Shown in pieces: positions 1 to 64,000 of a DNA stretch of 64,000 nt (positions are counted from its first letter, which is position 1; the number at the start of each line of letters is the position of its first letter). A model generated the notes under the pieces. It made no database searches. It was not told where the DNA came from and was given only the letters and a program-made list of their open reading frames with translations. The stretch is from Antedon mediterranea (lineage: Eukaryota; Animalia; Echinodermata). The translations under genes and the position numbers were made by a program. The DNA lies in the NCBI RefSeq assembly GCF_964355755.1, contig NC_092673.1, positions 32,795,648 to 32,859,647 of the forward strand, in the 5' to 3' direction.

Positions 1-2218
1 TATTACTATTATCCACACTCGTACGTTGTATCCCTCGTATATTACTATTATCCACACTCGTACGTTGTATCCCTCGTATATTACTATTATCTACACTCGT
101 ACGTTGTATCCCTCGTATATTACTATTATCCATACTCGTACGTTGTATCCACTCGTATATTACTATTATCCACACTCGTACGTTGTATCCTTCGTATATA
201 AAGCTTGGTTCCCACTAGAACGTAACGCAAGGACGTAAACGCAATTTAAGCTTGGTTCCCACTAGCGACGCAACGCAAGGACGTAACGCAACGCAAGTGA
301 ATTGACCAATCACAAGCGATGGCTTATTGGCTTGTGATTGCTAACTGGTATGACTTCGCTTGTCATTGGTTAAAACGCTTGCGTTGCATTTACGTCCTTG
401 CGTTACGTTCTAGTGGGAACCAAGCTTACCTATTATCCACACTCGTACGTTGTATTCCTCGTATATTACTATTATCCACACTCGTACGTTGTATCCACTC
501 GTATATTACTATTATCCACACTCGTACGTTGTATTCCTCGTATATTACTATTATCCACACTCGTACGTTGTATCCCTCGTATATTACTATTATCCACACT
601 CGTACGTTGTATTCCTCGTATATTACTATTATCCACACTCGTACGTTGTATCCCTCGTATATTACTATTATCCACACTCGTACGTTGTATCCCTCGTATA
701 TTACTATTATCCACACTCGTACGTTGTATTCCTCGTATATTACTATTATCCACACTCGTACGTTGTATTCCTCGTATATTACTATTATCCACACTCGTAC
801 GTTGTATCCCTCGTATATTACTATTATCCACACTCGTACGTTGTATCCCTCGTATATTACTATTATCCACACTCGTACGTTGTATTCCTCGTATATTACT
901 ATTATCCACACTCGTACGTTGTATCCCTCGTATATTACTATTATCCACACTCGTACGTTGTATTCCTCGTATATTACTATTATCCACACTCGTACGTTGT
1001 ATCCCTCGTATATTACTATTATCCACACTCGTACGTTGTATTCCTCGTATATTACTATTATCTATACTCGTACGTTGTATTCCTCGTATATTACTATTAT
1101 CCACACTCGTACGTTGTATCCCTCGTATATTACTATTATCTATACTCGTACGTTGTATTCCTCGTATATTACTATTATCTATACTCGTACGTTGTATTCC
1201 TCGTATATTACTATTATCCACACTCGTACGTTGTATCCCTCGTATATTACTATTATCTATACTCGTACGTTGTATCCCTCGTATATTACTATTATCTATA
1301 CTCGTACGTTGTATCCCTCGTATATTACTATTATCCACACTCGTACGTTGTATCCCTCGTATATTACTATTATCTATACTCGTACGTTGTATCCCTCGTA
1401 TATTACTATTATCTATACTCGTACGTTGTATCCCTCGTATATTACTATTATCCACACTCGTACGTTGTATCCCTCGTATATTACTATTATCTATACTCGT
1501 ACGTTGTATCCCTCGTATATTACTATTATCCACACTCGTACGTTGTATCCCTCGTATATTACTATTATCTATACTCGTACGTTGTATCCCTCGTATATTA
1601 CTATTATCCACACTCGTACGTTGTATCCCTCGTATATTACTATTATCCACACTCGTACGTTGTATCCCTCGTATATTACTATTATCTATACTCGTACGTT
1701 ATATCCCTCGTATATTACTATTATCCACACTCGTACGTTGTATCCCTCGTATATTACTATTATCCACACTCGTACGTTGTATCCCTCGTATATTACTATT
1801 ATCCACACTCGTACGTTGTATCCCTCGTATATTACTATTATCCACACTCGTACGTTGTATCCCTCGTATATTACTATTATCCACACTCGTACGTTGTATC
1901 CCTCGTATATTACTATTATCCACACTCGTACGTTGTATCCCTCGTATATTACTATTATCCACACTCGTACGTTGTATCCCTCGTATATTACTATTATCTA
2001 TACTCGTACGTTGTATCCCTCGTATATTACTATTATCCACACTCGTACGTTGTATCCCTCGTATATTACTATTATCTATACTCGTACGTTGTATTCCTCG
2101 TATATTACTATTATCTATACTCGTACGTTGTATCCCTCGTATATTACTATTATCCACACTCGTACGTTGTATCCCTCGTATATTACTATTATCTATACTC
2201 GTACGTTGTATCCACTCG
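1..2218. repeat. 39-bp tandem satellite/minisatellite (TATTACTATTATCCACACTCGTACGTTGTATCCCTCGTA)n, interrupted by a MITE
   Basis: About 50 near-identical head-to-tail 39-bp units with CCACAC/CTATAC and ATCCC/ATTCC variants. It explains all the 13-aa-periodic ORFs at 26-2285. Confidence 0.97.
202..426. mobile_element. MITE with ~38-bp TIRs (PIF/Harbinger-like), left TIR duplicated
   Basis: AGCTTGGTTCCCACTAGAACGTAACGCAAGGACGTAAA at 202 has its reverse complement ending at 426. A second left-end copy lies at ~249. It is inserted at the TTA position of a satellite unit. Confidence 0.8.
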
Positions 2219-3124
2219 CAATTATCCATTCACATTTATTGTATCAATTCGTATATCATTAGCATTAGTTAACTTGCCGTGGTGAATTAACAAAATAGTT
2301 TTCAATTTTGTTGTTACCTTTGATTAACATAATTTGATTTCATTTCGTTGTTTTTTCTTATAAATTTCGTAATTAGGCCTACTATTTTTGTAAAGGCTAA
2401 TATAGGTCTAGTTGCATTTCATTATGATATTGTACTCTTATTGTTAATTTATACCTACATATTCTAGATTACCTATTATTATTGTATAATAATTATTCTT
2501 GTCATTTAATGTGTTAATTTAGTAGTGTTTGTGTAATGTTTACAAGTTTGTAGTAGACCTATATACGTTTAATTCTCTGTTTAGAAATGTTAATTTTAAT
2601 GACTTTGAAAAAAATAAGTAACAATTTTTAACTATTTTTGAGAAATGTTTGCAATTAGTTAAGCTTTGCCAGTTTATTGAAGAATTTATGAACAATAATT
2701 ATATTACATTGTATTACTGTTTCCTCGTGAGATCGCTTATAGTTGATCTTGCCACAGGTCTCTAGTTATTGTTTGTTATTTTACGTAGCGCCATCAGCGG
2801 GAGTTTTTTTTTTAAATATAGTATAGTTATGGCACGCCATTTATGCCAAAATGGTTTTCTTTTTTTATTAATAATTAAGCCGAATTGCCGTACGTCTAAA
2901 ACCTAGACTAGAGATCACTGTTTTACTCCGCCTCTGGTGTATCATCATAGCAGCCAGTATATTACTATATTCAAATTTGCATGTATGTATGTATGATTAA
3001 TTAATCGAAAATACTGTAGGTAGTTTAGGAGATGTGTTAATATTACTGCGTGTACTGCTGGGCATATAGGTTCAAATTAGTGGTAAAAGCCAATTAAATA
3101 GTCAATAATTGTATAAACTAAGTA

Positions 3125-6100
3125 AATTTGTTTGGTTTGAAAAATAAATAATGCTTTTAGAATTAGAATCACGTTCTGTGTGTGCTTTATTGGTTTATTG
3201 TGTTAGTATGAAGCAGTAAGTAGTGAAGAGACCAAAAAAACGATGAAGATACTGAAATGTATAAATTACTATACATTTATATCTTAATAGATAAATACAA
3301 AGTCACGGATTTAAAGTGTTACGATGTTAATTATGACGACGAGAGTGTACATTTGTGTGAAATTGTATGTATGTTGGGTTAAAACAGGGTGACCAGCGAT
3401 GAAAAACTAGGCGGCAGATAAAAATTAGGCCAGACGATGCTAGACAAAATTATGCCTAATCTCCACCAAAGAAACCATAGAAAATAAGGGAAATATGCTT
3501 GGCAAATGGATTTATGCCAGATTATGCTAGATTTTCGAAAATTATTTCTAGAATTAATGCTAGGTGGATCAAAATGATGCTAGTTAACATAATTATGCTA
3601 GATTTGCTCGCTATGAATTAAAATCAAAACTATATGTGTTTACATTATCGCATGAATGCTTGTTTTGTCCAAACCTAAATAATTCGGTACAATAAAGAAT
3701 TCTCCTGACGAGACATACTTATTTCTTAAACCTAGTCTCATTTGATTGGCTGTTTGAATGATGTGTATATTTGCTAAACTTTGATTGGTGCCTCTTCTAT
3801 CCTCTTACATATCTATAAACTTTACTGTCTGCTAACTTTACACTGCAATAACCTAAGTATGATCTGTGTAATGATCTTCTATCTAATACAACTTTTGGGG
3901 GATTTTCGTAATGATGATAATAATACATATGTCAATCGGTGTGTAATCAGCGACAACCATACATTAACACAGAAATTATCACATATTTTGAACAAATCAA
4001 ACAACGCAACCAGCATTGTTACAACGTCTGCAGAAGTTGACACAAGTTTGTTAGTGTGTTTGTGTTCAGGTTCTAATCAGCCAGAGTAAAACATACACGC
4101 AATATAATTTCAATACATATCAACTTTATACAGATATATTTGCTGAGTTTTCGGTCGCCGATAGTCTGTTTTCTTCTAATCAACCAACATCATTACAAAA
4201 CATTCCAAAGACGGCCAAGACGAATTCATATAATTCTTTTATTCAAAATTTTGTAGGCCTAAGATAGGCTTATATATATTTTAAAATATATGATCATAAA
4301 CAATAATCGTATACTAGCTATTGGTTATTTGGTTTTAAAAATAAATTGTGAATTATAATCACGTTCTTTGTGTAATTTCTTGGTTTATTGTGTTAGTATG
4401 AAGCATTAAGTATAGTGAGAAGACATAGAGATTAAATAAATAAATAATTTCTCTATGCTTGTAAATATATATTTCGATCTTACGACAACAATGACGACGA
4501 CAATAATGCAGACAACATTAAAACTAAACCTTAAAAAAAAACAAATGTGCCTGACAAAATAATTCCAAACGAAACGTGATGTGTGACGACTAAAACAAAT
4601 CAACGGGATGGCTTTCACCACTTTATTTAAGAAAAGTCACTGAAACTAATTTGAACATGACGATAAATAGAACGCTATAGAAGAAAATAATGCTGAGGGG
4701 AAGAAGGGGAGGGGGTGAATTATAATCCTTTTAAAAGTTTAAAATGAAGAGTGGAAAAAAAGTGAAAAAAACCAGCGAAAAAAAATCGTAAACAACTGCT
4801 GGATTTGAAGGCTTTGTCAATCACCTTTGAAGTTGATTTTAATATGACATGTGAGTATACAGTTCACCACAACTCAACATAGTACATTAAGTGCAGGAGA
4901 AGAATTTACGGTATCTCTACTGTTGTTAAGTCGTAACACCGTAGTATATTTTGTGGTGGTTGGTGCATGTCCATAAGTGTTATACATTTTGTCTGAACTG
5001 TTATGTTGGCTTTTTTAAAATAAAACAAACTCATTCTGGGTTTAAACGATTGTTTTATTATCACATGAATGCTTATTCACGTGCTTCCAACATGAAACAG
5101 TTAAAGACATTATAATTAACTTAATAATGGGTGCTGATGCTAGCAAACACATTCTCATTTGATTGGCTGATTGAATGACGTGTAATTATTTGCTGCAATC
5201 TGATTGGCTTGGCTTTTTTTCGCTAGAATCATTGACATTAGAGATTACTGTCTGTTAACATGACACTGCAATTAACAAGTTATAACTTGTGTAATTCTCC
5301 GAGAAAAACTTTTGGGTGGATTTCTTGTAATTACACCCAATCTGGGTGTAATCAGACGCTACACCTACACCCACGGCTAATAAGCAAACATTAACACAGA
5401 AATTCAACGTTATAACATTTGGAACAAATCAAACAAAGCAACCAGCATTGTTGCAAAACATACGAATTCGTATCAGTTTTGCAATCGAAGAAAACGTTCA
5501 TCACGGGTTGATATAATATTCAAAATCTACCAACTTTATACAGACTTTAATATTTTTTGTTCACCAAAAATTAATGATAACTCAACCAAAGTATAATCAA
5601 CAAACATCATTACAAAGCATCAAGAAGTTACCGAAAGTTTTTTTTATCAGTCCTATAGTTCTGATTATACGACGCAAATTGTTATTGAGAATGTGCTTTT
5701 AATCTCCCTCAGTAACTGTGCTTTCTTAAAAGAAATAACCATGACGAAAACACTTACCCAATCTACAAAAAAATCCATTTAGACAGACATTCACCCTTCC
5801 AAAAGGAAAATGAAATGTGGGTTTGGTTCTTAAAATTACAATCAAAATTAATATGTACAGAATTATTAAGGATCTTAAGATCAAGGTAAACATTTAGCTG
5901 AATTGATTGGCTTAGTTTCGTGAGAGATCAAAACGCACAAAACAATGATGGAACCTTTCTATACAATTGACATGAACCAAGCTAATTGTTATAATTAACA
6001 GAACCGAAATCAAGAGAAGGTCGAATTAACGTCTGATAAAGAGAAATGTTGGTTTGGGGTGAAGATCTTTACAGTTTCTACACATGAGTCCCAACATACG

Positions 6101-7960
6101 GTTTACCTTTTAACGGGTTCGTTAACATGAACAGACAAATTATGTTTAGATTCAACATAAACCCTAAGAACTTTTTGGTTTTCCATCCTGTAATTGGCGA
6201 GTTACTCGCTGTTGGATGAGTATGAAGAAGAAGAAGAAGAAGAAAAAAAGAAGGGTTTACAAAGTCGCTAAACTGTCGGCCTTAGATACTATAACTGCTG
6301 CTTGCTTTAGCTTATGAATGAGTAGTCCTCATGGGACGTAGCTGGCTATAGCAGCAGCGGGAAAAATAATAAGACCTTTCTTAAGAGTAATACCTACGAT
6401 TTTACACTTCTCGGGGTTGAGTTCCAATCCAATTAATTTCGATTGGCTTTCTTCTAGGTGAAAGTATGACGCCTAAGCGATGCCTATAATTTTGTGCAAT
6501 CCAACAAGTTTGACATTAACATGTCATTAAATTGTAAAGTGAAATTAAGTCAAATCGAAGCAAATTACTTTATATTTACAGTATTCTTTTCAACATCACA
6601 TCTTAGTATGACTTCTACGCTGAAATAACAAGTTCTTCGATATTCTGTTTTTTGTAATGATATATGTCAATTTAACTGTAACAGCGACAATCTGTTTTAC
6701 AACGTTATACTAATCAACGTTTTTACTAGCTAGTTAACTAACTAAAGTTTTACGATGTTAAGACAACAATAACAATAACATTGACAGATAAACCTTTAAA
6801 AAGATGAAAACACAATCCAACTTAAAAAATAACAACAAACGAAACAACGAAATAAAGTGACGACTCAGAAAATACCATCGGGATGTTATATTATAACACT
6901 TCACTGACACTAAATTGAACATGATAATAAAGAGAACGCTAAAGAAGAAAACAATGTTATGGTTAAGTGGGTTTTGGTGTGTTATACTCCTTTTAAATGG
7001 TCGAAAGGGAGAGTAAAAAGGGGAGTGGAAATGAAGGGGAAGAAAACCAGAGAAAAAAGATTAGACAATTGTAGAGTTTGAAAGCTTTGACTATCACATT
7101 TAACGTTGAGTTGAATTGAATACGCCATGAGATACAGTTAACCACAACTCAATTTTAAAGTCGTAATACCGTAGAATGACGAGAAAGAAGGATAAGGTTA
7201 GTATGTATAGTGTACATTTATTGTGTAAAATGTTATGTTATTTATATGATGATATGATTATATTTCATGAATTTTGCCCAAAATGAAATAGTTAAAGAAA
7301 ATAATTCACTTGACGATGTGTGTTGATATTTTAGCAAACCTATATTCTCATTTGATTGGCTGCTTGAATGACATGTAAATTTGCTGCAATTTGATTGGCT
7401 TGCCTTTTTTTTCGCTGAATCAGTGACATTTGTAATTACTGTCTATGGACGTTAATGACCTGCGTGATGATCTTCTATCAAGAAAAACTTTTGGATGATT
7501 GTTGTAATGATAATAATTATGTCAACACCTACACCTAAGGATTTAAATTTCATTTCATTTCATTTATTTCACTTTATAAATATATAAATATAAAGTGGAG
7601 GAGCCTAAAAGAAAGCAAAGCTTGTGGTGAATAGGCTCCTCAAAACAAAACAAATAAAATATAAATAAAAATCAAACCTAACACAGAAATGCAACGTTAT
7701 CCCATTGGAACAAATCAAACAAAGCAACCAGCATTGTTACAAAGCATGCAGAAGTTGACAAAATGTTTGTTGGTCAGATTCTAATCAGCCAGAGTAAAAG
7801 CAAACATTAGCTATAACACAAAACCTATCAACTTTATACACATATGATTTTGAACATATTGAAAGAGTTTTCAACGAAAGATTACTCGTATCTTTGTTGC
7901 CATAGTTAATCAACCTCAACCAACATCATTACAAAGCATCCACAAATTCGCTGAAAACAA
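3125..7960 (+). repeat. Degenerate tandem segmental duplications of non-coding DNA
   Basis: Shared blocks: CTCATTTGATTGGCTG..TGAATGA at ~3737/5154/7347; AACAAATCAAACAA.GCAACCAGCATTGTT at ~3991/5423/7708; 3150-3215 resembles 4340-4410; 4490-4940 resembles 6760-7175. Confidence 0.8.
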
Positions 7961-9826
7961 ATTTATATCAATCTTTATCTATTAGTAACACAGAAATAAT
8001 TCAGTAAAAAAAGCATCACCAGAAGGTGTATTGTATGTATGCTGGATTGCTTCAGCAAACATACTCAATTGAATTATCGTGTTTTGTATTATTAACTGTA
8101 TTGTGCAGTAAAATATAGAAACGTTGTCAAATCACCGATGAGTGAGGCAATTACTGTCCCGGGTCGTTTTTGCTTCGCTGCAAATCGTTGTCCTTTTAGT
8201 GTGTGTCCGATCGTACTAAAACATACCGTAACTGTAATTTTACAAAGAAATTGTTGTGTATACTTTTTAAAGTTTACATATATAAAAAGAACTTTAAAGC
8301 TGAGCAACCTAAATATATGGCAAGCCTCAGCTGTCTGAAGTATTCAAAATATTATATTATTATATCATTTTTTTATTATATTATATATTGTATTGTAATA
8401 AATTATATGTTTTGCATTATATTACTTGGTTTTAGCATTATATTATATCTATTTCTAATATATTATGTGAAAAATGTAACAAATTATTGACTTTTTGTAT
8501 TATATTATTTGGTTTTAGCATTATATTATGAACATTTAATATTATATTATTAATAAAATACATTATATTATAATATAATTGTATTATATCAAACGCATTT
8601 ACTTTACTTTATAACACTAGATGGTACGCTCGCTTCGCTCGCGTACCATCTAGGTCGTGCCCACAGATGGTTATCGAATACATAATAATTTCAGTGTTAA
8701 AAAACTGACGATTTCAAATGTACGTACAATAATACATGTCGTTTACACAGGAACGAATACATAGACACTGATTTATGTACTCAACAAAAATTAGCACCCT
8801 GGGAATTACTTCCGAAAGAGAAACTTGTCAAAAAATGAGACCAATTGTTTAAGTCAAATTTAAACAAACTTAATTTGTGTTTTGAAATAATAATGTAACA
8901 TTAGGGTTGAGGGATGGGGAAGAGGATGGGTGCAAAGAGGAACAATTTTTAAATATATTCTTTATCCATTTAGTAACAAAATATTAATTGTTTTCATGTT
9001 TTAAAAATAATATACCACTAAACACAGTAAAACATTGCGATGTAATACTTTGTTGAAACTATCAGTATCACTGTCCTAGTAGATTGAAATAGCAGTACAT
9101 GTAACGATACATCACTACGACGTGTATGTTTATATAATGTAAAACAATTTGTGAAAACCACCTCTATTCGGGGAAAATCATAAAGTCGATTTAATCGTCA
9201 ATAAATATTAAATTATCTAACTCAACTGAATTAGTAGGCCTAATGGTTTTCAATTGTTTCTTAGAGCCAAGTCATACTTAAGTTGGTTCCTACCCTACCC
9301 ACCAAAGTTGTTTTGCGTTTATGATGCACCGTAGGCATATCAAGCTCTACAATACGGGGCGCCGTTTGGGACATTGCTAATTTTGTCAAAATATTACAAT
9401 TTTGTCTACACATAATTAATTTTGTCAATACAAAATTCATTTTGCCAACACAAAATTCATTTTGTATTGACAAAATTCATTTTGTGTTGACAAAATGTAT
9501 TCTGTGTGGACAAAATTCATTTTGTCTCGCCAAAATTAATTCTGTGTAAACAAAAGTCATTCTGTGTAGACAAAATTAATTCTGTGTTGACAAAATTAAT
9601 TTTGTGTAGACAAAATTCATTCTGTAACAACAAAAATCATTTTGTGGCGACAAAATTCATTCTGTAACGAAAATTCTGTGTAGACAAAATTCATTTTGTG
9701 GCGACAAAATGTATTCTGTGTAGACAAAATTTATTCTGTGTAGACAAAATTTATTCTGTGTAGACAAAATTCATTCTGTGTAGAAAAAAATTCATTTTGT
9801 CGCGACAAAATGAATTTTGTTAGCCT

Positions 9827-9888
9827 AGCCTACTCAAGCGTGGGACAAAACGTTTTTTAAAACATTTTGTCCCACGCTTGAGTAGGCT
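9827..9888. repeat. Perfect 24-bp-stem hairpin
   Basis: AGCCTACTCAAGCGTGGGACAAAA (9827-9850) pairs with TTTTGTCCCACGCTTGAGTAGGCT (9865-9888). Confidence 0.9.
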
Positions 9889-10690
9889 CGGTTTTAACAT
9901 TTAAATTAGAAGGCGGAGTTTAAACTTGAAAAGGGCAAGACAGGGTGAAGCTATAAATGATGACAGCGCGCGAATCTTTGACATTTGTTATTGGTTCAGT
10001 TATTATGGCTGAGCATGCCTCCGTCTCTATTGCTATCATATTAATCTATTTTATAATATCAGGGACCCCTGAAAATATCAGATATGATCAGTATTCATAC
10101 TTTGACAATTTAATATCTACGTCGTCAGTAATAATTATTATTATAATGTATTCTATATTAAAAAATCGGAAAATGGTTTTTATAGAGCCCTGTAAAATTG
10201 TAGTAATGGGGCTATTTAAAATTTTGTCGTTTAAAATATTATTTATTATTCTTATAAAATGTATATACTTTATTTTAAAATTAAAGATGTATTGTCTCCC
10301 AAAATCATGAAAAATAAAGATTTTTAAAATCGGACTTTGAATAGGCCATTATGCAGTTTTAATGAAGTTGTTCACTTCCATAAGAAAAAAGAACGGGGAA
10401 AAATGATTTCACCTATAAAAAGACAAAATAAACAGTTAAATTACCCAAAAACTCATTGGCTTCCAGACAATTTGACCATTTTTTGCTTTAAATTACATTT
10501 TTTTCAGGTAAATAATTTTTTTTCAGACCTAATTTTTTGTGAAAGTGAATAACTATTATGTGACATTAAAATAACATATTCAACAAAAAGATTAAAAAAA
10601 ACATTTTTTCAGGGGACAATCTTTAAGATAATAATAGTCATTGCAGAAATAATGATGCTGAAAGCTGTCCGTTATTTGAAAAAAAAACAT

Positions 10691-11306
10691 TTAACACATT
10701 GACTGCCAAGGCATTTTCCGTAATTTCTGTCCCAGTGCCAAGTCCCGTTTACATATTAAATTACAGTTTGAAAGTGTAACATCTGGTCACAGACTATCAT
10801 GATGTCATTCAAAATACGATGGCGGGAAAAACCGTTGAGACGTATAAATACGTCACTGGCAATGGTCCAACAATTTTATTGACTTTGCCAGGAACGTAAA
10901 TATACGTCGGGGATTTTCCGCGCTAAAATCGGTCAAACCTATCATCGAGAGATAAAAACAGTAAACCACACTGAATCATTTCATCCTTTATTATTTTTAT
11001 TTACTATTAGCGCAATTTATGACATGTTTGAGATGATTATATTGAGTGTGAGGGCGCCATCGTATCAACCATATTCAATGCATGAGGGAATAAACACAAA
11101 CAAACATATGACATTTATTTTTAGATTATCGTTTACGTACATCATTCATAAACTGCCATGCGATAATTCCTGTTCCAATCACCACTGCCAGCGATTCTAC
11201 ATACAATACAAAAGTGCTACGATTTTGACGTAGTATTACGTCTTGGCAAGTAGCGACACGCAATTTTTGACGTATAAATACGCCGTGGCAGTGAACGTGT
11301 TGTTAA
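10691..11306. mobile_element. piggyBac-like TTAA MITE nested in the foldback element
   Basis: TTAA-CACATTGACTGCCA ... TGGCAGTGAACGTG-TTGTTAA imperfect TIRs, with internal GACGTATAAATACG repeats. Confidence 0.6.
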
Positions 11307-14160
11307 AGAACTGACTACAAAAGATTGCTCACGTTAGTTTTATATAACAGTCATCCACCCTGCGAAACCTAATAACCTTTAACCTACAGTAGTAAGTAGG
11401 CCAGGTAGCCTACGTTGGCTAGGTTACAGGACTGATTGCCCATAAAACATTCGATGTATAAATATCAACACCCCAGACAGTGTAATAATGACCTTTCCAG
11501 ACCGAAAACCATTCTGCCCGAAATTACGATACTCTCTCGATACAATTCCATATTTTATTAGTGGAAATGCATTTTTATTTAACATCAATCTTATCAAGCC
11601 AGCCAAAGACTGAATACGTACATTAAAAGTACAAAGAACAATGTAAACCTATAAACAATTATTTGCAATTAGCAATGTATAATAAATAAAATCAATCATG
11701 GAGAAGGTGGAAAGATTATATACACTGCCATGGGAATGGATACTTGAGAGGCGCCATATGTCAGTTGTGTGAACACCCATTATAACTATTTGGTCAAAGT
11801 TGAATTATATCTTTCGAGGGTGTAAATATATAATAATATGCAACCGAGAGTAAAATTAAATTTAACTTTTTAACGACAATTTGCAATATCATAATCTATG
11901 GCGTACCAAAGTGTCATTTATTTAGGCAACTAAAATATCTTAGTTTTTAATAGATGTAGTTAGTTTATCTTAGGTTCCAATAGAGATATATCCCTGTTTA
12001 TAACCAAGATATCTTTTCAATAAAGATATCTCTATTATTCCAATTAGAGACAATTAATATATGTCTTAAGAGATATTTCATAGTTTTGTTCCCTTGAGTT
12101 AGGCCTATTAGCAATTTAGTATTCCTATCAAATAAACTTGGTAGGCCTATAGACGACGCAATTCCCATGAGAATAAATAGGCCTATACTAACTATTATAT
12201 TAAAATAAATGTATTAACTAAAATCATTTCATTACTACTCAACTTATCAGATGTTATCGTAAATAGTGTTGTCATTTTCTTAATCAATATTATCGGTATC
12301 GATATAAATCTTCAACCCTCTTTAATATTTATTACCAAAATTGGTAGGCATATAGGGCTACGTGTTATACATCAGTATAAACTGTACTTATACTCGACGC
12401 AAAGTATTCAAGTTCCATATTAGACTGAAATGAATTTTGTCTACACAGAATGAATTTTGTCTACACAGAATGAATTTTGTCTACACAGAATAATTTTTGT
12501 CTATACAGAATACATTTTGTCGCCACAAAATGAATTTTGTCCACACAGAATTAATTTTGTCTACACAGAATTAATTTTGTCCACACAGAATTAATTTTGT
12601 CGAGACAAAATGAAGTTTGTCAAGACAAAATTAATTTTGTCCACACAGAATAAATTTTGTCAACACAAAATGAATTTTGTGTTGAACAAAATGAATTTTG
12701 TATTGACAAAATTAATTATGTGTAGACAAAATTGTAATATTTCGACAAAATTAGCAATGTCCCATACGGCGCCCCGTACTACTATGTCTTTACAACGCTA
12801 CTCATGCCAGTGAGAGGGAAGGGTGATGATATGGGTGGTTTAACTGCAATAATAAAGATTTGTACATACTATACGGCGACTGAAACCATTATCCGTCTAA
12901 AAAATTTATATCCAACCTCTGCAGCACAGATTGAAAAAAAAATGGATCCAATTTCTGTTATGAGTATAGAGTAATTTCCTTTACGACGCCTGAGGGAATA
13001 GACACTTGTGGAACGACACAGAGATTGGAATGTTCCATTCATTGCAAATCAATACATTTGTATAAACGTATATTAAATCTATCAAAATAGTATTTTTTTA
13101 AGAAAATCGGCCTGTCTTCAACATTATGATACTGTACTCGAGCTGTTCAACGGGTTTTCAGCTATTAAAAACAATTATCGTAGGAGGAGATAGGAAAATG
13201 CGAAGCCTCCTCGCATTTTTGTGGCGGGTATTTTTCAAGATGGACATCCATTAGACAGTGTATACCACGATCGGAAAACACCCCTATTTGGGGCTAATCG
13301 TTGAACCTAAATTCGTTTTAATCGTCAATAACTAATTATCTAACATAATTTAATTAGTAAACAGGGTTACATCAGGTGGTTAAAATCAGTACCGAAAGTA
13401 CGAACCAACTTTATATACCATCGAGTAAAAATTCTAAAAGTAAGGTGCGATTTACCGAATTTTGCCCTTACGTAAATTTATATATAGATACAATGAAACG
13501 TCATCTTGTAAATTTATAGAGGCGGATAAATCTTATTGGGACAATGCATGCTGGAAAGTAGGCCTACTTATGATGTTTATACTGATCACGTAATATTCAT
13601 GAAAGGAATGAATATAATGATAAGAGCAAACAGGTTTTTAAATTGAAATTCAGTGATTGATTAAAAAGCAGTAAATCAGTTATTATAACTATTATACTAC
13701 TATAACTATAAAAATGTTCCCAGGTCAGACAAATTATCTCTGATTTTACTTTCGTATTCTGTGACTATTTACTAAAATACAAAAACACAGCGTCGGTTAC
13801 TAACGAAAAAAATAAACCGTGTAATCACAGTCAACTCTTCGAAATCCGGACTCTCTAAAAACACAACTTTCTGGCCAACCTCAAGCTAAAAAATGTTCTT
13901 ATGATTCATAAGTATATAATATTGCAATTACATTTGAAATGTGTTGGGAATGAAGAGATAATAATTAAGTGATCCGAAATCTCTTTGCTTCCGCCAACAC
14001 ACGTTACATCCTTTACCACCAATCTCAACTGGGTTGGTATCGGTAACAAGTTCTTCTTGAATATACGCTTCATTCTTTCTAATGCTTTACTTTCATCGCG
14101 TTGTTTATGACAATACATTGAATCTGTATCTATTTTTCGACTGACTGGCCACTTCTTTAT

Positions 14161-14259
14161 AACAAGGCCATATACATGGCTGCAGTTGCGTGCTCAAGTT
14201 AGTGTTTACCGACCGACCGACATATTGAGATGTAGAGTCGCGTTGCACGCGACTACTAA
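14161..14259 (-). mobile_element. Short Helentron-associated (HINE/DINE-1-like) element
   Basis: Reverse-complement homolog of 25313-25443, with AGTCGCG..CGCGACT palindrome, (GTCG)n tract and GCCATGTATATGGC hairpin. Confidence 0.65.
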
Positions 14260-14269
14260 TGTAACAACA

Positions 14270-14345
14270 ATCAATAAAGAACACACACACAGAACGGTAT
14301 TCTAAAAGCGCATTTTATTGTGCAAACAAAATCACCAAATAATTT
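14270..14345 (-). terminator. Putative polyadenylation/3'-end signal of VLIG copy 1
   Basis: AATAAA on the minus strand (14314-14319) followed by a GT-rich element. The same module lies downstream of all three VLIG copies. Confidence 0.55.
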
Positions 14346-16693
14346 GAATTATAATAATTTATATGACAAATGAGTATTTATGTTATTAAACAGCAAAAGT
14401 AACATATTGATTCGACTAAAACTATTATTATTATTATTAAATTAATTATTAAAATCAGAAGAAAAAAATAATATTAATACCAATTACTGATATATAATTT
14501 GAGAATTCTTTTAAAACATGTGTTCCATTTCTTTATTTTCAGTTTCTTTCATTTTATTTCAACTGAACTTTTTCGGTGGAACATCTAGTGTTAATTAATG
14601 GTCAACATTGTTTTTAAAGCAATACAAGCAACGGTATTTTTAAATGATATTTATCTATGGACTAAAGTAATTTTATTACAAGGAACGCAATAATGATTAT
14701 TATATTTTAAAAATATACACACAAGTATAATGTACTGCCTCCTGACACTGAGGCCCAGTACAGCATATAATACACAGGAATCTCATAATGGTGGTCCCAA
14801 GAGATCAAATTGTAATCAGGTCAAAATTATTTACATGATACCATTAGTAATAATAGACTAGTATTGGGATTGTTATATAATTATATTTTCTAGAATAAAC
14901 AAGAACAGCTTAACTAAAACCTTATAATTAATAATAAGCCATATAATTGTTAATTTAAAAAAACAGAGTGAAAATTAAACTAAAAAGCAAATTGTTGAGT
15001 ACACAAACTTAAAGCTACTAAATCAAAGATTATTTAAATATTATTTTAAAAATGTATACCCTTGAATTCAAAATGTTTCCCATTTTATATAACTAAAAAA
15101 ACAAAAGTAAAACTGTAGGCCTATACATAATGCAAGATTAGAATTGTATTGAATTTTTAAAATGTTGTATTCGGGAATAAACCAGAAAAGCTTAACTAAA
15201 ACGTACAAATATTAGTCTCAAACTTAAATCTAAAACTAAACTAGAAAGCAAATTATGAACTAAAACTTAACGAAATTGTGTTTTCTAGTTTATTAGATTT
15301 AAAAAGAATTATTGTTTTCAACAAATCAACATTTATTTCTTTCAAATCGAATAAAGTTTAACACATTGCTTGTAAATGACTTATTTTCACATTAAAACAG
15401 TGTGAAAAAAATAGTAATAATAATTTTTTTAAAGTACTATATGCTAAAATATTTAATTAAAATAAATGAAAGATTAAAACAAAATAGTAAAGCTGTATAC
15501 TTGCAACATTAGACTTACTGAAGTAATGATTCATCATTACTAACAAGAAATATATTATACTTAAAGCAGAATTTTATAATATGTTAAATATTAAAGTATG
15601 TCACAAAAAGAACAACAAATTTGAAATATTAAAAGTAAAGCAATGTTATAATGAAATGCGATTATTCAAAATATAATTGCAAAAAAATGCTTAGGCCTAT
15701 TTATACGTGTATACATTTTGTTCAAATAATGTATTATGACCTGATTATTACTACGTGAAACAAATGTCTTTGTTTATTAATTTGTTGTTGGTAAAAGCAA
15801 TTATTATTGTGGAGAAATGGTCATATTGGGTTTACTAATAGAATTAGATTTTTCTTTCTTAATCAACATCTTTCGAATACTCAGTCAATAGCGAGTTTAA
15901 ACGTTTTTCATATGCACAGAATACATATCAAACCCGACTATTGCACATAAGTTTCAAGTTCACAAGGCCACGCGAGCCGAATCTCCACAAAAGGCTAATA
16001 TATATAATATAATAATAATATATGATACAGAGCGGCCACTACAGTATTCTTTGGCTAAAAAATGACACTCCCATGTATCGCGCAAAGCAATAAAAAAAAA
16101 TAGAGATGCGTGTTTTGTGTGGGAACCGTTGATTGTCTGGTCCTACAGATTTGACGGTGTTTTGATTTGCGTTAGTTATTCATCTATACCTTATTAACGT
16201 TACTCCGTCATTGAAATAGCGCCTAAAAAGTCATTTACAGAATATGTCGAAGGAATTGGTGCCAAACAGATCATCCAAAGTTTTCTAAATGGGAGCATTT
16301 TCTAACAAGACGTCTTCTTCGATCGATGACAAATGCCTCAAGCAAATCGTAACCACAGAAATAACATTATATGTTCAGAAAAAATGTTATTAAAAAATGC
16401 GGAACTCGTTAACGGACAGTCGTGTGGACATACATTTTGCATTAAAATGTTCCAGATTAGCCTATCGAAAAAGCTGTTTTGGGTTTGCTTGTTGGTATTG
16501 TTGAACGAATAGAACTGTAAGACTATGTTGAAAAGAGAAATCTTTAAAATTGTTGGGGTAAAAATACTATATTTGACCCCTTGATTTAGTTTAGGTCAAT
16601 TGCCCGTCTGTACTTATCACCGACAAATACATTCATGATAGGAACAGTCGGCGTTTATCAATCGATCTTATTATTTTATTTTGTTTTTGCTAA

Positions 16694-19600
16694 TTAAATG
16701 TCGTACACTTTTTTCATATCTTCCGTCGCTTCTTTCATTGTAATATCTTTCCATCCGTCTGGTATATCAGCCAATTTACAATCGTAGTAATTAGCAAGTT
16801 GAGTATTGTATTTTGCCATAAACCATTTCCAGAACATCTCTGACTCGCCTGGAAGTGGTTCAATTTTCCATGATGCATAGCGTTCATTCACAGTCCTATA
16901 ATTTCTGTAATTAATCCATTCCTTGTTCGTATGTTTGTTTCTAAAGCGATAATCAGACAATACTGCAGTTGTGCATATGTCTGAGTTCAGTTTTTTAGAT
17001 TCCTCCCATCTATATCCTGCAACTCCTTTCGGTCTGTGACAATCTGTACGATGATGATCATGGATACCATTAAGTTCACATAATGCAAAACAAAATGGAC
17101 ACACCTCCTGGCAAGCTAGTAGATCAGCTGTAAATAAGTCACAACAGGTTGTGTTTATTTCATTGAAAATGCTACTATCATACTCTTTAACTATGGCTTC
17201 TTCAGTTTTCTCTAGTTCAGTTAATAATTCATCGCAAAGTTCTTTCAAATCCAGATCTCTTTCCTCCTCAAAAAACCTAATGTTTGGTTTGACGCATAAA
17301 CCTTTATTTATGCGTTCGAGTAAAGTTGACCACCATGGTTTCATTGTCATAGCACATTCCGATTTTAAAGTAAAGATAGCTTGTTTTAATCCACTTACTG
17401 TTTCATGAACTTTATCACTATGTATTTTTTGTAGTACAGACGTACCGGTTTCATTATTGTGTAAACACATTCTCTCTATTTTTTCAGAGGTGAACGTTCT
17501 GATGCACTGTATTGGATTAGACAAATATGGCACAAAAGATTGAAAATTGCCTTTCTCTGCTATTTCAATCAGCATCCATGCATGAAGAGACATCTTGCTG
17601 GAAAACCCTTTACCCGAACAGTGTCTTAGATAGTCGATTATTCCAAGTTCGCATTTTTTCGGAAGAGATGTTTCAATAGCACTTTTAAGCTCTCGGGATA
17701 TAGTCAATGCCACCTTAACAATTATGTGTAGATCTTTACATTCTTCTTTGAACATTTGCCACAAATCTTTTCTTTTAGACTCCATGTATAGTCTAGGCTC
17801 ATTTTCGCGCTTGTATTGTTCCTGAATTCTTTCTAACCTTGGTATTAGTTCAACCTTGTAAATGCACACGGCTAGTCTAATCTGTCCTTGTTGGCTAATG
17901 GAAACTTTCTCACCTAGTTTTATCATTTTGAGTTCGCATGATAAGGAGCTAAGAAGTTTATGTCCGAATTGTTTAGTGTATTGCTTTCCTTCCTGTGCAT
18001 GGATTGCGATCTCTCTTGTAAGATTCTCTATTATGCGTTGTTTAAAATAATTAGCCTGATTCACATATGCTTTTTTGCTCACGGAACCACCAGTAATGTT
18101 TCCAAGAAATTCAACAGCCCGTCTAATAAAATCTGATTCGCTTTGGCCTAACAACAAATCCGTTTCTTGCACGTTAGTATCAGAAAAAGTGTTCTTTAAT
18201 ACCTTAGCAACTTCCTTTGCGTCGTTTTCTAAGAAATACTCGCCAGTGATTTCTTGAAAAGACTCTTTTATATTTACGTAATCATCACTACTTGGTATGA
18301 CAGAAACCCACGTATTCCAGTGTGTAGCGAATTCCTGTTCAAGATCTTCATCAGAGAGGTGTTCATTTCGATGTTTGTCGGCCAACTCTTTAGCTTTTTG
18401 ATAGATGACTTGTTCCTGCTTCTTAATATTTGCGTCAATGTCCGCTCTTCCAATTATTCTTTTTTGAGTAGATTTAAACACTTCATTCAGTTCCCTTTCA
18501 CTTTCCCTACAAAGATCTTGGAGTTGTATTTCTATCTTGCCTTTCCATTGACACGCTTTTATTTCTTCTTGAAAGTAAGTTGCCATACTTGTCTGAAAAA
18601 AGTCAATGTCTGCCTCTAATTTCTTCAAGTAAGTGTCAATGATGTTCTTACCGTCTTCTTTCATCTTTTCAGCTGTTAGTTTTTTGCATTCGGTTTGAAT
18701 TCCATCGCTGTGCTCTAGTGTGCATATTCTGAATGTACGGGCATGTTTCACAAATTCTACATTCAAAGCAATAAAAGCTTGGATTTCCAGAGAATTTTTG
18801 AAGCTGAATACAAAATTTTCACATATTATGGCATTCCAAAGATCAGTCAGCAATATTGTGAATTCATCTATATGATTAGGTTTGGACTTCTTCATCAATT
18901 CCAATACTTGTTTCTTCACTTTAAGAATGCCTTGGCTGTAACCAGGATTAGGGGGCGCCATCGGTGGTTCTCCTTGCCAAAGAGTGGAAATGTACATTAT
19001 ATGTTCATTTTCTTGAAAATGAATGACGTCAGAAAACGATTCATATCTGTCACTGCAATGCTCTGCTTTAGCTGCAATTGTTGTCATTTTATCTAACTTT
19101 TCTAGCATACTTCTTTTTTGTGTGGTGGTCTTATCATCTGCTGTCACATCAGTGATGTTTTGGTGTACAAATAAGCAGCTTGGATTGATATTAACATTTT
19201 CCATTTTCATAAAAGCATGCACAGCAATCTGAAGTGTGTCCTGCATGTCTGTTGGGTTTTCTCCCATAATATTTATTATGGTAAGATCGCCCAAACCAAT
19301 CACGAGTGTGGCTAGTTCATTGTCATGACTGTTGTTCTGTTGATCACTGTCGAATTCTGGAGATCGCAAACCCTCAGTGTCAACCACCAGAATAAGGTCA
19401 CAGTTTGTTTCTTTTTGTAATTCTGTATCTAATGATACTAGCTGGGCGAAAATACCTTTAGTACATCTTCCGGCACTAACGGCAAATTGTAAACCAAACA
19501 TGGCATTTAACATGGTTGATTTTCCGCTGCTTTGAATGCCTAGTACAGACAACACAAACATCTTTTTATTGCCAATTTGACATTTAAGAGAATTGAATAC

Positions 19601-21444
19601 AGCTTTAATCCAGGTGAGAGGCACGTAAACCGCATCACCGTCCATCAGCTCAATGGGATATCCATGTAGCAACATTTCAGCAGCAACTTCTGGTAAGTGT
19701 GAATTATTAAATTCACCAGTTGACAATTTCAAAGCTGATGACATTTCATAAATTTGTACAATTTCTCTATTGAAATGTTCTAATCCTAGTGATTCACGTG
19801 ACAGTTTCTCTTCAAGTTCATCAAGTTCAGTTTGTCTTGATGTTAATGATGCCTTCGATGTGCCTGGTTTGTTTTTTCTTAGGTTACATAGGGCATTCCA
19901 TTTCTCGATGTACTCTGTACGTATTGGCTGTAACTTTTCAATGCTATACCGATCGGTCATTATCTTAACAAACCCAAAGTAATATTTTCTGTTTATAAGT
20001 GTGTTTGAGAATGAGCCTCTAAACAAGTCATATGTGTAATGGCCATCTCTGTGTTTTCTTAACTGTGTGTGACGTAGGTCTAGTATCTCTTGTTGTAGTC
20101 TATCAACATAGTTTTCAATTTGCATATTTCCTTTTTTTAGTAGCCGATACTTTTCTTTTTTCTTTTCTCCAAGTCGTTTTGTTACCATTTGCACGGGTAG
20201 CTCTTTTTGTTTTCCGCTTTCTACATTATTTATACGGGAAAGCAATGCGTCGGCACTACTTTTCATTTTGGAACAATCTTGTACCAATTCGTCAACGTGG
20301 AAATTCATTTCTTGTGCCTTTTCAATGCACGTCTGGATTCTCTTGTTGTTTGCATTTCTCCGTTTACCTTCCTGAAATTTAGATTCAAGCAATTTCCAAA
20401 TCTCGGTGCTTATTTTCAGCTCGTTCTTATTTGATGACATTGAAAATTGTATTTGTTTCTTTGCCTTATCTTTTTTGCCTTCCATTTTAACAAACACTTC
20501 TTGTAACTTCGGTCCAGGAGAACCATCTAAGATAAAAATCACGTCACCTTTTTGCTTGTACAACGATTCAAGCAACGAGACGTCATCTTGGTTAAAATCA
20601 GCATCAGCAAATGACACAAATACCACAGTAACCACCGAGATAGCGGATAAGAATTGTGTCTGATCTTTAAGCTTAGATGCATTACCTCTCAAATTTATGA
20701 AAGTTAGTGCATCTGAAAAAGTGTGTTTCTGTGTAGGAAGGTACCACGTCATTTCTAATAAACCATTTGTTAGCTTTCGTTTTAAATTACCACCTTTGCA
20801 CCCAGAATTAAAGAAAATGTCATGTTTCTGCTCATTAATGACACAGTTGACAATTTTAGATTTGGAAATGTTAGGTCTTCCTAATCGCAAAGCAGACAAA
20901 ATCGGTAAATCTTCTTCTACCATTGATTTTTCACAAGATAAACCTGAACTTGTTTTCCATTTCTTTGTGATTGTGCTCATTCCCCACACAATCAGTTCCC
21001 ACTCTTTGTCCCGTACGTCCGTGACCGGAATCAGCAACGGAATAGCTAACTGGCACAGCGACAATTTTTCAATAAAAATTTGTCTTAAAAAATTGTCACA
21101 ACACAAAAAAAGTGCTGTTAGTGCATCTAATGGACTTATTTGACTGTTATCATTATCATTTGTTTTTTGGTCTTGTACAACAGAAGAAAATGAAAATAAT
21201 TGATCTTCTTCCTCTTCTTTCGTCGGTTCTTCCAAATCAAAAGATCTTCCTTCGTAGTTACACATCATAATATTTTGCAAAATGTACCATGGAATTTTAC
21301 TTGGATCATCATTGAGGTCTGCTGGTAAAATCTCATGTTTGGAAATTACAAATACGTCTTCACGAGTTAGTCCTCTGGGATGATATTTTGTTAGTCCTAG
21401 ACGTTCAACCACTTGATGTATGTTGGATGTATCTGCCATCTTAT
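16694..21444 (-). CDS. GVIN1: Very large inducible GTPase (VLIG/GVIN1/URGCP family), intact giant terminal exon; 1581 aa from the in-frame ATG at 21439
   Basis: P-loop GIQSSGKST, SAGRCT, DTEG, DNELAT and LW.G.PPMAPPNPGYS motifs, and C-terminal CPFC..C..H..HRPKG and WKWF. Phase-1 acceptor TTTAG|ATAAG at 21444. The symbol denotes family, not orthology. Confidence 0.93.
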
Positions 21445-21555
21445 CTAAAGAACTGTAAATAAACCAAAGTGATGAAAATCCATTTCGTGATCTACCTTCA
21501 ACACACACACAAAAAAACACAGAAAATAAGCCTATCCACATTTTAACTTACTTAC

Positions 21556-21642
21556 TATTCAGTAAATACTGTGTCGTACTCGTTCCGATTAAATTAAAGA
21601 TCTTGGCATTGCCACACATCCCACTGTCTATCAGTACAACTC
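21556..21642 (-). CDS. Candidate 87-nt phase 1-1 coding exon upstream of VLIG copy 1 (VVLIDSGMCGNAKIFNLIGTSTTQYLLN)
   Basis: Acceptor CTTTTTAG| and donor A|GTAAGT. It is open and in frame with the VLIG1 acceptor across a 111-nt intron. Confidence 0.6.
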
Positions 21643-22561
21643 CTAAAAAGTCACAAATCAGCACAATCTCGACTCACTGCAACTATTGTGACAGATCTTG
21701 TTTTTGGAAAAGTGCATGCATATAAAAAAGGCAACAATGTGAGTACTGTGTTGTGAATTAACGAAGAGTGCAGTATCCGAGCACCACGAGTCTACCAAAC
21801 GTCACTGGGTGGTACCTTGCAACGGAATGTCACTTGAGCTAAGCTAGAATCAGACAAAAATTAAAAGTTTTAAACATGTTTTAATGTAAAGTAATTTCGA
21901 TCGAGATGAATAAATAATTAAAAACAAAAGAGTTGGCACAAGTAGTACGGTCAGATATGTGAGGATAACTCCAGTTCGATATTTGTGTCAAAATAGATTT
22001 TATTGGCTTACTTTGTTATTCTTGAGTTGCTGAATAAAATAAGTTAGGTGCAATTTTTTTGACCACCCCTTCAGCCGCCATTTTGAATTTCAAAATGACC
22101 GACATTCCACAATAAACTTTGTCATCCATGGTATCATCGGAGAGGGAATGTTATAATACTGATCATTTTATCCATTACACCCATACCCGCATCCATATCA
22201 AAACATGCATAGTTACATAGTTATTTACCATTAAAACAAGTCACGTGACCAATAAAGGTCAAAAGGTCAACTTTTAATTTTCTCAAATACTTTACTTTTT
22301 GGCATCGTAGGATAGCTTTTTTTTAAATTCTAAATACAGTTTTACCAATATCTGTTCAATTTTCCTTTCTTTTTTGTCATAATATTCCAATTATGTACAT
22401 AAGATGATGGACGTCGGAGGTGTAGCTGATGATCATTATTAAAATGATTATATTACCGGCCAAACAAAAAATTGCTTGTTTACCCTACCGCCCGCCCCTG
22501 AATTGCCGAACGCTATATGGGGTGTTTTTTCTAAATGTTCTGAAGGTTTCATAAAGCTTAA

Positions 22562-22910
22562 AGCCGATTTTGCACTAGAAGGCGAATCTGTTTGCGCGAA
22601 TCCAACGTTTAGAAGAGAAAAAATCGCGTTACTCTCTTTCCACTACACGAGTGAATAGTTGCGATGTTCATGTTCTTCGCGCGATTGATGAGCTTTTCGA
22701 TTCGCATGAATACTCATGAAAGCGTCATAGCTTATTTCCTGAGCTCTAATTGAGAAACAATTCGAACTAGTAAATTTCTCTGAAGCGAAAAATTAAAGAA
22801 ACTACAATTCGTCGCAGAAGAGAGTATGACAGACAGAAACTTGAATACGTATACGCATAGCATGATGCTTTCGATTCGCGTGAACAAATTCGCCTAGTGG
22901 AAAATCGGCT
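22562..22910. mobile_element. PIF/Harbinger-like MITE
   Basis: TIRs AGCCGATTTTGCACTAG / CTAGTGGAAAATCGGCT, flanked by TAA and TTA. Confidence 0.75.
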
Positions 22911-25312
22911 TTAATACATGACTTTCGATCTAAGCTTAGCGTTATTACAGACCGATATATATCTTGCCTATATATCTAAGTTCTATGAGAGGATGAGTGT
23001 ACGATCAATGGCATTTTTACTTAAATAAAAAAATAAATGTACTTAGCAATTGATAATAAAAAGTTTGTAGGTAGTATAATAGAACAATATTTCAAACATA
23101 GGCCTACCATTTTTCTTAAATTTGGAAAAATATGTATTTTTAGGTGTAGAAGCTAGCCTAAGGCTTAACTAATAAATAGTTATTTTTGCATAATAATGTA
23201 GGCTTACAGTATCATTGTGGAGGTCTTTTGTATTTTTAAAAAACATTAAGGCTGCGGCATGGTAAGAATTTATTAAGAATACACTCGTTGTTGATATAAA
23301 GTTTGCGCTACACCACGAATATTAGTTCTGAAAAGATCTGTTGAGTTTCTCGACGTTTCGATCACTATGCTTTGAAAACTTTAGCTTATATCAACATTTG
23401 ATTTCGCCACATGCAAACCTTCAAACAATATGCTACACTCGTTCACGAACAAGGATAATACCAATAATAGGATACTTTAATAGGATACATTCCTGTCTGT
23501 TGGAGCATATTATCGTGTTATGTACTGTTTTTATTTAATTTCAGTGTAGCCTATAAGTGTGTTTATTATTACTGTATTTGGATTCAGAGGTGCCTTGAAA
23601 TGTCAGGATTTTCTAAAGAGCACAAATAATGGAATGGCATGTGTCAGGGTTTGTGAACGCAATTTTAAATATATATATATGACCCATGTCACTTTGTACA
23701 AACAACCTAATATACCACCTTTGGGTGCAGAAAACAACATTTATTTTGTGGAAACATGGAACTCTAAATGTGAAAACTTAAAAAAGCATAACTGTGCATT
23801 TCATGTACGTACTCATTTACATAACTACTGTAACTAAATCATCTTTGTTTTCTGTTATTTTTAGTTTACTAGAAATTCCAGCTTGACAGCCTGGTTCAAT
23901 TACTACACATGAGAACACGCACGCGCATAGTAGATTACATTGGATTACAGTGTAAAGCTAACCCATCCAATTATTAAAACTACGTATAAAAATATATATT
24001 TATATTTGCTCTAATTACATATTCTACGAAAAAATGATCGGAAGTACAATATTTGACCCTCGACCCTATTCATCAATGTTTACATACACAATTCGACTAT
24101 GTAGAGACTTTGTTTTGGACTCAAATGATTCAGATACACTTTTGTCATACACCTCGAAAACATGCAAATTAGTAGTAGGCCTACAATTAAAATGAAATAT
24201 GCAAATACAGTTGTCCCATATCTTGAAAACCACTAATTCTAGAGAGTTGATTTTTTTCACAGCCGTATTCAGAATGTACATATTTCTATTTGCTCTAATG
24301 AAACATTTTACAAAAACAAATTACTGGAAGTACGACATTTGACCCTCGACTTCATTTCTCAATATTGCATATATATAATGAAACTGAAAAATCTTTAGAG
24401 AATTTGCTCTGCCCTCAAATGACTCAAATGATACAGGTTTCTAGTAGCCAACATAGCACTGTTTAGTAAATCTCTAAACTACACCTGTATCACTCGCCTT
24501 GAAAGTATGCAAATTATTAGTAAAATTTACATGAAATATGCAAATTAGGGGGTGAAATACAGGTTCCTATATATCGAAAACTTAGAGATTAAAGTTAAAG
24601 ATTATGTAATCATTGTTTATGGTATGCTGATCGGTAATTTGCATAAAATGCCATGTGGCGCTGGCGTACGTATGACAACGTACGTATAGACTGAATAAAA
24701 TAAAAGATTACTGTACAATCATATCTCAACCTAAAGGAGTGGTCCATAACCATATCAATCAAGTTACGGAATTGTTTCGTCAACTACAACATTCTTCAGC
24801 ATTAAACAAATACGAATCAGTGGATTTGACCAAAAATTATATAAGTTGTGTTGTACCATGAACCAACAAATGCTACCAAATTGACTACTGGGGTAAGTAC
24901 ACTGATATGTTTTAAATACAATATAACAGTTTAAAATAAAATCCAGTTAGTTTAGTAATAAGTTTAGTTTTTTATTTCTTACACATCTGCAGTATCTTTA
25001 ATTGGCAAAATGTGGTAGAGCTGTAGAAATATTATTGATATTAAATAATGTTTCGTTAATTATCAAAACTGCTGGTCCTGTGTTGATAAATTATACGTAA
25101 AGTAACAATTATACGTTATAGCAGTTGAATGAATTTTTGTATTCGTAGTATTCAGTCAATTCGGTCAGGATAACAATTTCTTCCTATTTAACTCATAAAC
25201 ATTCATTTTGTATAATACGTTCAGTATCATAGTGTGTGTACTATAAAAATACGCAACACTCGCTCACGAATAAGAAACTACTTAACGCATTATAGTTTAA
25301 AGCTATGTCTCA

Positions 25313-25443
25313 TTTTTAGTCGCGCGCGTGCGTGCAACGCGACTCTACAGCTCACTATGTCGGTTGGTTGGTCGGTCGTTTGGTCAGTCGGTCGGGAAAC
25401 ACCAACTTTAGCACGCGACTGAAGCCATGTATATGGCCTTGTT
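25313..25443 (+). mobile_element. Short Helentron-associated (HINE/DINE-1-like) element
   Basis: TTTTTAGTCGCG...CGCGACTCTA palindrome, GGTT/GGTC microsatellite, 3' hairpin GCCATGTATATGGC then CTTGTT, with T-rich flanks. Confidence 0.65.
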
Positions 25444-25639
25444 TTTAAACAACATAACTTTTACCAAATCATCAGACAGCCTCTGTAACACTCACTCTGT
25501 TTAATCAAATCAGATTTAAGACTACCGACGTCATCTTTTATTTAATTGTTCAAGCCGATATATTAATCAATGGTACTGTTTCAACTAATTAATATTGTCT
25601 TTCAGACCGCAAATTTTTAATTTAAACTAATATACGAAC

Positions 25640-25775
25640 CTTTTAATTCCTGTCCAAAATCACACCCACAACTACGAAGTATTACTTCATGTTGAGTTAT
25701 TGCAATGTGACGGTTCTTTGCTTCACACACCCAATTTAGACGTCGCTTTTTGGAAATGGTAACCTTTGCAGTCAT
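25640..25775 (-). CDS. Candidate first coding exon of VLIG copy 1 (45 aa, MTAKVTISKKRRLNWVCEAK...CGCDFGQELK)
   Basis: ATG preceded by an in-frame TAG, then 136 nt open to a phase-1 donor AAG|GTTCGT compatible with the 87-nt exon. No recognisable domain. Confidence 0.35.
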
Positions 25776-27859
25776 TGGCTAATATCTTGTTAAAGGTATA
25801 TTTAAATTAGTTTACATAACTATAAATAATATGTATACCCTGGATCAATGGTTATTTCCTTCAGACGTTGAACAAAAGTTTATTGGCAAGAATTTCAGAC
25901 GTTGAACAACAGTTTACTGGCAAGAATTTGATTATTTATCTTGTATTAGAATAAACGTACATCATGACCTTATTTTCTTTTATGATTATACATACAAATG
26001 CATTTTTTATTTTCGTTTATGCATGAAAAGAAAAGTTCTCCTTTAATCCCCTGTTAATGGTATATGGTTGTATTGTTTCATTATTATATATTACCTTTAT
26101 TGTATTGTTTACCATTGATAGAAATTAATCATGTTGATTGATTGATTTATGTTATGGTTGATTATTATTATAATTATGGATTATTTAAGACACGGCAATC
26201 GGTTTATTTTAAAGTTTGGGTTATACAATTTTCAATTGAATGTTGAGCTAGTATACAGTCATCTTTTGTCGTTTTCAGATTATCACTCTTCTTAGTTATT
26301 CATACGTTTTTCCTCTGTTTTATCTATTCCTTTCCACTATAGCATTACTCTATTTTTCGTCAATATCATTCTCCTTACTCCTTACCGTCATGCTAACATT
26401 TTGCTCAAAAATATAATCCATTATTATACAGATTCGTTTCGAAGATGTTTACTGAATTAAAAGATAAAAGCAGGATAGCTGTCTTTTGAACCATAAGCGT
26501 GTTATTATACTTCTTTTGTATTTTCTTATTTCCGTGTCTATAGAATTATTTGGATTTAGTATTACTCTATTTTATCAATATCATTTTCCTTATTTTCATG
26601 CTAAAGTTTAACTCAATAATATTATACTGTAGATCATTATACAAATTCTTTTGAAACGCTTCAAGTACGGTATGTATAATTTAGGCAAAAGAAATTTGTT
26701 ACGCACTTATTGTATAGAAAACAGATCTAAATCTAAACATATAATAGTGATTTTAATTTGGCTACACTTTTGTACTGAATTCAAGTGTAATAGGATTACA
26801 TGCCTGTCTGTTGGACCATGAACGTGCTATGTAGGCCCCTACTTTGCTTTTCTTTAATTTCCGTGTGTTTAGAATGACTTGAATTTAGGAAGGTACTTTG
26901 GAATTATAATTGTCGTCAAGGTTTTCTAAACGGCACAAATAATGGCATGGCATGTGGTCAGCATTATAAGGGACATTTTATATAACAATACCAGTTGATT
27001 TTGCCTTTGTTGTTTTCTACCAGTCATTGAAGTTAATTATGACAATAATATTACATAGCCTATGTAAATACGTGAACGTGATTGGTTGAAACTGCATCAC
27101 ATGACTACCGCTGCGAGGATCGTAAATCGTATACCTGTATATGTAAAAATAGTGCAATTATTGTGTATCATGTGGCCCACCATCGTCCAATCAAATGACA
27201 GGAATCCATTGAGGTGTTATATATTCGTTGACCTATAAATCAGGTCCATGATATGATTGTGCTTTGTTATGTCAGTCATTTTAACCTAATTTAAGCATTG
27301 AATGAATTCATACTACAATCTTGTTGTTATTGAAACTACTGAGTTTCGATTGGAATTATTTTTTAAGGAAAGAAGAAACAATTATACAATTTTTTTTATT
27401 TTTTCAATACTGTCATTAGAACTTAATCAATAAAAGAAACAGGTTTAATTAGTTTAAAATACAGTCTTAAATGTAAAAATAAAATAATAAAATAAAACAT
27501 ATTACAGTATCATAACGAAAATGCAATTAAATGATGCAAAAAAGGCACAATATTTACTTTTTGTAATTAACATTTCAAAAAAAAAATTAAACATAATTTG
27601 ATAGGCCTAATGTCAGCAAACGAAGCATATATCAAAAAATTGTATTTCATTTCACTATGGAAACTTACATATTATGACTAATGACTAACTTTTATTTATG
27701 AATGACAATATACTACATTATAAAATGCAATGTGCGATGATTGACATTTTGTATTTTTTCCCAATCAAAATCTAAAACCAGCAAAAAGGTGCACCCCGGA
27801 AAATACATTTGAAACTTGGCTGTGTTATCGTCATCAAAACATTTTCAATTTATCAGTCG

Positions 27860-29385
27860 AATTAAAATCGTTTGTAATTATTTGCGCTGTTATAGTTACA
27901 AATGTTGTTTTATTGTCATTATATCAATTCGTCATAGAGAAATAAAATAAAATTTGTTTTTATTGGACTAAATTACTATTATTCAATAGCTTAATTTTCT
28001 AAAAAAGGTTAGATCATAGAAAATAAATTCAGATTTTATAACCGTTCAGAGAATGAGTTTCTACAATTTACCACGAAGAAGGCTAAGACCAAAGGAATTA
28101 CAGCAAATGTACGTCATTCACAAAAAAACAGTAAGATAATCTAATGTGGGACTAGATTTGATTCGCTAAAACAATTAGCATCATTATAGTCATCATCATC
28201 ATCATCAGGTGAGGATGATGTTAAACGAGTTACAGTCAAGTCGCCTCAAGTCAGCTCACTGTTTCGTCGATGGTGATTATTGTATTTGCTTTTAGCCAAT
28301 TATGCTCAATAACGTTTGATATAAAAAACAAAATTCGTTTGATCCGTTAGCCCTGATTCATGTACAGTAGGCGAATGAAAGCTTGATTTTAGTTTTCATG
28401 ATATTAAGGAAGCGACTGTAGCCATGTTGTCTACACTAAACAAGGGTATGGTTCAAATTATATGGCTCGGTCTGGTTATTATTATTTTCATTGTGACTAT
28501 CACGCTATAAATAACACCGTCTTGGGAGAAAATAAAGAAATCATAGAATTTAATTACAAATCATGATTACTAAACAATATTAATCGGTGAAAAACTCGTT
28601 CGTAAACCTACAGATGAATTAAAAAAAACTGTAGTAGGAATATGTATGTCTAAATTGAAATCACGATTTTCAGATGATTCAATATATAATATCGATGATT
28701 TCTACGTTCTTTTGTTATGTTAATTTTCCCTTTTTGAATTTTGAATATGAGGCAGAATTTCTACCCTCCCACATTTTTTTCTCCATTAGCATTCTTTTAA
28801 TCAACAGGCCAAAATGTAACTTAACATATATGGATACTGATATTAGACATTAAAAAATAAATTTTAGTTGGTGGTTTTTACTTTATTTATGTCCCGTCGT
28901 CATTGTTATCGTCGTTGTCGTTGTTGCTTCTGTCGTCGCCATTGCTGTTGTTGCCATCGTCTTTGTTGTCGTCGAAACATTTTCGTCGATGTTGTTGTTG
29001 TCGTCGTCTTCATCGTTGTTTTGCCATCGTCATTGTTGTCGTTGTCGTCGTCGTTGTTGTTGTTGTTGTCGTCGTCGTCGTTGTTTGTTTGTCGTCGTCA
29101 TCACCATGTTGTCGTGATTATCTATATCTTTTTCGTCATGCAAGATTAAACAGTAACTTAATTTAATAATATGGAGGAAGCTATTTTTTTAATCGTCAAT
29201 CTTCTGTCTTCTCCGTCATCACCGTATCGAATAAAATCGATGACTTTTTATTCACACGTATTTATCTATTCAAATCGGTTATTTGAATCGACTGAACCCA
29301 CTGCACAACGAATTAATAAAATACAGAAAGTGATTCTAATTCTAAAAGTACAATTTATTTTTGCAAATCAAATCACCAAACAGAT
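27860..29385. repeat. Duplicated VLIG downstream flank, paralogous to 42800-43960, including a putative poly(A) signal at 29354-29359 (-)
   Basis: Shared strings include TTAAAATCGTT.GTAATTATTTGCGCTG, AAGCTTGATTTTAGTTTTCATGA and TTCTACC.TCCCACATT. Confidence 0.8.
28893..29115. repeat. Imperfect (GTT/GTC)n trinucleotide microsatellite
   Basis: Low-complexity GTY runs that produce the poly-V/S/L/C ORFs. Confidence 0.9.
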
Positions 29386-29618
29386 TATACAATATTATTG
29401 GTCATACTATAATATTACGATAATGTTACATATTCTTCTTCTACCTCCTTACGTAACAAATAATAGTAATACAAGAAAGCACATTAAATCGATTAAAGTT
29501 TAAGAAAAACATAATAATTATACATTTGCATGAAATATAATTCAAAAAGGTGTAATTGACTGTCTCCTACACACTGGGTAGGCTTAGAAACCCCTAAATA
29601 CAACCAACGTTGGCTTAA

Positions 29619-30212
29619 AGGCCAGGTGCGGGCAAAAAATTTCTATTGATCATACATTCCAATAATTATCGATCTATAGTTTCCCCTATGTTTCATAATT
29701 TTTGAGATTTTATTTGTGTTACAGGAGCTTTTTGAAAATTAGCACTTTCTTATCAGTGGGGGGATAGTTCAAATTACACAGTAAAATCTCTATTCTTTTG
29801 TACACAAATTTTGAAAATAGAGAGGCATTTTAAAAAGCTATGAAAAATAAACGGTGTGGTAAAAAATGTTATCAGATGACTAAATATAGGTAATATAACT
29901 TGAATTTTACATTTCTGGTATTTTTATTCAACTTCAGAATTTAATTTTCATGCTATAGCAAAAATTATCCACCGTATATCCACCATCTTTTTTCACCTTC
30001 TAGGGAGTCACCAGACATGCTGTTATATTAGGTTAACTACCTAACTACTGAAAAAAAGTCTTCCTGGTTTTTTTGGCAGAATTTTACCAAATTTTGTATT
30101 TGACCATATTAGGGGAAATTCATGGTTTTTCATCTTGATTTCTGTTACAAATATTTGATTTATGTACAATTAACCAGATATTATATTTAAAATTCATGCC
30201 TGTACCTGAGCT
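29619..30212. mobile_element. Kolobok-like MITE with TTAA TSD
   Basis: TTAA|AGGCCAGGTGCGGGCA ... TGCCTGTACCTGAGCT|TTAA. Confidence 0.7.
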
Positions 30213-32242
30213 TTAAAAGCAAACTGTTATATTTTTCAGTACAGAATATTATTAGATTACAATTTCATATTCTGGAATCTGCTTTTAAAATTACTGTAAT
30301 ATTGTAAAATATTACAATAATAATAGTTTTGATTTTTTCCCCACTGTCTTAAAACTTGCAAACATTACCCACTGAAAATACTAAATTAACAAATTTAAAT
30401 GAAAAAAATTACTATTATAAATAATAAATCTTACAGTAATATTAATTGTAAATGTATTATCTCATTGCTGTGATAAGAACTTAATTGTTAAAAGAATTAA
30501 ATTACTTTTTAATGGATATGAAACCGTAAAAGTAAAATACCTTAACTGAAGTAACTATTAAAATTAACAATATGAAAACAATACAATGAAAAAAATCCAA
30601 ATATTTATACAAAAATGGTGCCACTAATTTAACGCATTTAAATGAGTATATTTTTAGATTATAAAGAAAATACGATTATGTATACCACGGCAACTTAACT
30701 TGACTAAATATTTGAATTTATACAATTATTATAATTGTATAATAATGCGAGTGAATATATAATATGCGAGTGGATATAATATTCAAGAATATAGTATTAT
30801 ACAAGACGATACAATGTAACAATTATGATTAACGCGAGCTTAGTTATAGAAACTAATATTCCTATATAAAAATCATTCTAAAATTACAATTAAAAAATTA
30901 CTGATTTTTTTTCTTTTTTGTGGGAGCAACCCACTTTTATTGCAATGATAAACAATATGGTGAAGGTTACAGTATATATGTCTATCTATCTATTTATCAA
31001 TGAATATTTAAGTGATATTACACAGACAGGTTAAAAGATTATATAAAATATTTTGATATTGTGTTGAAATCTAGATAAAACAAACATGTATACAGAGAAA
31101 ATTTATATTACAGAGCTAAAAAGATATAAAGATTGATATTCAGTATTACAGAGAGATTCGATATAATATAAATATATATGATAAAATGGTATATTGCATT
31201 ATAAGATTATGTTTTGTTTGTTTGTACTTTTATAAAATTGTATAGTTTTACATTTTGAACATAATATTGTTTTTATTATTTATATGATAAAATAACAAAC
31301 TAATAAATAAAAAATTACTGATACCGTGTACTGTAACAGACCGACGTCCTAATTAAACTAAAATGTTACAAACATTTTCAATTAAGATTATTATTTTTGG
31401 AAACATTTATCATTGATTTATAATTTCGAGACGATTATTATTACGATTAAAGTTACAGTAATAAATACGTGCGGATAACAATAATTTAGAGCTCAGTTAT
31501 GGCAACTACATTATATTTCTAGTAGCAGCAATTATTCTCTTCTAAACGTGTAATGTGTTATGTGATAACTAATGCTACAATTTAAACGATACAATACAAA
31601 ACATTAGTAATTTACATTAATGTGTTTGAAAACATTTCTCACTGAATTATATATAGCCCACGGTTAAACATTTAGTCCATTATTAATATTTAAAAAATGT
31701 AATGCCGATTAAATCGATCTGAAATCGGTTGATCAAGCCAGTTTCCCTATCCTTGTAAATGTTATAATTCATTGAGTATCGTAATATATAAGACGTGAAT
31801 TGCATTTTCTGAAATTTTAGGTATGATACACTTCTATACGAGAAGATATATTATAGATATCAACATCTTATATGACCAGCAATAGCTTCCAAAATGATCA
31901 GCATTATTTATCATTAAAGTCATTTACCGTGCCAACAAAATACAAATTAAATATGTAGGCAGGATACACGATACTTTTTCTTTTGACAGACGAACAAATC
32001 AATTGATCTACGCATTAGGGATTTGGTCGGGGCTTATTTAATATATTGCGTATATGAGTATATTTACGACTATACATATACGGTATGTCGTAACCTCTGT
32101 AAATGCCACTTTTTTGGGTATCAGCGAAGATGTGAAGACACCATAAAGAATTCTTCAGACGTTGGTACAGCACATTAGTCCAATTATCCGTCATATAAAC
32201 AGTTTACCAATTAATCTTTTAAACTTCGTTGTTGTTGATTAC

Positions 32243-35200
32243 TTAAATGTTGTACAAGTTTTTCATATCTTCCTTTGCTTGTCCATCGTACGTAGGTAAT
32301 ACACTTCCATCCGTCTGGAATATCAACCTCCTTAGCATTGTAATAAGCAGCAAGTTCGGTATTGTATGTTGCCATAAACCATTTCCAGTACATCCAGTGG
32401 TTCAATTGGCAATGATGCGTAGCGTTCATTCACACTTTTTCATTTCTCATGCGTGTGTTCATTGTTAAATCTATGATTTGACAATATATTAACATCCATG
32501 CATGAAGAGACATCTTACTGGAAAACCCTTTACTTAATAAATGTCTTAGATGATCGATTACTCCAAGATGGCATTTCTTTGTAAGTTATCTTTCAATAGC
32601 ACTTGTAATCTCTCGATATATAGCTGATGCGACTTTTACACTCTTCCTTTAAACATTTGCCACAATTCGTCCCTTTGAGACTCCATGTATAGTCTCGGGT
32701 CATTTTCGCATTTGTGTTGCTCCTGCATTCTTTCCAAACTGGGTATCAATTCAACCATGAAATTACATATGGACAGACGAATATTACTTTTTTCCTTAAT
32801 GCAAACGTTTCCTTCTATATTTATCTCTTTAAGATTACTCGATAGTTCTGAAAAAAGGTCAAATCCGATTTGTATAGAGTATTTTCCTCCATTCAGTTTA
32901 TGATTTGAGATTTTTTTTTTTAGTCTATTTAGAATGTCTTTTTTAAAGGAATTTGCGACAAACAAATAACGTTGTTTGTTCATGAAACCATACCCTGTGT
33001 TCATAACCCGAAATGATCTAAAATACAAATCCTTTTCAACTATTTCAGTTTGGGAAAGGTCAGACTGCAATACACAATTAACGTCTGACTGATGATGTCG
33101 TAAGTAAAATTCTCTTAAAATGCTTTCAAAAGACCTTCTTACATCTGCGTAATCATCAACAATTGGTATGGCACAAACCCACTCAATCCAGTTTTTAGCA
33201 AACTCACGCTCAAGATCTGCATCAGATAGTTGTTTACCTCGATACACGTCGGCCAGGTCCTTAGCTTTTCGATAAATGAATTGCATGTCAATGTTACCGG
33301 TAGCTCTTACAATTCTTTTATTTCGAATAGATGTAAATTCATCCCTCAGATCTTTTTTAATTTCTTTACCAAGATTTTGGAGTTGTAGCTCTATTTCAAC
33401 TTTCCATTGACATGCATTTTTTTCTTCTTCTAAATACGATTTCATATTTGCTTCAAAATCACAGATGTCTTTCTGTAATTTCTGTAAGTAACTGTCAAAG
33501 ATTTTTTCTCCATCTTGTTTTATCTTCTCAACGGTTAGTTTCTTACATTCATTTTGAAGACTGTAGCTATGTTCCAGTACGTTTCTTCTGAATGTACGGG
33601 CATGCCTCACATATTCTGCATTCAAAGCATTATAAGCTTGAATCTCAAGATAATTTTTGAAACTGAATACAAAATCTTGACATAATATTGCTTTCCAGAG
33701 ATTGGAAAGCAGCGTTATAAAATCCACGATACATTTAGCATTAGTATCCGCTATAAATGTCAAGACTTTTTTTTTACTTGAAGAATGCATTTGCTGTAAC
33801 TAGGATTAGGTGGTGCCATTGGTGGATCTCCTTGCAAAAGGCTGGAAATGTACAATATATGTTTGTTTTCTTGAAAATTGATGACATCAGAAAACGATTC
33901 ATATTTTTCACTGCAATTTTCTTCCTTGGCTGCAATTGATGTGATTTTATCCAACATTTCTCGCATACTTCGTTTTTTAGCAGTATTCAAAGCAGATTCT
34001 GTGACATCAGTGACGTTTTGGTGTACAAATAAACAGTTAGGACTGACTTTAACATTATCCATCTTCATAAAAGCATTAACAGCAATCTGAAGTGTGTCTT
34101 GCATGTCTGTTGGATTTTCTCCCATAATATTTATTATGATAAGATCACCTAAACCAATCACAAGCGTGGCTAGTTCATTGTCACGGTAGTTGGCCTGTTG
34201 AATGCTAGCAAATTCAGGAGATCGCAAACCTTCAGTGTCAACCACCAGAATGTAGTCACATTGTGTCTCTTCTCTTAAACTTTTATCTAATGACACCAGC
34301 TGAACGAATATACCTTTAGTACATCTGCCAGCACTAACAGAAAATTGTAAGCCAAACATGGCATTTAACATGGTTGATTTTCCACTACTTTGAATTCCTA
34401 GTACAGATAACACAAACATTATCTTGTTGCCAATTTGTTCTTTAAGGGAATTGAACACGGCTTTAATCCAAGTTATAGACACGCAGCCTGCATCACCATC
34501 CATCAGTTCAATGGGATATCCCTCTAGTAACATTTCAGCAGCAACATCTGCTAAGATAGAGTTTTCGGTGTCACTTGTTGATAATTTTAAATCTGATGAC
34601 ATTTCGTAATCCTGTCCAATTTCTCTATTAAAATGTTCTAATCCTAATGATTCCCGTGATAGTTTCTGTTCAAGTTCATCAAGTTCATTTTGTCTTGATT
34701 TTAATAATGCTTTTGACGTTTCTTGTTTGGTTTTTCTATTGTTGCATAATGCGTTCCATTTTGTAATGTAGTTCTCACGTATTGGTTGTAACCTGCTAAT
34801 GCTAAATCCATCGGTCATTATCTTAACAAACCCAAAGAAATATTTTCTTTTTAAAGGTGAGTTATTGAATGAAGCTCTAAACATTTTTTTTTTATTTTAT
34901 TTTATTCAATTTTCAGGTACAACAATACATGACAACACAGCGGTGCAACCCTGAGGATTGCCATGAGTGCAAAGCACTATCGAGATGGCTCTCCATATAC
35001 TGCACTAGAACATATAAGACAAACATTATACACAAGATGCTGGAGTTGTAAATTGTCATGAGAAAAAAACCCTGACATATGACAGGACTTGAACCCATGA
35101 CCCTTAGATTGGTAGCCAAGCATCATAACCACCAAGCCACAGCTCCACTCACTTGTGTGTACAACAATCACGTCTTTGTTGTTTAATTGTTTTTGACGTA

Positions 35201-36511
35201 GGTCTTCTATCTCTTTCTTTAGTCTATCAACGTAGTCTTCGATCTGCATCTTTTCTTTTCTTTGTAGCCGATGTTGTTCTTTTTTCGTCTCTCCAATTTT
35301 CACTGTTGCCATCTGCAAGGGCAGCTCGTTTTGCTTTCCCTCTCGAGTTACGCGCTCGAGCAATTTTTTGGCACTCTCTTTCGCTTCCAAACAATCTTTC
35401 GTTTCGTCAACGTGGTAATTCATTTTCTTTGCAACTTCAATGCACATCTCGATACTCCTAAAATCATTCTGACTAATTAAATTAACTTTAAGTAATCCCC
35501 AAATGGCTGAGGCTATTCTCAGCTCGTTCATGTTTGATGATTTTATAAAGTCTACTTGTTTCTCCTTATATTTATCACATTTCTTTATTGTTTGTAACGC
35601 CTTCATAAAATCTTTTCCTGGAGATCCATCTAAGATGAAAATTACGTGACCCTTTTGTTGGTATAATGATTTAAGTAATTGGGTGTGGTCTTCGTTAAAA
35701 TCAGCACAGGAAACAAAGGCAATAGTGACTTGTGATATCTCGGATAAGAAATTCGTCTGACTTTTAAATGTCAATGCATTTCCTCGCAAATTTATAAAGT
35801 TTATTGCATCTGAAAAAGTACCCGGCTTTGTGGGAAGGTACCATGCCATTTCTAATAAGCCATCTGATAATTTTTGTTCTAAATTACCACCTTTGGACCC
35901 AGAATTAAAGAAAATGTCATGTTTCTGCTCATTAAGGACATAGTTGACAACTTTAGATTTGGATAGTTTTGGTCTTCCTAACCGCAAAGCAGAAACAATC
36001 GGTAACCTTTCAACCACCATTGATTTTTGACAAGACAAGCCTGAACTCGCTTGCCACTTCTTTGTGATTTTTCTCATTCCCCACACAATCATTTCCCATT
36101 CTTTGTTAGGTACGTCCGTAACTGGAATCAGTAACGGAATAGCTAACTGACATATTGACAATTTTTCAATAAGAATTTGTCTTAGAAAATTGTCGCAGCA
36201 CAAGTAAATAGCTACTAGTGCATCTATTGGGCTTAATTGATTTGACACTTCTTCTTCTTGTAGAAGAGAAGATATTGAGAAGTATTGGATTTTGTCTAAA
36301 TCAAAAGATCTTCCTTCTTAGTTACACATTATAAGATTTTGCAACATATACCATGGTATTTTCCTTGGGTCGTCATTCAGGTCATCTGGTGAAATATAAT
36401 TTTCTGAAACTTCCAATACTTTTTCACGAGTTAAGTTTCTGTGAGAATTTTCTTGTAGTCCCAGATGCTTAACCACCTGCTGATGCATGTGCAATCTCTC
36501 TTTCTTCTTAT
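32243..36511 (-). pseudogene. GVIN1: Decayed VLIG/GVIN1 exon (copy 2)
   Basis: Homologous to copies 1 and 3. Lesions: TAA at 36318-36320 replacing Tyr of CNYEGR, SINE insertion at ~34884-35153, frameshifts at ~33770 and ~32640, and a large deletion after SLHAWML (~32480). Confidence 0.92.
34884..35153 (-). mobile_element. tRNA-derived SINE inserted in VLIG copy 2
   Basis: Pol III A box TGGCTTGGTGG (35129-35139), B box GGTTCAAGTCC (35085-35095) and an A-rich tail. It is absent from copies 1 and 3 at the homologous position. Confidence 0.85.
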
Positions 36512-37040
36512 CTAAAGAAAATAAAAAATAATATTGTATTTCAATATTTTAACTTGAGGTTTAATGGAAGTTGATTAAAAGTGCACATTAAAATCGTTTA
36601 GAGACCATATTGCATTATTTTTCTTTCAAATGTAGCACACATAAACTTTATATAATAACAACAACAACCAGCAACGCGGGAACGATTTTAGAAATGGGGG
36701 GTGGGGGTGTATCCATGATTTTAAGTAGGGGATGAGGCTTAGACACCAAATATTTGAGCGACAGGCGCCTACATACGCCTGTACTGAAAAATCTTCTTGA
36801 TATTAGTGTATACATTTATTTTAAGTTCCTTTTATCATATACATGCATATCTATATATTATAAAAGAAAGAGAAAATATGAATATTTTATGGATGCTATA
36901 TTTTTATACTTTAGAGAGTAATCCATCAGGTAAACAGTATGGTACAGATAGGTTCGAACCCATGACTATCATATGCTATTCCGATATCATCATTACACCA
37001 CCACTCGCTGGTATATACAGCACCCGCCGCGATTCCAGAC

Positions 37041-38120
37041 GGTCTGTGGAGCCGTGAAATGTGGAAAAAGTCACATTTGTGCAAACAACCACATTTGTTC
37101 AAACATTTTACCTTCAAATGTGCAAACAACCACATTTGTGCAAACATTTTATCTTCAAATGTGCAAATCTGTAAACATTCATTACCCGCAAATGTGCAAA
37201 CATCACGCCGTTAAATGTAAAAACGATCAGTTTTGACGTTAAATGTGCAAAAGGTATTCTACAAATGTGCAAATCATTTATTCAGTCAAATTCCTATTAC
37301 ATTTTATATTTTTGGTTCGTAGGTCTTTCAGAGTAGAAATAACAATAGGAGAATGATTCTAATAAATTTAAAATGCTCAATATCATAATAACTAATTATA
37401 CTGTTGTATTTTATTATGATCAAAGGCTTTAACCCGTCTAAGTCAAATTCAAGTCGACCCCAAGTCAACTCGCCCTGAAGTCAACTCGGCCTCACGTCAA
37501 CTAGGCCACTTTAAAGTATGAAACGCAAAGTGCAAACGAATGGGACAAAATAAGTCTAATGAACAGAAGAAAAATAATAAAAACGAAGTACGCATGTTAT
37601 AGGGATGAATATTAGAATGAAATGAATGTGAATGTTAGTTGACCGATTAGTTTTTGGCCGAGTTGACGTACGTGAGGCCGAGTTGACTTGAGGCCGGGTT
37701 GACTTCAGGGCGAGTTGACTTGGGGCCGACTTGAATTTATTCGAGGCGATTTAGAGCCTTTGATGATAATAAAATACAACAGTATAATTAGTTATGATAT
37801 TGAACATTTTAAATTTATTATACTCTTTTTCCTATTGTTATTTCTACTCTGAAAGACCTACGAACCAAAAATATAAAATGGAATAGGAGTTTGGTTGAAG
37901 AAATGCTTTGCACATTTGTAGATTACCTTTTGCAAATTTAACGTCAAAACTGATCGTTTTTACATTTAACGGCGAGATGTTTGCACATTTGCGGGTAATG
38001 AATTTTTACAGATTTGCACATTTTAAGGTGAAATGTTTGCACAAATGTGGTTGTTTGCACATTTAAAGGTAAATTGTTTGCACAAAGTGACTTTTTGCAC
38101 ATTTCACGGCTCCACAGACC
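37041..38120. mobile_element. ~1.08-kb palindromic foldback element
   Basis: GGTCTGTGGAGCCGTGAAATGTG... has its reverse complement ending at 38120. The arms are ~460 bp with AAATGTGCAAA and AAGTCAACTCG subrepeats around a short central spacer. Confidence 0.9.
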
Positions 38121-39035
38121 CTCACTACAACGTCTCACTATTTTGTTCTACAGATTTGTCTCTGTTTTCAAGACCCCAATTTTTGCATTCATCATCGATT
38201 CCATCTTTCATAAAAAAGTAATCACATGTAACTTATTTAAATTATCTCTATACAACGGGTTTTCAGAAGTTCTCTGAACCTATCGATTTGACGCTTTTTC
38301 TGCGACTGGCAGTGGCAGCAGAATCTAAAAATTAATATATTTTAGAACACTCTATGGCACTGTTATTATTCGATACTGGGCCTACTGTATAAAACATTTC
38401 ATATTTTAATTTATCAGCATTCGAAAACTGTATCAAACATGTATTGCTTTAGTTATCAACATTCGATATACTGTAGGCCTACTCTAATAAATGCTTTTCT
38501 TTTACTTATTACTGTATGCCTTTGTAAGTGTCTGCTTACCGGACCGTATCGTTTCCATTGCGAATGATTCGAAGATAGGCCTTGTCATATTATTATGTTG
38601 TGATTCTCTGTGTTTAGATAAGGATGCTTTAGACCAGGTCCGCCTTATATTATTAGCCAATCAAAATCGTATAATTTTTGGAGGGAAAATATTATCCTCC
38701 TCTGAAGCCTAAAATGTGCATGTCCAGTATAAAAGTGGAATGTAATAGATATTAAGGAGAAGAGAGAATAAGATCAGAGTAGATAAATGGAAAGATGATA
38801 AAGAAAATATTAAGGCTTGACTGGTAGTGGTAGAAAGATGTATTAATCGAATTACAAGGAATAAAAGTTCTAGTTGAGTTAAATATACTTTTTGTATGAG
38901 TTATCATTCTGTGACAGCTGTGTACGTCGCGTGGAGTTATATACGCCTGAGAAAGCTCGGAACCAACTAAAATAAATTCACTACAGGCCTACACATATAA
39001 TTTTTCGAATAAAAAGAAATTCATATGGTACTTAC

Positions 39036-39561
39036 CTTTAGCAAGTAGTAGATGCTTTGCACGTTCATTAAGACGACTTGAAAATGTCTCTACTTTGTCT
39101 TGTTTATCTCCTAATTTGTTGTTACTCTCTAAGTGAAAAACTACATCCCACATATTATGAAAGCCAACATGTCTCAGTTTGTAGTAGGCAATAACTTCAT
39201 CCATATCCTCTTTCTGAACTTGTTGTAAGGCTTTAAACAGCCGTTTTAGATATGGTGATAATGGCTGTATATCGTCAGAATTCTGAACTTTGTTTATCTT
39301 AATATAGTCAAGTACAAGATTTTCAGCAGCCTTAACTTGTGTTAACTCCGCAATCTCCAACAACAGGTTGACATTAGTAGGTAAGATGTCACCTTTCCGC
39401 TCAAGTTTATTGAACAAATCATGTGCTATTAAACGATCGTCTAATTCTCCGAAAGGTAGGTGATCGCATAAGCAGAATTTGAGCAAACGATACTGATCAC
39501 CCTTGTAGTGTTTACCCAGATTAGCGTTTAATTCCGTAAAAATCGTATTCAAATCTGCCAT
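39036..39561 (-). CDS. Coding exon for a death-fold protein, tandem death-effector-domain (DED)-like, 175 aa, ending in a phase-1 donor
   Basis: DED-like pattern LKF.LCDHLP..L.....DLF..LE..G.I...NV.LL.EI, then a second helical repeat. Acceptor TTTTACAG| at 39581, in-frame upstream TGA, and donor AAG|GTAAGT at 39036. Domain assigned by eye. Confidence 0.75.
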
Positions 39562-40234
39562 TTTATTTCATTTTTGTTTTGCTGTAAAAACAAAAGAGGA
39601 GATATATTAATTAATGTAATCAACATCATTTAATTCAAGTGTTACAATATTATACTCAAAAGAATACAAGGATTTGCATCGGCGGTGAAATAAAATGACT
39701 ATTCGACGCGCTTACCTGTCCTAAAGCACTGTTGTAAATCAAACAAACACGCTCTTTAAATCCGATGTCTGTTGCCACGACCCGCTATAGAATCAAAAGT
39801 TATTTTTAAAAATCAGGATCATAACAAAACGTATCCGTGTATAAATCGTATGCGCATTATAATTGCTCTAATGTCATGTCTCTGTCGAGGAATAATTGAA
39901 AACATTAATTGTAGAATGTGTATTTACAAAAATAAACAAAGATATAAAAGAAAAAGCAATAATAAAAGCATTTGGATAATTGGGAATTGAGGAAGCGAAC
40001 AATTTCTGCAGTTGAGGCCTTTTGTCAGATTATTTATATGGGTGTTGGTACGATGATTATTATTATAATTTTGAAAAAGTTTTAGAAACAATTGAAAAAA
40101 TTTAATCAAAGTTGTGGTTGGGATGGTTTATCAATGTAATTAATAAATCGTATAAATCAAACCACTCACAATAATTATAAATCACACGGATTTTTCCTGA
40201 CAAACTGAAAGTTATTATAAAATTGTAATAACTC

Positions 40235-42060
40235 TTGTTTTACAAAATATCGTCAGATTTCATTGCCCCTGAAATATTTAAAATTTTTGAAAAAGTAATT
40301 TACAACCAATTATATTTGCATTTTCAAATAAATAAATTATTTTACAGCAGCCAATATGGTTTTCGGACAAGTCATTCAACGGAATTAGCTGCACTTGAGC
40401 TTGTAGATAAAGTTATTCAAGACATGGACAATTATGAAATACCAATTAACATATATTTGGACCTATCAAAAACGTTTGATACTCTGCATCTTAATGTTGC
40501 ACAAATTGAATCACTATGGCCTTCATTTTACTTCACTTAAAGTCCCATTCCCTACGTTTTTTAGATCTAATCTAAGTAGGCCTACTAAAGTATTTAAGTA
40601 AATTAATTTAAGTAAATAAATAATATTTGGTCCTATTGAGATAACTTTTTTCGTCTTAAAACGGTCAAAAATGTGAAAATAAGTCGATTCAAATAATGTT
40701 AACGGCCCGCTATAAATCCCATGCATTGCGCGCGGATTGATATTTTTGGTTTTATCCTGTAATTTACCCACTTTTGATCGATCGTGAGGCCAAAACAAAT
40801 GGAAATTTCAGAGAAAATACCGGGTTTATGTCAACGGAATCTGACAAAAACAGAAGTAAGACAATTAATGCAGCAACTATACAACGTCAGGCTAGGCCTA
40901 TAGCTAGCGTACGATGTTCGTACGCTACCGATGTTTACCATGTACCAGCTAGGCTGGCTAGGACCGTCCACGAGAGAACATTTACCGCGAGCTACTTTTT
41001 TTTATATTTTTTATTGAACACTTTCATAGGCCTATTTAAATTTAAAAATAGCTTAAAATAATAACACTTTCTTATTAATAGTAGTACACAATATACATTT
41101 CTCTTAAGAACAAAATATAAATAATTTCATAATGTAATAAATATAAATCTACTTTTTCTTTTCTCTTAAAAACAAAGTCTATAAATAATTTGTTGTCAAT
41201 TTTTTTCTTTTTAAGCATATTTCCACTAAAAATTATTTAATTAAACATAAAACTTTCTTATTCAAATAAATAGTTATTACTTACGCAGATGATAAAAGTT
41301 CTATAAATAATTCAAGATTAAAAAAACATTATATAAAAAACAGTGCTTTTATTGAACACTTTCATATTTCAATTTAAAAAATAGCTTAAAATAATAACAC
41401 TTTTTAAATAATAATAATATATAATATACATTTCTCTTAAGAACAAACTATAAATAATTTCATGATGTAATAAATATAAATCTACTTTTTCTTTTTTCTT
41501 AAAAACAAAGTCTATAAATAATTTGTTGTCAATTTTTTCTTTTATAGCATATTTCAACTAAATAATTTAATTAAACATAAAACTTTCTTATTCAAATAAA
41601 TAGTTATAACTTACTAAATAAACAGATACCGCGAGCTACTTAGGTAGTGCATTGTTCCTTTCGTTTTATCATAATTTACCATAAAACGTACATTTAAGAC
41701 AAGGAATGGACCTGGTTTAATGTTTTTAAAGTAAAATATATATATATATGCATTATTTTTACAAAACGTCACAAACTGTAGGGAAGGGGTCTTTAATCTT
41801 ATGAAAGATTATTTAACTAATCGTAAACAATATGTGGACATTAATAATAATGGAACTCAATCTGGTACTTTACAAATAACTAGGTGTTCCACAAGGATCA
41901 GTACTGGGTCTGCTTTTGTTTATCATATACATATACATGCAGAAGATACCACACGTTTAAGCACCATGATCAGAACATGTAATCCAACCAGGAATCCAAC
42001 GAACAACACTCTCAACATTGAACTTAATAAAGTTAGTGAATGGCTAAAGTGTCTACATAT
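40235..42060 (+). mobile_element. Degenerate CR1/L2-group LINE RT fragment split by a MITE
   Basis: QYGFR..HSTELA, YLDLSK.FDT, YLTNRKQYV and a frameshifted GVPQGS.LG. The reading continues across the TTAA site. Confidence 0.85.
40541..41792. mobile_element. Kolobok-like non-autonomous element with TTAA TSD
   Basis: TTAA|AGTCCCATTCCCTAC ... GTAGGGAAGGGGTCT|TTAA. It interrupts the LINE fragment cleanly. Confidence 0.85.
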
Positions 42061-42799
42061 TTGAAAAATAATTATATCTATATTATATTCAAAACTAGGC
42101 CTAACTGAATCCTGCTACAAGAATATATACGCGGTTTTATCTTTCATTGCCATGATGTTTTGTTTATGTGTTTTGGTTATACTCTTACAGTACATGCAAT
42201 AAAAAACTAATATTTGTTAATGTGATGTACGATAACATTAACCCATCACATTTATACATTTATCATAAAAGAATATTCGAATATAGTAATTTACTAGCTG
42301 CTATGATGATATACCAGAGGTAAAGTAAAACATCGATGTCTATTCTAATTTTACTTGTGTTGCTATTGGTTTCAACTTTTCAATCCTGTGACATACAATA
42401 AGTATAAAGTACTTACCGTGTGTAATAGTCTTGTAAAACTTCAAAATGTCCAGTTCTTTTGTGAGAAAGTTGTGAATTTTGACCGCCAAGCCATCGAACC
42501 AGGCTAGGTGTGCATTCAAGGCGTGTTGTGTCTCTCGTTGCGATCGACAGCCTAAAGGATAATTTGAGTTGATGGCGTTTAAGCTGATTAGCTTACAAAT
42601 TACAGCGTTATCATCCTCGGTAAACAAGTTGCTGATTGTATGTTTGTATACAGTTGGTAGAGTTAAAAATATATCAAAGCGTGATCCGCAATGTTTGCTT
42701 CTATTCTATTGTAACTGATAAAAACCAGGGCAACAAACTTTGTAAAGAGATTTATTTGCTGTTTATGTTCAAAGTATAATAAATAATTTTGCTGTAATT

Positions 42800-43960
42800 T
42801 TGCTTAAAATCGTTGTAATTATTTGCGCTGATTATATTTACAGATGGACTTTATATGTCAATTCGTCATAGAGAAATACAGTACAGCTAATTTTGTACAC
42901 GTACAAATATACGTCATTAAAATAAAGTAAACTAAACTAATGTGGGATTAGTTATTCGCCTCATTTTCATATTACAGTGAACAAATTACAGTATTTTAAG
43001 TCGCCTCAATTCACCTCAATGTTTCGTCTTTGTCTTTACATAACCAGGGAGTGTGAAAATAAATTGTAATTTCCGTGACATATAACGTGAAGGTGATTAG
43101 AGGAACAAACAAGCCACGATGGAGGAAGCTTGATTTTAGTTTTCATGAAATTAAGGTAGCTATGTTATCTACGCTGTATTAGTCCGATTCAAATGATAAG
43201 AATTGTTATATTAAAGTATTTTTTATTGTAAATAAGCATGCTATAAGTAAAAAAAAACCTAGCAGGAAATATAGAAAGTTTAATTAAAAACCACGATTAC
43301 AAAACAATATTAAGGGTTGGAAAAATTGTTCTAGATTGAACGTAACATATGAAGAAGTTAAAAAAACACAACAAAATCTTGATTATTTTTTTTTATTCAA
43401 TCTGATGATTTTCTACGTCATTTTGGTTAATTTTCCTTAACTTTCTAAACTATCTTTATTAAATTTTCAAAATAAGGCCGATCTTCTACCATCCCACATT
43501 TATTTTGTCTTCATTAAGTGTTCTCTTTATCAGCATGCCAAGTTTAACTGTGTTTACATGAATAGATACAGATATTGGACATTTAGGAATTGATTTCAGT
43601 GGATGAAATCGCGGGTGATTATTTCCTTGTTCATGTTGTCGTTGCTGTCATCATCCTCAGCATGTTGTCGCGGCTATATTTATCGTCATGCAAGTTTAAA
43701 CTGTTACTTATGTTTAACATAGTCATTAATTTGTTGTCGTCATTGTAAAACATTAAATTAATCATTTCACATTTAAACCTATTTAAATCTAATAGTTAAT
43801 TATCTCCGTGTTATTTAGCTTTGAATCAACCAATGCAATCAACAAGTTTGATCTAATCAATGAAATCCACTGCAATAACATGACAAATTAATAAAAACAC
43901 AGAACGTTATTCTAAGTCTAAACGCACAATTTATTTTTTGCAAACCAACTCAACAAAAAA
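42800..43960. repeat. Duplicated VLIG downstream flank, including a putative poly(A) signal at 43930-43935 (-)
   Basis: Colinear similarity to 27860-29385. Confidence 0.8.
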
Positions 43961-43970
43961 TATATTACTT

Positions 43971-44283
43971 ATATTATTAGTAATATTAATGTCGAACATT
44001 TATACATATTATATGATTTAACACTACACTATAATACAGGCGATTTAATAAATGTCTGTAACATTATTCGATCGCAGTTATAATCATTTATAATTCTAGG
44101 GGAAAAGTTTTAAAAGATTTTTAAACATAAAATATATTATTAGTAACATTAATTTCGAACATTTATGCATATTATATGTTTTAACACTACACTATTATAC
44201 AGGCAATTTAATAAATGTCTGTAACATTATTCGATCGCAGTTATGGCAACTAATATTCATAATTCATAATTCTAGGGGAAAAA
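43971..44283. repeat. ~165-bp tandem duplication in the putative 3' UTR of VLIG copy 3
   Basis: TATTATTAGTAA.ATTAAT.TCGAACATTTAT...CGATCGCAGTTAT...TTCTAGGGGAAAA occurs twice. Confidence 0.85.
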
Positions 44284-45258
44284 GTTTAAAACATCACTAA
44301 TTACAGACTGACTTTCCAATCTTTCTAATCCATTTGCATTAATATTTGCAAACAATGTCCAACTACAGTTAAATTAAGTTATTGATTTAGAATTTTTTTC
44401 CAAAATGTAAATGACATTCGTAAAATAACATTCATAAGTTGTGGTTGTACTCATATTTTAAGAGTTGCAAAGTTAATTGGGTTTTATTAAAGTTCGGGAT
44501 TACAATGCAGTCATAAAATACTGAATTCTAGTGTAAAGAATTCCAAATTCCACTATTGCTATTGTATTGTAACCTTACATATTGATTTATGAAATTAATA
44601 AATAATCTGTATAATTGTGTATAGATAAAAGTATTAGCATTATGTCAAACGTACATGCTGCAATGTAAACATGAATAAATGCAATGTTAGTACAACTACT
44701 ACAATCTTTTGTGATAGAGTCACGCGTAAATTTTTTTTTTTAATTCATTCACATTTATATACTGTACACATTTTTAAAAAGTATTATGAAGCATAATTTC
44801 CACTCAAGGTGTAAATCCAAAGAAAAATTACTGATCAAAACGATAAAAATAAAACAGCCAGAAAAATTAGCATCAGTGCAAATCAAAGTATAGATATATA
44901 ATATATAACAATAATAATGTTCTCCTTCTTCTTGCTAGCTACATGTCTAGCTCCCTATACTCTTTCTCCTTGTCATCCTTTCTATGAGAACTTTGTGATT
45001 ATGATAATGCTGCTCTTTCATTTGCATCATAATACAATTCAAAATGTGTGTACGCATAAAATGCACAAGACCGTAGGCAGCATGAGGCAGACGAGGACAT
45101 TTTCACCACCAACCCCAATTTTCCAGCACCGATCGTCATATTTTGTATTAATAATTATATATTATAAAAGCACTAACTCTCGCTACGGCATTGATACATC
45201 ACAGTTCCAACTTCACGTGACAAATTTGCGTTTACCAATCTGTCCTAAATTTGATTGT

Positions 45259-48200
45259 TTAAATGTCGTACAATGTTTTCATATCTTCCGTCGCTTCTTC
45301 AATTGTAATATCATTCCATCCGTCTGGAATATCAGCCTCAGTACAACTGTAGTATTTAGCAAGTTGAGTATTGTATTTTGCCATAAACCATTTCCAGAAC
45401 ATCTCTGACTCGCCTGCTAGTGGTTCAATTTTCCATGATGCGTAGCGCTCATTCACAGACCTATAGTTTCTGTAATTAATGTATTCATCATTCGTATGTT
45501 GATTCCTAAACCTATAATCAGACATTACCGCAGTTGTACATAAATCTGGGTTGAGTCTGTTAGATTTCTTCCACCTGTATCCGGCAACACCTTTTGGTCT
45601 GTGGCAGTCTGTACGATGGTGATCATGTGGACCATTAAGATCGCATAGTGCTCTACAAAATGGACAAACCTCTTGACAAGCTAGTAAATCAACTGTAAAA
45701 AAGTCACAACAGGATGTGCTTATTTCATTGAAAAGTAGTATACTATCATAATCTTTAGTTATAGTATCTTCGACGCCGTTTAGTTCCAATAATAATTTAT
45801 CGCTAAGCTCTTCCAAATCCAGGTCTCCTTCTTCATCAAAAATCCGAATGTCTGTTTTAACACATACAGCTTTATCGATGTGTTCAAGTAAGGTTGACCA
45901 CCATGATCTCAGTGTGTGAGCATCTTCATTACGTAAACTAGTGATAGCTTGCTTTAATCCAGTTACTATTTCATGAACTTTACAACTGTATATATCTTGT
46001 AGTACAGAAATACCGAATGTGCCATCCTTCTGCAAACACATATTCTCTATTTGTTCAGAAGTGAACGTTTTGATGCACTGTATTGGATTAGACAAATACT
46101 GCACAAAAGAGTTGAAATTGCCCTTATCTGCTATTTCGATCAACATCCATGCATGGAGAGACATCTTACTAGAAAATCCCTTACTTGAAGAGTATCTTAG
46201 ATGGTCAATTACTCCAAGTTTGCATTTCTCTGGAAGCGATGTCTTAATAGCACTTGTAAGCTCTTGAGTTATAGCCAATACCAGTTTCACAATTATGTGG
46301 AGGTCTTTACATTCTACTCTGAACATTGACCATAATCTTTCCTTTTGAGACTCCATGTACAATCTCGGGTCACTTTCCCGTTTGTATTGTTCTTGCATTC
46401 TTTTTAAGCTGGGTAATAATGTAACCTTGAAATTACACACAGCTAGTCGGATGTTTCCTTTTTCCTTAACTTTAACCTTTTCATCCATTTTTATCTCTCC
46501 AATTTCACATGATAGTGTGCTAAAAAGCTGAAATCCTAGTTGTTTCGTATAACCTCCTCCATTCTGTGCATGATTTGAGATTTGAGTTTGCAGTGTTTCT
46601 AGAATTTGCTGTTTAGTGCAATTAGCCTGATTCACATATGTTACCTTACTTGTGTAACCAATCCAATGAGCAATTCTTCCAGCCACAGTGCCAAAATACA
46701 AATCTCTTTCAACAACTTCAGTTTGAGAAAAGTCAGATTGCAATGCACGGGTAACTTCTGATTTATGGTTTTCTAAGTAATACTCTTCGGTGATTCTTTG
46801 AAAAGACCTTTGTATATCTACAGGATCATCAAGTCTTGGTATTGCAGAAACCCACGCCTTCCAGTTTTTAGCAAACTCACTTTCAAGATCTTCATCAGAG
46901 AGTTGTTGATTTCGATACACATCGGCTAGTTTGTTAGCTTTTCGATAGATATCTTGTTCTTGCATTTAAATGTTGGCATCAATTTCAGCTCTTCGAATTA
47001 TTTTGTTTCTAATAGATGTAAATAGATCCATTAGTTCCTTTTTAACTTTCTTACACAGATCTTCGAGTTGTAATTCCATTTTACTTTTCCATTGACATGC
47101 CTTTGTTTCTTCTTCAAAATAAGATGCCATGTTTGATTGAAAACTGCCAATGTCTCCCTCTAATTTATGTAAGAACGTGTCGAGGATTGCTTCCCCATCT
47201 TCTGTCATCTTTTCAGCTGTTAATTTCTTACATTCAATTTGAAGTCCGTGGCTGTATTGTAGTGCATTTCTTCTGAATGTACGGGCATGTTTCACATATT
47301 CTGCATTTAAAGCATTAAATGCTTGGATCTCGAGGGAATTTTTGAAACTGAATACAAAATCTTGACATAATATTGCTTTCCAAAGATCAGATAGCAGTGT
47401 TGTGAACTCATCTACACTTTTGGGTTTTACATTCTTAAGGAATTCTAGGACTTGTTTCTTTACCTGAAGAATGCATTTGCTGTAACCAGGATTGGGAGCG
47501 GCCATCGGCGGATCTCCTTGCCAAAGGCTAGATATGTACATCACATGTTCGTTTTCTTGAAAATGAATTACATCAGAGAACGATTTGTATTTTTCACTGC
47601 AATTCTCTGCATCTGCTGCAATTTTTGTGATTTTATCCAACATTTCTCGCATACTTCTTTTTTGTGTCGTATTCAAATCAGATGCTGTGACATCAGTGAC
47701 GTTTTGGTGTACAAATAAACAGCTTGGGTGGATATTAACATTATCCATTTTCATAAAAGCATGTACCGCAATTTGAAATGTGTCTTGCATGTCTGTTGGA
47801 TTTTCTCCCATAATGTTTATTATGGTGAGATCACCTAAACCAATTACAAGTGTGGCTAGTTCATTGTCACGGTAGTTGGCCTGTTCGATGCTGCCGATTT
47901 CAGGAGACCGCAAACCTTCAGTGTCAACTACAAGAATATAGTCACATTGTGTGTCTTCTTTTAAACTTGTATCTAACGATACTAGCTGGGCGAATATACC
48001 TTTAGTACATCTGCCGGCACTAACGGCAAATTGTAAACCAAACATGACATTTAACATTGTTGATTTTCCACTACTTTGAATGCCTAGTACAGATAACACA
48101 AACATTCTTTTATTGCCAATCTGGTCCTTAAGTGAATTGAACACGGCTTCAATCCAAGTGAGGGGAACGTGGACTGCATCACCATCCATCAGTTCAATGG

Positions 48201-49967
48201 GGTATCCCTCTAGTAACATTTCAGCAGCAACTTTTGGTAACTGACTTTTTTCTTCTTGTTTTTCATTTAGATCTGATAACATTTCGTAATTCTGTCCAAT
48301 TTCTCTATTAAAATGCTCTAATCCCACAGACGTACTAGATAGCTGTTTTTCAAGTTCATCAAGTTTATCTTTCATTTTTTGAAGTGATGCTTTTGATGTA
48401 TCTGGCTTCTCTTGTTTGTGGTCACATAATTCGGTCCATTTCTGTATGTACTCTTCACGTATTGGCTGTAGCTTTTGAAAGCTATATCTATCGGTCATTA
48501 TCTTAACAAATCCAATGAAGTATTTTCTTTGAATAGGCTCGTTTTTAAATGATTCTCTAAACAACGTATATGTGCAATTACTGCTGCGCTGCCTGTGTAG
48601 TTGCAACTGTTTACGACGTAGGTCTTTTATTTCTTTCTTGACGATTTCAACGTACTTTTCAATTTGCATATTTTCCTTTCTTAATAATTGATGTTGTTCT
48701 TTTTTCATCTTTCCAATTTCCACTGTTACCAACTGTAAGGGGAGCTCCTTTTGCTTTCCTTCTTTATCTATGCGCTTAAGCAACATGTTGGCAATTGTTT
48801 TTGCTTCTGAACACTCTTTTACGATTTCGTCAACGTGACAATTTAATCTCTTTGCTACTTCCATGCACGCCTCGATACTCTTATAAACACTTTCTTGCTT
48901 ACTTTCTTTAAAGTAAGATACAAGCAAGTTCCAAATGTCTGTACTTATCCTTTGTTCGTTCATGTCTGAGTACATAAGATACTGCACTTGTTTTTTTAAG
49001 TTTCTGAATTTTTTTTTAATCCCACTTAAGGTGCTTTTTAGAACGTTTTCAGGAGTTCCGTCTAAGATAAAAATTACGTGACCCTTTTGTCTATACAATG
49101 ATTCAAGCAACGAGGCGTCTTTGTCACTAAAATTAGCGCTGGAAACAAATGCAATAGTGACCGTTGATATATCAGTTAAAAATTGTGTCTGAAGTTGGAA
49201 ATCCGATGCATTTCCTCGCAAATTTATGAACGTTAGTGCATCTGAAAAAGCATTCGTGTTTTTCTGTGAGGGAAGGTACCATGCTATTTCTAGTAAGCCA
49301 TGTGACAATTTTCGTTCTACATTGCCACCCTTGCACCCATAATTAAAGAAAATATCATGTTTCTGCCCATTAACGACATAATTAACAACCCTAGATTTAG
49401 ATATTTTAGGTCTTCCTAATCGCAAAACAGACACAATCGGTAACTTTTCTACCACCATTGATCGTTCACAAGATGAACCTGAACTTGTTTTCCATTTTTT
49501 TGTGATTGTGCTCATTCCCCACACAATCATTTCCCATTGTTTGTCTTCTACGTCCGTCACTGGCACCAGTAATGGAATAGCTAACTGACATATCGAAAAT
49601 TTTTCAATTAAAATTTGCCTTAAAAAGTTGTCACAACACAAGAAAATAGCTACCAGTGCATCAATTGGACTTATTTTACTGTTTTCGTTACTTTGATCTG
49701 ATTTTTCTTTAAGAATAGAAGAAAGTGAAAATGATTGATTTTTTTCTATGTCAAAACATCTTCCTTCATAGTTACACATAATCAGATTTTGCAGCATGTA
49801 CCAAGGTATTTGGCTTTGTTTATCACTGAGTTGTTCTGGTGAAATAACTTCTTTGGAAACTACAAATACATCTTCACAAGTTAGTTTTCTTGGATAGTTT
49901 TTCTGTAGTTTTAGATATTTAATGTGGAATGATACCTCTGTATTCCTCGGTGAAGGTATAGTTTTAT
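45259..49967 (-). CDS. GVIN1: VLIG/GVIN1 giant exon (copy 3), full length apart from one in-frame TAA at 46966-46968
   Basis: ORFs 46966-49992 and 45259-46965 abut in the same frame (DANI*MQEQ versus DANIKKQEQ in copy 1). GTPase motifs are intact. Phase-1 acceptor TTTTTCAG|ATAAA at 49967. Confidence 0.88.
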
Positions 49968-50707
49968 CTGAAAAAGCAGAACACATGTTCATAGATAATT
50001 ATTACTTCCACCAAGAAAGTTATGTTTTCACACCTATATTTTGCGTGGACATGTAACATTATTTATCCGAATATTGCCAAACTTGGCCACAGTTATCCAC
50101 CATCTAGAGGCAGTTTAGTTTTGAGGAGGCAGAGTTAAAGGTCAAGGTCACAATATTATATCATCATTGCTGTGGATAGTGACAACTATTATTAATAGAA
50201 TTATTTTTAAAAAGATCGAGTAGGTCAAAACTGGACTGAAATTTAGAACCAACGAATAGAAGGTAAATGTATACCCATTCATGTAAAACTCCTATTTGCT
50301 ATAGTTCTTAGTGCTAATTGCACTCAGACAGAATAATAATTGTAAAAAAAAAAACCAGTTTTTTTCTCTTCGGAAGGAGATTTTATGTAGTTTATAGTGT
50401 TATATCTATTTTTTAAGATTCCGCCGTGTTAAATGTAAGCTTCCAGCTCCACATAATGATGGGTTTTTGATAGAAATGATTTGACTTTTGATGGATATAG
50501 GCCTATAGAATGAAAAATCTAGATTTTTTTTTCAGCTGGGACCTATAAATTATAGTCGAGTTTCCATTTAGCAAAAACGTCAGTCTCTAATACTATAACT
50601 GCTGCTTGCTTTCAGTTAATAAATGAGTCATCTCTTGTGACGTAGCGGGCTAGAGCAGCAGCGTGAAAAATGATAACCGTGTTATGTTTACATTTAATTA
50701 GTATAAA

Positions 50708-52126
50708 CTAGATGGTCATGGCCACAGATGGTTTTCGAATACATAGTAATTTCACCTTTAAAAAATTGGCGACTTCAAATGTACATGCAATACAATAATA
50801 CATGTCGTTTACAGGAACGAATAAATAGACACATTGATTTATCTACTCAACTAAAATTAGCACCCTGGGAATTACTTCCGAAAGAGAAACTTGTCACAAA
50901 ATAAGACCAATTGTTTTGAAACAAACTGAATTTGTGTTTTGTATGCAACATGAGGGTTGAGGGTTGAGGGATAGGGAAGAAGATGGGTGCAAAGACGAAC
51001 AATTTTTAAATATATTCTTTATCCATTTAGTAACGAAATTTATACCTCCATGACTAAACACAGTAAAACATTGCTATTTAATACTTTGTTGAAACTGTCA
51101 CCATTATAGTCGATTGAAATAGTACACTAATACGACGTTTATATTTTTTGTACAGTAATTAGATTATTAATTAATATTAACGTTCAGAAGGAACTGTCAG
51201 TAATAAAGTAAACATCTCTATTCGGGGAATATCGTAAATTCGCTTTAATCGTCAATAATTAATTATCTAACTTAACTTAATTAGTAGGTCTAATGGTTTT
51301 GAATTGTTTCTTAGATTAGAGCCAATTCATATTTAAGTTGGTTTCTAACCACCAAAGTTGTTCTGCGTTTAGGGCATGTGATCCTTCATACCGTACCGTA
51401 GGCCTATCCCCTAATGGCTTTACAATGCTACTCATGCCAGTGAGTGGGAGGGTGGTGGTGTGGGTGGTGGTTTAACTGCAATAATAAAGATGATTGTACA
51501 TAATAGACGGCGACTGGAAAGGCTAGCTCATTATCCGTTAAAAAAAATACCTATATCCAACCTCTGGAGCACAGATTGGATAAAATGGATCGAATTTCGT
51601 TTATGACTGTACAGTACTTGTCTTTACGACGCCTGAGGGAATAGACACTTGTGGAACAGAGATTGGAATGTTCCATTCATCGCAGATCAAAACAGTTGTA
51701 TAAATGTATATTAAATCTGTCAAAATAGTATTTTTTTAAAGACAATCGGCCTGTCTTCAACATTATGATGCTATACTTGAGCTGTTCAACCGGTTTTCAG
51801 CTATTAAAAACAATTATCGTAGGAGGAGATAGGAAAATGCGAAGCATCCTCGTATTATTGTGTGCAGGTATTTTTTAAGAGGACATATATTAGACAGTGT
51901 ATACTACGGTCGGAAAACACCCCTATTTGGGGCAAATCGTTGAACCTAAATTCGTTTTAATTGTCAATAACTAATTATCTAACTCAATTTAATTAGTAAA
52001 CAGGCTTACATCTGGTGGTTTAAATCAGTACCGTGATTCTAACCAACTTTACATACCATCGAGTAAACATTCTAGAAAAAACGCGCGATTTACCGAATTT
52101 TGCCCTTACGTAAATTTATATATAGA
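50708..52126 (-). mobile_element. Non-autonomous Helitron, second copy (uninterrupted, 3' hairpin deleted)
   Basis: A|TCTATATATAAAT 5' end and CTAG|T 3' end. It is colinear with 8617-9352 plus 12779-13488. Confidence 0.85.
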
Positions 52127-52464
52127 TATAAACAATCCTATTTTTATAACAACGGTAATTTTGAAAAGCACATCCTTTCCTCACTTGTAATAAAATAAAT
52201 GAAAGATATATTAGCATAATGAATACTTTACATCGTCTAAAAATATCCAGACGGTAAAATGAAATACAGTAGGCCTACCGTGACCTGATATAAAAACGAT
52301 CACGAAACGTATAATGATCATGGAAATGTATTTAGTGCGCCAAATACAAAATCGCGAGATGCAATAAAACCCAATCGATTTAAAAAACACGACCGGTATA
52401 ATAATGGATCGAAATAGCAGAGCTAGTGGCGCGAGCCATAACAAATTTTAAAATAATTCTTATT

Positions 52465-52605
52465 TGTTGGGCCCGACCGTCTGTGGTCCCGGTTGTCTTA
52501 CCACCTTGTTGGCCCGATCGTCTCACACTTTGAGCCCGATCGTCCCACGCTTTGGGCCCGATCGTCTGGAACTGATCGTCCGTAGTCCCGAACGTCTGTT
52601 CCCCC
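52465..52605. repeat. Array of CCCGATCGTC-like repeats, probably a DNA-transposon terminus
   Basis: About seven spaced copies of CCCGA(T/C)CGTC. No partner end was found. Confidence 0.5.
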
Positions 52606-53394
52606 TCGGGAAGCACAGTTTTACCACAGGTGTATTCAAAGATTCGCCGCCCGGAAGAATACATTTATTTTTGGTTACGCACTTTTCAGACACTGCAAAA
52701 TCTATTCCTCTTAGATATTGTATAATATTTCTGAAATTACATACAATAGGTACGTCATGCGTGTCATAGAAGTCTTACTTTCTGTTTCCTTTCAATAATG
52801 TAGGCCTAATGATTTTGTTATTGAAAAGTGAGGGGGACATCCGCCACTAACAAAACATGTGGGTGGAAGGAGCCCTCTCTCATCCAGGATAATAATAATC
52901 ATATAATCAATATAATAATACTGATAATGATTATTTGATCAAGTGTATTTCTGGTTATTTTTTCTGTTTTTTATAATGTTTTATTTTATGTTTGGCCGAT
53001 TTATATAACACGAACAAAATAATCTTCTTTTGGGCTTCATTAGAGTTCTCTTTAAAAAAAAAACGAAAATAAATGTTTAGATATTTTTATTATACAGGTC
53101 AATCTTGGCAATGATAATGATAATAATAAATTTGTTCAGTATGTTCGGAACCGTTTGATTTAACAGCAGGAACAGTCTGAGAGATAAGTCGACTTATTTT
53201 TCATCAATATTAATATGATTTTTGTGTGAAATATACTTTGGTACAAGTGATTTTTGTGATGCACTTTCGAGTCAGAGGTCAATGAACTATTTTTTCACGC
53301 AATTTTACAAATATCTTTATTTTAAGGCACAGTGTTTGATGACGTGTTACTCGTAGCTCTTCTTCTATTGGTACTCTTTTTGATATTCGTCGCT

Positions 53395-53677
53395 GCAGAA
53401 CTGAATCTTCTTTTCAATCATATATCCCACGTGTTACCAGAATTTGGAATAACTTACCCAGTGAAATCCGCAACTTAAATCCAAAACTATGGAAAACTCT
53501 ACCCCTCGAAATACGCTCATCAAAATATGTTATCACATTTAAAACTAAACTCAAAACTCATCTCTTCAGAGAAGCATAATCACACGCTACTACTTGCACA
53601 GATCTTGGAAAACACAGCGTTTTGAAACCTTTGTCTCTTGCGCTTTATAAATGTTATTTATTATTATTATTATTATA
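53395..53677 (+). mobile_element. LINE 3'-end fragments (L2-like)
   Basis: WN.LP.EIR and FKTKLKTHLF coding remnants, followed by GCGCTTTATAAAT and an (ATT)n tail. Confidence 0.7.
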
Positions 53678-54188
53678 GGTGAAGAATTGTTTGGCTAGTG
53701 AGTATGTTTGTCGGCGGCTGGAAAATTAAAAATGTTGTTTATTGGAATGAATGAAAAAAAGAACCATAATTCAAAGTGTCAGGTCAAAAAGTTGAGCAGC
53801 GTTGTTTGTAAGAAATATTTCTGGTTTTTGTTAGTCCACTAGTTGGCGTTTTGATTTTTTTCTGAACCGAGCTGAAGTATTATAAGTATTATATACCATA
53901 TGCGGCAAAAATGTTATCTTTCTATCTTTTTACTAATAATATTACTGTACTTTGAATCAGTCTAAAACATAGACTATCTAGATACTTACATCAACTACTT
54001 TAAGCATAGGATTACATAAGAAATAAAAAACGTTATTTTAGATGGACAACATTCAGCTTTGTAGTTCCATGATAATTAAAACTAAATTAAACAGTTAACA
54101 ACAGCATTATTAATATGTTATGAAATATTTACATATAAACAAATACAAAAATGATTAAAACTAAAATACAATTATTGTATTTACTAAC

Positions 54189-54261
54189 TTGCTTCTGTTA
54201 ATGTTTCTTCCACATTTACAGCATCATTTTCAAAACCAGGTAAAAGTTCGTCATCTGGCAT
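54189..54261 (-). CDS. 73-nt acidic linker exon (MPDDELLPGFENDAVNVEETLTEA), phase 0 to phase 1
   Basis: Acceptor TGTTTATAG| and donor A|GTTAGT. It bridges the phase-0 kinase donor and the phase-1 VLIG3 acceptor exactly. Confidence 0.72.
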
Positions 54262-54486
54262 CTATAAACATAAGATAATTATATAAGTGTTTCAACATTT
54301 GTACCAAATACAAGAGCACATTAAAATAATAAAATGACAAAAGAATATTCTAAGATGAGTAAATGTACAAATCAAATGAAAATATAATAAAACAGTGGGA
54401 TACAGTTATACAATGGAGAAATAAGTTTTTAGAGGATATTGGACAATAAATGATGTGGAAGCAGAACATTCATTAGGCTATATATA

Positions 54487-54650
54487 CGGTCAACTCTCCC
54501 AATATGGAACACCTTTGGGGTGGGTAAATATGTCTGGTTTTCCGAAAAGTCTGGATTTCAGAATGTATTTTTAATGGTAAATTAATTTTAGACCTTAAGA
54601 AAAGTCTGGTTTCCGGTTTTTAGAGAGTCCGGTATTAGGAGAGTTGACTG
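54487..54650. mobile_element. Tc1/mariner/pogo-like MITE with TA TSD
   Basis: TA|CGGTCAACTCTCC ... GGAGAGTTGACTG|TA. Confidence 0.8.
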
Positions 54651-55167
54651 TATTAGAATGTGTAGAAAACCAATAGATATTTTTCAAATAAACATTTTGA
54701 GCATTTCAAATTTTTCAAAATTGTTGCGCTCTCCAAGTCTGTGCGCAAAACTCGTACGAAGCGTAGAAAGTGCAGCCCCTACTGTAGACCAAGCTTAATA
54801 TAGCATGTGCATGTTACGATGCGTTGCGCAATAGCCTAACTTGTCACCGTGACAAATCTAGCACATTCATCATACATCTGGTGTACACATTTTTGCTTAT
54901 TTTCAAACTTTCAGTTTCTTTTTCACAAATTCTTATATTCATTTTGTTAAATACATGTGATCCACTTGCAAACACTGATATTGCCATTTACATTAAATAA
55001 ATATAAGAATTATTATAGTTTGTTTGAATACATTTAGATGAAAATGTTGTGAATTCATAGTAGAGGATTTGGATCACTTTTTATGATCTACAGTAGTATC
55101 ATAATCTAGGGAACCCCAGTCTGATGTTAGTCAATTGTCATTGAAAGAGATATTTAAAAAAACACAC

Positions 55168-56034
55168 CTCTATAAAATCTTTGACTTTAATCTTTAATGT
55201 AATAGACAAGTCCTGCATGGTTTGCAGTATATCTAAAATACTTGGCCTTTTCATTCTGTCTGTCTCCCAACAACTATGTAGCATATCCTTTAACTTAGAG
55301 GGCATTTCATCTAGCGGGTACATACCATCCACCCTCTCAGTTTTATCCGCTTCAAGCAAGGTCCTCATTTCCCATATCACAACACCGTAAGAATATATGT
55401 CTGAACGCTTTGATACCTTTATCTTTGACCCACGGCCTTTAAAAAAAGCCTCAAAGTTTTCAGGAGCCATCCATGGAAGAGAACCAGTATATGTAGTAGT
55501 AACGGTCTTATCAGTTAGGCAGGAAATTCCAAAGTCACAAACTTTCAAATTATGTTTATCAGTAATTAAAAAATTTGGTGATTTGATATCTCGATGAATG
55601 ATATCAAGTTCATGAAGATACTGTATTGCAAGAGCGCCTTGCCGGGTCCAGGTGAAAAATTTGTCATCCTCAAGAAGTTGCTGCTGTTCTCGTTTCTGGC
55701 TTAAATAATGAAATAATGACCCATTTGCTGCATATTCCATTATCATACAATCCATATGATCCTTCTTACTAACCCCTAGAATCTCAGTTATGAAATTTCT
55801 ACCAATGTGTTTTTTTTCTTCGTCAGCTTTAATTTTTCTTAATGTAACAATTTCAATTTCTCGAAAATGGTTGAGACGTTTAATTGCAACTGGCATATCT
55901 TTTTTAGTTTTCCACACCCCTTTCAACACACTGCACGTTCCACCATGTCCAATAAGTTCTCCAAATTCAATATCATTACATTGTATCTCTAAAATCTTAG
56001 GATATGGTTTTAACACTGTTTCATTACTTGCCAT
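55168..56034 (-). CDS. TKL-group (MAP3K/MLK/ZAK-like) protein kinase exon, 289 aa
   Basis: GHGGTCSV, VAIK, HRDIKSPN, DFG, GSLPWMAPE and SDIYSYG motifs. Acceptor CTTTGCAG| at 56056, in-frame upstream TAA, and donor GAG|GTGTGT at 55168. Confidence 0.92.
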
Positions 56035-56300
56035 TATTGTTGCTTAAAGGGGAAATCTGCAAAGAAAAATAAACATATACATTATTTTATATGCAAGTTA
56101 TCTTCATTGTTTACTACTCATACTTTCTCTTCACCAGACTGTCCCTCCTTTGTTATACTTCCTTCAATTGACTAAGGCAGCTCATATTATTACTTATTGC
56201 AAAGAAAAAGGATTAGTGCTACCCGAAAGCTCTGCAATTCCTTTCTGGCTGTTTTAATCCATCGTTTTGATTTAGCTTTTTGCTCATATTTTTTTGTATA

Positions 56301-56709
56301 TGTAGCGATACTCTAAAAGCAGTATTATTATTTTATTGTATTTAAGTTCATATTTACTTAGTAGCTTGTATATCCTCAATGATCATGCCTTAGTTTGATT
56401 TTACACATTCCATTCTCTGAATTAATTAAGAATGTACCTCCTTTATCTAGGTTTCCATAACAACTGGTCCATTTTGTGGGTTTTGTGGTGGGGAATAAGA
56501 AAGTTTTATAGCCTGTGTTATCTAGAAATACTGTGAAATTGGATAGATGAGTCAGATCTGTGTAGTTAGTATTGCGTTTTAAAAGTAAGCAGTTGTGTTA
56601 TAATTAATAACAGCATTTTGTATTGGAATTCTGTGTTTTATCGATTTTGTAGCTGAAATTGAGAACCTGGGTTTAAGTTATTATTGTCATTATTTTGTGA
56701 AGAGCTACA
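56301..56709 (+). mobile_element. 5' LTR of a Gypsy element (409 bp)
   Basis: TGTAGC...GCTACA terminal inverted repeats, followed after 2 nt by a PBS. Confidence 0.85.
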
Positions 56710-56711
56710 AT

Positions 56712-56725
56712 TGGTGCCGTGACCA
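56712..56725 (+). promoter_or_regulatory. Primer-binding site (tRNA-His type), 5' part; the remainder is at 60135-60143
   Basis: TGGTGCCGTGACCA joined to GGATT gives TGGTGCCGTGACCAGGATT, complementary to a tRNA-His 3' end. Confidence 0.85.
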
Positions 56726-56828
56726 CACACAGTCACCATGATTCGATCGGAGTAAGACGCTTACACAACGAGCTCCTGAAACGCACTACTTAGCATACTA
56801 ATTTTCTCTAGGCCAATCACGACAAGCC

Positions 56829-57416
56829 ATGTCACGATCTACACGAGCAAATACCAAGCCCGCTGAATTCGAAAGCGAAGACCAGCTATCGTTTGAATCG
56901 TTTGTTAAAAAAAAACTTGAATCGATTTTAAAAGGCCAAGAATCTAATAAAGCTGAGCTTTACGAAGCAATATCGTTTAATTCTGCTAGAATAGATGCCC
57001 TTGAAGATGAAAACAAGGAATTAAAAACGACTGTCACAGAGCTGACAACAACAGTTGCTAATTTACAAGGTAGTACAACTGACCTGTTGGCAAAAATTAA
57101 CAAGACGGAACGCTTTTCTCGTCGTAATAACGTAAGAATTGTTGGTGTGGAAGAGAACACAAAAGAAAACTGTAAGTTAATCTTTGAGAACATTCTTTCC
57201 GATTTTTTCACACTCGATCCCAGGCCAACAATCGAACGGGCCCACCGAGATGGTAAAAGTATGAACGGCAAGCCAAGGCATATCATTGCCCGTTTTCTCT
57301 CATACGCTTCTAAGATTGAAGTTATGAAACAACGAAGTTCTGCGCTAGATAGCCAGAAATTTTATATCATAGATGATCTTACTGCTGCCGATCTACTGGA
57401 AAAAAAGAATCTCGGA
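56829..57416 (+). pseudogene. LINE ORF1 (coiled coil plus RRM, L1 ORF1p-like), C-terminally truncated
   Basis: Heptad region, RRNNVRIVGVEE, IERAHR and PRHIIARF motifs. Confidence 0.85.
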
Positions 57417-59685
57417 TCACTTTCCTGTTTTCTTGTTAGTACATAAATCAGAACCTCTCCAACACCTGAAACCTAAATCAAAATATATATACATAAAAAA
57501 AGTCAATGATATTTCAATTTCTGCCTTAAGTAATGATTTGTCAAATGTTGACTGGACTAGTATTTATAACTCCAATGAACCCAATGAGGCATACGCTTTA
57601 TTCAACGACATATTTAGTACATTATATAATAACAACATTAAAACCACTCGTTCCAGACGCAATATTCGGAAAGAAAAAAAACCTTGGATAACTAAATGCT
57701 TAATTAAATCTATCGACAAAAAACACAAATTATATAAAACATTTCTTATATCTAAAAAGCAAAAGGACAAAGATAAATATGTTAAATATCGAAATGTACT
57801 TACCAAAATCCTTCGTACTGCCCAAAAGAATTACTTCAGTGACAAATTTGAATTCCATAAAAATAACATCCAAAAAACCTGGCAAACAATAAATGGAGTC
57901 CTTGGCAAGAAATCTCGTAAACCGTTTCCTTCTCACTTTATTAACAATGACATTGAATTAAATAATCCTCAACAAATTGCAACTGAATTCAATAATTATT
58001 TTACTAGTATAGGGCCAAATTTAGTTAACAAAATACATGTGTCGGATAATGATAATTATACTTCTACCTTACCTCGTCCATGTGTGCACTCTCTCTTTCT
58101 TAGTCCTGTAACCGAACATGAAGTTGTCAGTATAATACTTTCCCTCAAAGATAATAAATCTCCTGGGTTTGATGGGTTTTCCAATAAAATTATTAAACGA
58201 GTTTCTAATTTTATATGCAAACCCTTAACTCACATTTTTAATACTTCTTTTCAAACCGGTATTTTTCCTGATTCTTTTAAAATAGCTAAAGTCATCCCTA
58301 TCTACAAGAAAGAAGATCCTCATTATTTCAATAACTACAGACCAATCTCCCTACTTCCTTGTTTCTCAAAATTAATTGAAAAAATAATGCATAATCGAAT
58401 TTCTTCCTTTTTAACTAAACATAACATTTTATTTAAAGGCCAATATGGTTTCAGGAAAAAGTATTCAACAGATCTTGCTTTATTAGATATTTTTGACAAA
58501 ATTACAATTGCCCTGAGTAAAAATGAGTTTTCTGTTGGCATTTTCCTTGATTTATCTAAGGCCTTCGATACTATTAACCACGATATTTTAATTCATAAAC
58601 TTTCAAATTACGGTATCAGAGGCCTTCCTTTAAAACTAATTAAAAGCTACCTTTCCAATCGTGTTCAGTTTACTTCCTTAAATAATTTTCACTCTTCCTA
58701 TTCCCGTTTAACCTGTGGTGTTCCCCAAGGATCGATTCTTGGACCACTCTTATTCCTGATTTTTGTTAACGATATACCAAACAGCTCTAAATTACTAAAT
58801 TTTATCTTATTTGCTGACGACACAAATATTTTTTTCTCTCATCCTAAATAAAATACCTTGTTTAAAATTGTCAATGATGAGTTACTTAAAGTTTCAAATT
58901 GGCTCAAACACAATAAATTAACTCTTAATACATTCAAAACGAACTATATAATATTTTCTAAACGTAAAATTTCAAATTCTTTAAATGAACAAATATACAT
59001 TGATAATAAAATGAACAAACGAGTTAATGAAACCCAATTTTTAGGAGTAACCATAGATGCCTCTCTGACTTGGAAACTACATATAAATAAAATCAGTAAT
59101 CTAGTTTCTAGAAATGTTGGAATATTGAACAAATTAAAACATATCTTCCCTCAAAAAACCTTATTAACCCTTTATAATACTTTAGTTTTGCCTTACCTTT
59201 CTTATGCCAATTTATGTTGGGCAATTACTCTAGATAAATTTAATACGTTATGCCCCTGGACAAGTCTAGAGAAAACTCAAATTGACCGCCTTTTTAAACT
59301 ACAAAAACGTGCACTTCGGATTTGCGCGGGAGAATCATTTAGAGCCCATACAAAATTACTTTTTATAAGATTTAACGTTTTAAACATTTATGATTTAAAT
59401 AAATTACAAGTTGCCTCATTTATGTACCGTTTATCTAACAATTTACTGCCTTCACATTTTAATGCTTTATTTACAAGAATTGACGAACGCCATTCCTATA
59501 AAACCCGATCCTCTGTTAACAATTATATCCTTGATAATTTAAATGTTAAGGCTCGACGATTTTCTATGTATTATTTTGGTCCCAAACTTTGGACTTCACT
59601 CTCAAATGAACTTAAACAGAAATCTTCCTTTTCTAGTTTTAAATCTAATTTCAAACACAAAATGGTGTCAGAATATGCTACATAA
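57408..59685 (+). pseudogene. LINE ORF2 reverse transcriptase, with the endonuclease deleted and an in-frame TAA at 58849-58851
   Basis: Begins at SDHFPV (end of the APE domain). Contains KSPGFDG, NYRPISLL, QYGFR, DLSKAFD, GVPQGSILGP and FADDT. Confidence 0.92.
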
Positions 59686-60191
59686 ATTTTCGCCGATCTT
59701 TTATCCTTATTTATTTGGTGGTGATACATGGCATTAAATCTTTCACCCTGGTATTCAATAATCTCCGCTACATTGTATCGTTATACTTGTTATTATACCA
59801 TATTTAATTATATTTCATATTGTACTCTAATTGTTATCATTATCCCTTTTATCATATATTATATAATTGCCTGGTTTATCTTAACTTCTATAATTTAAAT
59901 TTTTTTTTTTATTTCTTTATTTTATGTACTTTCACTATTATATATTTATATTTTAGTCTACTCTGTAGCAATGTTAGTATACTTAGGCATACGGGAGTCA
60001 CGACTTAAAGTTCAGTGAACTTACTGTGACTTCCATCCACCCACATTTAATATATGTTATGTTATGTAAATGTAAATGATATATATATATATATACTGTA
60101 TAAGTGAGTGGAAAAAATAAATAAACGAAACGAAACCAGGATTTGTTTTGTTAACAAATTTTAATCTACAAAGGAATATACTGTATTGGAT

Positions 60192-61191
60192 ATGACAGGA
60201 TATGAAGATACCCGATGTGAAACTGTTCAACCAGAAAATTCGCCATTATGGGAGAGAAATAGTTACTATACTACCCCGATGAGACCGGATGTGTCTCAAA
60301 GCCTAGAAACTCCGGCCAGGCCAACCTCGATTACTAAGACCAGTTCAGGGGTATAATACAGCGGTAAAACCATTATTACCAGTGCCAAAATCAGTACAAA
60401 TTTACACCCCGGCACACCAACTAAAAGGAGTACCAATATTTACGGGACAATCACCCAACCTACTGATTGAGGATTGGACCAGAGATGTTCAGCATATCTT
60501 AAGCTGTAGCAACATGCCTAGTCACCTACAGTTTTCAACAATAGTTAGAAATCTGGGAGGAACTGCACGGAAGCTGGTGTTGAACTTACCGAGAGAATGC
60601 CAGACACCAGAAAGAGCACTCAAAGAACTAAAAGAACAATTCGCAAATGTGTCCTCTGGTGACCCCTTATCTGATTTCTACCAGAGAACACAAAGACAGG
60701 GTGAGTCTGCTAGTTTTTATGCCATTGAACTAGAAGCAGTATTACGAGATGTGGAGGAGGAACTTGGGCGAGGTCCCATGTATGAAAGGGATCGAATGTT
60801 GACACAACAATTAATGCGGGGAATGTACGACCAAGAAGTAGTTGGACGAATAGCGCCCATGAGACCGAGGTCTATGACATTTCGTTCTGTTCTATCAGAG
60901 ATAAGACTACTAGAACGAGAACGAAAGCAGCAACCGTGCGCACCACACCTAGTAGCCCCTCCCATAACTCCGACAAATGTCAAAGGTTCCGGTGAGGACG
61001 CGTCGATGCACAGATTAGTTACGGAGATGGAGAGGAAAATAAGCTTTCTTACCGCTAAACTTGAGGCAAAGGAAGCGGCGCAGCAACGGCCCAACACGTC
61101 ACAACCTAGGGCACTGGAATGCTACGGCTGCGGCCAAATTGGACACATTCGACGATTTTGCCCAAATGCGCCGACGGGAAACGGCAGGTAA
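60192..61191 (+). pseudogene. gag: Gypsy gag with CCHC zinc knuckle; 5' part out of frame
   Basis: Q..GES...Y capsid motif and CYGCGQIGHIRRFC. The reading from ATG 60192 stops near 60356 in a different frame from ORF 60382-61191. Confidence 0.85.
61176..61182 (+). promoter_or_regulatory. -1 ribosomal frameshift slippery heptamer G GGA AAC
   Basis: X XXY YYZ pattern in the gag frame just before the gag stop. pol lies in the -1 frame. Confidence 0.8.
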
Positions 61192-64000
61192 TCACAACAG
61201 TAGGGTGGGTTGGTGGTGAAAAGCACACACCCAAAGGACAGACATATCTTGTCGGGCCAACTAATCAAGCAGAAATATCAATTCATGGAGTAAAATGTAA
61301 CGCCCTTATTGACTCAGGCTCACAGATATCAACTTTAACTATTGAATTGTATAACAAAATTCCGGAATTAAAATCACAAGTTATGGAACGCTCAACCATA
61401 GAAGTTATAGCGGCAAATGGCCAGAGTGTCCCGTACTATGGAATTATTAATAGCGACATCAATATACTCAATAAAACCTACTCCGCTGTTCCCGTGTTTG
61501 TAGTCCCGAACAGTAAATACCGCAAAACTATCCCCGTACTGATTGGGACCAATGTTCTACGTGCACAGAGAAACGACAAACACAACATAAAATGCAAAGA
61601 TGCAACCTTTGAAGCAGCATTTGCGCAGATGGAGAAAAATATACAACCAGAAAATGTTGGCAGAGCTGTATATTTTAATAGACACCCTGCTCGCATAAAC
61701 CCAAATCAACAAATTGATATACAATGTACTGCAGTGTAGTCTAAAGATAAAATATCAACTGTGCTTGTTGAGCCATTTGGAAGTACTACAAACTTTCTCG
61801 TTGGTCGTTCAGTATCCCACATCCGGCGAAACAATATAGTTACAGTGCGAATCTGCAATGTATCTGACAAACCAATCTTTTTGCACCACAACACCACGGT
61901 AGCGACTCTATCTCAAATTGCAAGTTTGGACACTTACGATGTTACAGGTGGTATTAGCCAACCTAATATCACATCACAAACTGTTCTGCCAGATCTTTCA
62001 GAATCAGACATTAAAACTTACTCTGAACACATAGCACTAAAATCACTGTTAGACAAATACTCGGATGTTTTCTCAAAGGACGTAAACGATTTTGGCCATA
62101 CTAAGGCCATATATCACCATATACCACTTATTGACAACCAACCATTTAGACTACCCTTTCGCCGCATCCCACCGTCGCAATATCAAGAAGTGCGCTCGCA
62201 TATCAATGGTATGTTAGAGGCTGGCGCCATTCGACCAAGCAAAAGGCCATATGCTTCACCAATGATGATTGTTCGCAAGAAGGATGGCTCAATGCGCATA
62301 TGTATCGATTTTAGAAAACTTAATTCTAAAACAGTAAGGGATGCGTTTCCAATACCCAGGATAGATGAAGTTATGGATGCTCTGGGTAAGGCCAAAATCT
62401 TCTCTACATTAGATTTGACTAGCGGCTATTGGCAGGTAGAGGTAGCAGAAGAAGATAAACCAAAAACAGCATTTACAACACCAATGGGTTTATTTGAGTG
62501 TAACCGAATGCCATTTGGACTCCAAAACGCACCGGCCACGTTTCAACGTTTGATGATGTCGTGCTTTGGTAACCAAAACTTTTCTACTTTGTTAATATAC
62601 TTGGACGATATCATTATTTTTTCTAATAACTTTCAAGAACATTTGGAGAGACTGGAAACTGTTTTCAAACGTCTAAGAGAAAATGGTTTGAAGTTAAAGC
62701 CTTCAAAATGCTCCCTCATTCAATATGAGGTTAATTATTTGGGTCACATTGTATCAGCCGAGGGAATTCATGCCGACCCTGCTAAAACAGCGCAAGTCGA
62801 CAACTGGCCCACACCGGTTGACCGCAAACAAGTTCTTCAATTTTTGGAATTTACCGGCTACTACAGACGGTTTATCAGCCAGTATTCGGAGATAGCTGCG
62901 CCGTTATATGCACTAACGTGCGGAGACCCACGACGAAAGAAAAAAAATGGAAGAAAGGCAATGAATGCCAAACCACCACCACCATTTGTATGGACTTCAG
63001 AATGCGACAAAGCATTTTCACTTCTTAAACACCTGTTGACAAATGCTCCAATCCTAGCGTACCCGGACTACAATTTTCCGTTTCTTTTGGAAACGGATGC
63101 TTACGGTATCGGTCTAGGTGCCGTTATTTCACAAGTACAAAATGGCACGCCAAGAGTCATTGCTTACGCAAGTCGTAGCCTTCGCCCATCTGAATCTTGC
63201 TATCCGGCGCACAAACTGGAGTTCCTGGCTCTAAAATGGGCCGTCACTAACAAATTTCGAGAGTACCTCATTGGAAATCACTTTACAGTACTGACTGATA
63301 ATAATTCGTTGTTGTACGTTCTCTCCACAGCGAAATTAGATGCGACTGGGCAACGCTGGGTGGCTGCCCTAAGCCAGTTCGATTTTGATATAAAGTATCG
63401 CCCGGGAAAAAGCAACGCAGCAGCTGACGCGTTATCTCGCAGGAAAGACGTACCGTGTGAACTGGTCACTGCGGTTCTCTCAGGATCTGCCCCTGGGAAT
63501 CCGTGTCTGTATGTCCAACCACAAATTGTACAGTGTCAGGCCCACACCAGAAGCAAATCTCGTATCGACAACACTGATGCTGCTGGGGATCCAGAGCAAG
63601 CCCCTGATGTTAACACAAATCATGGTTTTGCGCCTGTCCCAAATCTTTCGCAAGCGGACATATCCCATCTCCAGAGGGAGGACGATGTGCTTGACCGTGT
63701 GATATTCTTCCTCCGACGCAATCAAAAGCCATCAGCAGCAGAGCGTCGACTTGAACATCCGAATGTCATCTGTTTACTCAGACAATGGAATCGCCTAAAG
63801 TTAAAAAACAACATATTATATAGGACCACCAATATCAACACTGGAGAAGCATGCGATCAGCTTGTAATACCAACGTCTAAACACAAACTTGCTTTTGAAC
63901 ACCTGCATGACAACATTGGGCATTTGGGTTATGAGCGTACCATCGATATGATTCGGCGAAGATTTTATTGGCCTAAGATGGTATCCGACATTAAGACCTG
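61176..64000 (+). pseudogene. pol: Gypsy pol (protease-RT-RNase H-start of integrase), in-frame TAG at 61737-61739, running off the window
   Basis: ALIDSGS protease, RMCIDFRKLN, MPFGL.NAPATFQ, YLDD (~62598), ETDA RNase H, and H...GHLG integrase zinc finger (~63905). Domain order is Ty3/Gypsy. Confidence 0.92.

Follow-up and report, generated by a model that had tools for sequence, protein, structure and literature searches.

A crinoid VLIG/GVIN gene array in which two cores have probably gained different N-terminal heads, a kinase and a putative tandem DED

A 64,000-nucleotide stretch of DNA from the crinoid (feather star) Antedon mediterranea, referred to here as the window, contains exons of different kinds upstream of three related VLIG/GVIN GTPase exons. 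The question raised by this locus is whether the upstream exons are N-terminal heads of the GTPases and, if so, whether each is spliced to its neighbour alone or to any core further downstream. Judged from the sequence, it would seem likely that this is a tandem array of single-exon VLIG/GVIN genes, two copies of which have gained different heads, a kinase and a putative tandem DED, by exon shuffling, with each head probably spliced to the adjoining core alone. Both of these copies now carry stops, and the third is intact with its own ATG.

16694 to 21444, minus strand: V1, an intact single-exon VLIG/GVIN core of 1580 residues, ATG at 21439
21556 to 21642, minus strand: candidate 87-nt exon before V1, 111-nt intron, open in frame
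32243 to 36511, minus strand: V2, a VLIG pseudogene with a stop, an insertion, at least three frameshifts and a deletion of about 600 nt
34885 to 35183, minus strand: SINE-like insertion of about 300 nt inside V2, with a B-box-like GGTTCAAGTC and an A-rich tail
39036 to 39581, minus strand: DED-like exon of 546 nt, encoding a 175-residue tandem module from ATG 39561
39716 to 39784, minus strand: candidate 69-nt 5' UTR exon of the DED gene, tag/CGG...CAG/gtaagc as read from the sequence
45259 to 49967, minus strand: V3, a VLIG exon with a single premature TAA at 46968-46966
54189 to 54261, minus strand: acidic linker exon of 73 nt, phase 0 to phase 1, used in RefSeq XP_071948948
55168 to 56056, minus strand: single-exon TKL-type kinase of 289 residues, ATG 56034, phase 0 end

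The three VLIG/GVIN exons are 76-78% identical in DNA sequence over 3,965-4,662 aligned nucleotides. As the original prediction had it, each begins at a phase-1 ag/ATAA acceptor (21444 for V1, 36511 for V2 and 49967 for V3; the slash marks the splice point), and phase-1 donors are present upstream at 54189 (A/GTTAGT), 39036 (G/GTAAGT) and 21556 (A/GTAAGT). The acceptor is common to the three copies by duplication and descent, not by convergence. For two coding heads, the chance of a phase-1 end in both is, taken alone, about 1 in 9; any translated fusion of head and core must satisfy this phase. The Pfam domains URGCP and URGCP_GTPase score above their cut-offs in V1 (243 and 425 bits; residues 100-398 and 427-834) and in V3 (256 and 417 bits), and in V2 they score 253 and 386 bits in separate frames. 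The GTPase motifs G1 (GIQSSGKST) and G3 (DTEGLR) are intact in all three. Values of dN/dS of 0.24-0.46, calculated from the sequences over codons 10-1004, show past selection on the cores, with branch-specific N/S counts not separating V2 from V1 and V3 (p 0.40). A single long uninterrupted core exon is true of V1, V3 having one stop and V2 many lesions. Only five of the 14 Antedon VLIG models on the same scaffold are full length, and on this evidence the locus is a birth-and-death array of VLIG genes. The RefSeq models of the three copies look prediction-driven and are not independent RNA support, since that of V2 (XP_071948946) avoids the lesions with invented introns and that of V1 begins at the internal Met 59. 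Three mapped read runs (X1, X2 and X4) behave as genomic DNA, with coverage extending over introns and intergenic sequence; no GT-AG joint is present among the 15 listed of 183, these genomic runs being uninformative on splicing. No promoter signal was seen in the CpG profile.

Of three headed genes as first proposed, in-frame heads do lie before V2 and V3, but both of these cores are broken and V1 has no recognisable head. V1 is the only intact copy, and its in-frame ATG lies 5 nt past the acceptor in a strong context (AAG ATG G), so the 87-nt exon upstream need not be coding and is probably 5' UTR. This exon has no stop in the required frame, a property found in 9% of 5,000 shuffles too, and no homologue of it was seen. 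No coding head upstream of V1 was detected by tblastn, nor among open exons longer than 90 nt with GTRAG donors between 21700 and 32200.

The kinase has intact VAIK, HRDIKSPN, DFG and APE motifs (positions 49, 147, 167 and 190), its closest solved relative is ZAK/MAP3K20 (PDB, E 4e-32), and it is predicted to be an active TKL/MLK-type enzyme. Joined through the 73-nt linker to V3, as had been suggested, it translates in frame and is identical to XP_071948948 up to its stop. The first 56 codons of V3 contain no in-frame ATG. Of the 11 Antedon copies whose 5' core is intact, V3 alone has no Met in the stretch of roughly 12 residues leading up to the conserved first block, and can retain that block only if a coding exon lies upstream. 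Loss of the native ATG is not a mark of every headed copy, being true of V3 alone; V2 and the paralogue P0008 retain the Met.

The kinase fusion stops at residue 1313 of 1882 because of the in-frame TAA, past which 568 codons are still open. Its product would be a kinase-URGCP-GTPase protein of 1313 residues without the C-terminal third, most likely a young null or hypomorph. An assembly error is unlikely since the stop is also present in genomic read contigs, though the runs may be from the source sample. In two DNA runs of one sample the contig is identical to the window, and its depth of 301, the upper of two levels seen (about 150 and 300), hints that both haplotypes carry the stop; the X1 contig across the stop has three differences from the window somewhere along its length. 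A stop-restart design, with the TAA followed by an ATG, was rejected as the paralogue P0005 has a Met at that point. The stop might instead be tolerated or useful, either because the 1313-residue form works or because it is a segregating allele, with the 1882-residue fusion in other animals. The kinase motifs and both GTPase-region domains precede the stop, the tail is open with a dN/dS of 0.40 against V1, and, being in the last exon, the stop would not be expected to trigger nonsense decay. According to a recent preprint, human GVIN1 works although its in-frame stops had led to its classification as a pseudogene (bioRxiv 10.1101/2025.03.24.645074). A tolerated stop nevertheless seems rather unlikely given the depth of the identical contigs in that one sample, the conservation of the missing C-terminal third from crinoids to birds and the frequency of truncated copies in the array.

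Upstream of V2, the DED-like exon has an in-frame TGA ahead of its ATG and a strong phase-1 donor right where the module ends. The predicted join to V2 is borne out in that it reads in frame, the first 206 residues being those of XP_071948946. The 69-nt exon lies before it across a 134-nt intron, in a layout like that of the small exon before V1. The Pfam DED match covers the first half of the module only (E 1.4e-5, 25.7 bits against a cut-off of 35.9), its top three ESM Atlas clusters are DED/vFLIP-like (0.91-0.93), and the fold model is poor (pLDDT 57), with the best Foldseek match, to caspase-8/cFLIP DEDs, not significant (E 1.1). Of five matches to the module one is the module itself, and the other four are found as C-terminal modules in Roc-COR proteins of the same scaffold, at 42-45% identity; the alignment with P0125 spans residues 1-173 of 175. 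On sequence comparison its closest relatives are these Roc-COR tails. In the Antedon Roco proteins XP_071948733, -757, -758 and -759 the tandem DED is C-terminal to Roc-COR, whereas at V2 it is N-terminal on a VLIG core. A phase-1 donor and a module that recurs in unrelated Roc-COR proteins are both marks of exon shuffling, the phases here being read on the VLIG side alone. V2 itself is a pseudogene and cannot yield a head-core protein. An early TAA at 36320-36318 falls at codon 240 of the DED fusion, frameshifts are found near 33775, 32645 and 32395, and about 600 nt (about 200 codons) are deleted at 32487. For the SINE-like insertion no target-site duplication was found, and the window contains no further copy of it. 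With a Met of its own at codon 8, V2 is not dependent on the DED exon.

This Met, and the internal start of the RefSeq V1 model, would fit with the kinase and DED exons being separate small genes, or pieces of genes, that came to lie in the array; the fusions would then be prediction artefacts, and translation of the cores would always have begun at their own or internal ATGs. A stop follows within 12-17 codons when either donor is read through, and each head could therefore stand alone as a gene. The linker splice sites are also weak, ranking second of 119 open phase-0-to-1 candidates by a crude home-made splice score, and no second kinase-headed VLIG was present among 198 heads examined. We consider separate genes unlikely, however, as the conserved first block of V3 is free of lesions yet has no in-frame ATG before it, the strong donor of the DED exon sits exactly at the module end, neither head showed an alternative coding exon downstream, and a DED-VLIG protein is also found in the ribbon worm Lineus (XP_064621207).

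If the heads were gained by exon shuffling, as we prefer, each would have been inserted as an exon into the intron just before a core exon. The ancestral acceptor would have lain 5 nt ahead of the start codon with the frame open, so that a coding exon of any kind placed upstream could be read in frame onto the core, provided its donor was in phase 1. By analogy to human GVIN1, the core may bind GTP, dimerise and coat a microbe or membrane, clustering the heads; clustered kinase heads might then trans-activate, and clustered DED heads might nucleate filaments with FADD/caspase-8-type partners.

The further proposal that upstream heads splice to any downstream core (kinase or DED onto V1), as a repertoire or to rescue broken copies, is unsupported and very improbable: strand and phase would allow it, even via the symmetric 87-nt exon, and V1 is downstream of both heads, which are intact with their adjoining cores broken, but the order is that of normal tandem genes, a head and then its core (kinase-V3-DED-V2-small exon-V1), with no variable array ahead of a constant exon. 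Every core is a terminal exon that ends in a stop of its own, with AATAAA/ATTAAA hexamers within 1.5 kb (a weak signal in AT-rich DNA); splicing would have to jump 17.6 or 32.7 kb, past one or two strong acceptors, and descent accounts for the common phase. With a single lesion across the 568 codons of its tail, V3 has been damaged only recently, and heads still intact are to be expected in any case. In clustered protocadherin and UGT1A loci variable exons are arrayed before one shared constant region; the Antedon array resembles them in its phase-compatible upstream modules on one strand and differs in having its own terminal core exon after each head.

That the VLIG core is a module whose heads are swapped over evolutionary time finds support both here and across animals. 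V2 and V3 have six collinear blocks in common in their 3' flanks (852 nt), and their 5' introns do not align at E<=1e-3; the absent 5' homology could reflect repeat insertion instead of recombination. In the core tree both headed copies fall within an Antedon clade (100/100), with a headless paralogue next to each (support 93/95 and 93/85, short of the starred threshold). Among the best 150 of 2,211 VLIG representatives, 110 of the 148 that were mapped have a core beginning within query residue 15, and heads run from 0 to more than 2,000 residues. A Pfam domain was found in 19 of the 50 non-GVIN heads scanned, some having several: AIG1 (seven), FN3 (five), CARD (three), kinesin (two) and, once each, PYRIN, DED, RING, Ig, RRM and a stonustoxin-type MACPF. 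The kinesin and perhaps further heads may be fused gene models. The canonical GVIN head as a MACPF was a weak lead and was set aside, with one of six proteins over the cut-off and the precomputed matches on two bird proteins not reproduced. The kinase head is provisionally unique among VLIGs, since the kinase search was limited to 507-2000 residues and E<=1e-30, and the representatives covered were the best 150 of 2,211. No account of VLIG head diversity or kinase-VLIG fusions was found in the literature consulted, mostly abstracts, which does not establish absence from print; the main text of PMC8195603 does not mention VLIG.

VLIG-1/GVIN1 are interferon-inducible very large GTPases, and human GVIN1 forms coats and is predicted to dimerise; its coating of bacteria has only recently been shown and requires an inducible co-factor whose identity is unknown (bioRxiv 10.1101/2025.03.24.645074). 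Human GVIN1/VLIG-1 has the same two domains (PF25496 URGCP and PF25683 URGCP_GTPase), G1/G3 motifs and single-exon core as the Antedon genes, and in-frame stops occur in some copies of both. The GVIN-type N-terminal region of about 870 residues, found in bird proteins and one Anneissia protein, is missing from the Antedon copies, which have instead no head, a kinase or a tandem DED. Animal NLRs also have shuffled N-terminal effector domains (PMC3879445, PMC2858798), and resemble the VLIG array in lineage-specific tandem expansion, gain and loss of heads, architectures reached independently and a core often in one exon. The VLIG core is a dynamin-superfamily GTPase without an LRR sensor, whereas that of NLRs is a NACHT ATPase, and signalling by VLIG heads is only putative. 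No NACHT or LRR match was obtained in any window ORF scanned, and the likeness to NLRs is architectural only. It is a tentative and somewhat doubtful suggestion that VLIG/GVIN proteins are an overlooked NLR-like receptor family, pathogen-coating scaffolds that cluster interchangeable CARD, PYRIN, DED, RING ligase, GIMAP/AIG1 and MACPF-type effectors, with the crinoid kinase-VLIG an expressed, working and previously unseen kind (as the 1313-residue form or a full-length allele elsewhere) coupling the coat to a ZAK-like kinase.

The heads across animals name candidate downstream activities, namely death-fold signalling, ubiquitin ligation, pore formation and, in Antedon, a stress-type kinase, and such a catalogue makes the question of the GVIN1 co-factor testable. 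The window itself points to a plausible route by which heads are gained: the phase-1 acceptor is open and sits just ahead of the start codon, and the DED module also occurs in Roc-COR proteins. Its value is reduced in that both headed copies are damaged and the putative fusions were deposited in RefSeq before, as models that drew no comment. Mammalian CARD6 is another death-fold-headed VLIG protein, and death-fold heads occur on the same core start in CARD-VLIG (Chiloscyllium XP_072447559 and Leptodactylus XP_075142198), PYRIN-FN3-VLIG (sturgeon) and the Lineus DED-VLIG. The Antedon tandem DED is akin to the Roc-COR tails, and its VLIG protein is on a branch far from the Lineus one; the two are therefore probably separate gains. 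CARD-VLIG is retained in three species of bamboo shark.

The DNA of the window is animal and AT-rich, and the proteins it encodes are 99-100% identical to RefSeq models of a crinoid, Antedon mediterranea. From 56 kb downward, the minus strand carries in order the kinase, the linker, V3, the DED-like exon, V2, an 87-nt exon and V1, where V1-V3 are the giant GTPase core exons.

Exons of the VLIG cluster
56056-55168, minus: kinase, single exon
54261-54189, minus: linker exon, 73 nt
49967-45259, minus: VLIG exon V3
39581-39036, minus: DED-like exon
36511-32243, minus: VLIG exon V2
21642-21556, minus: 87-nt exon
21444-16694, minus: VLIG exon V1

The Pfam domains URGCP and URGCP_GTPase were found in V1, V2 and V3, and the G1 and G3 motifs are intact in all three cores. 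As the original prediction had proposed, each of the three VLIG acceptors is a phase-1 ag|ATAA, and the donors upstream of the cores are also phase 1 in all three cases. The acceptor is common to V1-V3 because the exons are duplicates, 76-78% identical, which rules out a convergent design.

The state of the copies had gone unseen in the original prediction. V2 is dead, with a TAA at 36320-36318, a SINE-like insertion of about 300 nt, several frameshifts and a deletion of about 600 nt; a DED-V2 transcript would stop at codon 240, ahead of both GTPase-region domains. V3 has a single premature TAA (46968-46966). In two DNA runs from a single sample, a 952-nt contig spans it and does not differ from the window, so this stop is not an assembly slip. 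The depth of this contig is the upper of two levels, and the TAA may be present on both haplotypes. Up to this stop the kinase fusion would keep the kinase, URGCP and GTPase domains, and the last 569 codons would be lost. V1 is intact, with an ATG in strong context 5 nt inside the exon. The 87-nt exon in front of V1 is laid out like the putative 69-nt UTR exon that precedes the DED exon; the 87-nt exon is open in frame, for which the chance is 9%. Judged by dN/dS values of 0.24-0.46 (codons 10-1004), V2 and V3 show the signature of selection through most of their history. Of the 14 Antedon VLIG models on this scaffold, only 5 are full length.

The kinase-linker-V3 translation matches RefSeq XP_071948948 exactly and that of DED-V2 agrees with XP_071948946 over 206 residues, although these models are not independent proof of the fusions since the lesions were patched with invented introns. 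The best argument for the V3 fusion is internal to the sequence: the first 56 codons of V3 contain no in-frame ATG. Of the 11 Antedon copies whose 5' core is intact, the 10 others all carry a Met just ahead of the conserved first block, the point at which alignments start for 110 of the 148 relatives mapped. The linker exon, which is weak and ranks second of 119 candidates, counts against this fusion. For DED-V2, the strong splice sites of the DED exon and its end at the module boundary favour a fusion, but V2 retains its own Met, which counts against it.

The DED module has five matches, and the four that are non-self all lie at the C-terminus of Roc-COR proteins encoded on the same scaffold. 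Identity to these tails is 42-45%, and the pairwise alignment with one of them, P0125, covers residues 1-173 of 175. Assignment as DED is based on a Pfam match below threshold, on neighbours in the ESM Atlas (0.91-0.93) and on a fold that matches weakly. These Roco proteins (P0124-P0127), with their terminal tandem DED-like module, form an expanded family, one member having an additional predicted hydrophobic tail. The kinase head has all its catalytic motifs, with ZAK/MAP3K20 as the closest solved relative.

The 3' flanks of V2 and V3 have six collinear blocks in common, and no shared sequence was found between their 5' introns, as expected if the 5' side had been replaced; repeats could hide homology. 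A 25-core tree unites the Antedon cores in one clade, in which each headed copy pairs with a headless one (moderate support), and places an Anneissia protein with a GVIN-type head as the first crinoid branch. The simplest reading would be that the heads were gained recently and separately, after loss of an ancestral head. Among other Antedon VLIG models, the head of P0008 is an acidic tandem repeat whose junction at Q-D-K is compatible with the same phase-1 acceptor, and that of P0012, possibly a fused model, is hydrophobic.

With an open phase-1 acceptor right before the start codon, any coding exon lying upstream could become a head provided that its donor is phase 1; tandem duplication would test such combinations, most of which would decay. 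The combinatorial splicing of heads to cores originally proposed is permitted by frame compatibility, but that compatibility is inherited, heads and cores alternate in the locus, every VLIG core is a terminal exon and cross-splicing would require skipping 18-33 kb including strong acceptors; we consider it very improbable. Head shuffling in animal NLRs (PMC3879445, PMC2858798) parallels that proposed here, though the VLIG core is not NACHT-LRR. According to a preprint (bioRxiv 10.1101/2025.03.24.645074), human GVIN1 forms a coat around bacteria in the cytosol; it is predicted to dimerise via its GTPase domains and requires a co-factor of unknown identity. By analogy, a GVIN1-like coat would cluster fused heads, which might lead to kinase trans-activation or DED filament seeding.

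The VLIG family is already known, death-fold-headed VLIGs occur elsewhere and both fusions are in RefSeq, unremarked. Neither the kinase head nor the Roc-COR-shared DED module on a VLIG had a counterpart in the sequences and literature searched, most subscription journals being outside that scope. Among the best 150 of 2,211 VLIG representatives, 108 have heads of at least 70 aa (49 GVIN-like, 59 not). Domains were scanned in 50 of these 59, the other nine being eight heads shorter than 100 aa and the V2 model from the window itself, and 19 of the 50 were recognisable: AIG1, CARD, FN3, PYRIN, DED, RING, Ig, RRM, stonustoxin-type MACPF and kinesin. These heads, ten of which were looked up, come from sharks, bony fish, a frog and a ribbon worm. 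Except for V3's, no kinase match was found among 198 heads, and searching longer proteins for the same kinase turned up no other VLIG. The GVIN-type head of P0142 (aa 273-439) scored slightly above the MACPF cut-off, alone among six proteins tested; another VLIG, P0150, has a stonustoxin-type MACPF head. The ancestral head may thus be a pore-forming fold. By eye, the N-termini of P0113 and P0116 (VLIGs of a prawn and another host) resemble retrotransposon gag fragments, with no Pfam match.

The window also contains repeats and mobile elements.

Repeats and mobile elements
1-2218: 39-bp satellite, about 46 + 5 copies
9378-9820 and 12428-12778: near-palindromic repeat with a 20-bp unit, in two arrays
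37038-38123: MITE-like element within the DED-to-V2 intron, inverted arms of about 470 nt, 88% identity
56802-59685, plus: LINE-type retrotransposon, ORF1-like and reverse transcriptase, in-frame stops
60307-64000, plus: Gypsy-like LTR element, PNMA-type gag with zinc knuckle, aspartyl protease, pol past the window edge

The LINE-type element and the kinase exon are on opposite strands, with the element some 750 nt upstream; the first exon of the kinase gene may be in or beyond this element. The satellite yields several spurious long ORFs.

Follow-up and report, generated by a model that had tools for sequence, protein, structure and literature searches.

An intact tandem-DED exon ahead of a disabled very large GTPase exon in the crinoid Antedon mediterranea, a possible remnant of a recently lost fusion gene

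In the window, by which we mean the whole 64,000-nucleotide stretch of Antedon mediterranea DNA analyzed here, an undamaged exon whose product is predicted to fold as a tandem DED stands ahead of the broken exon of a very large GTPase, VLIG2, within a cluster of such genes. We favor, with doubt and conviction about evenly balanced, the reading that the locus is a recently dead tandem-DED-VLIG fusion, whose intact DED exon is its leftover head and would now encode a DED-only protein of at most 239 residues. The parts of the predicted short transcript are as follows.

39562..39581, minus strand: predicted 5' untranslated start of the DED exon, with a candidate acceptor AG at 39583-39582 and a 2-codon mini-ORF inside
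39036..39561, minus strand: coding part of the tandem-DED exon, with its ATG at 39561-39559; 526 nt, or 175 codons plus 1 nt (phase 1), with the frame open
39034..39035, minus strand: splice donor GT of the DED exon, in the consensus context AAG|GTAAGT
36512..39033, minus strand: predicted intron from the DED exon to the VLIG2 exon, with high-copy repeats inside
36318..36511, minus strand: opening part of the VLIG2 exon, whose 64 codons (the first of them split) run to the premature TAA at 36320-36318

The ATG and donor of the DED exon are undamaged, as is the VLIG2 acceptor, TTTATTTTCTTTAG|AT, which has a good pyrimidine tract and begins the VLIG2 exon at 36511 (minus strand). The join is in frame, such that the split codon G|AT (Asp) leads into the VLIG stretch quoted in a preliminary description of this locus. 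Conceptual splicing of the two exons reached a stop at codon 240, which yields 175 + 64 = 239 amino acids; the TAA in question corresponds to TAC in VLIG1 and to TAT in VLIG3. If transcription and splicing proceed as predicted, the 239-residue product would comprise a tandem DED with no active effector domain, and since the premature stop sits in an exon that is terminal in VLIG1, this transcript would likely escape NMD. Retention of the 36512..39033 intron would instead close the frame 15 codons on, for a product of about 190 amino acids. We could reproduce every sequence-level statement of the preliminary description on these points, namely the 175 codons plus 1 nt with an in-frame join, the stop after 64 VLIG codons predicting a product of about 239 residues, and a DED exon and splice sites that are free of lesions.

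VLIG2, which the preliminary description had called dead with at least five lesions, carries the following damage in the rest of its length.

32243..36317, minus strand: remainder of the dead VLIG2, with URGCP and URGCP_GTPase recognizable, 7 frame-breaking indels and up to 2 extra stops
near 35184, minus strand: deletion of 1 nt
34884-35150, minus strand: insertion of a 267-nt repeat
near 33769, minus strand: deletion of 1 nt
near 32644, minus strand: deletion of 19 nt
32488, minus strand: deletion of about 604 nt
near 32396, minus strand: deletion of 14 nt
32289-32295, minus strand: insertion of 7 nt

With lesions called against the intact VLIG1 as the reference, we found at least 8 disabling lesions including the premature TAA, and the earlier count was thus conservative. 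Two more frame-corrected stops (32588 and 32442) are alignment-dependent, which brings the totals over 4269 nt to 1-3 stops and 7 indels. VLIG1 and its paralogues have an uninterrupted single-exon frame of about 1550-1600 codons that VLIG2 lacks; VLIG2 was recovered as six tblastn pieces with five frame changes, 46-77% identical to the neighboring VLIG1, although both domains were found on its ORF pieces (URGCP, PF25496, E 4.8e-75; URGCP_GTPase, PF25683, E 2.7e-115). The 1-3 stops suggest about 0.01 neutral changes per site since death, and the decay of the exon was probably recent. Branch dN/dS (0.48 for VLIG2, 0.40 for VLIG1, 0.26 for VLIG3) also speaks for a recent death, but the date that we tried to draw from it, at about 0.057 neutral changes for each site, was rejected as too noisy, since the intact VLIG1 itself has 0.40. 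A contig joint that skips 34852-35183 hints at a form of VLIG2 without the 267-nt insertion.

We considered how much the intactness of the DED exon says about selection. At the lesion density of VLIG2 (8-10 per 4269 nt), a stretch of 526 nt should contain 1.0-1.2 lesions, and the probability of finding none is about 0.29-0.37. Thus, the caveat in the preliminary description that the exon could be intact by chance stands, and selection need not be invoked to explain it. This result bears directly on a different reading, less probable than not but deserving weight, in which the exon is a working tandem-DED-only gene that makes 239 amino acids via VLIG2, or about 190 with the retained intron, and serves as an adaptor or in the manner of cFLIP-S or vFLIP. 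Such a protein would join or cap the DED assemblies of the crinoid tandem-DED caspase and its relatives. The intact ORF and splice signals favor a working gene, yet chance alone would leave as much in about a third of cases.

Conservation of the encoded module was next weighed on the same question. Against a profile built without it, the DED exon scored 210.6 bits, ranking 8 among 90 full-length module copies, and it keeps 25 of the 26 columns that are conserved at ≥80%; its terminal branch (0.44) is not longer than that of its sister P0004 (0.40), which is its closest paralogue (60% identical). These values favor a working gene, with the proviso that simulated neutral drift of about 1% lowered the profile score by only about 5 bits. 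The exon shows no decay besides a single residue, Leu105, which is unique to it: Arg occupies this column in all 63 other module copies (63/63), and human caspase-8 also aligns an Arg there. The loss of an otherwise invariant residue argues against a working gene, unless it was part of a change in role, which is possible. Also on the opposing side, 6 of the 8 visible differences between the exon and a 94%-identical paralogous fragment are residue-changing (2 are not), changes that may have arisen in either lineage, and a putative non-coding exon upstream lies within a high-copy repeat. Finally, in a search of proteins of 669-2130 amino acids, the only one 100% identical to the DED exon was P0003, the 1217-residue model by which the public annotation represents the locus. 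In that model, internal introns of 273, 341 and 134 nt, three in all, serve to bypass the TAA, the insertion and one frameshift. A word-indexed search for short proteins resembling the exon gave no hits, a result that carries no weight because P0004 escaped it as well.

The structural prediction is consistent with a tandem DED. AlphaFold2, run on a 25-sequence alignment, returned a model with 10 helices (pLDDT 93.8, pTM 0.84), in which two consecutive helical death folds are predicted to pack as in solved tandem DEDs. The best Foldseek matches of this model were the caspase-8 tandem DED, caspase-8/cFLIP assemblies, vFLIP and cFLIP-S (176-183 columns, TM 0.70-0.73). Among viral proteins, vFLIPs matched best, and the family profile matched caspase-8 prodomain chains (E 4.7e-4). 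Pfam DED (PF01335) by itself detected only the first DED of P0001 (residues 18-72), at 25.8 bits relative to a gathering score of 35.9, but both DEDs that the preliminary description had proposed are present in the predicted fold. Since the death-fold prediction holds, the fold-based test by which that description might have been refuted did not refute it. This predicted fold is a further point in favor of a working gene.

The module belongs to a family that is expanded in crinoids and shuffled among immune-type partners. We found 69 representatives that match the module at E≤1e-3, mostly across the entire 170 amino acids, and their partners comprise NACHT/LRR, Roc-COR, kinase, caspase, TIR, TRIM-NHL, ZU5-UPA, ubiquitin and MAM. 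Pfam DED was found at E≤1e-3 in 43 of the 69 and reached its gathering score in 11. Among the 20 representatives whose organisms were looked up, 17 come from Antedon mediterranea and 2 from Anneissia japonica, and the remaining one is a metagenome protein. Two aspects of the family support a working gene: short models (≤260 amino acids) with the entire module make up 14 of the 69 representatives, from which a stand-alone tandem-DED protein is a normal form in Antedon mediterranea, and two tandem-DED caspases, P0062 and P0064, are present in the same species.

The other VLIG exons of the window provide the setting in which a fusion could have arisen.

16694..21444, minus strand: intact VLIG1 exon, starting at 21444 after a homologous phase-1 acceptor and with an ATG of its own at 21439
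46966..49966, minus strand: VLIG3 exon, with the same phase-1 acceptor, ending at a single in-frame TAA (46968-46966)
55168..56034, minus strand: protein-kinase exon of an annotated kinase-VLIG3 model

This acceptor and its phase are common to the three VLIG exons of the window (3/3). The annotation joins the kinase to VLIG3 in model P0085 and gives the paralogues P0078 and P0090 elsewhere N-terminal extensions of other kinds; the kinase-VLIG3 model offers a parallel, with an exon for an N-terminal domain placed in front of a VLIG. In the reading that we favor, the conserved phase-1 acceptor of the large VLIG exon would have taken up the DED exon in the way that it would have received the kinase exon on VLIG3 and the other additions on paralogues, and the DED exon likely opened the coding sequence of a tandem-DED-VLIG fusion gene specific to this lineage. 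When VLIG2 was alive, its tandem DED would have linked the GTPase to partners with DEDs, for instance to the tandem-DED caspase of the species. Any past function of the fusion is inferred; a phase match would arise by chance about 1 time in 3, and no more than 1 of the 49 VLIG homologues bears the module.

We also considered an improbable reading in which the DED gene, alive or dead, and VLIG2 were never one gene: VLIG2 would be a tandem-duplicate pseudogene that happens to lie downstream, the phase match would be coincidental and the annotation would have merged the two. Rarity of the combination favors this reading, as the module is found on a VLIG at this locus only (1 of 49 VLIG homologues, the other 48 being without it) and URGCP domains occur in 1 of the 69 module-bearing representatives. 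Moreover, the phase-1 acceptor is inherited by every VLIG copy, including VLIG1 with its own ATG, and P0003 is plainly a forced model. The start codons point in both directions, in that VLIG2 has AAG in place of the VLIG1 start ATG, but retains an in-frame ATG directly ahead of the conserved HQQVV stretch that could have been its own start. Against separate genes stand the N-terminal coding exons at the same acceptor on VLIG3 and on the paralogues elsewhere, as well as the lack of any other exon in the window matching the partners of the module, by tblastn with 72 family proteins (those up to P0074, minus P0001 and P0003), save for a kinase ORF that is 25-26% like the P0022/P0024 kinases. Searches of the window by tblastn and blastn likewise revealed no further DED exon ahead of VLIG1 or VLIG3. 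We also tried the idea that the DED exon is the severed tail of a kinase-tandem-DED gene with the P0022/P0024 architecture, with VLIG3 inserted between, and rejected it because of the low identity of the window kinase to those of P0022 and P0024 and because an in-frame TGA (39570-39568) lies 9 nt 5' of the ATG, within the same exon.

The preliminary description had offered, besides the short product, a route in which the DED exon skips VLIG2, and as far as the sequence goes both routes are open. For the skip, the DED donor would be spliced to the VLIG1 acceptor at 21444, which is homologous to that of VLIG2 and alike in sequence; the reading frame stays open across this join to the end of VLIG1, and the product would be a tandem-DED-VLIG1 protein of 1758 amino acids. 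In this part the proposal stood, but among proteins of 669-2130 amino acids we found no annotated one that joins the DED exon to VLIG1, P0003 being the sole match there, and the annotated VLIG1 model starts within VLIG1's own exon. Since the VLIG2 acceptor is intact, with its pyrimidine tract, and 15 kb nearer, we regard the skip as very improbable.

Tandem-DED-only proteins are known as regulators of caspase-8 assembly, among them cFLIP-S and the viral FLIPs (MC159 and herpesvirus vFLIP/K13). The module here is 13-19% identical to these, and its predicted product would come from a truncated GTPase fusion rather than from a truncated caspase-like gene; the DED exon also lacks the Arg that is common to the module family and human caspase-8. 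In comparison with the caspase-8 prodomain, the DED exon is followed by a broken VLIG GTPase exon and not by a caspase domain. We think it unlikely that a FLIP-like regulator was born here by truncation, such that the GTPase half died, a 239-residue tandem DED was left and the loss of the Arg made it a cap or decoy for the crinoid caspase. If true, this would be an echinoderm parallel of cFLIP-S and the viral FLIPs, and crinoid VLIG GTPases would be wired directly into death-fold and kinase signaling.

The role of VLIG GTPases is poorly understood, and natural fusions of VLIGs to a tandem DED or a kinase would point to testable partners in death-fold assemblies and kinase signaling. Like other VLIG/GVIN/URGCP very large GTPases, VLIG2 has URGCP and URGCP_GTPase domains, but it differs from them in its lesions and in the tandem-DED exon ahead of it. 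Death-fold "connector" hybrids, such as DED-NACHT and DD-NACHT, are described in amphioxus and sea urchin (PMC2575513). As with those connectors, we see a lineage-specific expansion with the DED module shuffled onto NACHT/LRR, TIR, kinase, caspase and Roc-COR, whereas what is shuffled here is an entire tandem DED, which a single exon carries at this locus. A VLIG partner is absent from that paper, in which "GTPase" occurs 0 times, and judging by record descriptions we found no paper on a DED-VLIG fusion. The locus shows a whole tandem-DED module exon-shuffled in a crinoid immune-type repertoire, and would extend connector shuffling to a new partner.

Because the fused copy is broken, the practical value of these results is mostly a flag on the 1217-residue annotation that hops over its lesions, together with a lead toward RNA and population data. 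That annotation, the shuffled module family and the kinase on VLIG3 at the same acceptor were all outside the preliminary description. All runs that we compared consist of contigs, which cover introns and repeats as well. In run X1, which we guessed to be RNA, no contig was ≥95% alike over 39000-39760, and only paralogue-like pieces at 86-94% were found. Contigs identical to the DED exon came from one sample only (X3, X4).

The DED exon opens with an ATG at 39561 on the reverse strand and runs for 175 codons plus 1 nt to 39036, with AAG/GTAAGT at its end. Conceptual splicing to the VLIG2 exon start at 36511, which is preceded by TTTATTTTCTTTAG, keeps the frame and gives a product of 239 residues before the first stop (TAA, 36320-36318), while retention of the intron would bring a stop 15 codons on. 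We thus reproduced the coordinates and frame of the preliminary description, which had proposed an open DED exon, an in-frame join to VLIG2 and a 239-residue product. Since an in-frame TGA (39570-39568) follows the candidate acceptor AG (39583-39582) and precedes the ATG, the DED exon begins translation itself; in this frame it cannot serve as an internal exon of a coding sequence. No second copy of the DED exon was found within the window.

The assignment of the encoded module as a tandem DED, also made in that description, is right on predicted structure. Pfam detects one DED (residues 18-72) below threshold (25.8 vs 35.9 bits), and a PDB search with the single module sequence gave weak caspase-8 matches. 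A confident AlphaFold2 model built from a 25-sequence alignment of family members has ten helices (pLDDT 93.8, pTM 0.84), and its top Foldseek matches are the caspase-8 tandem DED, caspase-8/cFLIP assemblies, vFLIP and cFLIP-S (176-183 aligned columns, TM 0.70-0.73), with vFLIPs the closest structural matches in the viral library. The family profile matched caspase-8 prodomain chains with an E of 4.7e-4.

Three copies of a VLIG/URGCP GTPase lie in the window.

VLIG copies (all on the reverse strand)
16694-21444: VLIG1, single open frame of 1581 codons with its own ATG at 21439
32243-36511: VLIG2, broken copy
46966-49966, running on to 45259: VLIG3, with one in-frame TAA

The VLIG1 ATG at 21439 lies immediately behind the conserved acceptor, the site where paralogues start; the annotated VLIG1 protein P0076 (1523 aa) begins further in, at an internal Met (21265, reverse strand). 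It is very unlikely that the DED exon donor skips VLIG2 and splices to VLIG1. VLIG3 is open for about 1579 codons apart from its TAA at 46968-46966, where VLIG1 has AAG; possible origins of this stop are a very recent loss, polymorphism and misassembly.

Compared with VLIG1, VLIG2 shows five frame changes over six tblastn pieces, and a three-way DNA alignment of the VLIG copies located the lesions.

Lesions in VLIG2
36320-36318, reverse strand: premature stop TAA (VLIG1 TAC, VLIG3 TAT)
near 35184: single-base deletion
34884-35150: 267-nt insertion, a stretch with the read depth of a high-copy repeat
near 33769: single-base deletion
near 32644: 19-nt deletion
32588 and 32442: two further frame-corrected stops, alignment-dependent
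at 32488: deletion of about 604 nt
near 32396: 14-nt deletion
32289-32295: 7-nt insertion

Judged by these lesions, VLIG2 is dead. Its death seems recent, because branch-wise dN/dS is barely raised (0.48, compared with 0.40 for VLIG1 and 0.26 for VLIG3) and stops are few. Contigs of sequencing runs X3 and X5 connect 34851 to 35184, leaving out 332 bases, the 267-nt insertion among them; this joint could represent a haplotype or paralogue without the insertion.

A protein 100% identical to the DED exon carries the source name 'interferon-induced very large GTPase 1-like' and comes from the crinoid Antedon mediterranea. The annotated 1217-aa model of DED exon plus VLIG2, P0003, maps exactly, and a kinase is joined to VLIG3 in the model P0085.

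Annotated models (all on the reverse strand)
P0003 (1217 aa): 39561-39037, 36512-36420, 36146-35163, 34821-33778, 33643-32639
P0085 (1313 aa), VLIG3 model: kinase exon 56034-55168, mini-exon 54190-54261, VLIG3 46966-49966

Beyond the DED exon, P0003 is interrupted by three GT-AG 'introns' (273, 341 and 134 nt), which bypass the premature stop, the 267-nt insertion and a frameshift in a region whose homologue in VLIG1 is one exon; we read P0003 as a forced model that is no evidence of function. In P0085, the kinase exon and mini-exon are joined to VLIG3 through the phase-1 acceptor that VLIG2 also has; the protein ends at the TAA. VLIG paralogues elsewhere carry acidic-repeat (P0078) or hydrophobic (P0090) N-terminal extensions, and the site of the VLIG1 start ATG is AAG in VLIG2. 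Taken together, the kinase join, these extensions and the AAG make a real past fusion of the tandem DED with VLIG2 the likelier history. Alternatively, a stand-alone DED gene never fused to VLIG2 could lie beside it and match its phase by coincidence (about 1 in 3). The same AAG and N-terminal exons or extensions on VLIG3, P0078 and P0090 speak against this, and we consider it improbable.

Against a profile built without it, the DED exon scores 210.6 bits (rank 8 among 90 full-length copies); of 26 columns with a conservation of at least 80% it keeps 25, and its terminal branch (0.44) is about as long as that of its sister and closest paralogue P0004 (0.40; support 99/99). These comparisons are points in favour of selective upkeep. 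At the VLIG2 lesion density (8-10 per 4269 nt), 1.0-1.2 lesions would be expected in 526 nt, and the probability of zero is ~0.29-0.37; as simulated neutral change of 1% costs only ~5 bits of profile score, the good score has little power if death was recent. The single deviation is Leu105 (CTA), which is Arg in 63 of 63 other copies; human caspase-8 aligns Arg at this position, and the codon is CGA in a paralogous fragment 94% identical to the DED exon, with 8 visible differences (6 residue-changing, 2 not, read from the listed letters). A working gene for a DED-only protein is a tentative, rather doubtful reading, and both the short product and the re-routing to VLIG1 that had been suggested are possible but unsupported. 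With moderate confidence, we favour a tandem-DED-VLIG fusion that died recently and left its DED exon behind intact.

When 1.84 billion representatives were searched exhaustively with HMMER (E<=1e-3), 69 proteins with the module were found, most of them matching it whole. Pfam partners include NACHT/LRR, Roc-COR with or without a death domain, protein kinase, caspase, TIR, TRIM-NHL, ZU5-UPA, ubiquitin and MAM; 14 of the 69 are short models (<=260 aa) with the entire module, and P0002 holds four near-identical copies. Twenty representatives were looked up, coming from A. mediterranea (17), Anneissia japonica (2) and a metagenome (1). URGCP domains accompany the module in P0003 alone (1/69), which is also the sole VLIG homologue with the module (1/49). 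Shuffling of death-fold 'connectors' is already known from amphioxus and sea urchin (PMC2575513), and the crinoid module's spread over partners fits this; tandem DED plus VLIG adds a new pair of partners to a type of domain shuffling that is already known. MACPF (PF01823) is another N-terminal partner of VLIGs, occurring with VLIG domains in P0099, P0118, P0119 and P0120 (precomputed Pfam; frog and oyster among the sources).

Across 39200-39590, many contigs 85-94% alike occur in runs X1, X3 and X4, with a summed depth over parts of the DED exon of up to ~40x single copy, so the genome holds many more DNA copies or fragments of the module than protein models show. At 39702-39753 and 40232-40540, the putative upstream non-coding exon and donor (~39716) of the preliminary description sit in a repeat at 190-730x single-copy depth in X3, with a reverse-transcriptase fragment just upstream; the expected promoter region is therefore mobile-element DNA.

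The window is AT-rich animal DNA.

Other elements
1-199 (5 copies) and 430-2218 (~46 copies), span 1-2218: satellite array, 39-bp unit, 95-96% matching
57373-58851 and 60307-63998, forward strand: retroelement coding sequence, running off the window end

The 39-bp satellite accounts for the ORFs that overlap in every frame at the beginning of the window. In the retroelement, a reverse-transcriptase ORF is followed by gag-like (PNMA, zinc knuckle), RT, RNase H and integrase domains.

Follow-up and report, generated by a model that had tools for sequence, protein, structure and literature searches.

Genes and exon structure of the locus

The window, the whole 64-kb stretch of DNA that was analysed, contains three copies of a VLIG-type giant GTPase gene (VLIG1, VLIG2 and VLIG3) on the minus strand. 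A kinase exon and a short acidic linker exon lie 4.2 kb upstream of VLIG3, likewise on the minus strand (Table 1). According to tblastn this is the only kinase in the window.

Table 1. Positions of the features discussed in the text
Feature	Position	Strand	Remarks
Putative 5' end of kinase exon	56035..56058	-	acceptor-like tttttctttgcag, 22 nt leader, ATG context ACAATAATGG; read from the letters only
Kinase coding exon	55168..56034	-	867 nt, 289 codons, ATG at 56034; phase-0 donor GAG/GTGTGT after 55168
Intron 1	54262..55167	-	906 nt, GT..AG
Acidic linker exon	54189..54261	-	73 nt, phase 0 to 1, MPDDELLPGFENDAVNVEETLTEA
Intron 2 of the model	49968..54188	-	4221 nt
Two in-frame ATGs in polypyrimidine tract	49984..49992	-	MNMCSAFS/DK...; starts at 49992 and 49986; 24 and 18 nt upstream of acceptor
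VLIG3 giant exon	45259..49967	-	phase-1 acceptor cag/AT; final stop 45259-45261
Polymorphic codon	46966..46968	-	reads TAA in the window; other contigs have GAA (Glu) and VLIG1 has AAA (Lys)
DED-like exon upstream of VLIG2	39031..39561	-	linked with parts of VLIG2 in NCBI model P0148
VLIG2	32295..36533	-	copy decayed by frameshifts and deletions; tblastn matches split over three frames
VLIG1	16694..21439	-	intact 1581-codon paralogue; ATG (ATAAGATGG) directly behind the common acceptor

In the ORF list the kinase ORF on the minus strand extends from 55138 to 56043. The acidic exon is bordered by tttatag/ATG at its 5' end and CAA/GTTAGT at its 3' end, and the acceptor of VLIG3 reads ctgctttttcag/AT between 49968 and 49967. 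The three exons (56034-55168, 54261-54189 and 49967-45259, minus strand) join in frame, and the spliced protein reads ...KDFIE/MPDDELL...TEA-N-KTIPSPR..., with 1313 aa up to an internal TAA or, as computed, 1882 aa when this TAA is read as sense. The original prediction had described the 867-nt kinase exon with its phase-0 donor, the 73-nt acidic exon running from phase 0 to 1 and an in-frame product of 1313 or about 1882 aa; all of this was reproduced. The shorter form is already public: NCBI lists it, letter for letter, as protein P0003 (1313 aa) from Antedon mediterranea, where it is only named "interferon-induced very large GTPase 1-like". Intron 2 consists mostly of interspersed high-copy repeats, as judged by repeat depth, and contains no tandem array and no Rfam match.

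Kinase and GTPase domains

The product of the kinase exon matches Pfam PK_Tyr_Ser-Thr (PF07714; E 1.1e-40, 140.1 bits, cut-off 23.1) and PF00069 (139.2 bits, cut-off 31.7). Its best solved relative is ZAK/MAP3K20 (E 4.8e-32), to which the VAIK lysine, HRD, DFG and APE align. Among solved kinases ZAK, TAK1 and DLK come closest, and there is no RIPK among the 57 solved-structure matches at E up to 1e-20. Judged by these alignments the domain is a TKL/MLK-like member of the eukaryotic protein kinase superfamily, and it looks catalytically competent since its motifs line up with those of ZAK. The glycine loop reads GHGGTC, in which the third Gly is replaced by Cys, likewise in the paralogue P0123.

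VLIG3 encodes a URGCP domain (E 4.7e-76, 256.4 bits, cut-off 27), a URGCP_GTPase domain (E 7.3e-125, 417.2 bits, cut-off 55) and a C-terminal part of 568 aa behind the internal stop, and a scan of P0003 gives the same result for both domains. Pfam finds PK_Tyr_Ser-Thr, URGCP and URGCP_GTPase in the predicted product, and the motifs that had been called intact (VAIK, HRD, DFG, GKST and DTEG) are all present in the translations. The GTPase motifs GIQSSGKST and DTEG are identical in VLIG1, with which VLIG3 shares 66% identity over 1577 aa with no frameshift (tblastn); identity to 16 crinoid models is 44-67%. VLIG3 resembles the VLIG/GVIN1/URGCP-type GTPases, i.e., vertebrate GVIN1 and crinoid paralogues such as VLIG1, in having the same two domains and both GTPase motifs, one giant coding exon and a place in a tandem array.

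A recoded stop was rejected for the internal TAA, since TAA and GAA segregate as alleles. An A>C change at 46968 is found in contigs of X1, from another study, and of X4, one run of a sample whose X2 and X3 match the reference. Downstream of the TAA the same frame stays open for 568 more codons, down to 45259. The reference haplotype would encode the kinase, the URGCP and the GTPase domain in 1313 aa without the C-terminal third, whereas GAA, by its computed codon effect, opens the 1882-aa frame. The region missing from the reference allele is the one that holds PF26772 in precomputed lists, and this domain occurs only in models that keep the region.

The 5' end of VLIG3

The pyrimidine tract and the acceptor AG/ATAARA are common to VLIG1, VLIG2 and VLIG3, although the adjoining intron sequence cannot be aligned; because it is kept in all three amid such sequence, the acceptor of VLIG3 is probably in use. 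Two codons past the acceptor VLIG1 has an ATG with strong context and VLIG3 has ACT. The next in-frame ATG of VLIG3 follows 57 codons further down, within a conserved block. A motif of the type xVVExLGLxxYYPRKLT is included in 14 of the 16 crinoid VLIG models examined; it is missing in P0140, an ORF call starting downstream, and in P0148, where the DED exon joins further downstream. By its sequence VLIG3 would thus need a start codon from upstream. The VLIG paralogues have a short leader with their own ATG, whereas the VLIG3 model has an N-terminal protein kinase and the acidic linker instead. Furthermore, the blocks upstream of VLIG1 (27862-29409) and VLIG2 (42804-43988) match each other and no counterpart was found upstream of VLIG3, which is consistent with a replaced 5' region.

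The linker exon belongs to a crinoid kinase family

The kinase exon is 90% identical to P0123, 70% to P0124, 65% to P0125 and 54% to P0127 (P0124 from Antedon, P0125 and P0127 from Anneissia; NCBI names 'MAP3K20-like' and 'dlk-1-like'). At the kinase/linker junction P0123, P0124 and P0125 carry KDFIE or KDFIQ followed by MPDD...VEE..., and the linker of P0127 is related. Residues 291-313 of P0123 match the acidic exon with 61% identity (tblastn, E 0.001). The acidic exon was therefore rejected as a VLIG exon, being homologous to the linker of these paralogues, and this homology to P0123, P0124 and P0125 argues that the junction between kinase and acidic exon holds.

Behind the linker, Pfam finds a Death domain in P0124 (8.7e-5), P0125 (4.8e-7) and P0127 (6.6e-5), in each case with a score no lower than the cut-off of 22.6 bits. 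At the locus studied here the linker exon and the exon junction are shared with these proteins, but the linker is followed by the VLIG exon instead of a Death domain. When the three Death-domain tails were compared with both strands of the 64 kb by tblastn, nothing below E 0.2 was obtained except the linker exon itself. As the crinoid paralogues combine kinase, the same linker and Death domain, the Death-domain exon appears to have been replaced by VLIG3. P0123, which lies on another chromosome, is modelled as kinase and linker with a tail of seven codons (GKYNTLL and stop) and without Death domain, so that a short kinase lacking this domain is an annotated alternative.

One gene or two

The second junction (54189>49967) is predicted from the gene structure and the automatic NCBI model, and no contig was found to span it. 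P0003 does not prove a fusion, because the NCBI pipeline is able to chain a kinase without stop to a VLIG without start in the absence of RNA support. In addition, the frame match at this junction would be obtained by chance in one of three cases, which counts against the fusion. From gene structure and automatic model together, we consider it an evenly balanced proposition that the three exons are spliced into one in-frame kinase-VLIG protein.

It is rather unlikely that two separate neighbours have been chained, namely a kinase without Death domain that ends past the linker like P0123, and VLIG3 transcribed alone, whose start would be one of the ATGs at 49992 and 49986 or lie in a 5' exon that has escaped recognition. 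The 90% identical P0123 with its 7-residue tail is annotated in just this way, and at the locus read-through past the linker donor adds Ser and then meets TAG. AATAAA occurs at 53743 and 53662, ~450-530 nt past the linker exon, but at 32% G+C this signal is common by chance. In-frame ATGs are present just 5' of the VLIG3 exon; however, they lie inside the polypyrimidine tract, the context of the first is poor, with T at -3, and they are a possible start for VLIG3 only when the acceptor is skipped. The maintenance of this acceptor in all three VLIGs argues for its use, and separate genes would require the coincidence that both are incomplete in complementary ways.

The protein searches also favour separate genes, as no second protein with kinase and URGCP was found in 120 matches, in the 40 Pfam-scanned proteins from the top 150, or in the crinoid Anneissia. 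The original prediction knew of no characterised TKL-VLIG fusion, and likewise none was found in the literature, nor was a second predicted one in the protein searches. The architecture is a singleton and thus no evolutionary conservation vouches for its function. Odd N-terminal additions in neighbouring NCBI VLIG models, a transmembrane stretch in P0138 and repeats in P0137, could equally be merged models.

Distinctly improbable is a decaying relic, made up of a dead, duplicated kinase fragment and of VLIG3 as a young pseudogene, where read-through RNA yields no functional protein. VLIG3 has lost its ATG and the reference carries the TAA allele, the adjoining VLIG2 is clearly decayed, and copies of the kinase family do decay, because P0126 on the same chromosome is a 185-aa kinase fragment. 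The 16 base differences listed for the kinase exon (10 non-synonymous, 6 synonymous) do not clearly indicate purifying selection, with alleles and paralogues mixed among them. However, the frame is open over 1569 codons of the VLIG and 289 of the kinase except for one polymorphic codon, with no frameshift and with 66% and 90% identity to the respective paralogues. No catalytic or G motif is damaged, and in the GAA haplotype the frame is complete again. VLIG3 has been kept open, because it is intact over 1569 codons while VLIG2 decayed, and its sole stop is an allele.

Proposed origin and possible function of the predicted fusion

The locus is plausibly a lineage-specific, domain-shuffled immune gene, present in the public annotation and uncharacterised. 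The likely source of its 5' part would be a kinase gene copy in which the Death domain was already missing, like the 90% identical paralogue on another chromosome. A duplication at the DNA level probably placed this copy ahead of one VLIG of the tandem array, where the orphan donor of the linker exon would splice to the existing 5' acceptor of the VLIG.

The Death domain of the parent family would gather kinases on death-fold signalling platforms. Human GVIN1 was recently reported to coat B. thailandensis, which requires unknown co-factors, and AlphaFold3 predicts GVIN1 dimers via the large GTPase domains (10.1101/2025.03.24.645074). By a similar nucleotide-dependent self-assembly the VLIG part of the chimera would take over the role of the Death domain, and its assembly would bring the ZAK/TAK1-like kinase domains close together, leading to trans-autophosphorylation and MAP3K-type signalling. 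The complete scenario is unlikely to hold in every part: a coat-forming giant GTPase that took the place of the Death domain in a RIPK1-like kinase and switches on MAP3K-type signalling by assembly, with a truncating null allele segregating and a DED-VLIG sister adjoining, in a young hub of domain shuffling.

RIPK1 has an N-terminal kinase and a C-terminal Death domain and is activated by proximity. This is the domain order of the crinoid parent family, presumably with the same activation logic, but the locus described here has no Death domain. The locus was therefore not assigned to the kinase-Death-domain proteins, as this domain is found in P0124, P0125 and P0127 and is absent from the window.

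ROCO proteins (LRRK2 and relatives) unite a GTPase with a TKL-group kinase in a single polypeptide, as the predicted fusion would, and the idea of a kinase controlled by the state of its G domain applies to both. In ROCO proteins a small Ras-like Roc and a COR domain precede the kinase, whereas the predicted fusion has a dynamin-like large GTPase C-terminal to it. As neither Roc nor COR is among the Pfam matches of P0003 (E up to 0.1), ROCO membership was rejected; the kinase-VLIG architecture arose independently of ROCO.

To our knowledge, almost nothing is known of signalling by the VLIG/GVIN giant GTPases. A VLIG fused to a ZAK/TAK1-like kinase would, if natural, indicate a signalling output for this family, and so would the adjoining DED-VLIG. 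The locus would also exemplify how invertebrate immune clusters build architectures, with an orphaned 5' fragment taking over the acceptor of a single-exon gene next to it. Should the genes in truth be separate, it is a useful warning on chained models in automatic annotation. New here are the assignment of the acidic exon to the kinase family, the TAA/GAA alleles, the ACT of VLIG3 in place of the ATG of VLIG1 and the DED-VLIG2 model; the 1313-aa model itself was already public.

N-terminal additions in other VLIG models

Among the matches, VLIG cores commonly carry N-terminal additions, including DED, CARD and AIG1. In DED-VLIG2 (P0148), CARD-VLIG (P0154, from a gecko) and AIG1-URGCP (P0249 and P0376) a signalling or GTPase module lies ahead of the URGCP core, as at the locus described here. 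The partner in the VLIG3 model is a catalytic-type protein kinase, whereas the other N-terminally extended VLIGs carry none. The DED-VLIG2 model next door suggests that VLIGs of this cluster are coupled to death-fold signalling in a similar way. Its DED exon matches Pfam DED with 1.2e-5 and 25.8 bits, which is below the curated cut-off of 35.9, and P0148 is 99% identical to 39561-39031 and 36149-32639 (tblastn).

The kinase-VLIG fusion model

The analysed sequence is AT-rich animal DNA with about 32% G+C. The original prediction joined three exons, encoding a kinase, a short acidic stretch and VLIG3, one of three VLIG/URGCP-type giant GTPase genes, into one open frame (junctions 1 and 2). All four splice sites that it named are present in the sequence, and re-reading confirmed the phases as well as the lengths of the kinase exon (867 nt) and the acidic exon (73 nt). 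The Pfam matches are PK_Tyr_Ser-Thr (1.1e-40), URGCP (4.7e-76) and URGCP_GTPase (7.3e-125). A search of the window revealed no second kinase or DED exon near VLIG1 or VLIG3.

Positions of the VLIG genes, the kinase and the splice sites (the slash marks the exon-intron boundary)
Feature	Position	Strand	Remark
VLIG1	16694-21439	-	intact
VLIG2	about 32295-36533	-	split over three frames
VLIG3	45259-49967	-	open but for a single TAA at 46966-46968
Kinase ORF, 301 codons	55138-56043	-	sole kinase within the window
Kinase exon	56034-55168	-	
Kinase-exon donor	after 55168	-	GAG/GTGTGT
Linker ("acidic") exon	54261-54189	-	
Linker-exon acceptor	before 54261	-	tttatag/ATG
Linker-exon donor	after 54189	-	CAA/GTTAGT
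VLIG3 acceptor	before 49967	-	ctgctttttcag/AT

When the kinase exon was searched among longer proteins, P0003, an NCBI model of 1313 aa at this locus, matched it with 100% identity. The predicted 1313-aa spliced product (...KDFIE MPDDELL...TEA N KTIPSPR..., ending with ...EIDANI at the TAA) is exactly this protein. It is named 'interferon-induced very large GTPase 1-like [Antedon mediterranea]' and carries the families kinase, URGCP and URGCP_GTPase. The fusion architecture is already in the public annotation, unremarked there. The same three-exon model from the automatic NCBI pipeline is a second, independent prediction and no transcript proof, because such pipelines may chain two incomplete neighbours.

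Origin of the kinase and linker exons

Relatives of the kinase were sought among proteins of similar length and five close ones were obtained.

Close relatives of the kinase among proteins of similar length
Protein	Identity to kinase	Length	Source
P0123	90%	321 aa	Antedon, another chromosome
P0126	82%	185-aa fragment	Antedon, same chromosome
P0124	70%	409 aa	Antedon
P0125	65%	407 aa	Anneissia
P0127	54%	402 aa	Anneissia

Since P0124, P0125 and P0127 all show the order kinase, linker (...DFIE/Q MPDDRPLP...VEE..PQA) and Pfam Death domain (E 8.7e-5, 4.8e-7 and 6.6e-5, respectively), the "acidic exon" is the linker exon of a kinase-Death-domain family, across which the kinase-linker junction (junction 1) is conserved. 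Residues 291-313 of P0123 match 54261-54193 in tblastn (E 0.001). P0123 likewise has no Death domain, and its model stops seven residues past the linker. Using three Death-domain tails in tblastn, no hidden or nested Death-domain exon was detected on either strand of the 64 kb, the best chance matches having E values of 0.25 or worse, with the exception of the linker exon itself. Read-through of the linker-exon donor at this locus leads to Ser, followed by TAG.

The nearest solved kinases are ZAK/MAP3K20 (4.8e-32), TAK1 and DLK. Alignment with them bore out the intact catalytic motifs VAIK, HRD and DFG, and APE could be added. The 16 base differences listed for the kinase exon (6 synonymous, 10 non-synonymous) are a mix of alleles and paralogues, and among them Q18P, D123N and L173I equal the residues of P0123. 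Summed contig depth of the kinase exon, which is not the same as copy number, lies above that of the unique flanks in DNA runs.

The 5' end of VLIG3

The 5' ends of the three VLIG genes can be aligned solely at the polypyrimidine tract, the AG and ATAARA. After the acceptor VLIG1 reads ATAAG ATG G, and the context of this start codon is strong. In VLIG3, ACT stands in place of the ATG, and the first in-frame ATG downstream follows 57 codons on, within the conserved block. In a comparison of N-termini, an xVVExLGLxxYYPRKLT-type motif was present in 14 of the 16 other crinoid VLIG models; the two without it are P0140, an ORF call starting downstream, and P0148, where a DED exon joins further downstream. 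The motif-bearing models mostly start about 8-10 residues ahead of the motif; a single one begins with it, and some are extended further at the N-terminus. Use of the conserved acceptor would therefore oblige VLIG3 to take its start codon from an upstream exon, and the phase-1 donor of the linker exon joins this acceptor in frame. Alternatively, the acceptor could be unused and VLIG3 translated from one of two in-frame ATGs, at 49992 and 49986, inside its polypyrimidine tract. That the kinase and VLIG3 are two separate genes, chained by prediction, would agree with such a start and with the ability of pipelines to chain incomplete neighbours; we regard it as possible but rather doubtful.

Homologous non-coding blocks that are 65-80% identical (27862-29409 and 42804-43988) precede VLIG1 and VLIG2, respectively, at a distance of 6-8 kb, and may represent an ancestral 5' exon or promoter region of the array, or a shared repeat. 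A search upstream of VLIG3 found no counterpart, which fits a replaced 5' region and does not reveal the nature of the blocks.

Contigs of X1, a public run from a separate study that was guessed to be RNA, were placed on the locus. At 90% likeness they cover 44215-49073 in seven pieces, with 49863-50313 and 53922-54372 uncovered. At 97% likeness the kinase exon is covered at 55613-55725 only, the VLIG3 5' end is uncovered and no joints are seen. Neither junction 1 nor junction 2 is spanned by an X1 contig. This coverage is neutral on expression, neither for nor against.

The internal stop of VLIG3 is an allele

At the position of the VLIG3 TAA, VLIG1 has AAA (Lys). Contigs from four public runs were compared with the window at 46968, where X1 and X4 have C and not A, while X2 and X3, which are from the same sample as X4, have the reference base over an identical 952-base contig span. 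The coding-strand change is from TAA to GAA (Glu), with linkage to K984E at 47049. Because X4 reads C and X2 and X3 the reference, both haplotypes are present in one sample; the open one is also found outside that sample, in X1. The internal stop is an allele. A recoded stop was rejected, since selenocysteine is not encoded by TAA and the stop is accounted for by the GAA allele.

In the reference haplotype the predicted protein ends behind the GTPase domain. The GAA haplotype retains a C-terminal part of 568 residues, giving in the fusion model the 1882 aa that had been expected for a sense codon. This part matched no family in the local Pfam copy. In the precomputed Pfam lists for the best 120 of 381 matches, PF26772 is confined to VLIG models that keep the C-terminal part. 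A decaying relic would suit the stop of the reference haplotype, with the GAA haplotype and the intact kinase motifs on the other side, and we consider it unlikely. That a fusion protein is really made, from the GAA haplotype at least, seems to us as likely as not.

Proposed history and mechanism

In the most likely history, a kinase gene copy without Death domain would have been duplicated into the VLIG array, at the DNA level because the copy keeps its intron. The orphan donor of the linker may now splice to the pre-existing VLIG3 acceptor, the VLIG3 ATG having been lost or become dispensable afterwards. In the parent family the Death domain would gather kinases on death-fold platforms, a clustering that nucleotide-dependent self-assembly of the VLIG part could supply in the chimera, leading to trans-autophosphorylation of the ZAK/TAK1-like kinase and possibly MAP3K-type signalling. 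According to a report on human GVIN1, this protein encases B. thailandensis in a coat, AlphaFold3 predicts its dimerisation via the large GTPase domains, and its effect requires unknown co-factors (10.1101/2025.03.24.645074). GVIN1 is the precedent for the proposed VLIG self-assembly in the chimera.

Occurrence of the architecture and other N-terminal modules

In the kinase search only P0003 had URGCP families among the best 120 of 1113 longer relatives (2996 candidates), and with P0003 residues 1-700 it alone had both parts among the best 120 of 381 matches (7990 candidates). Residues 1-725, compared exhaustively by HMMER with 1.84 billion cluster representatives, yielded 191,966 matches, of which the best 150 were listed. 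Pfam scanning of 40 of those listed (all 38 with more than one matched stretch and two long single-stretch proteins) found none with kinase and URGCP in one protein; the two-stretch proteins comprise URGCP units in tandem, AIG1+URGCP or multiple kinases. The literature searched, mostly at the level of titles and abstract openings, likewise held no kinase-VLIG or kinase-URGCP fusion, in line with the original prediction. The fusion is a singleton of the A. mediterranea annotation. ROCO proteins also unite kinase and GTPase in one polypeptide, but the fusion model did not qualify as a ROCO member. Other VLIGs with added N-terminal modules are the same kind of build, the kinase being the new partner.

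A 192-codon ORF (38989-39567, minus strand) 2.5 kb upstream of the decayed VLIG2 matches the Death effector domain (DED) with 1.2e-5, under the Pfam cut-off. The NCBI model P0148 (1217 aa) joins this DED-like exon to VLIG2 pieces with 99% identity and is, as modelled, a second death-fold/VLIG chimera of the array. It is possibly a patched pseudogene, because its VLIG part needs model 'introns' that skip frameshifts. CARD-VLIG (P0154) and AIG1-URGCP proteins were also among the search matches; together with DED-VLIG2 they make N-terminal accretion onto VLIG cores a recurring theme. URGCP is fused to AIG1/GIMAP-type GTPase domains in P0249 and P0376 and, by precomputed Pfam, to MACPF in the cyanobacterial P0158 (Okeania).

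Repeats and mobile elements

Within 44000-57000 the introns show no noteworthy tandem array and match no Rfam family. Interspersed repeats lie at 50314-52568, 53020-53921, 54373-54823, 56177-56627 and 44451-45352, likewise with no tandem structure or Rfam family; in DNA runs their summed contig depth is hundreds to thousands times that of unique flanks, with a peak at 51667-52117. About 2 kb at 301-2285 has three plus and two minus frames open for 400-650 codons and a strong GC skew (-0.38); the one frame scanned has no Pfam family. Probably the stretch is a repeat or low-complexity tract that lacks triplets able to form stops. A non-LTR retrotransposon remnant (56802-59685, plus strand) adjoins the kinase exon upstream on the opposite strand, with an ORF1-like ORF followed by a reverse transcriptase (RVT_1 4.3e-31) interrupted by a stop. 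From 60307 to 63998 (plus strand) and past the window edge, an LTR retrotransposon lies in a patch of higher G+C (42-44%), with PNMA-like gag (weak match), aspartyl protease, RT (2e-38), RNase H and integrase zinc domain.
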